From assembly GCA_024679065.1 (NCBI GenBank), contig JAGIQG010000040.1, forward strand, positions 6,200,001 through 6,264,000: a DNA stretch of 64,000 nucleotides. The letters run 5' to 3'. The notes under the pieces were generated by a model, which worked only from the letters and a program-made list of their open reading frames with translations, searched no databases and was not told the origin of the DNA. Shown in pieces: positions 1 through 64,000 of this stretch. The position numbers were made by a program, and so were the translations under genes. The number at the start of each line of letters is the position of its first letter. The stretch's first letter is position 1. The stretch is from Sphyrna mokarran (taxonomy: Eukaryota).

Positions 1-12109: not shown

Positions 12110-12547
12110 ATGAGTTCCCTGTGTGTTTTACTGATAATAATGGCCATACTGCCCGGTGAGTCTGAGCTCAAATCCTCAGTGCCTGTTTTACGGGATATAT
12201 TCACTCGCAGATTTTTCAAACATTCTATGTGTTGTTACAGGAACCAGTGGGCAAGATTCAGTTTCCCAGGGGCCGCCTGAATTAACGGCTCAGGAAGGAC
12301 AGACGGTAACATTGAACTGTAATTACACAACAAAATATAGTTTTCCAGATCTGTTATGGTACATCCAACATCCCGGGGAGGCTCCGAAATATTTACTGAA
12401 GATTTATAGCACGGGGGATGGAGAAGAGTCTCCAGATTTCCCATATCGGATCTCTGCTGATTTGAACCTGGACAGGAAAGTAGTTCCTTTAACGATCACT
12501 GGGGTCCGTGTCTCTGATTCTGCCGTGTATCAGTGTGTGCTGATCCC
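12110..12547 (+). CDS. TRAV: TCR alpha/delta V gene, family B (leader 12110-12155, V exon 12241-12547)
   Basis: Leader MSSLCVLLIIMAILP, intact splice sites, LNC..WYIQ..YQCVLIP (atypical end). Confidence 0.88.
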
Positions 12548-12586
12548 CACACTGTTACAGAGGCACAGTTAGTCCGTTCAAAAACC
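12548..12586 (+). other. RSS CACACTG-23-TCAAAAACC
   Basis: Abuts V exon; one nonamer mismatch. Confidence 0.88.
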
Positions 12587-12964
12587 AGCAAAGGCATTCT
12601 CACTTCCTCTCACTGTGTCAGATCTGTGATGCAGGTTGTGAACTGTTAATATAAACAAAGCAATCTTACAAAGAGCTAGTTTTACTTGCCAGAATGATCT
12701 ATTTCTGCAGTGCTGAACATGTGCCATTCTATGTAAAATAGTTGTTTCTGTGGCTTACGAGCAACTCTCTAAATGAAATACTCTGGAGTTGTTATCACAA
12801 CATTAAATAATACCCATCAGTCTCCCATCTCAAAGATTAAATCCGTGAAATCAACAACATTTGGCTAAATACCTTCTGTGTCATAACGATGTTGGATATT
12901 CAATCGTTTAGTTTTTTGAAACCGTTTGATAGATTTGTGAATGTTCAAGGTAAATAAGACACTT

Positions 12965-13815
12965 GGGAACATTAGAACATGAGAACTTGGAGCAGGGAAC
13001 AGGCCATCTGGTCCCTCGACCCTGCTCCACCATTCAATAAGACCACGGCTGATCCTTTCGTGGACTCAGCTCCACTTACTCGCCTAATCATAACCGTTAA
13101 TTCCTTTACCGTCCAAACTTTATCTATCTTTGCCTTAAAAAAACATTCAATGAAGTACCCTCAACTGCTTCACTGGGCAGTGAATTCCACAGATTCACAA
13201 TCCTTTGTAAAGAAGTTCCTCCTTAACTCAGTCCTAAATCTGCTTCCCCTTATTTTGAGCTATGCCCCCTAATTCTAGTTTCACCTGCCGAAGGAAACAA
13301 CGTCCTTGTTTCTATCTTACTTATTCCCTTCATAATCTTATGGATTTCTATAAGAGCTCCCCTCATTCTTCTTAATTCCAATGAGTGTAGCTCAGTCTTT
13401 GCTCCTCAACCAACCCTCTTAACCCCGGAATCGACCTAGTGAATCTTCTCTGCACCTCCCCCACTGCCAATACATCCTTTCTTAAACAACGAAACCAAAT
13501 CTCCAGGTGTGGCCTCACCAGCACACTATACAACTGCAACATAACCTCGCTGTTTTTAAACTATCCCTCTAGCAATGAAGGACACAATTTCATTTGTCTT
13601 CTTAATTGTCTGCTGACGTGCAAACCAACTTTCTGAGATGCTTGTGCCAAGATATCCCTGGTCCCTCTGATCAGCAGCATGCTGTAAATCTTTACTAATT
13701 AAATAATAGTCAATTTTGCTGTTATTCCTACCAAAATGGACGACTTCACATTTACCAACATTGCACTCCATTTGTCAGACTCTCGCCCCCTCACTTAGAC
13801 TATCTATATCCCTTT
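12965..13815 (-). mobile_element. CR1-like LINE 3' fragment
   Basis: Minus-strand peptide MECNVGKCEVVHFGRNN...SFIARGI; agaacat tail. Confidence 0.82.
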
Positions 13816-14004
13816 ACATATATGAAGGTAATACGAGAAATTTGATGTGACGTAGATCAGTTGTGAATTTATTCAATGGCGGAACAGGCCCTTTTGAAGG
13901 AGCAAATGGTTCGCTGCGTCTCCTATTCCTATTTTCTGAGGTGCTTCTGTCCAGTTCATCGTTCTGAACACAGATTCAAATGATTATTTTTCTTCACGTT
14001 TGAC

Positions 14005-14225
14005 GTCATGGATTGGAGAACAAAGACACTCTGAGATGATTGGATGAAATGTGGACCTCTGAGCTGATTGTGTCACCTGCTGACTCTAACAGAAATGAAC
14101 CAATCGCTAGTGAGGCCGAATATTACTCAACATCTTCTGAACTCTGAAGTGAAACAATTGAGATTTAACTCAACTTCCACACATTTTGCGGTACAACACA
14201 ATGATCTTCCCTTTATCGTTCCAAG
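14005..14225 (+). promoter_or_regulatory. Orphan V promoter (multi-CCAAT), paralog of the promoter at ~63610-63800
   Basis: Colinear with the reverse complement of 63655-63800 (attggagaacaaagacact..gattggatgaaatgt..gaaccaatcgc.agtgaggccg..tattactca); ends in a possible leader start at 14201 cut by a SINE. Confidence 0.7.
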
Positions 14226-14525
14226 TAAGTAAAGTTTATTTATTAGTCAAAACTAGGCTTACAGTAACACTGCAATGAAGTTACTGCAAAAATCCCCTAG
14301 TCGCCACACTTCGGCAGTTCTTCAGGTACACTGAGGTAGAATTTGGCATGCCCAATGCACCTAACATGCATATCTTTCAAAGTATCGAAGGAAATCGAAG
14401 TACCCGGAGGAAACCCACGCAGATACAGTGAAAACGTGCAAACTCAGCACAGAGAGGGATCAAAGCCACGAATCGAGCCCAGATCCCCGGCGCAGTGAGG
14501 CTGTAGTGCTTACCACTGTGTCACT
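14225..14525 (-). mobile_element. tRNA-derived shark SINE
   Basis: aagtttatttattagtc tail, core, and tRNA-like head; same family as 18355-18650, 26550-26800, 32835-33075. Confidence 0.8.
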
Positions 14526-15260
14526 TTTGTTTCCAACAACCGGCTCATGACAGATAAAATCTGCACCCTTCACACCTGCAAAAATAGAAATTAGGACTTT
14601 AGCTGTGTTATTGTCGCTTTATTAGAAACAAGGGAATTAAATAATTGTACATAAAGGAAACAAAAGTGGTGTTGTGAGGAATGAGGAAAGAACAAAAATT
14701 CTGCCCAGTGAAGCAGTTAAGCTACCTCAGTGAGTAGTTTTAAGGCGAAGGTAGATACATGTTTGAACAGTAATGGAATTAAGGGTTATGGTGAGCGGGC
14801 GGCAAAGTGGAGCTAAGTCCACGAAAAGATCAGCTGTGACCTTATTGAATGGTGCAGCAGGGTCAAGGGAGCAAATGGCCTACTCCAACTCCTACTTCTT
14901 ACGTTCTTATGTGCTTATGTTCTTACGCAATTTCATAGCAGTGCCATTGTAAGCTGACTTACGACAGTCGTAAATAGACTTTAAACATAAACTTTTAGTT
15001 GATACAGGGATGGAAATAGCATGAAAGAAAAAATGGGAGCGAATCTATCACATATTGATTTGTGAAATTAATGTTCATTATAGATGTTAGTTAAAAGCAA
15101 CGAATAAAACTTCTCAGTTACTGCTCCCCTGTTCTTATTGGGTGTTGTATTCTGTGTTGGCATTTGTTTAATCACTGTGACCTTCACAGGCTGAGTAATC
15201 GGTCCTGTTTGGCACTGAATGCGCGCCTTCTGCTGATCATTAACTGGAACTTCAATCTGG

Positions 15261-15440
15261 AGTTATCGCCCGGGATCCGCTCGATCTCTGCATCAGTGTG
15301 GGCTCCGTGCTACATAAATACACTGCTCTGCCGGTGAAAAGCACCCCAGCGATATTGAAAGAAAGCATTTTATTTTTCTTGCTGAAACCAGCAGAAAGCC
15401 CCTCTCAAAACCTTGAGAAGTACATGTCCGTACTTTATAA
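15261..15440 (-). pseudogene. 3' remnant of a V gene with RSS CACACTG-24-GCGATAACT
   Basis: Minus-strand ..LSAGFSKKNKMLSFNIAGVLFTGRAVYLCSTEP; spacer and 3' flank homologous to the 41553 gene. Confidence 0.8.
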
Positions 15441-15957
15441 CGTCAACTTTGATTCATGTTTACATCCTTTCTTTGTGTGAACATTTAAGAATTTAATACT
15501 ATCAGTTTTTTTTTCTAGTCCCAAATTGTGTAACAGATTTATCAGTTTGGTCTAGGATATTAAGATCAGATAAGGGAATTGTCGAAGGTTCACACTGAAA
15601 TTGCCATTAGTTATGTGCATATGTCCATCTGTATAAAATTATATTTAATAAGAACAATGGCAGCAAAGAAAAAACGCAGCAACATAATCCAGCAACAATA
15701 TTCTGAAGTAATCTGAGATATCTATGATCTCCCACGTAGTGGTCACTGACCTCACTTTGCCACCAGTGGGAGTGCCCTCTTGTTTGTGTGTTTGTGTGTT
15801 CACTGCAGCAGGGGCAGATTGGATTACACAGAAAACTACTGCGATTGCTGGAATCTGAAACAAAAAGAGAAAACGTTGGAAAATCTCAGCAAGTCTGGCA
15901 GCATCTCTAAGGAGGGAGAAGAGCTGTGTTTCGAGTCCGGATGGCCCGTTTCTCAAA

Positions 15958-16500
15958 GCTGGATTATACAATGGTATGATACAGAGCAGTGATCCAGGGG
16001 AACTGGATTAATTGTGGGCTAACATAGCGATATGTTACAGAGGAATAATCCAGGAGAACTGGATTAGTTATTGGATTACACAGTGATACGTTACAGAGCA
16101 GCAATCCAGGAGATCTGGTTTAATTGCTGGATTACACGGTGATATGTTATAGAGCAGAAATCCAGAACTGTATTAATTGTCGGACTAGAAGTGATACGTT
16201 ACAGAACCGGAATCCAGGAGAATTGAATTAATTGTTGTGTTACACAATGATTTGTTACACAGCCATAATCCAGGAGAACTGGATTAATAATCCATTACAC
16301 ACTGATATGTTACAGATTAGGAATTCAAAATAACTGGATAACACAGTGATATGTCGCATAGAAGTAATCCAGGAGAACTGGATTAATTGTTGGATTACAC
16401 ATTGATATTTTACAGAACAGAAATCCAGGAGCACTGTATTAATTTTTGGATTAACAGTGATATGCTGCAGAGCAGTAATCCGGGAGAATAGAATTAATAA
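15958..16500 (+). repeat. ~56-bp minisatellite, ~10 degenerate units
   Basis: Unit GGATTA-CACAGTG-ATATGTTACAGA-GCAGTAATC-CAGGAGAACTGGATTAATTGTT; period 56 (16023, 16079, 16135). Confidence 0.92.
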
Positions 16501-16699
16501 TCCGCCTACATTATTTGGACTCCGATCACTGTAGGAGGGGCAATAAATCAACACGTGAAATTAAAGCTGAGTAAGTTGTGACACTAACAACGCAGGATGA
16601 GATAAATTCCTAATTGATTTAACAATGTTGTGGAGGGAAGGAAATCTGCCGTCCTTACCCACCATCGCTCAACTGGGACATGAGGCACTCCAGTTATAA

Positions 16700-17650
16700 A
16701 GTGACGGCAGTCCTGTATTAAGCTCTGTCTTTCCCGAATCGTTAATTCAGAGCATTTCTGACAGGAACTGAAGGAATTCAATCTTAACAGGGAAATAATA
16801 GTGGATGAATTATTTGGATTGAAGGCGAAGAAATTTCCAGAACCTGATAACCTTCACCTCTGCGCAGTCAAGGAAGTTGCCCGAGGAGCAGTCCATGCAT
16901 TGGTGGTAATCTTCCAAGATTATACAGACTCTGGAACAGTTGCTGCAGATTGAACGGAGCTAACGTAACCCCACTATATAAAAATGGAGGCAGAGAGAAA
17001 ACAGTTGCAGCAAGCAATAAATATAGCGAATGCAATGTTGGCCTTCAGAGTAAGGGATTCGAGTACAGGAGCAATGATGTCTTGCTGCAATGATATAGAG
17101 TCTCGATGAGGCCACACCTGGAATATTGCGTGCATTTTTATTTCCTTATCTGAGGAAGTACATTCTTGCTCTAGATAGAGTCCAGTGAAGATTTATCAGA
17201 TTGATTCCTGGGATAGCGTGTTTGATATAGGAGGATATATTGAGTAGGCTAGCATTAAGTTATTCGCTGGACTTCGGAAGAATGGGGAGGCATTCATGGA
17301 GACATAAAACTCCGACATTGATAATTAGGGTAGATGAGGAAAAGTTGTTCCCGATGGCGGGGAAGTCCAGGACAAGGGATCAGAGCCTGAGGATTCGGGG
17401 TAAACCTTTTAAAACTGAGATAAGCAGAATTTTCTGCACTTAGAGAGGAATAAACCGATAAAATTCACTACTACAGAAAGAAATTCTGGGCAGAATATTG
17501 TATTTTATCAAGAAGGAGATAGATGCAGTTCTCGGGGCTAAATGAGTCAAATGATACAGTGGGAAAAAAAGGAATAAATTACTGAGTAATAAGATAATGA
17601 CGATGGTGTCGGCTCGAACGGATGAAAGGTGTCCTCGTGCTCCTATTTTC
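16700..17650 (+). mobile_element. CR1-like LINE fragments
   Basis: KSPxPDxxHP-like and NVTPLYKNG-like RT remnants, RPHLEYCV, RVDEEKLFP. Confidence 0.78.
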
Positions 17651-18354
17651 TATTGGACACTGAATCATAATCATTCATTTCTGTAACACAAATACGGAAT
17701 GCTTCAGGGACTAAATGTAATCCCCGGATGTGACGTTGACTGTTAAATGTACAGTCAACTCACAGGGAGACAACGCCGTGTCCTTTAGAATTCATAGAAA
17801 TTGACAAAATGTTTCAATTGTGTTGAATGCAGCAGTCTGACATAGAAACCCACCCACTTGGAATGTGGCTTCACGTATTGAGAAACTGGCGTTTATCCAA
17901 GAACAGGATTGATTTCTCCACCAGAACTACTAATTATTACCCATGAATAAATGAAGGCTGCAGACATTTTTTTCTGGTTAATTATCTCTCTTCGGTGACT
18001 TTCCTGCTCTTTCTTTCTCTTTGTCACAGACTCTGTCTCTATGACGAGACACCCATTCAGTTAGGAAATTTCTTCACTGCTTTAAAATGGCTGGAAGTGA
18101 TTATAAATAATTCAGGGCGGCGTGACCTTTATTGCGGTGTTTTCACATTGACACACGACAATCAGTAAATATCCTTCCTGTTTCATTCAACAAAACAAAG
18201 GTGACCAGAGACCACGAAGATGGCACGGCCAATATAAATTAACGAGAAATAGGAACTGAATAAGCGTTTAAAGGTGAAGGAGTAAGAGGATTTGTCAGCT
18301 GCTGTAAAGAGAATGAGTAATAAACACATTACCTGATCAGTAAATAAAAATAAA

Positions 18355-18650
18355 GCTCCTTTATTAGTCACAAATAGGCTTACATTTGCATTGCAATGAT
18401 GTTACTGTGAAAATCCCATTATTGCCACATCTGGTGCCTTTCCGGGTACATTTAGGGAGAATTTAGCACGGCCAGTGTACCTAACTAGCACGTTTTTGGA
18501 CCATGGGACGAAACTGTAGTATTCGTAGGAAAGTCACGCAGATAGGGGGAGAGCGTGCAGACTCCACACTGACAATGACACAAGTCCCCGATTGAACCCA
18601 GGTTCCTAGCGCTGTGAGGCAGCAATGCGAACACTGCGCCACTGTGCCTT
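18355..18650 (-). mobile_element. tRNA-derived shark SINE
   Basis: Same family as 14225-14525. Confidence 0.8.
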
Positions 18651-18970
18651 TCTCAATCATCATTGCATGACTATTGGAGCTAAAAGTAATAAAGCGGTCA
18701 AATATTGCTGAAAGAATTAATCGATCACAGAATCCTACTGAATGTTCAGAACTTATTTGTTCAAACACAGCGTATCCTTGAATGGGACTCTGAATGATGG
18801 CTCCTGACAACATACCAGAATAATCTGATTAGTCAGAATGTCAACCACCAGTATCCCATAGAATGAGGGGAAAGTGAGGCTCCAGTGTCCTCCCCACCAA
18901 TGACAGTTATGGACACGGTAGCAAATCCCTGTTTGTAAACAAAATCCTCGATTGGCCCATTTTCATCATC

Positions 18971-19190
18971 ACGAACAAAAACATGCTGAAGCTCTGATCC
19001 TGCTGATAGTGTGTGATTTTATTTTTCTAACCAAATGCCATGTTTTAGCAATGTTTTGATCATGTGTATTGGTTTTTCTTTTGTTCACAGCCTTTCAGTG
19101 CGAGGATCAGAGCCCCCATCCTGAACGGGTGCTGTCATAGAAAGGGGATGGGTTGAACCGAACTATCGGCTCTCTGTTGGTTCTGGAAAC
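18971..19190 (+). pseudogene. Truncated V pseudogene of the 47491 family
   Basis: ttgttcacag|cctttcagtgcgaggatcagagcccccatcctgaac aligns with the 47345 exon start; start codon mutated to ACG, in-frame TAG, 3' half missing. Confidence 0.8.
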
Positions 19191-19328
19191 GGTTGGGTGA
19201 ATGTTTGATCCGAAGTTTTTCTGGTTTCCTCTCGCTGTGTTTGAGCAGCTGGCAGCGCCGCTGTTTATTGTGACTGAATCTGCCCACACTTGTAAACAAT
19301 CCGCAGTAGAACAGGAGATCCTATCTAG

Positions 19329-19367
19329 AGTTTTTGTACGGCGATGAGGATGTTTTCTATCACTGTG
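19329..19367 (-). other. RSS CACAGTG-23-ACAAAAACT
   Basis: Abuts V exon. Confidence 0.93.
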
Positions 19368-19845
19368 AGACTGAAAGCACAGTAATAGCCGCCAGCGTCA
19401 GTCAGCTGCAGACCAGAGATGGTTAAACCGGTGATTGCATTTTCGATCTGGAGGTCAGCAAAGAAACGAATTGTCGCAAAATCTGCTTTATCCTCTGTGT
19501 CCCAAGAGCTTTTCTTCACTATGAATTCCAGTTGCATGTCTGGGCGCTGTCGATACCAATGTAAGTAATAATTGGTGGCTGTGGTATCATAGCTACAGAT
19601 CAATGTCACTGCTTCTCCTTCTGCCTTACCAGCTGAGGGGAAGAGTTGAGTGACAGAATCTCCATTAGTCACATCTGAAAAAAAAACACAAATAAACATA
19701 ATCAAATAGAAACTAGTCAGTTCAGAGGTTGGAAATATTTGAAACATGCTTGATCAGTCAAATAAAGGGTGTAAAATAAAGTATTTAATCCGCAATTACC
19801 AGTCAAGAATGCTACCCACACAATCCAGATGCCGAACAGCCGCAT
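19368..19845 (-). CDS. TRAV: TCR alpha/delta V gene, family C (leader 19845-19800, V exon 19674-19368)
   Basis: Leader MRLFGIWIVWVAFLT, GT-AG intron, DSVTQ..LIC..WYRQ..YYCAFS. Confidence 0.93.
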
Positions 19846-20904
19846 TGCCTCTGTCTGCGCTGTAAAGGGGAGTTGAGTATTTGACAGAATGTTTTAAACC
19901 CCGCCTCCAGTAATCTGCCGGTGTAGCCTTATGGTGAACCGGAAACTAGCACAAATTAGTGAGTATGTTCACATTTTCTCAATAATTCTGATAGCTTTAG
20001 CATCAGGATAGTGGTATTCGTGAATCCAATTAAATTACGCTCTGTTAAGCTTTTTTAAATTTAATTCCAGCGTCACTGGTTTATTTGTGCATCCTTGACA
20101 ACCTCGGGAAAGGTGATGAACCGCCTCCCTGAAACATTGCTTTTCAACTGAACTTTATTAACATGCAGAGGGGGCGGGTGTAATTTATTAAAGTCTTCGG
20201 ATAATAAAAAGTGATATTACATAATCAGCTGTAGAGAGAGACAGAAAATCACTGTCAAGGGTTACGTGGAGTTTATGTCACAAGACAGTTGGAATCATGA
20301 ATAGAAAAATATGCTATTCGATTTGCAGGGAAGAGAAAGGAAGTATTAAACAGTGTAATTAATAGGAAACTATTCCTTACTGGTTTGCAGAGCAATTTGT
20401 ATGTTCTTGTACACAAAACACAGACATATAATCTAATGATGGAGCTATCAAAAAGATAGGATAACTGGATGTTGTCCTTTATTCCAAAGCTGACGATGTT
20501 CAGAGAAATTAAATTAAATACTGTTGCGATTGCACTGAATGTTGGCGATATTCAACTGGAAAATAGTGCACAGCCTTAGTAATTAAGAAACCGATTAAAA
20601 GGAATTATTTACTTAAACGTCACTTCTGTCCTGCTCTCTGACACCACTGCGTATTTCTCTGCCATAAATGTAGTGAAAAAGAAAATACATAGAAAATCTT
20701 ATATGGAGATATCCAGTTGGGTCTCACCAGAAGGCGCTGTAAGAGTGTTAAACGGCAGCGACAATGGAAATGACACCGCGAGCGTTGAAAAGACCTTCCA
20801 AAAATGTCTTTAAGTAGGAAACGACACACAGGTGAGAATAAATTCCGGATTTCAGTGCATCAGTGAAACTGGACCTCATAAATGCAAGTATGCAGCACAA
20901 TTGT

Positions 20905-21430
20905 CACACAAACATAGAAAAAGAGAAGTAGGAGTAGGCCATTCGGCCCTTGAACCCTAATCTGCCATTTATTATAATCCAATTCAATATCTTGAGACCG
21001 CCTCCCTCTCCCATTTTCCATATGCCGTTTAGCCCCAAGAGCTATATCTAATTTATTCTTGAAAGCACACAACGTTTTGGCCCCAGCTACTTCCTTTGGG
21101 AGGGATTTTCCACACATTCATCGCCGTTTGGTGAAGCAATTTATCCACAGCACAATTCTAAAATGTTTACTCCTTACCTTCAAACTCTGATTCCTAGTTC
21201 TGGATTCTCCCATCATTGGGAACATTCTTTCTGAATTTACCCTGTCTGCCCCTGTTAGAATGTTGTAAGTTTTTATGACATCCCCTCTCACTCCTCTGAA
21301 CTCTATTGAATGTAATATTAACCGATTCAGTCTTCATTATAAGACAAATCAGCCATCCCAGGAATCAGCCTGATAAACCATCCGTGCCTTCCCTCTATAG
21401 CAAGGACATTCTTTATCAGAAAAGGACATC
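20905..21430 (-). mobile_element. CR1-like LINE 3' fragment
   Basis: SLPKEVAGAKTLCAFKNKLD peptide and typical 3' UTR. Confidence 0.75.
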
Positions 21431-21992
21431 AACGCCCTTTCCAAATTCAGTTAACCATTTCTATTTTTATACTGAAATCTTCTCAATCCGAAGGCCAACA
21501 TACCCATTTTTAAAGGGGGGAAGGGGGATCTTGCAATTAAGTTTGGCTGCAATAATGGCCCGTCCTTTACCCATCTCCCGTGTCACCTTCCCGATCTTTG
21601 TTTGCAGATTATGTTTGATCAGAGTGTGTTGCTAGGGAAGAGGCAGTTCATAGATAATCAACAGATTGCAAAAGAAATGATAGTGGAAACAAACAGAAAA
21701 AGTGCCCCTCTCCCCATGCACACTGCGCTCGTCTGTGCAATGCTTGAATTTTTTTCCCCAGAATATCGGATTACTAGTGATAACTAACAGATCAGACTTT
21801 CATCCGGAATTCCTGTCTCTAACAAAAGAGTAACTTATTTTTGCTGTACTTCTGGTAGTGGCTTAATGGCTGTTTGATCCGAGGATAATTTGATATCCTG
21901 TGTGTGTGTTTGAGCGTTTGATTACGCGCTGCTCATTGTTGCGCTCTCCAGCGATTAGGCACAAACACGCACAGACTGGAGCTCCAATTCAG

Positions 21993-22473
21993 AGTGTCTG
22001 CACGGCAATGAGACTACTTTCTATCATTGTGAGACTGAAAGCGCAGAAATTGACGGCATTATCAGTCAGAGTAAACTCGACATAGTTAAACTTGTGTCTT
22101 TATCCCTAGCCTGTAGCTCGGGATAAAGCAAATTTAGCAAAATTTGTGTTATTTTCAGAACTCCAGGATTCTTTTCACATTATAAGCTCGGGCTGTTCAT
22201 GTGGTGCTGCCGATAACCGTTTAAATAATAGCTGCTCCTTGTGAAGAGAGGAATGTCACTGCATCTCCTTCTGTCTCTATATCTGTGAAGAGCCACTGAG
22301 TTTAGAATTAAAATGTGACAGGCCTGAAAAGAAATCGCACAGCTAAATATGAGATTGAAAGTGTGCTAAGATGTAAACAATAAATCTTTGAATTTCAATC
22401 AAAGATGAAATTGCTCCTTCGGCACTTTTATCTGCAATACTCCCCACATTATCCAGGAGCTGAGTAACCACAT
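21993..22473 (-). pseudogene. V pseudogene, family C
   Basis: Paralog of 19845 including 3' flank; lost first Cys and Trp (NGYRQ), stops and indels; RSS CACAATG-23-GCAGACACT. Confidence 0.85.
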
Positions 22474-24418
22474 TGTGACTGCCCGTTCTATAAAAGTGCA
22501 GTTTGATATTTGAAGACACCCGTTCTAAATCCTGCTCTCAACTCACTTCCTGGTATCGCACGTGTTGCTGTGAGACTAATAAATGGTGAGCAAGCTATCA
22601 ACAAACCCCAATTTGGATTACAATCTGTACATGCTTATCCACGACATTTTTAAATCAGTCTTCATTGGATTCTCTTTCAGCTCTCTGTTCACTTCCATAG
22701 GGAAGACAAAACTGGAAATTTCACTGAATTGGCTGATTGGATAACAAATTGTCCCTATATTGGTCCCTATATGGGAATCTTCAACAATAGGCATAGCCTA
22801 AAGACAAGGATATGTCATTAGGACGTTAGGACGGCGGCGTGGGCTCGTTGGGCCGAAGGGCCTGTTTCCCGTGCTGTGTTGCTCTTTGTTCTTTGTTCTT
22901 TGTTCACACCAAGTATGGGATTATTGGAAAGAAAAATGAAACAGAGGGAGGCTGCAGATATTATTTGGATGGAAATAGAGTCTAGTCTTAGGAACACAGT
23001 CGTATCGTCAAACACAGTGATGACTACAACATGGAGTACCGTTTAATGAGTCCAGCTGGTCAAATGCAGTAATAAGTAGTCTTTTCAAATATGAAGAGAA
23101 ACATGGTTCAATGTAATAATGTCAAACAGATGATTCAGACCAATAGATATCATAATTCTAATACGAATATATCAAAGAATCGGATGCATATAATAGAACA
23201 CATTGCATTATTGCGCTGAATTATAGAACTGGATAAAATATCAGTTTGCCTGACCTCTCGAATCATTCAAACAACAACATAATATAAGAAAACCAATCAT
23301 CTGTAAAGACACTGATTATTTTCATTGGGAGCAGAACAGTTACCTTCCCTTGATGTTCAATGGCACAATGCACAAGGTATTTATTCCCCGCCGTCAATAT
23401 GTTGGATTGATCCCCCTAATGTTGCTGTTGTAGCAGCACTTCAGAGGATGAATATTCTGTGATGAGTTCTTCACCACCTGAACTCTAATGCTGGCTGTGG
23501 TGTGTGAAGCCGATTGGATGCACTGTAGTAAACCATCAGGACTTTTTCGAATGTGCCTTCAATTACCATGATCCGAATCACTCAGATGGGCAACGGATGT
23601 ATGGATGACATCCACTTCCTCATCAAAGACCTTCCGAATTATGCGTGCAGTGCTGGTCCTTAATGTCTCGGGGCGTTATATTCTAACACTCGAGCTAACT
23701 CTGCCGGTGAACCTGAAACACGTGGGTTGCTGTTGTTGAAAAAAGCTGCTCATCACCACCTTCTCAGTGTGAACCAGAAACTTGCACTGAGCACCTGCCG
23801 TATTGGTAGTAGATGTGAAAAAATGCGGAAACAATGGCTCAGAACCACAAACACCAGCCCTTATTGTTCTAGTTTTTTCTACTTGTTCCTTCATCCACTA
23901 TTAGTATTTGCGTTCACAGTTTAAAAATGTTCGCTTTTGTTTTTATCTTTTCTCCATTTCCTTTCTCGTCTCCCGAAGTTTTTCATACTTTTATCCTCTT
24001 TCTGATTTTGTAATTTGAAACTGTTTTACAGTTACCTAGAATCACTTGTTCAGCACATTTTCCTTAAGCAAGATTGCTGAGACAGGGAGGGAGGGGTGAA
24101 TTACTCAACAAAAACCACGCCCAGCCCGATGCTCTATCACAATCTGTCGCTCCTCCCCCGTCAACTGAATGATGCTCTGAGTGATGCGGCCAGCTGCCGC
24201 AAGAGGAAATGGAAAATATATCCGACAATGTAATCTCCTGTCAAAACCCAGTTAATACAATTGCTGCATTATAACAGCAGCAGAACTGTACTAGGCACGA
24301 GTTTGTCTTCTGCTATAATCTCTATGCCAACTCGTTTCTCACCTTATGGCAATAGATTACAACAGTAAATAAAACTGCTATTCCAAGGTTTTTTTTGGGG
24401 AGAGTCATAATCGGCCCG

Positions 24419-24840
24419 ATGTCTTCCCGTCATTTCATTATGTTGTGGTTGGTGTTCGGTACGTATATACATTTCTTGTATCTGCTTAGAATAATGTGAT
24501 GTTTACAGCACAATCCACTGATCATTTTTATTACAGGGAGGATTCGGGCAGATTTGGTATCACAACCTGAGACAGCTCTCGGCGTGACTGAAGGAGACAC
24601 TGTGATTATAGATTGTAATTACACAACAAATCTCTTTAATCCCGATCTCTATTGGTACAGACAGCACACAAACCACCTTCTTAGTTTTATTTTGCACCGG
24701 GATAACAATCGAAGATCAGACGCAGTTTTCACCAAGGGAAGATTCACGGCCGGTCAGGCTAACGCAGAGAAAAGGTTTCCTCTGAGGATCGTTCGAGCAG
24801 AAATCCAGGACACTGCTGTCTATTCCTGTGGTTTGAAGAT
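24419..24840 (+). CDS. TRAV: TCR alpha/delta V gene (leader 24419-24458, V exon 24537-24840)
   Basis: Leader MSSRHFIMLWLVF, GT-AG intron, LVSQ..IDC..WYRQ..YSCGLKI. Confidence 0.9.
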
Positions 24841-24879
24841 CACAGTGGTTTAAAACTCATCTGTCTCTGTACAAAAACC
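24841..24879 (+). other. RSS CACAGTG-23-ACAAAAACC (consensus)
   Basis: Perfect heptamer and nonamer. Confidence 0.95.
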
Positions 24880-25339
24880 TCAGTGCTTTCAAACAGTCGT
24901 TCTCTCAAGATCACAAGAACCTGCCCTGCTCTGTAAGGAACTGTTCCTGCTTACAATATGTTAGTCCTGCTTCGGAGTTAGAGATTTCCGGTCAAGGTCC
25001 ACTCCGGAGATGTCAGTCCAGACTGTTGCCGAGTGTCAACACCAAGAATGTACTGGACAGCCATAGTTGCTATATTTCACACTAGACATTAATCTTAGGT
25101 CACACATCTTTTATGCAAAATATCCCAGAACATTATTTTAGAAAATCATTGTGGGTTTCATACAATCGTGGAATCACACAGTGCAGGAGGAGACCTTCGG
25201 TGCATTGAGTCTGTACTGAAACACGAGAAACTCCCACATCTTAGCAATTAACCCATAGCCCTGAAAGTTATGAGGAGCCTAGTGTTCATTCAGGTAATTT
25301 CTGATTCCAGAGATGAGGGAGAGGGGTGGGTGTGGGTTA

Positions 25340-25645
25340 GCTTCTGAGGAGAGACTGAGTAGATTTTGGGCCTGTACTCGTTGGAATTTAGAAGGCTGAG
25401 AGGACACGTTATAGAGACATATAAGATAATGAAAGGGCTAGAAAGGGTAGAAGCAGGGACGTTATTTCCACTTAGAATGGAAACAAGAACTAGAGGGCAC
25501 AGCCTCAAAATAAGGGGAAGTCAATTTAGAACAGAGTTGAGGAGAAACGTTTTTCTCCCAGAGGGTAGTGAATCTTTGGAATTCTCTGCCCATTGAAGCA
25601 GTGGAGGCTACCTCATTAAATGTGTTTAAGTCAGAGGTAGATATC
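25340..25645 (+). mobile_element. CR1-like LINE 3' fragment
   Basis: LGLYSLEFRRLRGHVIETYKIMKGLERV..RTRGHSLKI peptide. Confidence 0.85.
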
Positions 25646-25884
25646 AGGCAGAAATTGACGGCAATGTCAGTCAGCATCAAACTTGACACAGTTAAACTTG
25701 TGTCTTTATCCCCGGCCTGAAGTTCTGCAGAAACACGCATTTTAGCAAAATTTATTTTATCTTCAGAACCCCAGAATTATTTTCACATTATAAGCTCGCG
25801 CTGTTCATCTGGTGCTGCCGGTAACCGTTTAAATAATAACTGCTCCTTGTCGTATCATATAAAAAGGTGAATGTCACTGCTTCT
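25646..25884 (-). pseudogene. Internal V fragment, family C, bounded by LINE pieces
   Basis: Close match to 22040-22265 (same NGYRQ lesion); both ends replaced by LINE sequence. Confidence 0.82.
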
Positions 25885-25889
25885 GTAAG

Positions 25890-26430
25890 GCCGTCAACAC
25901 AGCCTAGGTTAACAAAAGGGTTTTCCTCTCATCCCCCCAAAACCGTTACCCTCTCACCTTGAACTTGTGTCCCCTCGTGACTGACCCTTCAAACAAGAAC
26001 AGCACATTCCTTTATACTCTGTCATGGTCCTTGTAATCTTGTACACCTCGATCAGGTCGCCCCTCAGTCTTTTCTGCTCTAACGAAAACAACATAAGCTT
26101 ATGCAAACTCTCTTCATAAATGTTCCATTACAGCAAAGCCCTGGTGAATCTCGTCTGCACACTCTCCAATGTAATCATACCTTTCAGATAGTGTGGCGAC
26201 CACAATTGCACTCAGTACTCTTATCTAATCTACACAACTCCCACATGACCTCCCAGATAATCTAAACTGCACCTCGATAGATAAAGACAAGTATCTCATA
26301 TGCATTTTTCACCTTCCCATTAGATGCTTTTCTGTCTTCAGAGATTTGTTCACAACCATGTCAATGTCCCTTTGTTCCACAGAAATACTCGGTGTCATGT
26401 CATTCATTGAATAATTCCTTGCCCACTTAT
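25890..26430 (-). mobile_element. CR1-like LINE fragment
   Basis: Reverse complement of L-EY-C-VQ-W-SP and RRLRGDLIEVYKI motifs. Confidence 0.75.
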
Positions 26431-26549
26431 TACTTCCATCTATCCTGGGCCTGTCCTTAGCTCTCAAGCAGCATCAATGATAATATCAGGTAGTGGTTGT
26501 TGGAGAGCCGCCGACAATAACGATTTCAGCAACAATAGCGGCAATATTA

Positions 26550-26800
26550 ATAAAGTAACAAAAATTAGTCACAAGTAAAGCTTCTACATTAACACTGCAA
26601 TTAAGTTGTTGCGAAATTCCTCGAGTCGCCAAAATGCGGTGCCTATTCGGATCAATGCACCTAATCAGCACTTCAGGGAAAACCTACCCAGACACAAGTA
26701 GAAGATGCAAATCCCACACGGAGAGTGACTGAAGTCGATAATCAAGCCGAGGTTCCTTGCGCCGCGAAGCACGAGTGTTGAAGACTGTGCTACTGTGCCA
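26550..26800 (-). mobile_element. tRNA-derived shark SINE
   Basis: Same family as 14225-14525. Confidence 0.72.
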
Positions 26801-27214
26801 CCCAATTAGCTGCAAAAGCGACTGTGACAATGAGATTTGAGCATGCTAGAATTGATGTTCAAGTCAAAATCAAAAACAGATTCAATTCATGAAGATACTG
26901 CAAGCTGTGACCAGAGAAATCCTTGCCGTTAAAATGATTTAGCCTAATTAACTTCCATCAAGCTTACTCGCCCAAATATGACTAACATGCATTCTCTATA
27001 ACAAAACTTCTGATGACCGAATTTTCTGTGGAAAAATAAAAGAAATACAATGCAGGATGGCAGTTATTTCGCCGGAAACTTGTGATTTTTTTGCTTTTTG
27101 TAGAAAGGAAAACGAGTTCATGGTATCATTTGTTAAGGGAAATATAACATATTAACCTCAGTTACAATTTGCAATTTCTGTGAGATCCATCTGGTGTTCG
27201 CTGAGTGTGAGAGC

Positions 27215-27560
27215 GGGTGGCACGACAGCATAGTGGTTAGTACTGCTGCTTCACACTCCAGGGACCTGGGTCCGATTCCCGGCTCGGGTCACTGTCTGTG
27301 TGGAGTTTGCACATCCCCCCCACTCCCCACCGCTGTCTGTGTAGGTTTCCTCCGGGTGCTCTGGTTTGTTCCCACAGTTCAAAGATATGCGGGTTAGGTT
27401 GATTGGCCATGCTAAAACTGCCTGTTAGTGACCGAGATGCGGAAGTTAGAGGGATTAGCGGGTAAATATGTAGTGATATGGGGTGGGGGGGGCCTGGGTG
27501 GGATTGTGGTCGGTGCAGACTCGATGACCGAAGGGCCTCTTTCTGCACTGTATGATTTTA
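27215..27560 (+). mobile_element. tRNA-derived shark SINE (HE1-like), near full length
   Basis: A/B-box head (gtggttagtactgctgc..gggtccgattccc), core ggttaggttgattggccatgctaaa, LINE-like 3' end. Confidence 0.82.
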
Positions 27561-28135
27561 AGCATAGGATGCGCAAAACGGTAATACTGATTTCAGACGT
27601 ACAACTTTTAAAAAGAATTCAGGAATAGGAAAACATTTTGATGATCACTCATGATGAAAATGAAGGGTGGAATTGGCACAGTATAGAGAATGCCCTATTC
27701 GTGCTTCTATTTTCAGTTCCCAACATTCTCTGAACAGAAAAAAAACGTCGAACTAAGCTGTATGTATGAGCAAACATAAACTGGGCCCCTGGCAGAGACC
27801 GGAAGAGACAATCTTTGAACTTGAGATCAGAGCTCAAACCAATATCTCCATTTTGTTCTGCTCTTGATGAAGAGACAGACACATGATTTGTGCGAGATGG
27901 AGGTAACCATAGAATCAGCAAGCGGCAGTTTGGCCAGATGTATAACGAAATTATCCCCTTGATAATGTTGCAATGTGAAGGTACCAAACAATGAGCGAAT
28001 CTGTTTGTTCACCAGCCTGTAACTAAAATTCTAACTTAATTATTCCTCTGGAGACGCTCGCTGAGAATAAATGAGGGACGCTCTGAAACCAGCGCAGCGC
28101 TAAGTTTTAAGCTTTGTTTTACTTTCTGAGAAAGG

Positions 28136-30301
28136 ATGCATGGACCAGCGAAAGGTCTCTTCTTCGCCATTTTTTATCCCGTTCTCGCTGCCATTGGTAT
28201 TCCTGGTAGGTGAAAAATCCCAACTAATTCTCATGACTTGAAATGTGTGGCTTTACACGAACATTAAAGTTTTACTTTTGAACATTTGGTTTTGTTCGAA
28301 TGTAGTAAAATGCGATCCAGTGCTTTCAGTGTTATGTAGGACAAAGTGTTTAAAGTGACTTGTATTTCATCCACTGGTATGCATAGGCTCAAAAAATGAG
28401 CTGTTACAGTCTAATAAATCGGTTAGATGCATTGAAATAGACCATTCATTCAGTACTTACATGAACCTATGCTGCGACAGCCAGCAGTTAATAATAATTG
28501 ATCTGTAGTGAGGTAGCACTGGGCCACCCACATTGCTATTGACTTTTCAAGAATTAATTATTGGAACTTTTGAAAGAGGTGCGTGGGGTTTCATGTTTCG
28601 TAATGCATTATGCATTTTGTCTTGCTTTGATAAGTCTAGTAAATCTTGGATAATTATATGTTTAATTACTAGCTGTGTGTGTGTAGGATGGCAAGGCAGT
28701 ATTTACACGCGTGATGTCGTTTCCATCTCTCGCTTTCACTTGAAAAAGTGATGTTGGATTTGCTTCTTCAGATATTCGAGTAATTAGGGGATACCTCACA
28801 AGACTTCAACAAATTAAATTTATAACGACTGGCAAAATGATTTAGCTTTTCCCAAAGAAGTTGACTTTATCATCTGAAGCACAAATGGGAAGTTTAATCT
28901 TTGAAAGATGGAATTCTAGAGATTGGGGTCTCGGCAGTAAAGGCACAACTGAAAAGATTAAATCGGGGGCCATGAAAGTTCAGATTCGGGAAGATAGGTG
29001 TAGCATGTTAGCAAAATCGGGAAAGGCGAGATGATGGAGGGATTTCAATTCGAAGCACGAGATTAATTAGAGACGCTGACTGAATGGACCGGATTGGCAC
29101 AAATAAGAGCAACAGCAAATTTTCGGAGAATTTGAAATAATTATCAGAGGGGTCAACTCAGCAGCAGAGAACAGAATTAAAATTTGGACTGAGTGCAATG
29201 TCTCCTGATTTTAAATATTTGTAATCCAGTTTTCAATGTCTTTTCATTGCCAAAGACTTTGCAATCAGTGGAGTCTGGAGGTGGCAAAATGAAGGATGAG
29301 GATGCTTGCAGTAACTCACTGGATGGTGCAGCAACTGGGTTTAGAGCCCTCTCAGTAACACATCTCTCTCTATCTCTTTCTATCTCACAGCCAACTTAGT
29401 GACGATAGTAATCTTATCCCGAGGGCGGTGCGGACTCTCACGGTGCATTACCTACTACCTGGTCGCGATAGCATTGACTGATTTCTTCGTCATCATCACC
29501 GCCATAATCCTCAACCGGATTGGCCGCATCTACTTTCAGAACAGTGTCCTGTCTACCACCCCGGTCTGCACACTCAGCGCTCTCCTGGTCTATTTTGCTC
29601 GGGATGGTTCAGTCTGGCTGACAGTGGCTTTCACCATCGACCGTTTTGTGGCCATTTGCTGCCAGAGCCTGAAGACCAGATTCTGCACGGATAAAACAGC
29701 ATTGCTGGTTATAGGAATGGTCTGTGTTCTGAGTTGCGTCAGGAATGTCCCCTTCTACTTCACTTACCAACCCTTGTACGTCCTGGACGGGGTGCCCTGG
29801 TTCTGTGCCGTTAAGTCTAGCTATTACACGCTGCTCGCCTGGCAAGCCTTTGACTGGCTGGACCACATCTTAACTCCGTTTCTCCCGTTCCTCCTCATCC
29901 TGTTTCTCAACGCTCTAACTGTAAAACACATCTTAGCAGCCAGTAGAGCCCGCAGGAGGCTCCGGGGGAAGGAGGATCACGGGGATCCAGAGATGGCCAA
30001 TCGCAAGAAGTCCATTATTTTGCTCTTCGCCATCTCCCTCAGCTTCCTCCTCCTCTGGGTCACCTATGTATTACACTTCCTCTATGTGCGGATTACAGGT
30101 GAGGGTTACCGCACCAGCCTGGATTTCAAAGACCCCCGGTACATCTTTCAGGAGGCAGCCAACATGCTCCAGTTAGTCAGTTCCTGCAACAACGTCTTCA
30201 TCTACACAGTCTCCCAGAGCAAGTTTCGAGATGACCTGAAAAAGGTTCTGCTATATCCCTTCACCACACTGAAATACACATCAGCATGTGCTTGGATTTG
30301 A
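28136..30301 (+). CDS. GPR139-like: GPR139/GPR142-like orphan class A GPCR, 2 exons (28136-28205, 29391-30301), 326 aa
   Basis: Exon 1 MHGPAKGLFFAIFYPVLAAIGIP splices in phase 1 (GT/AG) to ANLVTIVILSR; seven hydrophobic segments, SVWLTVAFTIDRFVAIC, LPFLLILFLN, NNVFIY; the intron in G-x-P|A-N matches GPR139-type structure as I recall it. Confidence 0.88.
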
Positions 30302-30489
30302 TCAACTTAGATCTGTGTGTGTAACTCCGTCTCTCTGGAATCAGAAACTACTGGGCTTCAGATACAGGATTTGAGATATGTGAGGCTTATTATCCAGTGC
30401 CCACAGCCCCTGTTGTTGCTCTGAATGACTGCTGAGTTCTCAGAGTTGCTAACTTCCTGGAGGAGACAATGGAGTGATGGAGATTTTCA

Positions 30490-31750
30490 TCATAGAAAGA
30501 GGCCCTTCGGCCATAAACACCTATCTGATCAATTCCCATTTTGCAACAGTTAGTTCGCTACCTTGTATGCCATGACCTTTCATCTAAATGACTCTTAAAT
30601 GTGACCGTTCTTGCCCTTGCCATAATTTCAGGCCGTGAGTTCCCGATTCCGATCACACTCTAGATGAAAACATTTTCCTTAGATCTCCTTCAAATAAACT
30701 GCTCCTTATCTTAGATCTATGCCCGTGGTTATCGACCCGTCTACTCAGAGGGACCATCTAGCTTATCGATATCACTCATAATTTGGTCCACATCAGTGAG
30801 TTTCCTCTCACCCTTCTCCACTCTAAGAAAAATAATCCCAGCCTATCCAGCCTCTTTTCATAGCTGAAAACTTCAGTCAAGACAGCATCCTGGTAAACCC
30901 CTTTAATATCCTTCCCAATGCAACCACATGTTTTCTGTAGTGTAACGAACCGAAATTCACATGGTATTCTAGCAATCGCATAGCGAGAGTTTTATACAGC
31001 TCTAACATAATCTCCGTGCTCTTATCATCTATTTAATAAAACAAATACACCATACAATTTCTTAACCACGTCATCTATCTGTCTTGCTGGCTTCACAGAT
31101 CTTTGGATGTGGACCACCAAGGACTCTCCGTTCCTTTGTACATCCAAGCGTCCTGCCGTTCACTGTCCATTTCCATGACATACAAACCCTCCTGAAATGC
31201 TTGACCTTATGCTTTTGAGGGTTAAATTCCATTTGGCTCCGTTCTGCCCATCTGACCATCCTATCGTATCATCAGGTAATCCATGGGTCTCCTCTTACCG
31301 AATACCACAGCACTATTATTTGTTTGATCTGCAATCTTATGATCACACCCCCCCCCCACACCGATGTTCGAGTCACAGGCCTGTAATGACTTTTTCCCCC
31401 TGCATGATTTTTTGAACATTAGCGCCACATTGACTGTCCTCATATCCTTTGCATTTCTCCAATAGCCAGAGAGGCGATAAAAATTATCGCCAGAGTCCCT
31501 GCAATCGCCGCGCTTGCTTTGCAGAGCTGCTGAAGATGCATCTCATTTGGCTCTCGGAGTTTATCCACTTTTAAGTCGGATAATACGCCTAACACCTCCT
31601 CCCTTTCAATACAAATCTGTTTAATTTTAACAGTCTTTACCTTGATCTATATATCGACATCGCCCTTCGCCATGGTGAACATATGCAAAATATCCGTTTA
31701 ATATCTCTCCCACTTCTCTGAGCTTCGCATACAGTTTGCCACTGTGATTA
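30490..31750 (-). mobile_element. CR1-like LINE fragments
   Basis: RWAERSQMEFNPQKHKVKHF peptide and 3' UTR. Confidence 0.75.
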
Positions 31751-31827
31751 CAGCAGGAAAGTGTGTAACTAATTCCAGAGAACTTGGGAAGTGGTCACAA
31801 CGTGAATGGCCCTATAATGCTTAATGG

Positions 31828-31955
31828 CCCTTCCTTCCTTCCTCCCAAGCCTTCTTTCTAGTCTTCGTTCCAACTTTCTTCCAACCTTTCTTTCTTCCTT
31901 CCTTCCTTCCTACCATTCTTCCTTTCTTCCAACTTTTCTTCCAACTTTCCAATCT
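31828..31955. repeat. (CCTT/CTTT)n-like microsatellite
   Basis: Visible low-complexity pyrimidine repeat. Confidence 0.85.
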
Positions 31956-32057
31956 TATCATCTGTTGCTGTTGATTGCTTTCCTTCTACTCTTCCACTGC
32001 AGAAAAGAACTGCGGGCTTTTCAGGCATTCTTGCTGATCATAGCCTTTCTGTTACAG

Positions 32058-32535
32058 TCATAGAATCATAGAGGATTACAGCATGGAAACAGGCCCTTCG
32101 GCTCAACTTGTCATGCCACCCTTACTTTTCTCTGAAACCCCTAAGCTAATCCCAATTGCCCGCACTTGGTCCATATCCCTCTATATCCATCGTAGCCATG
32201 TAACTATCTAAATGCTTTTTAAAAGATAAAACTGTACCCGCCTCTACTACTACCTTTGGCAGCATGTCCCAGACAATCACCGCCCACTGTGTGAAAAAAT
32301 TGCCCCTTTGGACAATTCAACTTATGTGCTCTAGTTTTAGACTCCCCTACCTTTGGGAAAAGGTATTAACTATCTACCTTGTCTATACCCCTCATTATTT
32401 TATAGAGTTCTATAAGGTCACCCCTCAGCCTCCTACGCTCCAGAAAAAAAAGTCCCAGTCTATTCAGCCTCTCCTTATAACTCAAGCCGACAAATCCCAG
32501 TAGCATCCTAGTAAACCTTTTTCTGCACTCTTTCT
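32058..32535 (-). mobile_element. CR1-like LINE 3' end
   Basis: RFTRMLLG..LSYKERLNRLGLFFLERRRLRGDLIELYKIMRGIDKVD. Confidence 0.85.
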
Positions 32536-32834
32536 CGTTTAATAATATCCTTAATGGTCCTGTAACTTTTGTGGTTGAAATTTTATTCTTGAGGTATGAC
32601 GGCAATCACAATGGAGAGATGGTGTCCTTATGATATTGTCACTGGACTTGTAATCCAGAAACATAGTATAATGTTCCGAGGCTTCAAATCTACCTTGGCA
32701 GATGGTGATAGTTAAATTCAAAAATCTGTGATTAAAAGACTAGAGATGATCATTAAACCATTGCCAACTGGGGAAAAACACTTCGATCACTAATATCCTT
32801 TGGGGAAGGAAATGTATAATGTACATGAAGTTCT

Positions 32835-33075
32835 TTATTAATCTCAAATAAGGCTTACAATCACACTGCAATGAAATTACTGGGAAAATGCCCCTAGTCG
32901 CCAGAGTGTGGCGCCTGCTCACGTCAAGGCAACTAACCAGCATATCTTTCAGAATATAGTAGGAAACCGGAGTACTCGGAGGAAAGTCACTCAGACACGG
33001 GAAAACGTGCAAACACTACTCAGATAGTCAGCAAAGCCAGGAATCGGGCCTGGGCGTCTAGCGCTGTGAAGCAGC
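32835..33075 (-). mobile_element. tRNA-derived shark SINE
   Basis: Same family as 14225-14525. Confidence 0.75.
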
Positions 33076-33996
33076 AATTCTAACCCTTGTGTTAGCATGC
33101 AGCTCCATATACCGCCCGTACCCTGACTGGCCTACATGTGACTCCAGATCACAGCAATATAGTTGACTCTGAAATTTTCTCTGACATGGAGGGTAGTTTT
33201 GGACGGGGCAGCGATCCCCCAAATCACCTGAACAAATGTTAAAAATCCCACTGCTACTTGGATTCCCGTTTGCACTACTTACAAATTCATTCTCTCGATG
33301 CATCCAGAGATAGCTAGAATCATAGAACCATAGAAATGATACAGAACAGAAGGGGCCATTCGGCCCATTTTGTTCATGCTGACCAAAATACATCCTTTCT
33401 AATATCATTTCCTTGCACGCGACATACAGCCCTGCTACTTACAGCAGTGAAGGGTGGAGATGAGGGTACTTTTTAATCGAGTTAAGTTAACTACTCGAAC
33501 ATGATGATTCGGTGTCTATTTAAATGTTGCTCAGTGAAAATTTCAATCATCCTTCCTTTTGTAGCATATAGACACTTGAACACTGAACCATTTCCGTTCA
33601 AAATAAAACAGAAATAAATTCCTCTTTATTATGTAAAACTGTTGCTTCATTTCAATGGCATCTTCGTATGATGCTGTCAAACTAGATTAGTAAAAAGTGG
33701 AGGACTGAGCTGCATTGATGCAGGTGGAAGAACACACAAAAAACACGTACACAGTGACTGACAGAGGCCTGAGGAGAGACATACATCCGGTACACAAGAA
33801 AGCCATCAATTTGGCTCAGATCTTCTTCAAATTATGCCTTACAGCCTCTTACAAATCTCTGCCTCGCTGATAGAGCGTTTAGCAATTGCCTTGGCTGCTG
33901 TTGCTACTGCAATGCAACATAGGCTATACGAACTCTCGGGCCTTCTCAATATTACATTTAAGGTCATTGTCGATTCTCAACAACATGTGAAAGAAA

Positions 33997-34090
33997 CACC
34001 ATCGGCAGGATTCAAACCTATGTGGGGAGAAGCCTCTCCACCCTACAATGAATTTCTAATCCATCACTTGAAACATTTGTCCTCAAATAC
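33997..34090 (-). pseudogene. Decayed tRNA-Ser(AGA) relic
   Basis: Minus strand gtgatggattagaaattcattg..tctccccacataggtttgaatcctgccga aligns with vertebrate tRNA-Ser-AGA; D arm damaged, variable arm expanded. Confidence 0.68.
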
Positions 34091-34360
34091 ATGCTCATGG
34101 TCATGCACATTCTGTTCATATAAAATCATATTGGCTGCAGCAGAGCAGCTCGACATTCCGCCCAACTTGTTCATGTCAGTTCACTGGAAAATCAATTCAA
34201 TTGTTTCCACACACGTTTCCACAACAATTCAAATTCGTTTTGTTTCTTTTTATTCCCCTTGTCAATTTAAAACTTCGGATACTCCACTTCAAATTATGCT
34301 GGCACTTATCCGCTCCAATCTCTTTACTGAGGAGACTTAAATTGTAAACTTCCAAAACTT

Positions 34361-34442
34361 TAGCAGTAGCGGAAGTCAAACACACGTCCCCATCCAGACG
34401 AGAATCACCATTGAGCGCATTAGACCACTCACCCATGTCACC
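34361..34442 (-). pseudogene. Decayed tRNA-Leu relic
   Basis: Minus strand ggtgacatgggtgagtggtctaatgcgct...gtct..ggggacgtgtgtttgacttccgctactgcta is colinear with tRNA-Leu (AAG/TAG type), 82 nt. Confidence 0.6.
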
Positions 34443-35587
34443 AAGGAAACCACACCAACAACAATTGCCTTGAATGATGCCGCCATTATCGCGGAATTTA
34501 CGCTAATCTCGCTTTACAGAATTTGGCCCAGAACTTTGAATGTTAAGGTATTTCCAGTGGTGATCCATTTTTATAGGTTGTAAGGAGAACCACAAATATA
34601 AATGACCAAGGCAGAGCATTTCAGACTCCCACCAACCTGCGACTGAAAATATTATCCTCAAATCCTCTCTGAACTTCCTATCCCTCACCTTAAACCTTCA
34701 TTATTGATCATTCAACCAAAGGATACAGCTGCTTCCTCTACCACCTTTTCATAATCGTTATAATCTGATACGCTTCTATCCAATTCCCGGCCTTCCCCCC
34801 CCTCCCCACACAACCCTCCCCTCTCCCCAACTCTCAGTCTTGTTGTGTCTAACAGAAAAAAGTTGAGGACGTCAGTTTGTGTTTTAATAGGGGAATTGAA
34901 TGTGAGAGTCTTTGTATCACACCTGCTCCGGACTTTGGGAATCATTGTGATTTCTTCAGTGTCAGTGTTCGATTTCAATGCTGTGCCTGTGCCTGATCTG
35001 GGAATATTAATGGGACGATGTCAGGTAAGCTTCAGGCTTCAATATGCTGCATTGTGACAGGCTAAGATATCGCACAGTCCTGCTCTGTAATGTGGCAGAA
35101 TATTAATTGAAGAAAATCAGTAATGTATTACTGTTGTCTATGCCATTAATCAGTTTTGTGCCACTGTACATGAAAAGAGTGGTGTAGAGGTGTCTTTTTC
35201 ACTAACCGGCCACTGGGTTGAGCAGCGGCTCTTTCACTGAATTATTATGGATTCGATATATTACTTTCTTGAGCACATAATCTTCCACAGACTTACTAAT
35301 GAAGTCAGTTACTGTAACAGCGTACTGGTTCAGGCTGGTCACAGTGTTTTTAAATGCTGATCAGATCATTGACTCGAAGCAGCCCCGAAAGAGATAATTC
35401 GATTCCCCAGACCAACAGTTCATGGCTTTTTCTGACTGATCTCGTTAAACAATATAAGTTTGCTACCAATGCTCATCTTATATTTTTGCTTGAAATAGCT
35501 CTTTTGTTTACATTTTCTCAATATTGTTACTGGCCACGGCTGTGAGTCTTGAATGCACTCCGACATTGGACCGAATTCTGTATCCCA

Positions 35588-35601
35588 CTGCCATCTGGTG
35601 G
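35588..35601 (-). promoter_or_regulatory. CTCF motif CCACCAGATGGCAG with upstream TGCAGT module
   Basis: Exact core consensus; TGCAGT 12 nt upstream. Confidence 0.72.
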
Positions 35602-36356
35602 CGGCGAAATTGGACTGCAAATTGTCGTTTTCTATCACCTATGAGTCAAATTCATGTTTAACAGTTTCAGATCAAAAATTCCACTGCGTTTTTAATTATG
35701 AATTATTAGAATTTTAGATGTCACCCGGAGTGGAGACGCTTATTTGACGAGTCCACCTCCTCCATACAAAGACAACTACTGCACACATTCGAACCATGGA
35801 CATTCTGTCACTCAGCCGCTGTCCTCAGCTGCAACGATAAGTGATGAATTTAAAATGCTGGATTTTACTCTCTGAAAAGTGCAGCATTTTGAAAATATCA
35901 GTTGTACCGGTTTTGTGCCTTCTTTCTCAGAAGCAAAGTAAACCGAATTAGTCTGTTCGTTTCTGACTATATGCTGATTCAAAACTTCAAAACTTTCTTC
36001 AAAATCTTGGCGTTCTCTCGATTTCTTCGTGTCCGGGATTTGAACAGAGAACTCCAGCAATGATTTCAGTAGATTTAGCATCAGTATGCTTTAGAAATAC
36101 CAATGGTATAAAGACAAAGGTAAAATACTTTGGATACTGGAACCAGAAACTGAAACAGAAAATGCTGGAAAATCTCAGAGACCCTGACTACATCTGTGGG
36201 GAGAGAATAGAGCCAAAGTTGCGAGTCTGGCAGACTCTTCGTCGGAGCTTCGTCAGAGCAGTATAAAGGTGGCGTCGGAAAAAAAACTTTCCAATTTATA
36301 TTTCTGGGTAGCATTTGTGTCTTGGTATGTGCTGCAGTCAACCATGCAGTCAACCA

Positions 36357-36755
36357 TGTTTTCGTTAGAAAGGAGGAGGCTAAGAGGGGACCTGATCGAA
36401 ACATATAAGATGATTAGAGGTTTAGATAGAGTGGACAGTGATAGCCTTTTTCCTAGGATGGAAAAAGCTAGCACGAGGGGACACAGCTTTAAATTAAGGG
36501 GTGATAGTTATAGGACGGATATCAGAGGTAGGTTCTTTACCCAAAGGGTGGTTCGGGAGTGGAATGCCCTGCCTGCAGCAGTTGTAGATGCGCCAAGTTT
36601 GGTGGCGTTTAAGAGGTTAGTTGATAAGTATATGGAAGAGAAGGGAATGGTTTAGTTTGGAGGGGCATTGCTTTTTATATTGGTCGGCGCAACATCGAAG
36701 GCCGAAGGGCCTGTTCTGTGCTGTAGTGTTCTATGTTCTATGTTCTATGTTCTAT
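36357..36755 (+). mobile_element. Young 5'-truncated CR1-like LINE with (TTCTATG)n tail
   Basis: Open C-terminal ORF2 peptide FSLERRRLRGDLIETYKMIRGLDRVD...FKRLVDKYM. Confidence 0.9.
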
Positions 36756-37484
36756 GAATCCACTCAACAGGCAAATTCCACCTTGCATTAAACTGGATCC
36801 GCCAGCTGGGGACGCCAAAGAGACTCACTCAGCAACACAAACAGTCAATTTTCTGACTGAAATCAGGTTTTGTGTGCTGGTGAACTGCCACCTTGAACCG
36901 CTGCAATGGCTGAGGTGTAAGTACACCCACACCGCTCCATTTACTGCTGTCCGGGCTGAAGAAAAGAATCGGGAAACACGTGTACGTTCAGCTGTTTGGA
37001 ATTAGCAAGAAACCAAAGATCTGACTGGATAAGAGCTTTTCACTCGTAGAAATGAACTAACTCACAGAAGCAGAGGACGTAACTCAATAATAACTTAATT
37101 TCATGCTCTGTTCAACTCGACCAATAACTTCATGCAAACATGTTGGTATTTGCTTTGAATTTGCTCCTCATTATTGCAGCTTTCTTAAAAGACACTTTTA
37201 CAAAGAACAAAATACCGTTCGTGCAGTCATGTGTTCTGCGTTAACATTATTTTCTCTCGATTTCTAAAGTGATCTATCACATGATGATGTTAAGCATAAT
37301 TATCGGGTGGTAAAAACACCGGGTTTAGTTTGGCCAAAACGAGCAATAGCAATGACAGCGCACTCTGATCGCATTCAGCTCCGTTCCGTCAACTCAGACA
37401 ATGCACTGCATACGAGAAAGGAGGCAAAAGCATCAAATATTTGCCTGTGACCGAATATGTTACCTAGAATCAAAGCAAAGTATT

Positions 37485-37930
37485 GCTAAAGTTCAGAAGG
37501 AGGCTATTCGGCCATCGAGCCTGCACTGACAAGGATCCCACACAGGCATTATACCCATAACTACATGTAACCCTTGTTAATCTCCCTGAAAATAAGGGTC
37601 AATTTATCATGGCCAATCACCCTCATCTGCACATCGTTGAAGTGCAGAAGGAAACCGGTGCACCTGGAGCAAATCCACGCAGAGGGAGGGAGAATGTGCA
37701 GATTCCACTCAGACACTCACCCCCAAGGCCAGAATTGAGCCGGGTTCCTAGTGCTGTGAGAAAGCAGTGGTCCAAGACTGGAACTGAATCCGGGTCCTCA
37801 GTGCTGTGAAACAGCAGTGGCCCAAGACCAGAATTAAACCTGGGTTCCCGGTGCTGTGAGTTAGCAGGGGCTTAAGAATGGAAATGGATCTGGGTTCCTG
37901 ATGCTGCGAGACTGTAGCAGCAACCACTCT
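37485..37930 (-). mobile_element. SINE with four tandem ~50-nt copies of its tRNA-like head (37723-37920)
   Basis: Repeated ccaagaccagaattgaacctgggttcc.gtgctgtgag..agcagtgg units. Confidence 0.78.
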
Positions 37931-39239
37931 ACATCAGAAAGAACAAATTTATTTTTCTCTTCCCGAATGTCGATAAGTTTTTTTTCATTTCTCAGCGAGT
38001 TCTGAGTAAAGTGAAAGTTTATTCTGTTTAGGAAGTGAGGTGTGAACCATCTCAGAGAATATCCTTCTGAACGGACCCGTTATTCATGGACTGGGATAAT
38101 GTAATAAACTATAGTTGTACTTAAGGGTATTTTCAAAATAAAATTATTAAATTGACTGAATTAGTGTTTATAATAATGGCTCATAATTGGCCCCTATCCT
38201 GTTGAGCTGTCGACTCGTAAACTTGTGTCCCTGCCATACGTTGTATCGATTTCACTCCGATTACAGCAAAGGAGAGCACGAGCATGTTCCAATCTTAATG
38301 ATTGCAGCACAAAACTCACAATTTCACAACTAAAATGAGAATTCGTGTTTGTGGTCACGTTTTTGTGTGTTGGATCGCGTGCTAGGTATTATTTTTGGTC
38401 TGTTTCCCTGTCCAGTAACAGTACCACTTCTGAAATATTACATTGATTATCCAACAAAGATTTTGTGCTTGTGAAAGGAAGGTTAAACGGTCAGGGGGCG
38501 CTGTGTTAACGCGTTTTGAGAAGAACCGACCATTGCCCTGTCCCAACCTCCCTTTGCTGTTCTGGTCATGAGCCATGCAGCCTGTCCTATGTTATTGGCA
38601 TATTGTTGAAGCAGCTCCTTCTTCGTCATTATTGGGATTTGCAGTGTAGTAGCGGAGCAAACTGTACTGTTCATCAGACAGGGTTACAGAATCAGGGAGC
38701 AGCATGCAGAAACACCTGGCACTGCTCCTCATCGTTATATCATTCCTCAATAAGTATCTCCTTTCTTGCAAAATATATATTCTCCCCAAGTGCGCTAACC
38801 AAGAGTCAAAGAAGTCTTGTTCATTGAGATAATGCAATGTTGACAAAAATTATGGTTTTCTGTTAGAATGGGGTCACGAAGCAGCAGTGGAACAATGACA
38901 CTCGGAAATGGCGGTGGAGGCGGAAGCAATGTCACTCAACCTGCAACATGAAGAGAGTGATCGTCGAAGTTATGTGTTCTGATACCGTCGTCACTCTGGA
39001 CAGCAGCAACACAGGGGATAATTTAAAAAAACCTCAGTATCACTGATCAATTCTTTTCAATGTTTGATGCTTGCAGCAAGTTTACAAAGCTAACCATTAA
39101 CAACGCAATGTTCTCTGCCTCTGCAGCATATTCCTGTGCTGTGAATCACAGAGTGTTCAAAGATAGAACATGTCCCGTACCAAATCACACACTGGATTTC
39201 TCCAGTTCGTGGTCAAGAGAAAGTTGACAATAATCATCA

Positions 39240-39340
39240 GAATAGAAAGTTGGACTTTCCGGCACTCTGATCAACCTGAAATAGAAAGATCAACCTGAAT
39301 AGAAAGTTGGACTTTCCGGCACTCTGATCAACCTGAAATA
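39240..39340. repeat. 44-nt exact direct duplication (39240-39283, 39297-39340)
   Basis: gaatagaaagttggactttccggcactctgatcaacctgaaata occurs twice. Confidence 0.9.
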
Positions 39341-41552
39341 TTAAAAAAAACAATTTGCCCTCTTTGCTTTTTGCCTTCACTCCTGTTGTCAGCGAATGAA
39401 TCTGATCTGGAAACATTTTGAAAACTTCATGAGTGGCGTCATGGTCAACAATAATAACCAAATGGGTTATTATTTGGTAGGGGGAGGTGGATGGATGGCC
39501 ATCGGTTGTCTAGGAACCCAGACTCCGGGTGCGATTGTGGAATTTCAATGTGCAATGTCTGGAATTAAAAGGCAATTATTGTTGTCAGAAATCTCTTTTG
39601 GTGCACTGAAGGCCTCAAACGGCAGAGAAGAACGAAACTTAACGCCCTTACTTAGTGAGTAAAAAGGGAGTGAGGAATCGGTTTTCTGCATCTGTAAACA
39701 AGTTGAAAAGTGAATTTCGCCAGCTATAAGCTGCGGCTGTCTGACAGGGCGGTGTAATTACTGCGGAATGAGAGACAGTGACAGAAGCCAGAGGAAGCCG
39801 CAGGCACTGTGAGAGTGTGACAAATGGAATACAGAGAAAGCTGGACCTCCTGAATCTATCATATTTGGCTTTATATGGCTTAAAATTAACCCGAATTATG
39901 AACAAGGTGAGTGCAACAGATGCAGCACTGAGGAAAGTTTCTCTCTCTCAGAGTCTGCCGAATAGACGCGGAACAAACCGCTCAGATATGTTTGGGGAAC
40001 TTAAGACATTTCGTAAATTAAAAATATTGTGAAAGAAAAGCTGCGAAAGATATTGGTATATACCACGGAAAAATACGAAATGAAGATAAACAAATGGAAA
40101 GACAGTGACTGGGTCAGAGGCAGAGACTGTAGTAGATATCGAGGCATAGATAGGGAGAGACAGGTAGAGATGCAGAGAGATAGACATGAAGAAAGAGAAT
40201 GATAGAAGCGAGGAAGAGACATGGGAATGAATATTGGGACAGACAGGAAAAGAAGTGAAGGAGAGACGGAGGCGTGAAGGGAAATAGGTTAGGATATGGC
40301 GAAGAGGCCTTGAGGGAAACAGATACAGATATATGGAGACAATACACAAGGAGGAACATACAGAGACAAATGTGCAGAGATCACTAGAAATATAGAAATA
40401 ACCAAAGGGGCGCGTTGAGAAAAGCAATATCCGAAATGGAATCAGAATTCCAGAAGGACAAATAAAAATAACACAATATAATGCACTCCATGATAAGGAA
40501 AGCGTGATTTCTGAGAGCCGCTTGTCCCTTTGAAATGATGATCCTTCATCAAGTATCTGTTTCCAAGAAATCTAAATTGGAATTGGTCAGGTTGAATTTT
40601 ATCTTTCGTAGATGTTCAGGCAATGTTTAAATAATCTTAATCGTTTGTAAATCACCGTTTAGAGATCATGCAATCACCATTTAGATTGTTGAGATATTGG
40701 ATAAGGTACACTAGAATGGTACCGGGGTGATGGTATTCAATGACAAGTTGACTTCTGAAACTGAGATTGTTCTACTTTGTCAAATAATTAAAGGCCAATC
40801 TTAATTTTAACACTCAATTTTAAAACCTTTGATGCAACAGATCACGCAAAACTGTTTCAAATAGTGGAGCATTCGATAATCCAAGTACGCCAGTTTGACT
40901 GAAAAAACGGTAAAGGTCAGATTCCCTTATTCTACTGAGATTGTTCAAAACTGAAAGCACTCTGACAAAAATAATGCCGCAGCATTCAATGGAAATGCTC
41001 AGAAGGAATTGATCTTGAATAAAAACATCTTGTCTGTGTAAAATGGGCGCGCGGGGGTACAGGATGGAGTGGGGGAAAGGTGGAAAGATGATTTGGAGTA
41101 TTTCTCCAAGGGCAAATAGATAGGCCGAATGGCTTCATTCGATGCTCAACGATTCAATGATTGTCGATGCTTCATGTCCCAGCCGCAATAATTATTCTTA
41201 GACACCTGAAAATGAGCAGGTGCAGGATGATCAGAAACTTTTGTAGATTCAAGCGTCACTATTTCCGCTCCAACAGCTTCCAGTGCAGCTGACAATCACC
41301 ACATACTTCAAAGAGCAAAGAGCAAAGAACAAAACGGCACAGGAAACAAGCCACTCAATACTGAGCCTGTGAGAACTCGGCCCACAGCTTCAGTTTACTG
41401 CTTTCACTGTGACCCGATTACGTGATAGGACAGTTTGCTGCCACTGCTCCATTCCTCTCATTGGTTGGATCAGCAGTGCAGTGGCACGGGGATCTGTACT
41501 TTGGTTCCTGACAGAGGATTTGTCTCACTACAGTGTTACAGACTCAGGAAGG

Positions 41553-42058
41553 ATGATGGGGATCCAGTTCTTTCCCATCCTCATCACTATCTCACTTCTC
41601 AGTAAGTATTCCTTCCCAATAAAACTCCATTCTACCCTCACTGCTGTAACCCAGATATTATTGTTATTAAAACAATTGTGACGGTGTTGATGATAATTGC
41701 ATCATTTAATTTGAGGCTGACTCTGATTGTCACTATTGTTGTTACTTCCGTTAGAATGGAGCCAGCAAGACAAAGTGGAACAACTGGATTCTGAAATATC
41801 GCTTAAAGAAGGAAATAATGTCACAATGACCTGTTCTTTGGAAACAAGCAGTTACAGCCCTAATGTGTATTGGTACAGTCAGCAGCCTGGGAAAGCTCCA
41901 GTGTACATGTTTCGGCTTATTGGAGAGAACGTGCAAGGGAACACCGCCCTCGATAATCGGATTTCTTCTAAATTTGATAGAAAGAACAAGACTACCGAGC
42001 TAACGATCAGTAACACACTGATCTCTGACAGCGCCGTGTATTTCTGTGCTATGGAGCC
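41553..42058 (+). CDS. TRAV: TCR alpha/delta V gene (leader 41553-41601, V exon 41755-42058)
   Basis: Leader MMGIQFFPILITISLL, GTAAGT donor, TTAG acceptor, KVEQ..MTC..WYSQ..YFCAMEP. Confidence 0.92.
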
Positions 42059-42098
42059 CACATTGCTGCAGAGATATAGCGAATCCTGTACAAAAACC
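42059..42098 (+). other. RSS CACATTG-24-ACAAAAACC
   Basis: Spacer counted as 24 nt. Confidence 0.88.
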
Positions 42099-43423
42099 CC
42101 ACACAGGCAGTTCCAGGTAGTGCCCACTGGGGGTGCGCTCACAGAGACGCGGGCAATTCAGTTTCCACAGTGACAGTGACAGGAAGATTGTTCAAATTGC
42201 AACAAAACACAACACTCAAAAACAGCAACTGGTGTTGTCCAGCTGCACATTTTCATTAGTTAAAATCGTAACTTACATTTGCAGTTGAAATAAGACTGAC
42301 AGATCAATCTAAGAACATTCACGCCTTTTTTTTGGTTTTCTATACCTTCCCCTGCCTATTTATTCCAAACCACTCTTATCTTTACTGATTTATGGGAGTT
42401 GTGCACATTTCCCTTTTCTAGTCTTTAACGTAAGCATTTAAAGCTTTTTTCTGATGCCTTGTACATCCATTCAGAATCTCCCCAATTTCTCTGCTCAGCT
42501 ATTCAGCCCCACTTTCTATCCACATCACTGATGAAGATCACGCTTTGTAATGAATCATTTACTAACCCTGGCACTCCTGTTGCGAGACTGCTCGTACGCA
42601 GTATGGATTGGACATTCAGCTCCCACACTTTTAGAGGAGCAAAATTATAGAATTTTTAATGTGCCATTCTTAGTGAGATCAAACCCTTGCAAATAAATCC
42701 TAGCTGTCACCACATTGCACGTGGTAGCCCCATCCACAGCTTTCTTGTGCTGTTTTCACTCTGACCCGTCTCACCTGTGCTGTTTTATTTGAGATTTTAT
42801 TGGAGATATTGATCTTTGCCACTTTTCCGTGTTTGGCACTGATTAGATCAGTAGTTGAATGGAGAGGCAAAATATATTTCCACGTCTGAAAGAAAATTTC
42901 ATAGACTACACGTTACAAAGTGAGTGAACATCAAGTGGAAATATCTCAGCCCATTCATTATTCTATTCACTCTTATGAAGTAGATGTTTCAACTAAACAT
43001 TCATCCTCCCCCGCATCATAGCTGCTACCCCAAACATGATTGATAACAAACCGTTATGTTGCTGTCAGGATGAATATTGTCATTCTCCATGTCGAAACAC
43101 AGCCATTAAGACTCAGGGGACCGGTCGTTGCCTGAAATGACGGTTGAAGAGGAAAGTAATCCCCTGTCGTGGGATGGTCAAATTCACTTTGTTGCTTTGG
43201 TCCCTCCGTCAAGAGGACGAATTGGAGATGAAGGAACTGTGAGTTCATTGCTTGAATTGGAGATCAAAGGAGCTTGAAGCGGATTGGGTGTTATCTGATG
43301 ATGTATTCAGCAGTGAACCAACCAACGTGAACCCGGATATGACTCAACCTGTTCCCAACTCTTGACTAAACACCTTCAGCTTCAACGCATTCTGGTCAAA
43401 TCCGCTTCCTGCTCTCTGCAAAC

Positions 43424-44328
43424 ATGTCTCGTGTTACTCTGTATTTATTCATCATAGCGACAGCTCTTTCAACCGGTAGGTTCGCAAGTTGTTCAATTCT
43501 GTGTTGTACATCATTACCCCATAATATATTTGGTCAGGCTGTTTGTTCAATGCAAGGGGGAGGGGTGGGTGATCAGGGAATGGATTAATCACAACATCGA
43601 AAAATTATCAGGGTCTCGCTGGTCTCCACACTGAGCACTATTGGGATTAGGCACATTTCCCCCAAGGAATGAGAAAGAATGAGTTGGGCTCAGATTGAAG
43701 CTTCTCTGATAACAGAATGACTTTGGCAAACACAACACTTCAAACACACAGATCGAGAGCGGTTTTCAGTTACAGGGACTGAAGGCGAGGAACTGATCTC
43801 TTTAGAGAGAACAGAATGTTTATGGGAGAAGTTTTATTTAAACAAACACCTCCTCTTTCCCAGCGGCTGAACTGTGAAATATGTTTTGTTGTGCTGCGTG
43901 ATTTCTTTCTGAGGTTATTGTTCAAGATTACGGCAGATTCAGGAATGACGGGTACGGGTGAGGGTTGGGGAGCAGAGTGAAATCGCATTGTTTAGTTTAA
44001 TATTTCTTTGTGTTCTTACAGGACACTGTGGAGGAGATTCTGTTTCACAGACACCGGCTGCAGTCACCGTCACTGAAGGAGATGTTGTTCAGTTACTCTG
44101 TAATTACACAGCTACAAGTACTAGCAATCCTTATTTATTCTGGTACCGTCAGCATTCCAGCGGGTTCATGGAGTTTCTGCTGAGGAGAGACAGATACAGC
44201 GGCAACACAGAGACATCCCCAGGGGGCCGTTTTTCAGCGAAGCTCAATGAAACAACCCGCACCGTCCCGTTGACAGTGTCTAAAGCAGAGCTGGCAGACT
44301 CCGGGGTGTATTACTGCGCACTGAGACC
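43424..44328 (+). CDS. TRAV: TCR alpha/delta V gene, family D (leader 43424-43475, V exon 44022-44328)
   Basis: Leader MSRVTLYLFIIATALST, 546-nt GT-AG intron, DSVSQ..LLC..WYRQ..YYCALRP. Confidence 0.92.
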
Positions 44329-44367
44329 CACAGAGACACAGAGCTGGGCTGAACCTGTACAAAAACT
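44329..44367 (+). other. RSS CACAGAG-23-ACAAAAACT
   Basis: Abuts V exon. Confidence 0.92.
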
Positions 44368-46267
44368 GTCAGAGCCTCGCTCAACATAACAGAGCGTGAG
44401 GCAAACATTGGATCAGAGTGAGTCTGAAATGGAACCTGAAATCCTAGTGATTTCTCAATCTTGTATTGAGAATACTTTTATGAATAATAGGTATATTGCA
44501 AAATTAAAACAGGGACACATAAAAGAATTAGCTTGAGAATATTTGTAAATTTTAATGCCCCGAAGCGTTTTATGCAATTAACACAGCAGCTATTTTTGGG
44601 CTCGTAGTGATATTATTTCATTCAGTAATATTGTACTGTTCTGTCTGTGTCAGTCATTGTGATTGGTGAACAGATGTTGAACAGGATCTTTCTCTTGCTC
44701 TTTTTGGAAACATTGACCATCCACCTGGGAGGGAAGACGATTTCCCAAATTTAACAAGTCATCGAGAGGTTGACAGCTCTGACGGTGCAGCATTTTTAAG
44801 CTCTGCACTGTCCCTTCAGTAAGTTTCCGGAGTATTGTTCCAGATAGATTGCCGGTGTCCTCTGGAGTGGAACGAACCTCTGAAGGGACTGGAAACAGAA
44901 TCCGGGAAGTCCCAGTCCGTGGTGATCACTCTTTAACCCAATCTGGGAAAAACAAACTGAAATAATGAAAATGAAATTAAAAATTAATATTATCGGTTCC
45001 CGTGGAATCAGAAAGACAACCTGTACAAACATACCGCTCGAAAAAAAGACCTACTTTTACTGATAAAGCGCCTTTCATCGACTCCAGAGATCAAATGAGG
45101 CTTGCGAACCTAAGGAATTTCATTTTCAGCGTAGTTGTTGTGGTGATGTTACCAACTTCAGTGGGAATGTTTAATTCTCAGTCAGAAATTCTCGTCACTC
45201 TGACCCTGGGGTAAAGGGATTGGAGAATCCAAATGTGTGCCAGTTACATTGAACTTGTCGCAAATTTGAATCAAATAATGGACACATCTCTCTCTCTCTT
45301 CTCTTTCTTTCTCTCTTTCCACTCATCCTTGCTCTTTCTCTTTCTGCTACATTGAGGAGCCATATTGACGATCCATATTGTCCTGAACGTCGTACTCAGA
45401 CTACCCAATGACCTTAGAATAGAGAGTTCACTCTCTAAGTCTCCGGTTCACCCCACCTCCCTTATTCTCCAGGCATCATGCTCTGACATGGTGTTAGGAG
45501 ACCAAAAACTTCCATTAGATTGCTCCATGATTATGCCTGACAAATTACTACAGTGGTTTTCATTTCCTCCTGCAGTATGTGTGACCAGGAAACTCTCCTG
45601 TTCTCACCACCTGTTATTAGGCATACTGGAAGAATTGAGACCCTGATATTCAACATTTGGTGAGAAGGAGAATACAGTTCTGTTGCCGAAAGACCGCAAA
45701 GCAGTTTCGAACCCAAAGTTTCTTGTCCAGAAGACCTGCTTCAATGCCGGGTCTTCCATAATTGACATAAAAGCTCTTGCTCTAAATACACTGCGGTTTG
45801 TGGGGTGGAGGCGTACAGATGTTTCCTCTAACTCCAGCTGCCACCTGTTACAGGGGGAACTGACGGTTCTATAAAGGCTCAGCGAAACAGGACATCATCA
45901 GTAAAGCAATAATCCTCTATGTTGATCTCGAATATTGTTACATGATTTCGCAGGATTTATATTGCGGTGGTTTATTATGGGTTTTATTACTTCAATGTTA
46001 CGACTTCTATATCTGATACCACTGTTATTATTTTCATTTTTCTCTATTTGTTGCTTGTGTTGCTTTACGATCATTTGTCTCAGTTTTCTGATGAGTCAAA
46101 GGATAATTTGTATGTTTCTAATGTTTTTTTTTCTGGAAGTTCTATTATTAGATACAATAAAATATATTGTTTTAATTCCATGATATAACTCGCAAGTAAA
46201 ACATGTTATATCGATATTGCTTTTAAAGACCATGGGATGTTTGTCTCCACAGTGCCCATGTCCTGTG

Positions 46268-46587
46268 AGTTATTGTACAGGCTTTGCATCTCTCTGCTTC
46301 ACCCGTGCCTCAACTGCACTGTATCCACCACAGCATCTGACAGTCCGACCGTGTTAATACTGAGACCGATGTATCCTTTCTCATTGCCTTCAAAACTTTA
46401 AACCTTCCCTCAGTTGTTCCATCTCTGAATGTGGAAACGACATTCTCTGGAGTTTGATCGGTGAATTGCCCGTACTAATATACAAACTCATTCCCAGTAA
46501 CAGCAATATTGTGATGAAGAGAGATGGTCTGCCCTTGATTTACCCGATACATTTATATCTGAAATGTCTTCTAGTGACAACGAACAT
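46268..46587 (-). pseudogene. V pseudogene (distant relative of the 47491 gene)
   Basis: Acceptor then DVRCH*..VNQGQTISL..VY*YGQ..TEGRF..LSINTVGLSDA; nonamer ACAATAACT, damaged heptamer CACGGGT. Confidence 0.75.
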
Positions 46588-47024
46588 CTGTCAAAACAAG
46601 AACAAAATTAAACTGAAGATACAGATCGGGATAATTAAATAAAGTTCTTATGCATATTGGCTAAAAAACTTAACTAATGATCTATCCACCTATCTGTCTG
46701 CCTGCATCTAACTGTCAACATATCTACCTCTTATCAATCTGAAGATTTACCTATATCATGTTGATCTACCTTTTTGTCGATTATCTATCTAGATATTTTA
46801 CAGGTAGATTTTTCAGCCTTCCGCTTTAATTTGCTTGTGGAACAACGAAACAGTTCTTTTTAACTTAATATGCTTCGATACTCTGTACTTTTAATTACAG
46901 CTTTAGAATATTATAACGCTATTTAAATTGAACATTGAATGTGGGAAAGTAACATTGAAGAATATCAACGGCATTTCTGATTTGCAGAAAACTTAAAAGT
47001 GCAGCGGAGACAGGGTAGTGAACA

Positions 47025-47063
47025 GGGTATTGTACAGGGGGATCCGCTCTTTGTCTCACTGTG
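47025..47063 (-). other. RSS CACAGTG-23-ACAATACCC
   Basis: Consensus heptamer, two nonamer mismatches. Confidence 0.85.
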
Positions 47064-47491
47064 GCTGCTTCGCACACAGATACATTCCAGAGACAAGGAC
47101 CGTGGTCTCATCTGTAGACATGGTGCAGGAATTCTTTACTCGGTCAAAGGACTGTGTATATCGTCCTTCAGTCGCATTCCCCTGGTAAAGGGAGGCGAGA
47201 ATTGTTGGAGGTCCTATCAATGTTTGTCTGTACCAGGCTATTGTATCACCTGGAGCAACAGAGAGCCCACACCTGAGTTCAACCCGCTCCCCTTCCCAAG
47301 ACATGACCTGCTCAGGATGGGAGCTCTGATCGTCACACCGAACAGCTGTGAACAGAAGAAAACCAATCATTTACTATACGGTGTGAAGAGATTGTTAAAA
47401 TAATCCGTCTGAGTAAATCAATAAACTCACAAAATATCAGCAGCATCAGAGCTCCAACTGGAAATAGCTCTTTGCGGGGATTTCCCTTCAT
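47064..47491 (-). CDS. TRAV: Divergent TCR-type V gene (leader 47491-47431, V exon 47345-47064)
   Basis: Leader MKGNPRKELFPVGALMLLIF, GTGAGT donor, LRC..WYRQ..YLCAKQ; short domain. Confidence 0.85.
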
Positions 47492-49064
47492 GATTGATGA
47501 AGGTGCACAACAGCATCAATCAGGATCTACTTTCAAAACTGGGACTTGCAGCCGAGGCCCAGACTCTGAATGGCGGGGAGGGAGAGGCGAGAGCTTTACA
47601 TTCTCCCCTTCAATGTGAGACCGAAGGGCCACACTGTCACCGATTGGACAGTTATGGGATATCGGTATCTGACGTTTCTCACGGTGCCACTCAGCAATTG
47701 GCTGTTTCTCAAACCGAAAACCACTTGAACCGTCACTACTTCCGAATATCTCCTTCCTCTCTGTAGCAACAAAGTAAATTGTTTGCAAGACTTGTGCTCT
47801 GGCGTCTTTCTAATTGAAAAGGGCTGTTCATAATCTTGGAATCGTAAACTGTGATAGTACTAACAGAGACCATTCGGCACATTGCTCACGTACTATCTCT
47901 GTTTATAGGTTATCCACTTATTCTTTATCGGCACTTGCATTCAATGTATCTTATATTCTTAAAATTTCCATTTGCTTGTCATGTATTTATCCACTTCTCT
48001 ATGAAAATTACTTATGGTTTGTCCACATTACAGCTTGGCATGAACCATCGCATTCTCTAACAGTCGACTGCTCAAAACGCAGTCTACTAATCGCTCCTTC
48101 CACTGCATAAATATCACGAGAAATACCGCCATCCAGTCACGCATTGAGGGGTTAGCCGATTGTCCCTGCTCCTTCTTAACCTTTTCCAAATCTGTCTTGA
48201 TTGGGTATAAGTCTGACAATCACTTCTGAACAGAATGCTGCTCTACAGAAAATAACCCCCATTTGCTCAATTCTCCGCTGAGAATAGTGCTCTCTCATTC
48301 CTTCACCATCTTTCCCAGTCTCTCTTAAACACTATCACTGAGATTAACGCTGAAGGTATGAAGAGTCACTGAACGGATCCCTGTGTTTGAACGGTGTTCT
48401 CAACAATTGTGTGTGCAGGCTTACATGTGCCCCCTTGTGTTTTGATATCTGTTTCCTTGTTCAGAAACCTCGGATTCTGTCTCTATTTAATCCCATCCAC
48501 AGCTTGTTCTCTGATTTTTTGTTTAAGTGTTTAATTATCGGTGTTACAAAAAGGACTGCATTAATACTGCAATGAAATGAATATGAAAATCCCCTAGTCG
48601 GGATCATGAACAAAGCCCAAATTTATCAATAGGGCGATTTCCAATGGCTGGTCTTCGAGTGACGTGTTTCAGAAAATTTAAATAACAAGTAAATATTTGT
48701 AATGTTAAAGAAAAATCACAATCTACTTTGTTAAAGTTTCTGTTTATTTAATCTGACCTTTAATCTATCATATTCCGTGCTTTTTTTCCAGTCTCTTCCA
48801 CTTCTTTTTCAATAATTTCCTCATTTCTGTCACTTCTCTATGAAGATTGAATTTCTCTAATTCCAATTGCTGCTCACTCATTCCGGCTTACGTGTCCCTT
48901 CTCCTTTCTCCATCTCTGTTTTCATCAATCTTCATTTCTGACGGGATATTAATCAGTAGATTCTATATTTTATTTTGCATTGCTCTCATTTCGTTTGTTA
49001 ATAAACCTTTTTTATAATTCCACCACTCTACCGATACTGCAGGATGTCTCTCGCAGTCGGTGCA

Positions 49065-49103
49065 GGTTTTTGTATGGGACCTCCCCATGTTTGTCACATT
49101 GTG
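49065..49103 (-). other. RSS CACAATG-23-ACAAAAACC
   Basis: Abuts V coding end. Confidence 0.92.
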
Positions 49104-49436
49104 CCTCACGGCACAGAGATAGGTGGCAGTGTCTGTAACTCCGGCATCTCTCACAGTCAGGACGCTGAATTTGTTGCCTCCGCCGATTGAGGCAGTGACC
49201 CTCTCGCTTTGATCGGATTCTCTTGTGGCCATCAGCAGATACTGCGGTGGCTGATTCGGGGACTGTCTGTACCAATGCAAGATGTTAAAAGCAATGGTCG
49301 AGGTACAGTTCATGGATACGGTTCCCCCTTCACTCACAACCTTCCGCCGAGGGAGCTGCTTCACCTCATCTGCTCCAGTCATCCCAGTGCAGGTCAGAGT
49401 GAAAAACAGCAAAGAGAATCTGTAAATTCGGAGCAT
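49104..49436 (-). CDS. TRAV: TCR alpha/delta V gene, apparently single-exon leader+V
   Basis: MLRIYRFSLLFFTLTCTGMTGA contiguous with DEVKQ..MNC..WYRQ..YLCAVR; no AG at the usual acceptor position. Confidence 0.82.
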
Positions 49437-49927
49437 TTTACAGATCACATGAAACTTCTGCTGAAGCAGCTGTCCAGGGAGTTGAGTGTCGAATTGGGAT
49501 ATGGATATAATCACAAGAAATAATAAGGATTCACAAACGCGCTCCAGTTGCAACTGAGGCGTCCCTCTGTCGAACTGATGAAAGAAGCTGAGACTCGCTC
49601 ACGGATATCGATTCTACCGTAATCTGAGATAGAGAATTGAAGCCGGAATAAATAAACCTCATCGGCAACCCCATGTTTCCGGTTACAAATCTCGTCCCAC
49701 GTGTCTACCTAGGAAACCATTTCGTCCGAACAGAACACTGACTGAACCCAGCTCAGAGTGAATTCATTCATTGGCAGCCAGCTCACCAACTACTAACACC
49801 ACAGCACCACCCCGGACACAGGGAAATGCAGTGAGAACCTCCCGAGACACGGCAGGCAGCAAAATACACAGGATGAAGTTTGGAAATTTTGTCTTCAAAT
49901 ATCCAACTCCCCCTATGCAGAGTGACA

Positions 49928-50398
49928 ATGCGGCATTTGGGTTGTTTGGGGAATATTCCTAACGGAGAATTGTGAACCAAACACATTGCACATTTACTTT
50001 CATTATATAAAAATGGTTTAATACTGAATTTTGAGTATTCAGTCTGTCTGATCTATTTCCGTGGACATTTTTTTCAGATCTCAGTCATGGCGATTCTATC
50101 ACTCAATCGCTATTCTCAGAATTAAAGGAGAAAGAGAAACAGTGACTTTAAATTATACTTTTAATGCAATAACGAGCAAGTACAATTCATACTGGTACCG
50201 GTATCTAGATACACAGCCCGTGTTTATATTGAGGAAAAACTCGATATTTGGTGAAGATATAGTTGTTTCTCTGCAGAGTTCGGGCACCGAGTAAATTCAT
50301 CAATTTGACTATCTCGGATATGAAGCTGATTGACGCTACCCTGTACTATCGCTGGGACTGACAGTGATGGAAAGTAGTGTGACTGTTGTACACAGGCT
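49928..50398 (+). pseudogene. V pseudogene, family C-related
   Basis: Deleted leader, exon from 50078 DLSHGDSITQ..VTLNY..YWYR, frameshifts, RSS GACAGTG-23-ACACAGGCT. Confidence 0.82.
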
Positions 50399-50834
50399 GC
50401 ATTTAAATATAGTTGAAACCGTGTTTGCTGCGGGTTGCACAAAATCGCGGGCAGATGCGACTGCAATGTGACTGTCAACCACACAAGAGATCTCATTAAC
50501 CTGGGATCAACCCAAGTGTTTCCAGTTTCCTGCTACGTCAGTCATTATGTCGCTGTGAGTCTGTGAGATCTCTCAGTAGTGAGCTGGCTGATATTGAAAG
50601 AAAACAACTCGAGCTGGGTTCATTCAGCATCTCGATAGGGGAATGAGTGCACTTTTCCAGATGATGTTACAGGAATGAAACCCTGCTCTGTAAATTAGCA
50701 GCTACAAATTCTGGGTTACTCATAGTAACACAAACATTCCAGCATTAAGGAAACATTCTGAAGTTTACTGATCATTGGTGGAACTCTATTCTCAATATCT
50801 ATTTCAGAGGTAGTAAGAAGTCTCTCAACAGTAG

Positions 50835-51250
50835 AGGGGAGACCATGCAGACGCGACGACAACGAATGAACACCGCTCAACAATCGCCAGGCAAGAACGT
50901 TCCCTTCCAGTGGAGAAAGACTTCAGCAATCACGGCCTCTGATTTTCGGGTAAACGTTCTTGAAGGCGAACTTCACGACGCACGACAACATAGAATCGCT
51001 GAGCTGAAACTGATAGCCAAGTTCCGCACACATGAGGACTCAACCGGTATTTTGGATTCATGTCATACTGTCTGCAACTCCCACGGCTTTCCCGGGCTTG
51101 GAAAGTCTCACTTCCTGTCCTGGCTGGAGACAATACGCACCTTTTAAATTTGTGCTTGGCCCTCTCTCCATTCACATTGCCTGTAGCTTTAAGACTTGAT
51201 TATGTGTGAAGATCGCATTCCAACGATTATCTTGTAAATTGAGTTTGTGT
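50835..51250 (+). mobile_element. Penelope-like element GIY-YIG C-terminal fragment
   Basis: GETMQTRRQRMN...ASDFRVNVLEG...RIAELKLIAKFRTHED. Confidence 0.72.
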
Positions 51251-51641
51251 TTGTGACTTGTTTCTCCACATCATATTTTGAAAGTCGCAGTCACTTCCGT
51301 GCGAAATTTCCGTGTTTTGTATACACTTTCTCTGAAGCAGGAAAACTCTCGGATCAAATAAATCCAGAGAACAAGCCATGGTAAGAAGACTTCAGAACCT
51401 GATGGGCATTGAGTTGCTGAATACTTGACAGGCACAGAAACTGGATCAAAAGACGATTGCTAAGCAAAAGAGATCAGATAGATGTAAGAAAATCAGCGAG
51501 CCCAACTGCGTTGAAATTAAGTAATTTGTCAAATTCGTCAAATGTCCCTTTCCTCTTGTTGAGATTGTGTTCTGTACTGATGTTTAAGGAAGGCACATGT
51601 GATTCTCTCAGTGGAGAGTGAATCTGTTTATCGGTGTGAGA

Positions 51642-51655
51642 GCTCCCTCTGGTGG
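51642..51655 (-). promoter_or_regulatory. RSS-adjacent CTCF motif CCACCAGAGGGAGC
   Basis: One mismatch to core; 24 nt past the nonamer. Confidence 0.68.
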
Positions 51656-51679
51656 CAGCTTACTGGAACTCCCAGTCTG

Positions 51680-52079
51680 GGGTTTTGTCCGGGAATAGCT
51701 CGATCGCGACAGCAGTGGTCCAGAAAGACACAGCGTTGTCAGAGAGAAGAACCCCGGATTATTTAAAATAGCAGTTTCGTTTCCTTTGTGCAAACAGTAG
51801 AAAACCTGGCAAATCTTAAGATAAGTATCCGCACTGCATTCTATTGAGAATAAAAGATCTGGATGTACCAGAACAGAGTTGGTTCACGGTAGGTTGTTGA
51901 CTAACCACAGTCTGGTATTGTGCTCTGTCCTTCCAGAATTGTTAATTCAGAAGGAGCCTGGGACAACGAATCATCGCTATTATTTCGTATAACACAAAGC
52001 CAGAGTGCTCCAAAAATCAGAAATTAAACACAACAATAACACACTGACTGCACGGAGACACAACACACAGCAAGAACAT
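51680..52079 (-). pseudogene. V pseudogene (family B-like FR1, 41553-like RSS flank)
   Basis: DSLSQAPSELTILEGQ..DCG*..TLFWYIQ, deletions, heptamer broken, 24-nt spacer then ACAAAACCC. Confidence 0.8.
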
Positions 52080-53814
52080 TACTATCAGTAAGGAACAAGG
52101 AGGATACATAGTAACTCATTTCGAGTTCGACAGAAAATACAAGTTATCCTCGATGCGTTGATTCCTCCAAACTAATATAAAGTGTAACCCAGATCAGAAA
52201 CTGGCTTCACTTACTCAGAAACTGAGGTCGCTTTCAGGAATACATCTGGCTGTTCTGTCAGTACCATTCGAAGTGGCGCACCAGTAAATGAGAGTCAGAG
52301 AATTATTTAGTCTGATTGTCTCTCTTTCTCTTTCTGACATCTTCAGGGTTCCTCTTTCTTCTGGCCTCTGCCTTTATCGTCCTGCCCTTCTTTTCGAACT
52401 GCCATGAAAGTGCAGAGTTTAGAAAATCTAACTTGTCTGAGAATTTCATTTCAAAAATCCCCATAAAAATACTCTGTTAATAGTAACAAAAATATTTCCG
52501 CATTTCACAGGTAAGTTTGAAAATGAAAAGGTGAGAACAAAATGCTTAGTTTAGGGAAAAATGGGACAAAATATTTTCCCGCTGCATGCAGCACAGTAAC
52601 AGTTTAACAGTTGCACTCTGCAAAGTTTCATTCATTCTTTATGGCGTGCACATTGGATAAACAGAATTAACTGTCAAGAATTAATGCAAGGATAGCATTT
52701 ATTCCTTCTTTATAGTTATCTGAAATTAAGCGTGAGTTATTCGGCATAATAATAATCAGTTGACATAATAATTCATCAATGTGAGAAAAATGTAATTCCT
52801 TGTTCGCGGTGGCAAAATGTTTTTACCAAAATCATTTATTTTGCACGGATCAACGCAAACAGAGATTGGTTTCAATAGAAATAATTGGAAAATATTAATC
52901 TGTCAGGTTTTTTTGCCCACTAATTATATGTCGTCCAGGTGTCATGATCAATTTAATTTCCAAAGAGTTTGATACGTCAAAATGCAGCGACGTTCATCTA
53001 CTACAAGTTTGAAAGGAGTTAACATCTGAAAAATACACTAAGTGGTACACATTTATCTCAAACTGCAAACTCCAGACAATGTCTCCCATGGGTAATGGGG
53101 ATCAAAGTTCGCAGAGGGTGGGAGGCAAATGCGCCACCCGATATCCTGCTGAAAATTTCTATCCCTGACAGTTTTGTTAAATATTCACACTTTAGCAACC
53201 GGGTCCCAGGTCCAGCCAGCGACTGACTGAATTTCTCTGTGACAATGGCCAACGCTTGCAGTAAATGAAAGCCACCAGCAGATGGTGATATTGTATTATT
53301 TTAGTCACAAGAAAGTGAAACTCCCATTTCAACTCACAGCTGGAGTTTCTTAATATCAGCTTGACAGGAACAGTGCCGTTCCAACACTACCGCCACCAAA
53401 GGAAACTAGGAAAGTGCTATAACTGGGCAAGGTCGGTAAACTTATTTTTAAATGTTTTATTTTGGGGACATTTGTGGCGTCTTCTTCTCCAGTGACCCAG
53501 AGTGAGGCGGGATTGCTATTACTTTCACCCTGTGTGAGCTGACCATTATTTGCAGAGGTTCATGATCAAAAATATTATTCCAATAAATCTCCTACCCAAG
53601 GCCAGTTGTGTGTAGAGCAAGACTGCTTTGAGGTAAAGATACAAAAAAACCCTCATGTTTCAACTGTGATAAATGAGTTATACACATTGGCCCAGAAACG
53701 TGGGGGGGAATGTTCATTTTTCATTCTTGGGATATATTAACTTTGCATCAGAGAGTGAGATCTAGCTGAAGGTTAAGTGATTCATCCAGGGAAGCAGCAT
53801 CTCGGGTAGATTGG

Positions 53815-55320
53815 ACTTGATATGTTATTGTCACGTATAATAGTATGCAGTGAAACGTATTGTTGCTTGGGCTGTACAGAGAAGGCATACTGTACATAAA
53901 GAAGGATAGGGACGAGTGCATAATGTAGTGTTGCAGTCATAGCTAAGGTTCGAGAAAGACCAACTTTGTGCTAAGTAGACCCATTTACAAGTCTGATGGC
54001 AGCAGGAAAGAAGTTGTTCTTTGTGTCGGTTAGTACGTGACCTCAGACTTTTGTATTTTTTTCCCGATGGAAGAAGATGGAAGAGAGTATGTCCGGGCTG
54101 CTTTGCCGAGGCAGCGGGAAGTATAGACAGAGTGAATGGATGGGAGGCTGGTTTGCATGATGGACTGGACTACATTCATGATTCTTTGTAGTTTCTTGCG
54201 GTCCTTAGTAGAGCAGGAGCCATACCAACTGTGATACAACTAAACAGAATAACCTCTATGGTGTATCTGTAAAAGTTGGTCAGCATCGTCGTTGACATGC
54301 CAAATGTCCTTAGACCTCTGAGACAGTAAATGTTTGGTGGGCTGTCTTAACTATAGTGTCAGCAACAGGGTACCAAGGCAGGTTGTTGGTGACCTGGATA
54401 CCTAAAAACTTGAAGCTCTCGACTCTTTCTACCTCGTCCCCGTTGATGTAGACAGGGGCATGTTCTCCTCTACGCTTCTTGAAGTCGATGACAATCTCCT
54501 TCGTTTTGTTGACATTGAGAGAAAGATTATTGTCGCCGCACCAGTTCACCAGATTCTCTATCTCATTCCTGTTCTCTGTCTCATCATTATTTGAGATCAG
54601 ATCCACTGCGCGGTGGTATCATCAGCAAACTGGAAAATCGAATTGGAAGGGAATTTGGCCACACAGTCATAGGTCTACAAGGAGCAACCCTGTGGGGCGC
54701 TGGTGTTGAAGATAATCGTGGAGGAGGTATTGTTGCCTATCCTTACTGACTGCAGGTTAGGAAGTTCAGGATCAAGCCGCAGAGGGAGTAGCTGAGGCAG
54801 AGGTCACGGAATTTGGAGACGAGTTTCGTAGGAATCACAGTGTTGAAGGCTGAGCTGTAGGCAATAAATAGGAGTCTGATATAGGTATCTGTGTTACCTA
54901 AACCTTACAAGGTTGACTCCAGGGTCAGGGGTGATGATGTCTGCTGTGGACCTGTTGTGTTAGTAGAGGAACATTAGTGGATCCGGGCAGTCTGGGAGGC
55001 TGGAATTGATTCATGCCATGACTGGCCTTTCAAAGCACTTCTTAATGATGGATATCAGAGCCACTGGATAATCGTCATTAAGGCACGCTGCTTCGCTTTT
55101 CTTAGGTACTGGGATGCTGGTTGCCTTCTTGAAGCAGATAGAGACCTCAGATTGTTGTAAAGAGAGGTTGAAGTTGTCTGCGAATACCCCCGCCAACTGA
55201 TCGTGCATGATCCAAGTGCTCGTCTGGATACCCCATCCGGGCTAGTCACTTCCAGTGGGTTGAACTTAGAAGCAGCTGCTTGAACACCTGCAAAGATGAC
55301 CTCAGATATATGTTCATCCA
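53815..55320 (-). mobile_element. Rex1/Babar-like LINE, 3' ~1.5 kb, decayed
   Basis: CFKKATSIPVPKK..LND..PVAL, NWCGDNNLSLNVNKTKEIVIDF, VESFKFLG, WYGSC..DRKKLQRI. Confidence 0.88.
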
Positions 55321-56494
55321 AGGCTTCCAGGGTGGAGGGAACACATCGTTTCTGTAATGTAGTGATTATCTCATTTACCAAATGAAAGATTTCCGGTTGG
55401 AAAGCGGGTGGAAACATACTTTTAACCTCAGAGCGAGGAAAAGAGTAACTCACGTTTATTGTTGACTGTTAACTAAATATGCATCTTACACTGTGTTACA
55501 TTTACCGTTCCCCTTCACAATTCTATACTCAACAAACCTGTTGTTCGCAGATCTGACAGTTCAAAAAGCTTCCCCAAACCTGCGCATTCCGGCTGATTGC
55601 TGCTGATTTGTGTCAGATTAAAGGCTTCGGCGGCACCACATCCATTAATAAGTCACTCGAAGGCACATTCAGACGGGGAAGCAAACCCAACAATGATTCA
55701 CTTTTCCCCGGCTCCACAGTGAGTGAGACAGGGAGAAGCAGCAGGATTATATCCCACAGTCTCCAATCTCCCGCAGAAAGCGGCGACTGCGGCTTCAATC
55801 AGCGGGTTACTGCCCACCCATGGGACACAAGGTCCGACCCCGTTCAAACCTCCCCATACACCGAACACAAGCTCAGCAAAACGCAGATAGATTATATCCG
55901 GTTCACTGAACTTTCCAGCAGCATTTACACAACACCGACTGAGTCACAAACACAATTCAGACCAACTTTCAAAACTTTTCAGTGGTAAATTCCTCCATTG
56001 AAAAGGTGAGCATTGTGTATCTGGAAATGAGCACCACAGTGACTTGTGACTCACGGTTAGTCTCAGCTTTGTAATTCTATTTGTGTTGCATGTTGAAGCG
56101 AATCTTATGTCAAAATGAGGAGAAAACAAGGGAAATATTAAATCTTTGAACAAATCCTAAGGGAAATAGATCACAATACTTGGAAGGAGATGCAGGTGTG
56201 AATAGTATTATTAATGATTGAGTGGAAAATATTGGATCGTTGGGCTACTGGTGGTCAGTTCCCATCCCTCCCGTTGAATTCCTCTCTGTGATAAGAAACA
56301 TGGATTCGTCTTACCTGCACGTTCATAGGAGAAAGGGAATAACCAAAACACTACAGCAGTGCTGTGGGATCAACGGAACTAAAGAGACTTGTATAGAATC
56401 GGAAACAGTACAGCCATGCTGCAGTTCTGGAACAGGTTTTGCAGAAAGAGAGTTGACACACTAATTTAGAATATATTTAATGGCTAATGTCTCA

Positions 56495-56511
56495 GTCTCT
56501 GTGGCGCAATT

Positions 56512-56551
<40 letters not shown>

Positions 56552-56568
56552 GAGACTACCCAGGGACG
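56495..56568 (+). tRNA. trnN-GUU: tRNA-Asn (GUU)
   Basis: 74 nt, three differences from canonical vertebrate tRNA-Asn-GTT; stems retained (one G-U in T stem); T run at 56580-56583. Confidence 0.92.
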
Positions 56569-57466
56569 GGATTTCACTATTTTCTTACCATCAGCATTCA
56601 TAGGCAAACAAGTTGCGAATTGGCAATGGGTTTGTGGGCGTCAATAAAAAAATTCTGTCAATTGTTATCGGCTGTACTGTTATATGGTGCTACCAACATT
56701 ATTTAATGACGATTGACTTCAAACATATTACACATAACATTATATACATGCTTCCATTATACCATTAAACTTAAAAATTACAACCGAAACATGAACTTGT
56801 GGCTGAGCATTTGTTCTAATTCCATATACCTGCTTCCATTCATTCTGGATAGATCATAAACATGTCTAACCCAAACTGGAATGGTTTCAATATTGGAGCA
56901 TTAGAACCTGCTGGCGTAGAGAATTCCGAAGATTCACCAGCCTTTCCTGCACTTACAAATTAGTAGAACCACAGCGAAATAGAACAGATTCATTTGCATC
57001 GTGTAGTACAATAAAAATGTCAACAGGAAAACGGAGCACAGTTCACAGCAGAAGGACACGAAGCGAACCAACAACTTCCCCTAACGTAAAATGCACCAGA
57101 TAAAGTTTCAGACACTCCTTGAACTCGGGGCTCCGGCTTTGCTACCAGAACAACACTTACTGTTTTTTTGTCTCCATTTTGCAGATTGAACCTGTGAAAG
57201 GACCAATTTTTAATTTATTCCTCATAAAGTACCAAGTTTACATTTTGCTCCTTTCAACCCGCGCCCAGTATAGACATTGAAAATCAAGGAGATTGAAGCC
57301 ATTGGTTGAATAAATTGGAAGATGATTGAACGCCAACTGATGACGCTGTCGGCAATGAACGAATCAACGAAGTGGTGGGCGTTACTCACCCTCTTCTCAA
57401 CTCTTGAATGAAGCAATTTCAGCTTCAGCCCATTGCTGTTAACTGTGCCAGGATCTCTCTGCAAAC

Positions 57467-58242
57467 ATGCCTCCCATTACTTCGTGTTTATTCCTCACAG
57501 CGGCTTCTCTGTTAATCGGTAAATTCACAAGTTGCACAAACCTGTGTTTCACATCTTTGTTACCCATTAAATTAGCACATAGGTAACAATAGGTTGATCA
57601 CAGATTGTTAAGTTAACCAGATCCGCTTAGTCTCTACACGGCCTGTGGCAAACACTGGAGTTTAAAACCGATAGACAAGTTTTCGCTTTTTCTTTCAAAT
57701 TACATGAAACACAGGCGGGGCGCTGATCCCAATAGACACTGCCACTGTGCGTTCATGTAAAGATTAGTATTCGATCCAAACACTTCTCAGTTCCAGATCC
57801 TGAGCTGTGGGAGCCATGTTTGACTTTAGTGACGCCGGTTTATTTATCGGGCTCTAATTCAGGGCAAGAAGCCAATTCTGTCCGATAAACATATTTCACT
57901 GACATAGTTTGATTTCATGTTATTTTTGATTCTTACAGGACATTGTGGAGGAGATTCTGTTACACAGACACCGTCTGCAGTCACAGTGAGTGAAAGAGAT
58001 GATGTTCAGTTGTTCTGTAACTTTACAACTACTGACAGCAATCCGAACATATTCTGGTATCGTCAGTATCCCAGCGGATCCATGGAGTTTCTGTTTCGGA
58101 GAGATAGATACAGGAGGAACACAGAGAGATTCCCGGAGGACCGGTTCTCTGCGGAGTTTGATTTTGTAAACAGCACCGTCCCGTTGAAAGTGTCTAAAAC
58201 AGAGTTGACAGACTCCGGGGTGTATTACTGCGCACTGAGACC
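57467..58242 (+). CDS. TRAV: TCR alpha/delta V gene, family D (leader 57467-57518, V exon 57939-58242)
   Basis: Leader MPPITSCLFLTAASLLI, GT-AG intron, DSVTQ..LFC..WYRQ..YYCALRP. Confidence 0.93.
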
Positions 58243-58281
58243 CACAGAGACACAGAGCTCGGCTGAACCTGTACAAAAACT
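58243..58281 (+). other. RSS CACAGAG-23-ACAAAAACT
   Basis: Abuts V exon; nearly identical to 44329-44367. Confidence 0.92.
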
Positions 58282-58954
58282 CTCATAGCGCCACTCAATA
58301 ATTTGGGCAATTGAGTGAATGATAGTAGTGTATTTATCTGACGCCTTTCTTGATGATCCACAATGTGTTTACATGCATGAGAAATTCCACAGCTCTTCTT
58401 CGAAATAATACCCTTATAATCTACAACTCCGATCTGAGAGGGTAGTCGATGCCCTTGATTAAACATCTCATCCGAAATCCGGCACCTCTCACATTTCATC
58501 TTTCTGCTCGGTTTGCACTGGCGCGTCTGTGTGCATGGTGAGACTGAGATTGTGAAAACATCTTTTTCACAGGCGATAGAGCGAACAACTGAACCTCCCC
58601 TTGCAAATGGTGTTCGAAGATTAACACCTGTCCTGTTAATTTTGAAATACTTGCGCCATTTTGATAATGAATATTTAATTTATATTTACACGTGCGGGTA
58701 GATTAGTGTAAACCTTTATGGGGGTGATCAGGTTACGAACTGAGGCTTAGATAGGAAGCAGCTTCTTGGTGTCTCAGTCACTGGCTCTCCTTGAACAGGC
58801 GGTCAGTTTCCATCAGATTCATACAATAGCTGACCAGATTTTTTTTTACAGAAATAATCCGATTGTCTGTGGAGAGAAACAATACTCATATTAAACTAGA
58901 ATCATGGAAATCAAAGCTCACCCCGATAGAAACAGCTGGACCCTTGAATCAACT

Positions 58955-59380
58955 ATTATGCAAGAAACTACAAAAGATTGTCAACGTAACCCAATCGATC
59001 ATGCAAACCAGCCTCCATTTCATTGACTCTGTCTACACTTCCAGCTGCCTTGGCAAAGCAACCAGCATAATTAAGGACTCTATGAATCCCGAACATTCTC
59101 TCTTCCACCTTCTTCCCGTCGGGAAAAAAATACAAAATTCTGAGGTTGTGTACCAATCAACTCAAGAACAGCTTTTCCCTGCTGCCATCAGGCTTTTGAA
59201 TTAACCTACCTTCCGTTAAGTGTATCTTTCTCCACACCTTAGATATGACTGTAAAACTATATTCGGCACTCTCTCGTTTCCTTCTCTATGAACGGTATGT
59301 TTTGTCTGTATAGCGCGCAAGAAACAATATTTTTCACTGAATTTTAATACTTGCGACAATAATAAATCAAATCAAATTAA
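58955..59380 (+). mobile_element. Rex1/Babar-like LINE 3' end
   Basis: KKLQKIVNVTQSIMQTSL..; (aatca)n tail; reverse of 53815-54200. Confidence 0.82.
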
Positions 59381-59984
59381 ATGTTGCTCCGTAAGAGAGA
59401 GAAAAGTTTTAACTGATTTAACGCCCTTTATGGACTCTGGGTATCCAAAAGTAATTTATACTCTATGGGAGTGGTTCTTTCCGGTAGCCCGTTTTACTGT
59501 TTGAAACATTATTTACACAGAGGACATTACCGAACGGCCTCTTTCTGCACTGTAGGGATTATATGATTAATTTATTCTTCAGACGTTGTGGGTCTGTGCC
59601 AAAAGGATTTTTAACCATGACCCTCATCATGGAGTGGAGATTTGCGAGTCCCATTATTTTCTGGATTTTTGAGTTTGTGACCAATCGTCCAGTCACCCAC
59701 CCCCCTCTCTCTCACACACACATACAAGCACACACACACAATCATACACACACACAAATACAGTTTTCTGATCAACTCTATTAATTAGAAACAGTGGGTG
59801 AATATTTTCATCAGATATACCTGTGGTGTTGGGCCGTGAAATACAATGGTTTAAATAATCACTTTCTAACTGTATTGTGCTATAACATTGACAACTTAGA
59901 AACATGGAAACCGGAAGCAGAAGTCGACCATTCTGTCCTTCGACCCTGTTCCCTTATTCGTTTTGATCACGGCTGATCATAAAA

Positions 59985-60285
59985 TCCACAGTGTAGAGGA
60001 GAGTTATTCGGCCTACCGAATCCACACTGACCACAATCCGCCCCCCACCTCCCCACAGGCCCTATCGACATAATCCCATACATTTTACCTTAACTAGTTC
60101 CCCTAACTCTAAGGGGCAATTAAACTTGGCCAATCCACCTAACCCGCACATCTTTGGATTGAGGGAGGAAACCGGAGCATCCGGAGGAAACGGACGCAGA
60201 CACGCAGAGTGTGACCCAAGCCGGAAATTGAATCGGAGTCTCTGGCGCTCTGAAACAGCAATGCTAACCAGTGTGTCACGACGCC
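59985..60285 (-). mobile_element. tRNA-derived shark SINE
   Basis: Reverse complement of the 27215-27560 family. Confidence 0.8.
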
Positions 60286-61260
60286 ATCAAAAACCCTGAA
60301 CCCCCATCCCCAAAATCCCAAGATCCCTTTAGACATTAAGGGCTATATCTAATTTCTTCGTGGAAACAGGCAACGTTTCAGAAATAGAGAAAGCTAAAAT
60401 TTACTTGCAGGTGCTTGTCCCATATATACTGTCGTTCACAGTGAAGCGTCAATCGCAAAATTATTTCCTGTAATTTACATCTGACACCTGTGAAAGCAGT
60501 AAACTGTAGTTTTATGCAGTTTTGTTCATACATAACTTCCTGGAGAGCCACCTAGTAGAATATTCTCTTTAATTATATTTATTTTCGAATATTGCATCAT
60601 GATGTTACTAAAATGTAATCATTCCACCTAATAACGGACCTTATTGCTTTGATTTTATTATTCCTGCTGCTTTTACCTTTCTCGTTATTTTGTTTTTGTC
60701 AGGTTTACTACTTAATATTAATTCTGACATTCTTTTCCCTCTTTAGTTGGCATTCCAAAGTAACTAACAGAGTACATATTACTGTATATAAATATAAGCA
60801 CATATATTGTATATAAATGTAAGATTGACTTATATTGCTTAATTGACTTATACATCTACAACTGATGAGGTTGGATTTCTCGTTTCTCCCGTTTTCCCGA
60901 AAGTTCAGCGTGTTGAAAATCCAATATCTCCGGGGCTCCCTGCTTCAGAGCTTCAGGGACCTTGGCTCATTTCCGGTCTGTTAGCGTGGAGTTTGCATCT
61001 TCTCCCCGTGTCTGAGTGGGTTTCCTCCGGGTGCTCTTGTTTCCCTCCACAGTCTTTCAGCAGAATGATGGGATATTACACTAAACAAAGAAGATCGTCA
61101 GGGTTTAAAATAAAGATGGAATTAGTTCTCATGTATACGTTCACTGCGGTAGAATAGTAAAAATATGTGCAAGAATAATATCACATAATCGTGCAGTGAC
61201 ATCCTTCAGAAAACTGAGAATTCGGTGATTTTCCCATAATTGGTGTGTTACCTCTGATCG

Positions 61261-61274
61261 CCACCAGATGGAGC
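61261..61274 (+). promoter_or_regulatory. CTCF-like motif CCACCAGATGGAGC
   Basis: One mismatch to core. Confidence 0.6.
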
Positions 61275-62334
61275 TGTCTCACGATATTTATGTGTTTACT
61301 GCAGCGGGAACGGGAACAATAACGTTGTGGATCTGCTGCTAGTCTAGTATTGCACAACCACAAGTGGACCCCGACAATCACCTTTTCTTATCAGTTGCTC
61401 CGTTAGGTTAAATTATTTTTATTTCTTCTCCTGGGATTTGTAATTCCATTTTGGTTATTGAGTTCCTCTCTGCTTTCTTTGTTTCTCTCACCGACTATCT
61501 CTCTGTTTCTCGTGCTCTCTTCGCTCCTCCATCTGCAAATTGTCTGCATCTATTCTCCCCCCGTTTCCTCATCGTCTCTTCATCCAATTACCTTCCTGTC
61601 TCCATCTCTTCGTCTTGGCCCTGCCGACCCACTATTCATCCGTCGCTTTCTCTCTCACTGCTATCAATTCCTTTCTTCTTGTCAATCTTCCGATTCTCAA
61701 TCTGTTTTCCCTATCTATGACTCTATATCGAACATGATCTTTGCTTTTGATTCACTTATTCTCTTTTCATTTGTTTATCTTTATGTTGTTTTTCTCCGTG
61801 CTACGTGTCGAACAGCAAAACATTTTAGCTTTTGTATCATCGTACTTTTAATTTACAAAACATTTCGCAGGCACATCTTCACATTGTGTTCATGTATTCG
61901 ATGTAAATTAGGCAGAGGGAACGTTTTCCGAGCTGCAACAGTTGCTTTCGGCTTCTTAATATTTTTGATTCATTTTAAAGCGGAACAAGCTGTCGATCGG
62001 TGTAGAAAATCGACGGTTCTACATAGACCATGTTAAATTGACCCTATGTCAAGAGTTATGCAGGATAAATACACGGAGTTGTGGGAATGGGGCCTGAGTG
62101 GGATTGTGGCCAGTGCAAACTCGATGGGACGAATGGTCTCCTTTTGTACTGTAGGGATTTTATGATTCGCAGCTAACGTCAGCTCAGGGAGATAAGCCAA
62201 TCGCAGCACTGAGAAACGCCCCCCAGTTTGCTAATAATTGAAGCTGTCTTTGATCTGAGTTCACTCTGTGATATAAGACTAGAGGCAGCAACATATTTTA
62301 AACACTGTTGCTGCTTCCTCTCCTATCAGGAATC

Positions 62335-62769
62335 ATGTGTTCCCTGTGTGTTTTACTGATAATAACGGCCATGCTGCCCGGTGAGTCTGACCTCAAATCC
62401 TCAGTGTCTGTTTCAAGGGTTATATTTGCTCATAGATTTCTCACATATTCCACATTTTGTTGCAGGAATCAATGGCGAAGATTCAGTTTCCCAGCCGCCT
62501 GAATTAACGGTTCAGGAAGGATTGAACGTTACAGTGAATTGTAATTACACAACAAAAGATGCTCTTCCAAATCTCTTCTGGTACATCCAGTATCCCGGGG
62601 AAGCTCCAAGATATTTAGTGAAGAGATATGGCACGAGTGGCGAAGGAAGGTCTCCAGATTTCCCTGACCGGTTTTCCGCTGATTTGGACAAGGACAAGAA
62701 AACAGTTCCTTTAAATATCACTGAGGTCCGTGTCTCTGACTCTGCCGTGTATCACTGTGCGCTGAACCC
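62335..62769 (+). CDS. TRAV: TCR alpha/delta V gene, family B (leader 62335-62380, V exon 62466-62769)
   Basis: Leader MCSLCVLLIITAMLP, GT-AG intron, DSVSQ..VNC..WYIQ..YHCALNP. Confidence 0.92.
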
Positions 62770-62808
62770 CACACTGTTACAGAGGCACATGCAGCCCGTA
62801 CAAAAACC
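62770..62808 (+). other. RSS CACACTG-23-ACAAAAACC
   Basis: Abuts V exon. Confidence 0.92.
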
Positions 62809-62958
62809 TACACAGGAACTGCCACCTCCTCTCACTGAATCAGATCTGTGATCTAGATTGTGAACTGTTAATATAAGCAAAACCATGGCATAAACCAAGA
62901 GTTCGCCCAAATGCTCTCTTTCCATTGTGCTCAATGTGTCATTCTATATAAATTCTAA

Positions 62959-63032
62959 TTTCCCAGGACCCGGCTGAATCAATGGTCCAGGAAGGATTGA
63001 ACTTTATAGTGAATTGTAATTACACAACAAAA
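62959..63032 (+). pseudogene. Short FR1 fragment of a family B V exon
   Basis: tttcccagg..gctgaatcaatggtccaggaaggattgaac..gtgaattgtaattacacaacaaaa matches 62487-62556. Confidence 0.75.
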
Positions 63033-63071
63033 AAACGCATGTCCGCTATTCCCTTCGTCACTCCGCAGCAG

Positions 63072-63603
63072 TGTTTTTGTACGAGGCTCTGGTTCCTTTC
63101 GCAATGTAATTCACCGCGCTGTCCGATAGCTCACAGGTGGTGAAATTTCCCTCATTTTTCGAAGTGCTCATAGATGCAAAAAAAAACCGATTCCCGTGCC
63201 TTCTGCTCTGCAATCATCTCTGTAGTTAGGGATGGAAGTCAAGAATTTGGCGGCTTTATCCCGGTACGGCGATGTAGCTGTGAAGAAAATGCACTGTGTG
63301 TGGTCGATTAGCTGAAGTCAATGGATATCGATTCTCTTCATCGCTATAAGTGGACCCTGGAAGACAGAAACTGCACCAATCACATCTAAAAACATAGAAG
63401 TACAAACTTAACGTTTTATCATCACTTTGTTGGGAAAAAATGTGATCAGGGTAACTAATTACATTACAAATAGAGAAAAAACAATTAAAAGGGAAGATTT
63501 TTATCTCAGTATCTCGAGCAATGCTGTGGATTTTGCAATTTTGGAATTTACCAGTTAAGGAAGTTGCAGCTATGATGAATGTATAAAAACTAACAGAAAG
63601 CAT
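63072..63603 (-). pseudogene. V pseudogene (intact leader 63603-63552, decayed V exon from 63385)
   Basis: Leader MLSVSFYTFIIAATSLT|GT, acceptor, DVIGAVSVFQGP.., frameshifts, ELSDSAVNY, nonamer ACAAAAACA. Confidence 0.78.
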
Positions 63604-64000
63604 TCTCGCAGAGCTGGTGCTGGATCTGAACTCAGTGAGTTAAAACTGTTTTAGTTCAGAAAATGCTGAGTAATACCCGGCCTCACTGGCGATTGGTTCA
63701 TTCCAGACAGAGCCAGCAGGAGACACCCAATCAGCTGACGGCTTCTTTGTCCTACATTTCATCCAATCAGCTCACAGTGTCTTTGTTCTCCAATGCATGG
63801 AGGAGCAGGAGCCATTTGAATCTGTTCTCAGAACAATGAACTGGACTCGAAGAAGCTACACGACCAAATGAAGGTCTCGCTCTCTTTGACGAAGTGAGGG
63901 CATGAAAACAAATGTTGGTCATTTTCAGGAATTAATCTTAGAGATAGAACGCAGATGGATTTTGGGTTAACGTTGTGATAATAGTGGCAGAGTTTTCTAT

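What the first reader, a model, noticed from the sequence alone, without database searches (positions are those of the whole stretch)
15223..51688. CTCF-like sites at a fixed 24-25 nt downstream of the RSS in three V segments
Seen: three V segments with related RSS flanks (remnant at 15261-15440 on -, intact 41553 gene on +, pseudogene at 51680-52079 on -) carry a CTCF-like core 24-25 nt past the nonamer, always in the gene's orientation: TCAGCAGAAGGCGC (15236-15223), CCACTGGGGG[T]GCGC (42124-42138, one extra base) and CCACCAGAGGGAGC (51655-51642). Each has an upstream module 12 nt before the core (TGAAGTTCC, GGCAGTTCC, GGGAGTTCC), as in the extended CTCF motif. Known: RSS-proximal CTCF elements raise use of D-proximal mouse Igh VH genes by impeding cohesin loop extrusion during RAG scanning. 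Inference: a similar RSS-CTCF arrangement may exist in a shark TCR locus, by deep conservation or convergence. The best-matching sites sit on dead V segments, so these may be retained as anchors.
Basis: partly seen in the sequence, partly recalled or inferred. Interest (0 to 1): 0.8.

Follow-up and report, generated by a model that had tools for sequence, protein, structure and literature searches.

The report
CTCF-type sites behind V-gene recombination signals
Four related receptor V segments carry the same two-part CTCF-type site 24-25 bases behind their recombination signal, as some mouse antibody V genes do, but here it is intact only on a dead gene.

Summary
The window is a TCR-type V cluster with 16 V segments or relics. 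The three named sites lie where stated, 24-25 nt past the nonamer, in gene orientation. I found a fourth copy behind a V relic at about 20.7 kb.

They are one inherited cassette, not independent events. It has an upstream CTCF module (GCWGTNCC), a 9-nt gap (not 12) and a core.

With a CTCF matrix recalled from memory:
- Pseudogene V14p scores 21.5 bits.
- Remnant V6rem scores 14.2.
- The new relic scores 11.7.
- The only intact gene, V10, scores 3.3, so its core is broken.
- The other 12 V flanks score below 5.

CTCF-like motifs are enriched window-wide: 11 at 14 bits or more against 0.9 in shuffles.

The V exon bodies align no better than shuffled sequence, yet RSS and cassette stay 56-73% identical. 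Column conservation tracks the matrix's information content (rho 0.71). This suggests past selection for CTCF binding.

The closest known thing is the RSS-associated CTCF sites of mouse and human Igh (17-19 bp). The cross-species check was inconclusive.

First-stage notes report the same arrangement in at least five other stretches of this genome; I could not check them. That the genome is a shark comes from the notes, not my calls.

The parts
15297..15404 (-). V6rem: relic of the FR3 end of a V exon, preceded by stop codons
   Evidence: Translation gives ...EGLSAGFSKKNKMLSFNIAGVLFTGRAVYLCSTEPT after two stops. tblastn with V10 gives 37.5% over 32 aa, E 4e-4.
15261..15300 (-). V6rem RSS relic: heptamer CACACTG, 24-nt spacer, degenerate nonamer GCGATAACT
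   Evidence: Read; aligned with V10.
15221..15253 (-). V6rem cassette: upstream module GAAGTTCC (15253-15246), 9-nt gap, core matrix hit 15239-15221 (14.2 bits)
   Evidence: module 6 of 7, P 0.007.
20634..20699 (+). relic20k: FR3-end relic (about 20634-20663), decayed RSS with nonamer-like AGAAAATCT (20691-20699).
   Evidence: Sequence; alignment A3.
20707..20739 (+). relic20k cassette: module-like AGATATCC (20707-20714), core matrix hit 20721-20739 (11.7 bits)
   Evidence: nhmmer with the cassette profile, E 0.005.
41553..42058 (+). V10, intact V gene: leader 41553-41601, intron, V exon 41755-42058
   Evidence: Open frame and splice sites read. Pfam V-set E 9.8e-15. Among the three best PDB matches (the top one an antibody construct) are a TRA@ chain and a V delta 1 chain.
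42059..42098 (+). V10 23-type RSS: CACATTG, 24-nt spacer, ACAAAAACC
42107..42139 (+). V10 cassette: perfect upstream module GCAGTTCC (42107-42114), 9-nt gap, broken core from 42124 (best forward 3.3 bits; reverse 11.2 bits at 42136-42118)
   Evidence: (module 7 of 7, P 0.0003).
51721..52079 (-). V14p, V pseudogene with four in-frame stops; exon closest to the V3/V5/V16 family, not to V10
   Evidence: translation; tblastn gives 55% aa identity to V3 over 38 aa, and V10 gives no hit at E up to 10.
51681..51720 (-). V14p RSS relic: heptamer shortened, spacer like V10's, nonamer one A short
51640..51672 (-). V14p cassette: upstream module GGAGTTCC (51672-51665), 9-nt gap, core matrix hit 51658-51640 (21.5 bits)

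Best explanation
The four sites are copies of one ancestral cassette of about 40 bp. [quoted passage not shown] It begins 8-9 nt behind the nonamer of a 23-type RSS and points away from the V.

A clan of TCR-type V segments inherited it together with the RSS, while their coding exons diverged so far that their bodies no longer align as DNA. The positions that matter for CTCF are the ones that stayed the same, so the cassette was probably kept for CTCF binding during the clan's history.

Where intact, bound CTCF would have its cohesin-stalling N-terminal side facing away from the V. It would halt cohesin arriving from that side next to the RSS. This is the mechanism described for D-proximal mouse VH genes.

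In this window the system is mostly relict. Only pseudogene V14p has a fully credible site, two relics have weakened ones, and the intact V10 has lost the core.

Shown: motif, spacing, orientation, conservation pattern, enrichment. Inferred: CTCF binding, cohesin stalling, any role in recombination.
For: 1. Core strength: V14p scores 21.5 bits. Three hits of at least 21 bits were seen in the window against 0.01 in 200 dinucleotide shuffles.
2. Upstream module at the same 9-nt distance in all copies: V10 7 of 7, V14p and V6rem 6 of 7 (null P 0.0003 and 0.007). The same module and spacing occur at unrelated strong sites (35604, 53272).
3. The two-part motif is reported conserved from lamprey to human (PMC5504073, passages). 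An upstream consensus resembling CAGCTGTTCC is bound by zinc fingers 9-11 (PMC12885311, passages).
4. Position: 3 of 16 V flanks have at least 11.5 bits at the same offset, against 0.003 in shuffles.
5. Island of conservation:
- V exon bodies align at shuffle level (0.48-0.56 against about 0.49).
- Heptamer plus spacer: 0.56-0.73.
- Cassette: 0.61-0.71 (null 0.47, sd 0.04).
- Beyond +111: shuffle level.
6. V14p's exon belongs to a different family from V10's.
7. Column conservation follows matrix information content: rho 0.71, P 0.001. Motif-critical columns average 0.68 against 0.40 for the others, one-sided P 0.003.
8. Neutral-decay simulation: the three best scores are kept in 0.0001-0.0009 of runs at the divergence estimated from neighbouring columns (q 0.39), and in 0.003-0.025 at q 0.30.
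9. The window is rich in CTCF-like motifs: 11 at 14 bits or more against 0.92 in shuffles. The IUPAC core with up to 1 mismatch gives 6 against 0.87.
10. Known counterpart: mouse Igh RSS-associated sites sit 17-19 bp behind the nonamer, and the site is more conserved than the spacer (PMC6746451, passages). Such sites promote use of proximal VH and impede scanning (bioRxiv 10.1101/2020.01.01.891473, passages).
11. Loop-extrusion signatures are reported in little skate (bioRxiv 10.64898/2026.10.19.759930, passage).
Against: - No binding data of any kind.
- Only one clan has the cassette (4 of 16). The other 12 of the 15 flanks first examined have nothing.
- The only intact gene, V10, has a broken core.
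- The one outside relative found (P0001, 78% aa identity) can encode at most a 12.4-bit core whatever its codons.
- The conservation tests carry ascertainment bias, because the family was noticed for matching the motif. They rest on four sequences. At a lower assumed divergence (q 0.2) the neutral model is not rejected (0.08-0.31).
- The matrix was recalled from memory.
- Cassette identity (0.61-0.71) is not significantly above that of the next 75 nt (0.49-0.63).
- Two copies face one way and two the other, so they cannot all face the J/C end.
- The cross-species lay-out showed only 40 of 776 differences, so conservation in relatives is unknown.
Confidence: 0.5

Rival explanations
1. Neutral passenger. 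A CTCF-like sequence happened to lie in the flank of an ancestral V, was copied with it, and is simply decaying. It never mattered for binding or recombination.
For: - All four copies descend from one flank.
- The cassette is confined to one clan.
- The only live gene has a broken core.
- P0001's tail allows at most 12.4 bits.
- The neutral model is not rejected if per-copy divergence is as low as 0.2.
- Cross-species data were uninformative.
Against: - The two-part structure has the canonical gap.
- Conservation tracks matrix information content.
- Exon bodies and distal flank align at shuffle level while the cassette is 61-71% identical.
- The neutral model is rejected at the divergence estimated from adjacent columns.
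Confidence: 0.2
2. Real CTCF sites whose job is general locus architecture (loop anchors or insulators between V units), not help for the neighbouring RSS. Their place next to the RSS is historical. This is why they persist on dead V segments and were lost on a live one.
For: - The best sites are on a pseudogene and relics, whose RSS and exons have decayed more than the motif.
- The window holds other strong CTCF-like motifs that are not next to an RSS.
- In mouse TCR alpha/delta, bound sites are mostly upstream of V promoters or intergenic (PMC5859386, Table 2 passage).
Against: - The fixed 24-25 nt spacing in four copies despite a variable spacer sequence parallels the Igh sites, for which an RSS-linked role was shown in mouse (PMC6746451 and bioRxiv 10.1101/2020.01.01.891473, passages).
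- The excess retention over the RSS (38 of 45 against 33 of 48 cells, hand count) is not significant.
Confidence: 0.2
3. The cassette is a fragment of a mobile element that carried a CTCF site and landed behind an ancestral RSS.
For: - CTCF sites spread by retrotransposons in mammals (stated in PMC5504073, passage).
- A tandem repeat at about 37720-37900 has one unit with AGTTCCAG, CCAC and TCTCACA in similar order.
- A high-copy repeat lies 360 nt from the V14p cassette.
Against: - Contig depth over the cassette bin 51570-51666 (X1: 232) is like the single-copy flanks (86-315), against 10^4-10^5 for the true repeat at 50794-51278.
- The cassette profile finds strong copies only behind V segments or relics.
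- The other units of the 37.8-kb repeat lack the module.
Confidence: 0.03
4. The conserved block binds some other factor, or serves the RSS itself, and the likeness to CTCF is coincidental.
For: In V10 (and, as far as its protein shows, in P0001) the AGTTCCAG module is kept although the core is broken.
Against: Both halves match the CTCF two-part motif at the right distance, and the conserved columns are the ones CTCF reads. V10 and P0001 are close enough for 11 nt to be shared by descent alone.
Confidence: 0.05

Closest known systems
RSS-associated CTCF-binding elements of mouse and human Igh (D-proximal VH families, e.g. the VH81X element)
   Same: - A CTCF core lies at a fixed short distance downstream of the V nonamer.
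- Orientation is fixed with respect to V transcription.
- The site is more conserved than the spacer between RSS and site.
- Upstream and intergenic classes of sites coexist in the same V cluster.
Sources: PMC6746451, passages; PMC5859386, Table 2 passage; bioRxiv 10.1101/2020.01.01.891473, passages.
   Different: - Spacing is 24-25 nt to CCA here. In mouse it is 17-19 bp to a core written two bases earlier; in human 19 or 48 bp.
- The locus is TCR-type, not Igh.
- The lineage is said to be a shark (not verified by my calls).
- An upstream module fills the gap between nonamer and core.
- V segments lie in both orientations, so the sites do not all face one way.
- Here 3 of 4 copies are on dead V segments and the live one is broken.
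- Binding and function are shown in mouse and untested here.
Promoter-proximal CTCF sites of mammalian TCR alpha/delta V genes
   Same: A dense set of CTCF sites in a TCR V cluster. This window also has promoter-type motifs 200-300 bp upstream of V2 and V4p. PMC5859386 reports 144 bound sites in 1.8 Mb, many upstream of V promoters.
   Different: The finding's sites are behind the RSS, not at promoters. That class is listed for mouse Igh and for only 2 sites in TCR beta (PMC5859386, Table 2 passage).
Two-part CTCF motif (core plus upstream module read by zinc fingers 9-11)
   Same: Module GCWGTNCC, gap and core as described (PMC12885311, PMC5504073, PMC11417384, passages). Such sites are reported as the stronger insulators.
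   Different: Nothing structural. Here the motif is only predicted.

Membership tests
RSS-associated CTCF-binding element (Igh type) | Match to the CTCF core motif | tested here: inconclusive
   V14p 21.5 bits, V6rem 14.2, relic20k 11.7, V10 3.3. The matrix was recalled from memory. The IUPAC core with up to 1 mismatch finds only V14p of the four.
RSS-associated CTCF-binding element (Igh type) | Fixed short distance downstream of the V nonamer | tested here: met
   24, 24, 25 and 25 nt between nonamer and CCA/TCA in 4 of 4 copies. Mouse is 17-19 bp (PMC6746451).
RSS-associated CTCF-binding element (Igh type) | Constant orientation relative to V transcription, pointing away from the V | tested here: met
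   4 of 4 are in gene orientation. Direction relative to the J/C end could not be tested.
RSS-associated CTCF-binding element (Igh type) | Site more conserved than the RSS-to-site spacer | tested here: met
   Mean pairwise identity: spacer before the module 0.38, module 0.71, high-information core columns 0.69, three bases before the core 0.22. rho 0.71. Four sequences only.
RSS-associated CTCF-binding element (Igh type) | CTCF and cohesin occupancy in lymphocyte precursors | not testable with these tools
   No ChIP or accessibility run was among the 9 runs listed.
RSS-associated CTCF-binding element (Igh type) | Raises use of the attached V, and sits on functional V genes | tested here: not met
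   In this window 3 of 4 copies are on dead V segments and the intact V10 has a broken core. V usage itself could not be measured.
Two-part CTCF motif | Upstream module at the usual distance from the core | tested here: met
   Module matches 7, 6, 6 of 7 at a 9-nt gap in V10, V14p and V6rem; 5 of 7 in relic20k by my count. The consensus is from PMC12885311 and from recall.
Transposon-borne CTCF site | Cassette embedded in a multi-copy element | tested here: not met
   Depth over the cassette is like single-copy flanks. The profile search finds strong copies only behind V segments or relics.

The most novel reading that the evidence does not exclude
An RSS-adjacent, outward-facing two-part CTCF element is an ancestral part of the V gene unit in jawed vertebrates. 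It is older than the split of cartilaginous and bony vertebrates and is shared by TCR and Ig loci. On this reading, cohesin-driven presentation of RSSs to RAG is about as old as V(D)J recombination itself. The element outlives its V, so dead V segments are kept as loop anchors. First-stage notes of the same arrangement in at least five other stretches of this genome, some behind divergent V families, would fit this, but I could not check them.
Probability: 0.15. Interest if true: 0.85.

Novelty: new member of a known kind. Interest (0 to 1): 0.5.

Why it matters
RSS-adjacent CTCF sites are a key piece of the loop-extrusion model of V gene choice. In what I read, they are described for mouse and human Igh (with site counts for chimpanzee and rabbit) and two sites near an RSS in mouse TCR beta.

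My three searches of the paper library listed no paper on CTCF sites at antigen-receptor loci of cartilaginous fish. For some searches I judged this from titles and abstract starts. One search listed only 12 of 2,498 papers.

If the arrangement holds across this locus and binds CTCF, the layout is either very old or was invented twice. A multi-megabase TCR locus with V segments in both orientations would then be a natural test of how orientation of RSS and CTCF site interact.

In this window alone the case is modest: one clan, mostly dead copies.

Tried and rejected
- Orthologues by protein search. The V10 exon found 1 protein among 4 candidates (P0001). I used only its read-through tail: any DNA encoding it scores at most 12.4 bits. 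This is an upper bound, not a measurement.
- Cross-species check by reads. Contigs of three other organisms cover V14p and the cassette at roughly 8-15% difference, but only 40 of 776 differences were printed. None printed lies in 51565-51768. Unlisted stretches of 200-470 nt occur elsewhere too, so this says nothing.
- Pattern scan of metagenome contigs for heptamer, nonamer and module. It gave 1 hit, L001, with no V gene beside it. I take it as a chance match (my estimate was about 0.5 expected).
- Earlier-findings search by sequence gave nothing.
- First segment-identity script. Free end gaps with harsh penalties gave meaningless values. I replaced it.
- A 2-mismatch pattern hit at 37764-37785 looked like a fifth copy. 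It lies in a tandem repeat with no V relic, so I rejected it.
- The flanks of V3, V5 and V16 align to the cassette with an 18-nt gap in place of the core. That is suggestive of a lost core but too weak to claim.
- An NF-kappaB-like or other-factor reading of GGGAGTTCC holds for one copy only, so I dropped it.
- Supplements were not opened. Tables S1-S3 of PMC6746451 (site lists, other species) may bear on spacing and on which species were examined.

Full report
WHAT THE WINDOW IS

The 64-kb window holds no N. An RSS scan plus the ORF list give 15 V segments with an RSS or RSS relic, on both strands. A sixteenth relic turned up later.

The V exons are Pfam V-set domains. V10's three best solved relatives are an antibody construct first, then a TRA@ chain and a V delta 1 chain; most of the 60 listed are antibody V domains. 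All clear RSSs are of the 23-spacer type. I call the cluster TCR alpha/delta-like on that basis.

None of my calls names the organism.

CHECK OF THE OBSERVATION

The three sequences are at the stated coordinates, in gene orientation, with 24-25 nt between nonamer and CCA/TCA. V10 is intact: ATG at 41553, leader to 41601, V exon 41755-42058, RSS 42059-42098 with heptamer CACATTG and a 24-nt spacer. V14p has four in-frame stops and a damaged heptamer. V6rem is only the FR3 end of a V exon.

I scored the window with a CTCF count matrix recalled from memory (MA0139.1-like). Its consensus agrees with the cores printed in PMC12885311 and PMC6746451.
- V14p scores 21.5 bits and V6rem 14.2.
- V10 scores 3.3 forward and 11.2 on the other strand.
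- V10 has G in place of the near-invariant A of CCAnnAG, and further changes downstream.

The upstream module ends 9 nt before CCA in all three, not 12.

A FOURTH COPY

A profile of the post-nonamer cassette, searched over the window, returned 18 rows at E up to 50.
- The top three rows are the known copies (E 1e-15 to 2e-13).
- The fourth is at 20712-20755 on the + strand (E 0.005).
- The other 14 rows are weaker. Eight of them fall on other CTCF-like sites.

The sequence there shows an FR3-end relic, a decayed RSS with a nonamer-like AGAAAATCT, 24 nt, and then TCACCAGAAGGCGCTG (11.7 bits). It aligns with the other three.

So 4 of 16 V segments or relics carry the cassette: two on each strand, each in its gene's orientation. 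Three are on dead V segments.

IS IT MORE THAN CHANCE?

Window-wide, matrix hits are far above 200 dinucleotide shuffles:
- At 14 bits or more: 11 observed against 0.92 (maximum 5).
- At 18 bits or more: 5 against 0.08.
- At 21 bits or more: 3 against 0.01.

One of the 11 (63710) lies in a dispersed repeat. The IUPAC core with up to one mismatch gives 6 against 0.87, and 0 of 100 shuffles reach 6.

For position, 3 of 16 flanks have at least 11.5 bits with the matrix starting at +18 to +28. The mean in 3000 shuffles was 0.003. The other 12 of the 15 flanks first examined score below 5 bits on either strand within 150 nt.

The upstream module GCWGTNCC was allowed a gap of 8-10 nt. It matches 7 of 7 in V10 (null P 0.0003) and 6 of 7 in V14p and V6rem (0.007). 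It also matches 6 of 7 at the unrelated strong site 35604.

So V14p is a convincing two-part CTCF motif by sequence. The four copies share descent, so the position is one event, not four.

WHAT KIND OF RELATEDNESS

The copies are not recent duplicates. Pairwise global identity by segment, against shuffles:
- V exon bodies: 0.48-0.56 (null about 0.49).
- Heptamer plus spacer: 0.56-0.73.
- Cassette: 0.61-0.71 (null 0.47, sd 0.04).
- +34 to +110: 0.49-0.63.
- Beyond +111: null.

By tblastn, V14p's exon is closest to V3/V5/V16 (55% over 38 aa) and gives no hit with V10. V6rem is closest to V10. The RSS-plus-cassette block is therefore an island kept among V segments of different families.

Within the block, mean pairwise identity by column class:
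- Spacer before the module: 0.38.
- Module: 0.71.
- The three bases before the core: 0.22.
- High-information core columns: 0.69.
- Low-information core columns: 0.40.

Conservation correlates with matrix information content (rho 0.71, P 0.001). Motif-critical columns exceed the rest (0.68 against 0.40, one-sided P 0.003).

I simulated neutral decay from a generous ancestor. It keeps the three best observed scores in:
- 0.0001-0.0009 of runs at the divergence estimated from adjacent columns (q 0.39).
- 0.003-0.025 of runs at q 0.30.
- 0.08-0.31 of runs at q 0.20.

Caveats: there are only four sequences. The family was noticed because it matches the motif. The columns after the core were compared without gaps.

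RESULTS AGAINST A PRESENT FUNCTION

- The only live gene has lost the core.
- P0001, the single outside relative (78% aa identity), is an ORF that reads through RSS and flank. It keeps WQF Q, which is consistent with GGCAGTTCCAG. But no DNA that encodes its tail can score above 12.4 bits.
- Two copies face each way, so they cannot all face a recombination centre.
- The cassette is absent from 12 other V flanks.

CROSS-SPECIES ATTEMPT

One run holds 64% of the stretch's sampled words. Eight others hold 5-7%.

I laid contigs of X1 and of three other organisms on 50600-53500 at 80% likeness. The others' contigs cover V14p and the cassette with about 8-15% differences (for example X9 record 23, 42 other letters over 468 nt). 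Only 40 of 776 differences and 12 of 129 indels were printed.

None printed falls in 51565-51768, but equally long unlisted stretches occur elsewhere.

The same call shows the cassette is not part of a high-copy repeat. Summed contig depth in its bin for X1 is 232, against 10^4-10^5 at 50794-51278.

COMPARISON WITH WHAT IS KNOWN

PMC6746451 (passages read) describes three classes of CTCF sites in the mouse VH region: RSS-associated, upstream and intergenic.
- About 30% of sites are RSS-associated.
- They lie 17-19 bp behind the nonamer and are D-proximal.
- The site is as conserved as the RSS and the spacer is not.
- More than 98% share one orientation.
- In human the distances are 19 or 48 bp.

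A preprint of the Ba et al. study (10.1101/2020.01.01.891473, passages) states that CBEs directly downstream of proximal VH genes promote their use and impede scanning. It also states that all VH CBEs are convergent with IGCR1 CBE1.

PMC5859386 (Table 2 passage) places mouse TCR alpha/delta sites mostly upstream of V promoters, with '2 near RSS' in TCR beta.

The two-part motif is reported from lamprey to human (PMC5504073, passages). Upstream-module sites are reported as stronger insulators (PMC11417384 and PMC12885311, passages). Loop-extrusion signatures are reported for little skate (10.64898/2026.10.19.759930, passage).

Three searches listed no paper on CTCF at antigen-receptor loci of cartilaginous fish. 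For some searches I judged this from titles and abstract starts; one search listed 12 of 2,498. That the forward motif points toward its loop partner is standard convention, recalled, and not taken from a call.

VERDICT

The cassette is best read as an RSS-associated CTCF element of the Igh kind, in a new locus type and lineage. It has a slightly longer spacing and an upstream module filling the gap. In this window it is largely a relic.

Membership is met on layout, orientation and conservation pattern. It is untested on binding. It is not met on association with functional V genes here.

First-stage notes report the same arrangement in at least five other stretches of this genome. They also report promoter-type sites nearby. 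They are unchecked leads, but they are why I keep a 0.15 chance that this is a locus-wide, ancient feature.

Noticed in passing
window 7030-7048 (+), 10530-10548 (+), 1567-1549 (-), 36799-36817 (+): Promoter-type CTCF-like motifs in gene orientation. Two homologous sites (15.5 and 20.1 bits) lie about 290 and 210 bp upstream of the V2 exon and the V4p ATG. A 12.3-bit site lies upstream of V1. Its flanks look alike to the 36799 site (by eye), which has no V behind it.
   Followed up: partly
window 35604-35586 (-), 2342-2360 (+), 53272-53290 (+): Strong two-part CTCF-like sites away from any RSS. 35604 and 2342 are homologous (65% over 197 nt). All three have a TGCAGT/TGTAGT module at the same distance. 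2342 and 53272 lie about 1.2 kb upstream of minus-strand V1 and V14p and point the other way. Overall, 8 of the 11 hits at 14 bits or more are on the + strand.
   Followed up: partly
window 50794-51278: Very high-copy repeat: summed contig depth is 10^4-10^5 in four runs of four organisms, against about 100-300 beside it.
   Followed up: no
window 29399-30301 (+): Intact 300-aa single-exon ORF with a rhodopsin-family 7tm_1 domain (E 1.1e-19) in the middle of the V cluster. A first-stage note calls it GPR139-like.
   Followed up: partly
window 42160-42215 (+) and 15179-15140 (-): A second heptamer-like CACAGTG about 70-85 nt behind the nonamer of V10 (with a short ACAGTG tandem) and of V6rem (an RSS-like match with a 24-nt spacer). 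It may be a relic of a duplicated RSS.
   Followed up: no
window 37720-37900 (-): Tandem repeat of about 57 nt. One unit resembles the cassette in three short blocks. From recall, it looks like a tRNA-derived SINE head.
   Followed up: partly
window 63653-63846 and 13949-14143: Dispersed repeat (77% over 205 nt) that carries the CTCF-like hits 63710 (14.6 bits) and 14086 (11.1 bits). Part of the motif excess at moderate scores therefore comes from repeats.
   Followed up: partly
window 9313-9360, 12587-12640, 62809-62860 (+): The flanks of V3, V5 and V16 align to the cassette with an 18-nt gap where the core would be, then share CTCTCAC...ATCAGA. This may be a cassette that lost its core.
   Followed up: no
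L001 1106-1163: A metagenome contig matches the heptamer, nonamer and module pattern but has no V gene beside it. I take it as a chance match.
   Followed up: yes

Follow-up and report, generated by a model that had tools for sequence, protein, structure and literature searches.

Results

The locus and its array

The window, a 64-kb stretch of a 2.77-Gb shark genome (G000, contig C994, 6,200,001-6,264,000), carries 12 intact-looking V exons with RSSs of 22-24-nt spacers on both strands. Positions below are those of the window, and positions in Mb without a contig name are those of C994. All four window V exons tested match Pfam V-set, and the single-domain PDB matches of the exon whose RSS starts at 19367 (V19367) are mostly TCR alpha and delta chains. 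The J segments, 76 in all with + strand 12-RSSs, cluster at 4.403-4.456 Mb. Whole V groups with 22-nt or 24-nt spacers, consensus nonamers and open exons occur at 855 and 42059 and at 4.91-5.12 Mb, and a second TCR alpha/delta-type V group at 3.33 Mb (L055, L131, L132), about 1.1 Mb beyond the J cluster on its other side, mirrors the cassette at 4.92 Mb and is 84% alike. IgH-like V-D-D-J clusters with real 12-RSSs sit among the TCR V genes at 5,097,020-5,098,572 and ~5,154,900-5,156,460; linkage of TCR alpha/delta with IgH miniclusters, as here, is an elasmobranch pattern in the excerpted text of PMC12227049, and by this pattern the source would be a cartilaginous fish.

Inside this V array, the 56-bp tandem repeat that the original prediction had reported is real: TRF places it at 15960-16488, with a period of 56, 9.8 copies and 71% matches. 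Here and elsewhere the units run head to tail, 1 to 10 of them per place, as in a minisatellite (Table 1). The neighbour of the array is a pseudo-V that has lost its promoter, its leader and some two thirds of its exon. A 128-bp dispersed repeat, presumably a retroelement end, interrupts the array on its left, and fragments related to the LINE on the 3′ side of the array also follow other V-linked arrays. A small hairpin attributed to the units (AATCCAG..CTGGATT) is intact in three of the ten and not in the rest; as a conserved structure it was rejected, with folding z values of -3.3, -0.1 and +0.6 in three window units. Rfam gave 0 matches at E<=1 over 15500-17000 and four further loci, and a 23-nt unit word gave 0 matches in metagenome contigs, which is uninformative for a shark repeat.

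Table 1. Coordinates of the array, its RSS look-alikes and neighbouring features in the window
Feature	Position	Strand	Remarks
Two-unit relic of the 56-bp repeat	6235..6328	+	~1.1 kb upstream of the V ending at 7713
Pseudo-V remnant, 24-nt-spacer group	15261..15430	-	heptamer 15300-15294, degenerate nonamer
V-cassette upstream region	15450..15815	-	66-72% like the flanks of three other array-bearing cassettes
Unit stub left of insertion, or target-site duplication of the inserted repeat	15819..15831	+	13 bp
Dispersed repeat interrupting the array's left end	15832..15959	-	128 bp; 26 matches in 904 kb, self included
Minisatellite	15960..16497	+	10 units of ~56 bp, three shortened; 71% matches
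12-RSS look-alike	16079..16106	+	perfect heptamer, nonamer 5/9; 1.0 bits (J model), 1.6 bits (pooled)
12-RSS look-alike	16135..16162	+	heptamer 6/7, nonamer 6/9; 0.9 bits (J model), 1.5 bits (pooled)
12-RSS look-alike	16243..16270	+	heptamer 6/7, nonamer 5/9; score negative
Look-alike	16298..16325	+	heptamer 6/7, nonamer 3/9 at 12 spacer, -9.5 bits; 5.3 bits with 22 spacer
Look-alike	16342..16369	+	perfect heptamer, nonamer 4/9; score negative
Best 12-RSS look-alike in the array	16398..16425	+	heptamer 6/7, nonamer 7/9; 2.2 bits (J model), 4.9 bits (pooled)
Decayed LINE fragment 3′ of the array	17037..17227	+	ORF of the LINE query matches RVT_1
Intact TCR alpha/delta-type V exon (V19367)	19329..19687	-	23-RSS heptamer from 19367; convergent with the array

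A 52,484-bp block comprising 14120-64000 and DNA beyond the window (6,214,120-6,266,603) is 100% identical to 5,232,990-5,285,473 and is bordered on both sides by blocks 91-97% alike. Contig depth, which does not equal copy number, is ~41-47 at the window and 14-22 at a C771 control, a hint that the block may be a real recent duplication rather than an assembly duplicate. On another contig, C1548, 24 near-identical perfect 12-RSSs spaced ~30 kb apart at 81.09-81.85 Mb are probably an Ig light-chain cluster array.

RSS likeness of the units

The six heptamers listed in Table 1 and three quoted nonamers are present as the original prediction had it, and four of the heptamer variants do occur in real V RSSs of the window (7714, 49103, 9274 and 42059). 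The claim that each unit has a heptamer does not hold, CAC being absent from the units at 15960, 16012, 16177 and 16443 and kept in 6 of 10 (5 of 9 aligned units and the short tenth unit at 16288). The six CAC units have, in order, 4, 3, 4, 6, 5 and 2 nonamer mismatches; only one of them has two or fewer, versus 72 of the 76 J segments of the locus. The sequence 5′ of the heptamers at 16079, 16342 and 16398 consists of more units, with stops and no V motif; judged by V motif, no coding segment abuts them.

Units were scored with a position matrix over heptamer positions 4-7 and the nonamer, trained on the host genome's own RSSs and not equivalent to RIC. The J model comprises 47 distinct 28-mers from the 76 J segments, with duplicates collapsed and one segment with 6 nonamer mismatches dropped. 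Leave-one-out scoring of these 47 J RSSs gave a 5th percentile of 8.2 and a median of 17.6; the six CAC units score from -14.9 to 2.2 bits. With a pooled model of 47 J and 23 V RSSs (5th percentile 8.0 bits), the best window unit reaches 4.9 bits and exceeds only 2 of the 70 real RSSs. Reading the unit as a 22-24-spacer RSS was rejected, the best scores being 5.3 bits on the + strand and -8.6 or less on the - strand.

Three of the six CAC units fall within the top 1% of 2010 background CAC sites. A pooled-model score of at least 4 is reached by 5 of 2006 background CAC sites in the window and by 737 of 8811 sites, not inspected, in a 200-kb V-region stretch, where the high count is probably due to CA-rich repeats. 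Against 4000 dinucleotide shuffles, unit 16387-16442 gave P = 0.00075 at a 12 spacer and 0.003 at any spacer, and unit 16068-16123 gave 0.00125 and 0.0055, all of these P values being post hoc in that the repeat was picked for its RSS-like look. The least diverged unit, on C771, scores 8.4 bits, at the real 5th percentile, a value that none of 4000 shuffles reached with a 12 spacer and one of 4000 with any spacer. Outside V arrays the top-scoring units reach 8.2 (C369) and 7.2 (C771) in the J model, and V-linked units score below units away from V genes. Three other arrays, CA-rich, pass a similarly loose test (244 overlapping TRF rows, 1.04 Mb), and a perfect heptamer with a 7/9 nonamer occurs at two V-free places, C882 and C1437, with no V within 9 kb. 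The RSS likeness of the unit family is above composition and background; by nonamer, coding-segment abutment and conservation, the array does not behave as a physiological 12-RSS.

Conservation and divergence

In nine aligned window units (the short unit at 16288 left out), identity to the majority unit reaches 0.83 in the heptamer and 0.84 in the nonamer, compared with 0.88 in the spacer and 0.89 in the remaining columns, and random columns are at least as conserved as the RSS columns with a probability of 0.95; the hairpin half of the unit is slightly better conserved. CAC is retained in 11 of 21 V-linked units and 12 of 18 others. Nonamer changes run 15 toward and 15 away from the consensus in V-linked units, and 13 toward and 4 away in the others. 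Between the cassettes at 4.927 and 3.331 Mb, four orthologous unit pairs show differences of 0.12-0.18, and the flanks differ by 0.16 and 0.18. Each window unit is nearer to little-diverged units elsewhere than to most of its array neighbours (within-array mean 0.22), which would fit independent decay of the window units from one unit. These comparisons come from one genome, and the conservation tests are weak, but consistent, because the units are not independent.

Distribution in V cassettes and V-free places

DNA and pattern searches, which give lower bounds, place the repeat at ~17 sites (16 matches and two fragments): 11 on C994, one each on C742, C369 and C771, two on C783 and a weak 27-bp fragment on C749. 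The C742 copy has the same match statistics as that at 4.927 Mb, so that 12 of the ~17 places are on C994 or its near-duplicate C742. The C369 array has 10 units at 88%, and that on C771 has 4 + 4 units, inverted. A profile search of 0.8 Mb of C994, with most of 5.30-6.19 Mb outside it, found only places already listed.

Ten places are V-linked and have common cassette flanks. Four arrays (4.927, 3.331 and 5.446 Mb, and that of the window) are each upstream of a V from the 24-nt-spacer group and in the opposite orientation to it, and their left flanks are homologous (66-84%); the relics at 6235 and at 6.277 Mb have right flanks in common with the first three of these cassettes. In three cassettes the array is 1.3-1.6 kb upstream of the RSS; at 5.446 Mb it sits between head-to-head V genes. 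On either side of the J cluster, the copies are oriented away from it. The array accompanies four of the eight 24-spacer Vs examined, two of them open and two broken, and is missing from the other four, which are all open. Unit number at V-linked places ranges from 2 to 10, and the longest V-linked array adjoins a pseudogene. Seven places are V-free: no V was found over 80 kb on C369, 40 kb each on C771 and C783 and 9 kb on C749, nor within 200 kb of two array places at 4.70 Mb. The repeat is thus not confined to V arrays, though the family is low-copy and not scattered genome-wide.

Several other features lie near arrays. CTCF-like words stand ~50 bp from two arrays, at 4,927,017 and 3,331,840, and also ~60 bp behind several 22- and 24-spacer V RSSs. 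At 4.700-4.702 Mb (L053:4986-7163), a TATA-like word and possible short exons are enclosed by a pair of array fragments in facing orientation, 2 kb from one another and each with a TG run at its end. On three contigs, arrays have single-exon ORFs of rhodopsin-family GPCRs at a distance of 4-13 kb (C369 near 37,000-37,950, a 7tm_1 match; C783 near 51,858,400; C994 near 5,248,200, window ~29,350).

Linkage to a SINE

At some V-free places the array adjoins a dispersed element that is presumably a SINE. It starts, on the same strand, 1-2 bp after the array on C369, on C771 and at the first C783 place (C783a) and 30 bp after it at 4.702 Mb, adjacency for which the chance by density is ~0.3% each; it precedes the array at the second C783 place (C783b) and is absent at 4.700 Mb. 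For each of the SINEs at C369, C771 and C783a, the nearest of 102 copies is one of the other two, although the C369-C771 pair ranks only 9th and 30th, and a variant common to all three is found in 4 of 103 copies. We infer from these likenesses that the three copies may descend from one array-plus-SINE source. Retrotransposition and DNA duplication are indistinguishable as its route, given junctions that differ (SINE positions 111, 98 and 54), a C771 copy that is inverted in part, and the absence by eye of target-site duplications around array and SINE at the three places.

The C771 copy (L005:1501-1976) consists of four forward units, an inverted SINE 5′ end, four reversed units and the rest of the SINE, an arrangement that resembles 5′ inversion of a retrotransposed RNA. 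A heptamer-to-heptamer "signal joint" at its centre was rejected, what lies there being, by eye, the inverted SINE 5′ end. A RAG/Transib-type transposon end was likewise rejected: the ends of the inverted copy fall at unit positions 27 and 1, whereas the heptamer is at position 12.

Discussion

The array is, with a probability of roughly 0.78, a low-copy 56-bp minisatellite upstream of a broken V in the shark TCR alpha/delta locus, likely a neutral passenger whose 12-RSS look is likely fortuitous. Its occurrence away from V genes and its decay, as fast as that of its neighbours, argue that it is an ordinary passenger and not a control element, and the simple-repeat fallback of the original prediction is the best fit. 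We infer both its neutrality and its route of spread. One ancestral array in a cassette would have spread through V-gene duplication, an array-plus-SINE composite would have been copied elsewhere by retrotransposition or DNA duplication, and each unit would then have decayed on its own.

The unit might instead be a captured real 12-RSS or RAG-transposon end that was amplified with its flanks and is now decaying, an account of origin only, which is compatible with present neutrality and which we consider unlikely. The score of the C771 unit, unmatched by any shuffle at a 12 spacer, and the concentration of the family on the antigen-receptor contig speak for such an origin, as does the spacer, in which 8 of the first 12 bases are the same as in the V 22-spacer RSSs near 855; yet this last match has P = 0.10, and at a cryptic RSS frequency of 5e-4 per bp in mammals (PMC2193808, section 19, as excerpted) a 56-bp unit has a ~3% chance of containing one. 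No in-register donor was found among 109 real RSS contexts, a sample with TRD, TRB, TRG and most Ig D/J signals outside it (best 21 of 52 positions, P = 0.35), and a genome-wide motif search returned array units and scattered matches, with no V at the three non-array matches examined. Arrays end, by eye, at varied unit positions, only the 6235 relic and its duplicates starting at the heptamer column, and none was found to end at a RAG cut site. An amplified RSS relic, as the original prediction suggested, is an improbable but tenable origin. A larger version of the idea, in which a captured real 12-RSS was amplified and, as a mobile minisatellite, planted RAG targets in shark TCR V cassettes and on other chromosomes, with RAG cutting there in thymocytes or germ cells deleting and inverting V genes and helping to drive V-array turnover, strikes us as highly improbable.

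A regulatory role unrelated to RAG, with the array serving a V cassette as a spacer, insulator neighbour or factor-binding array, is very unlikely. The constant place upstream of the RSS in three cassettes, the position between head-to-head Vs at 5.446 Mb, the CTCF-like word near two arrays and the slightly better conserved hairpin half of the unit would suit it, but array divergence is like that of the flanks, unit number varies from 2 to 10 with the longest V-linked array beside a pseudogene, and four intact 24-spacer Vs do without an array. Also very unlikely is a decoy role under selection, in which the array would act as a cryptic 12-RSS to delete or invert the V genes near it in thymocytes or germ cells. 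The geometry put forward for it is correct: the - strand RSS of V19367 is convergent with the array, a join with which would be a deletion, and the + strand Vs at 7714-12548 run in the same direction as the array, so that joining would be inversional. The array also shares its strand with the J 12-RSSs, copies flanking the J cluster point away from it, and the best unit has a nonamer of 7/9. This decoy-like orientation is explained, however, because the place of the array in the V cassette is fixed. The claim of a decoy or deleting element is unsupported, with scores below almost all real RSSs of the locus, no extra conservation of RSS columns, divergence equal to that of the flanks, intact array-free Vs, and V-linked units that score under V-free ones. 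At mouse Tcrd, the off-target joins of a bound RSS fall on CAC sites that are convergent with it (PMC4995090, excerpted text); were this rule carried to the shark, the sites convergent from the J cluster would be those on the array's - strand, and within units these score -15 or less.

The passenger reading leaves room for some cutting. In mouse thymocytes, 11 of 33 recombined cryptic sites lay below the classifier threshold (bioRxiv 10.64898/2026.09.01.748595, section 10), and weak sites recombine rarely regardless of score (same preprint, as excerpted), from which low-level cutting of the array is possible. Low-rate RAG cutting of the best unit may occur, as at any cryptic site, without selected function. 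No joint was found at array heptamers among 15 of 128 joints listed (contigs of one DNA run, 12000-26000), a comparison that is no evidence on RAG use because contigs drop rare variants. As a passenger the array is of little consequence, and it marks one V-cassette duplication lineage. If RAG does use it, the V array would contain a self-amplifying target for recombination, whose ten graded natural variants in one place would be a ready test of shark RAG specificity.

A literature search, with most subscription papers and supplements outside it, found no shark TCR-locus repeat with RSS likeness, and the nearest parallels come from other systems. The VNTR of primate SVA elements is a minisatellite carried by a retroposon, and, as with the shark array, a tandem repeat and a SINE are found joined in a single orientation at dispersed places; the shark composite differs in having only 3-4 copies, differing junctions and no target-site duplication seen, and would at most be a candidate element family. 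With the TRAJ 12-RSSs of the locus (76 J), the look-alikes have in common the CAC start, 12-nt spacing, A-rich nonamer core and strand, but TRAJ signals flank coding segments and the array flanks none.

Cryptic sites in mouse TCR-beta V genes (bioRxiv 10.64898/2026.09.01.748595, as excerpted) and CAC off-targets in Tcrd (PMC4995090, as excerpted) are likewise weak sites among V genes, with rare non-functional RAG joins, although they are single sites demonstrated by sequencing, whereas the shark look-alikes are tandem and recognized from sequence alone. Mouse gamma-satellite and CA repeats, in the sections of PMC2193808 drawn on here, are also tandem repeats with an RSS look-alike in the unit that was amplified with the repeat. 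The gamma-satellite is a very abundant 234-bp repeat whose 23-type sites have been shown to recombine; the shark array, read here only as DNA, is a low-copy 56-bp repeat of 12-type sites, partly inside a V array, and adds one example of a repeat-borne cryptic RSS.
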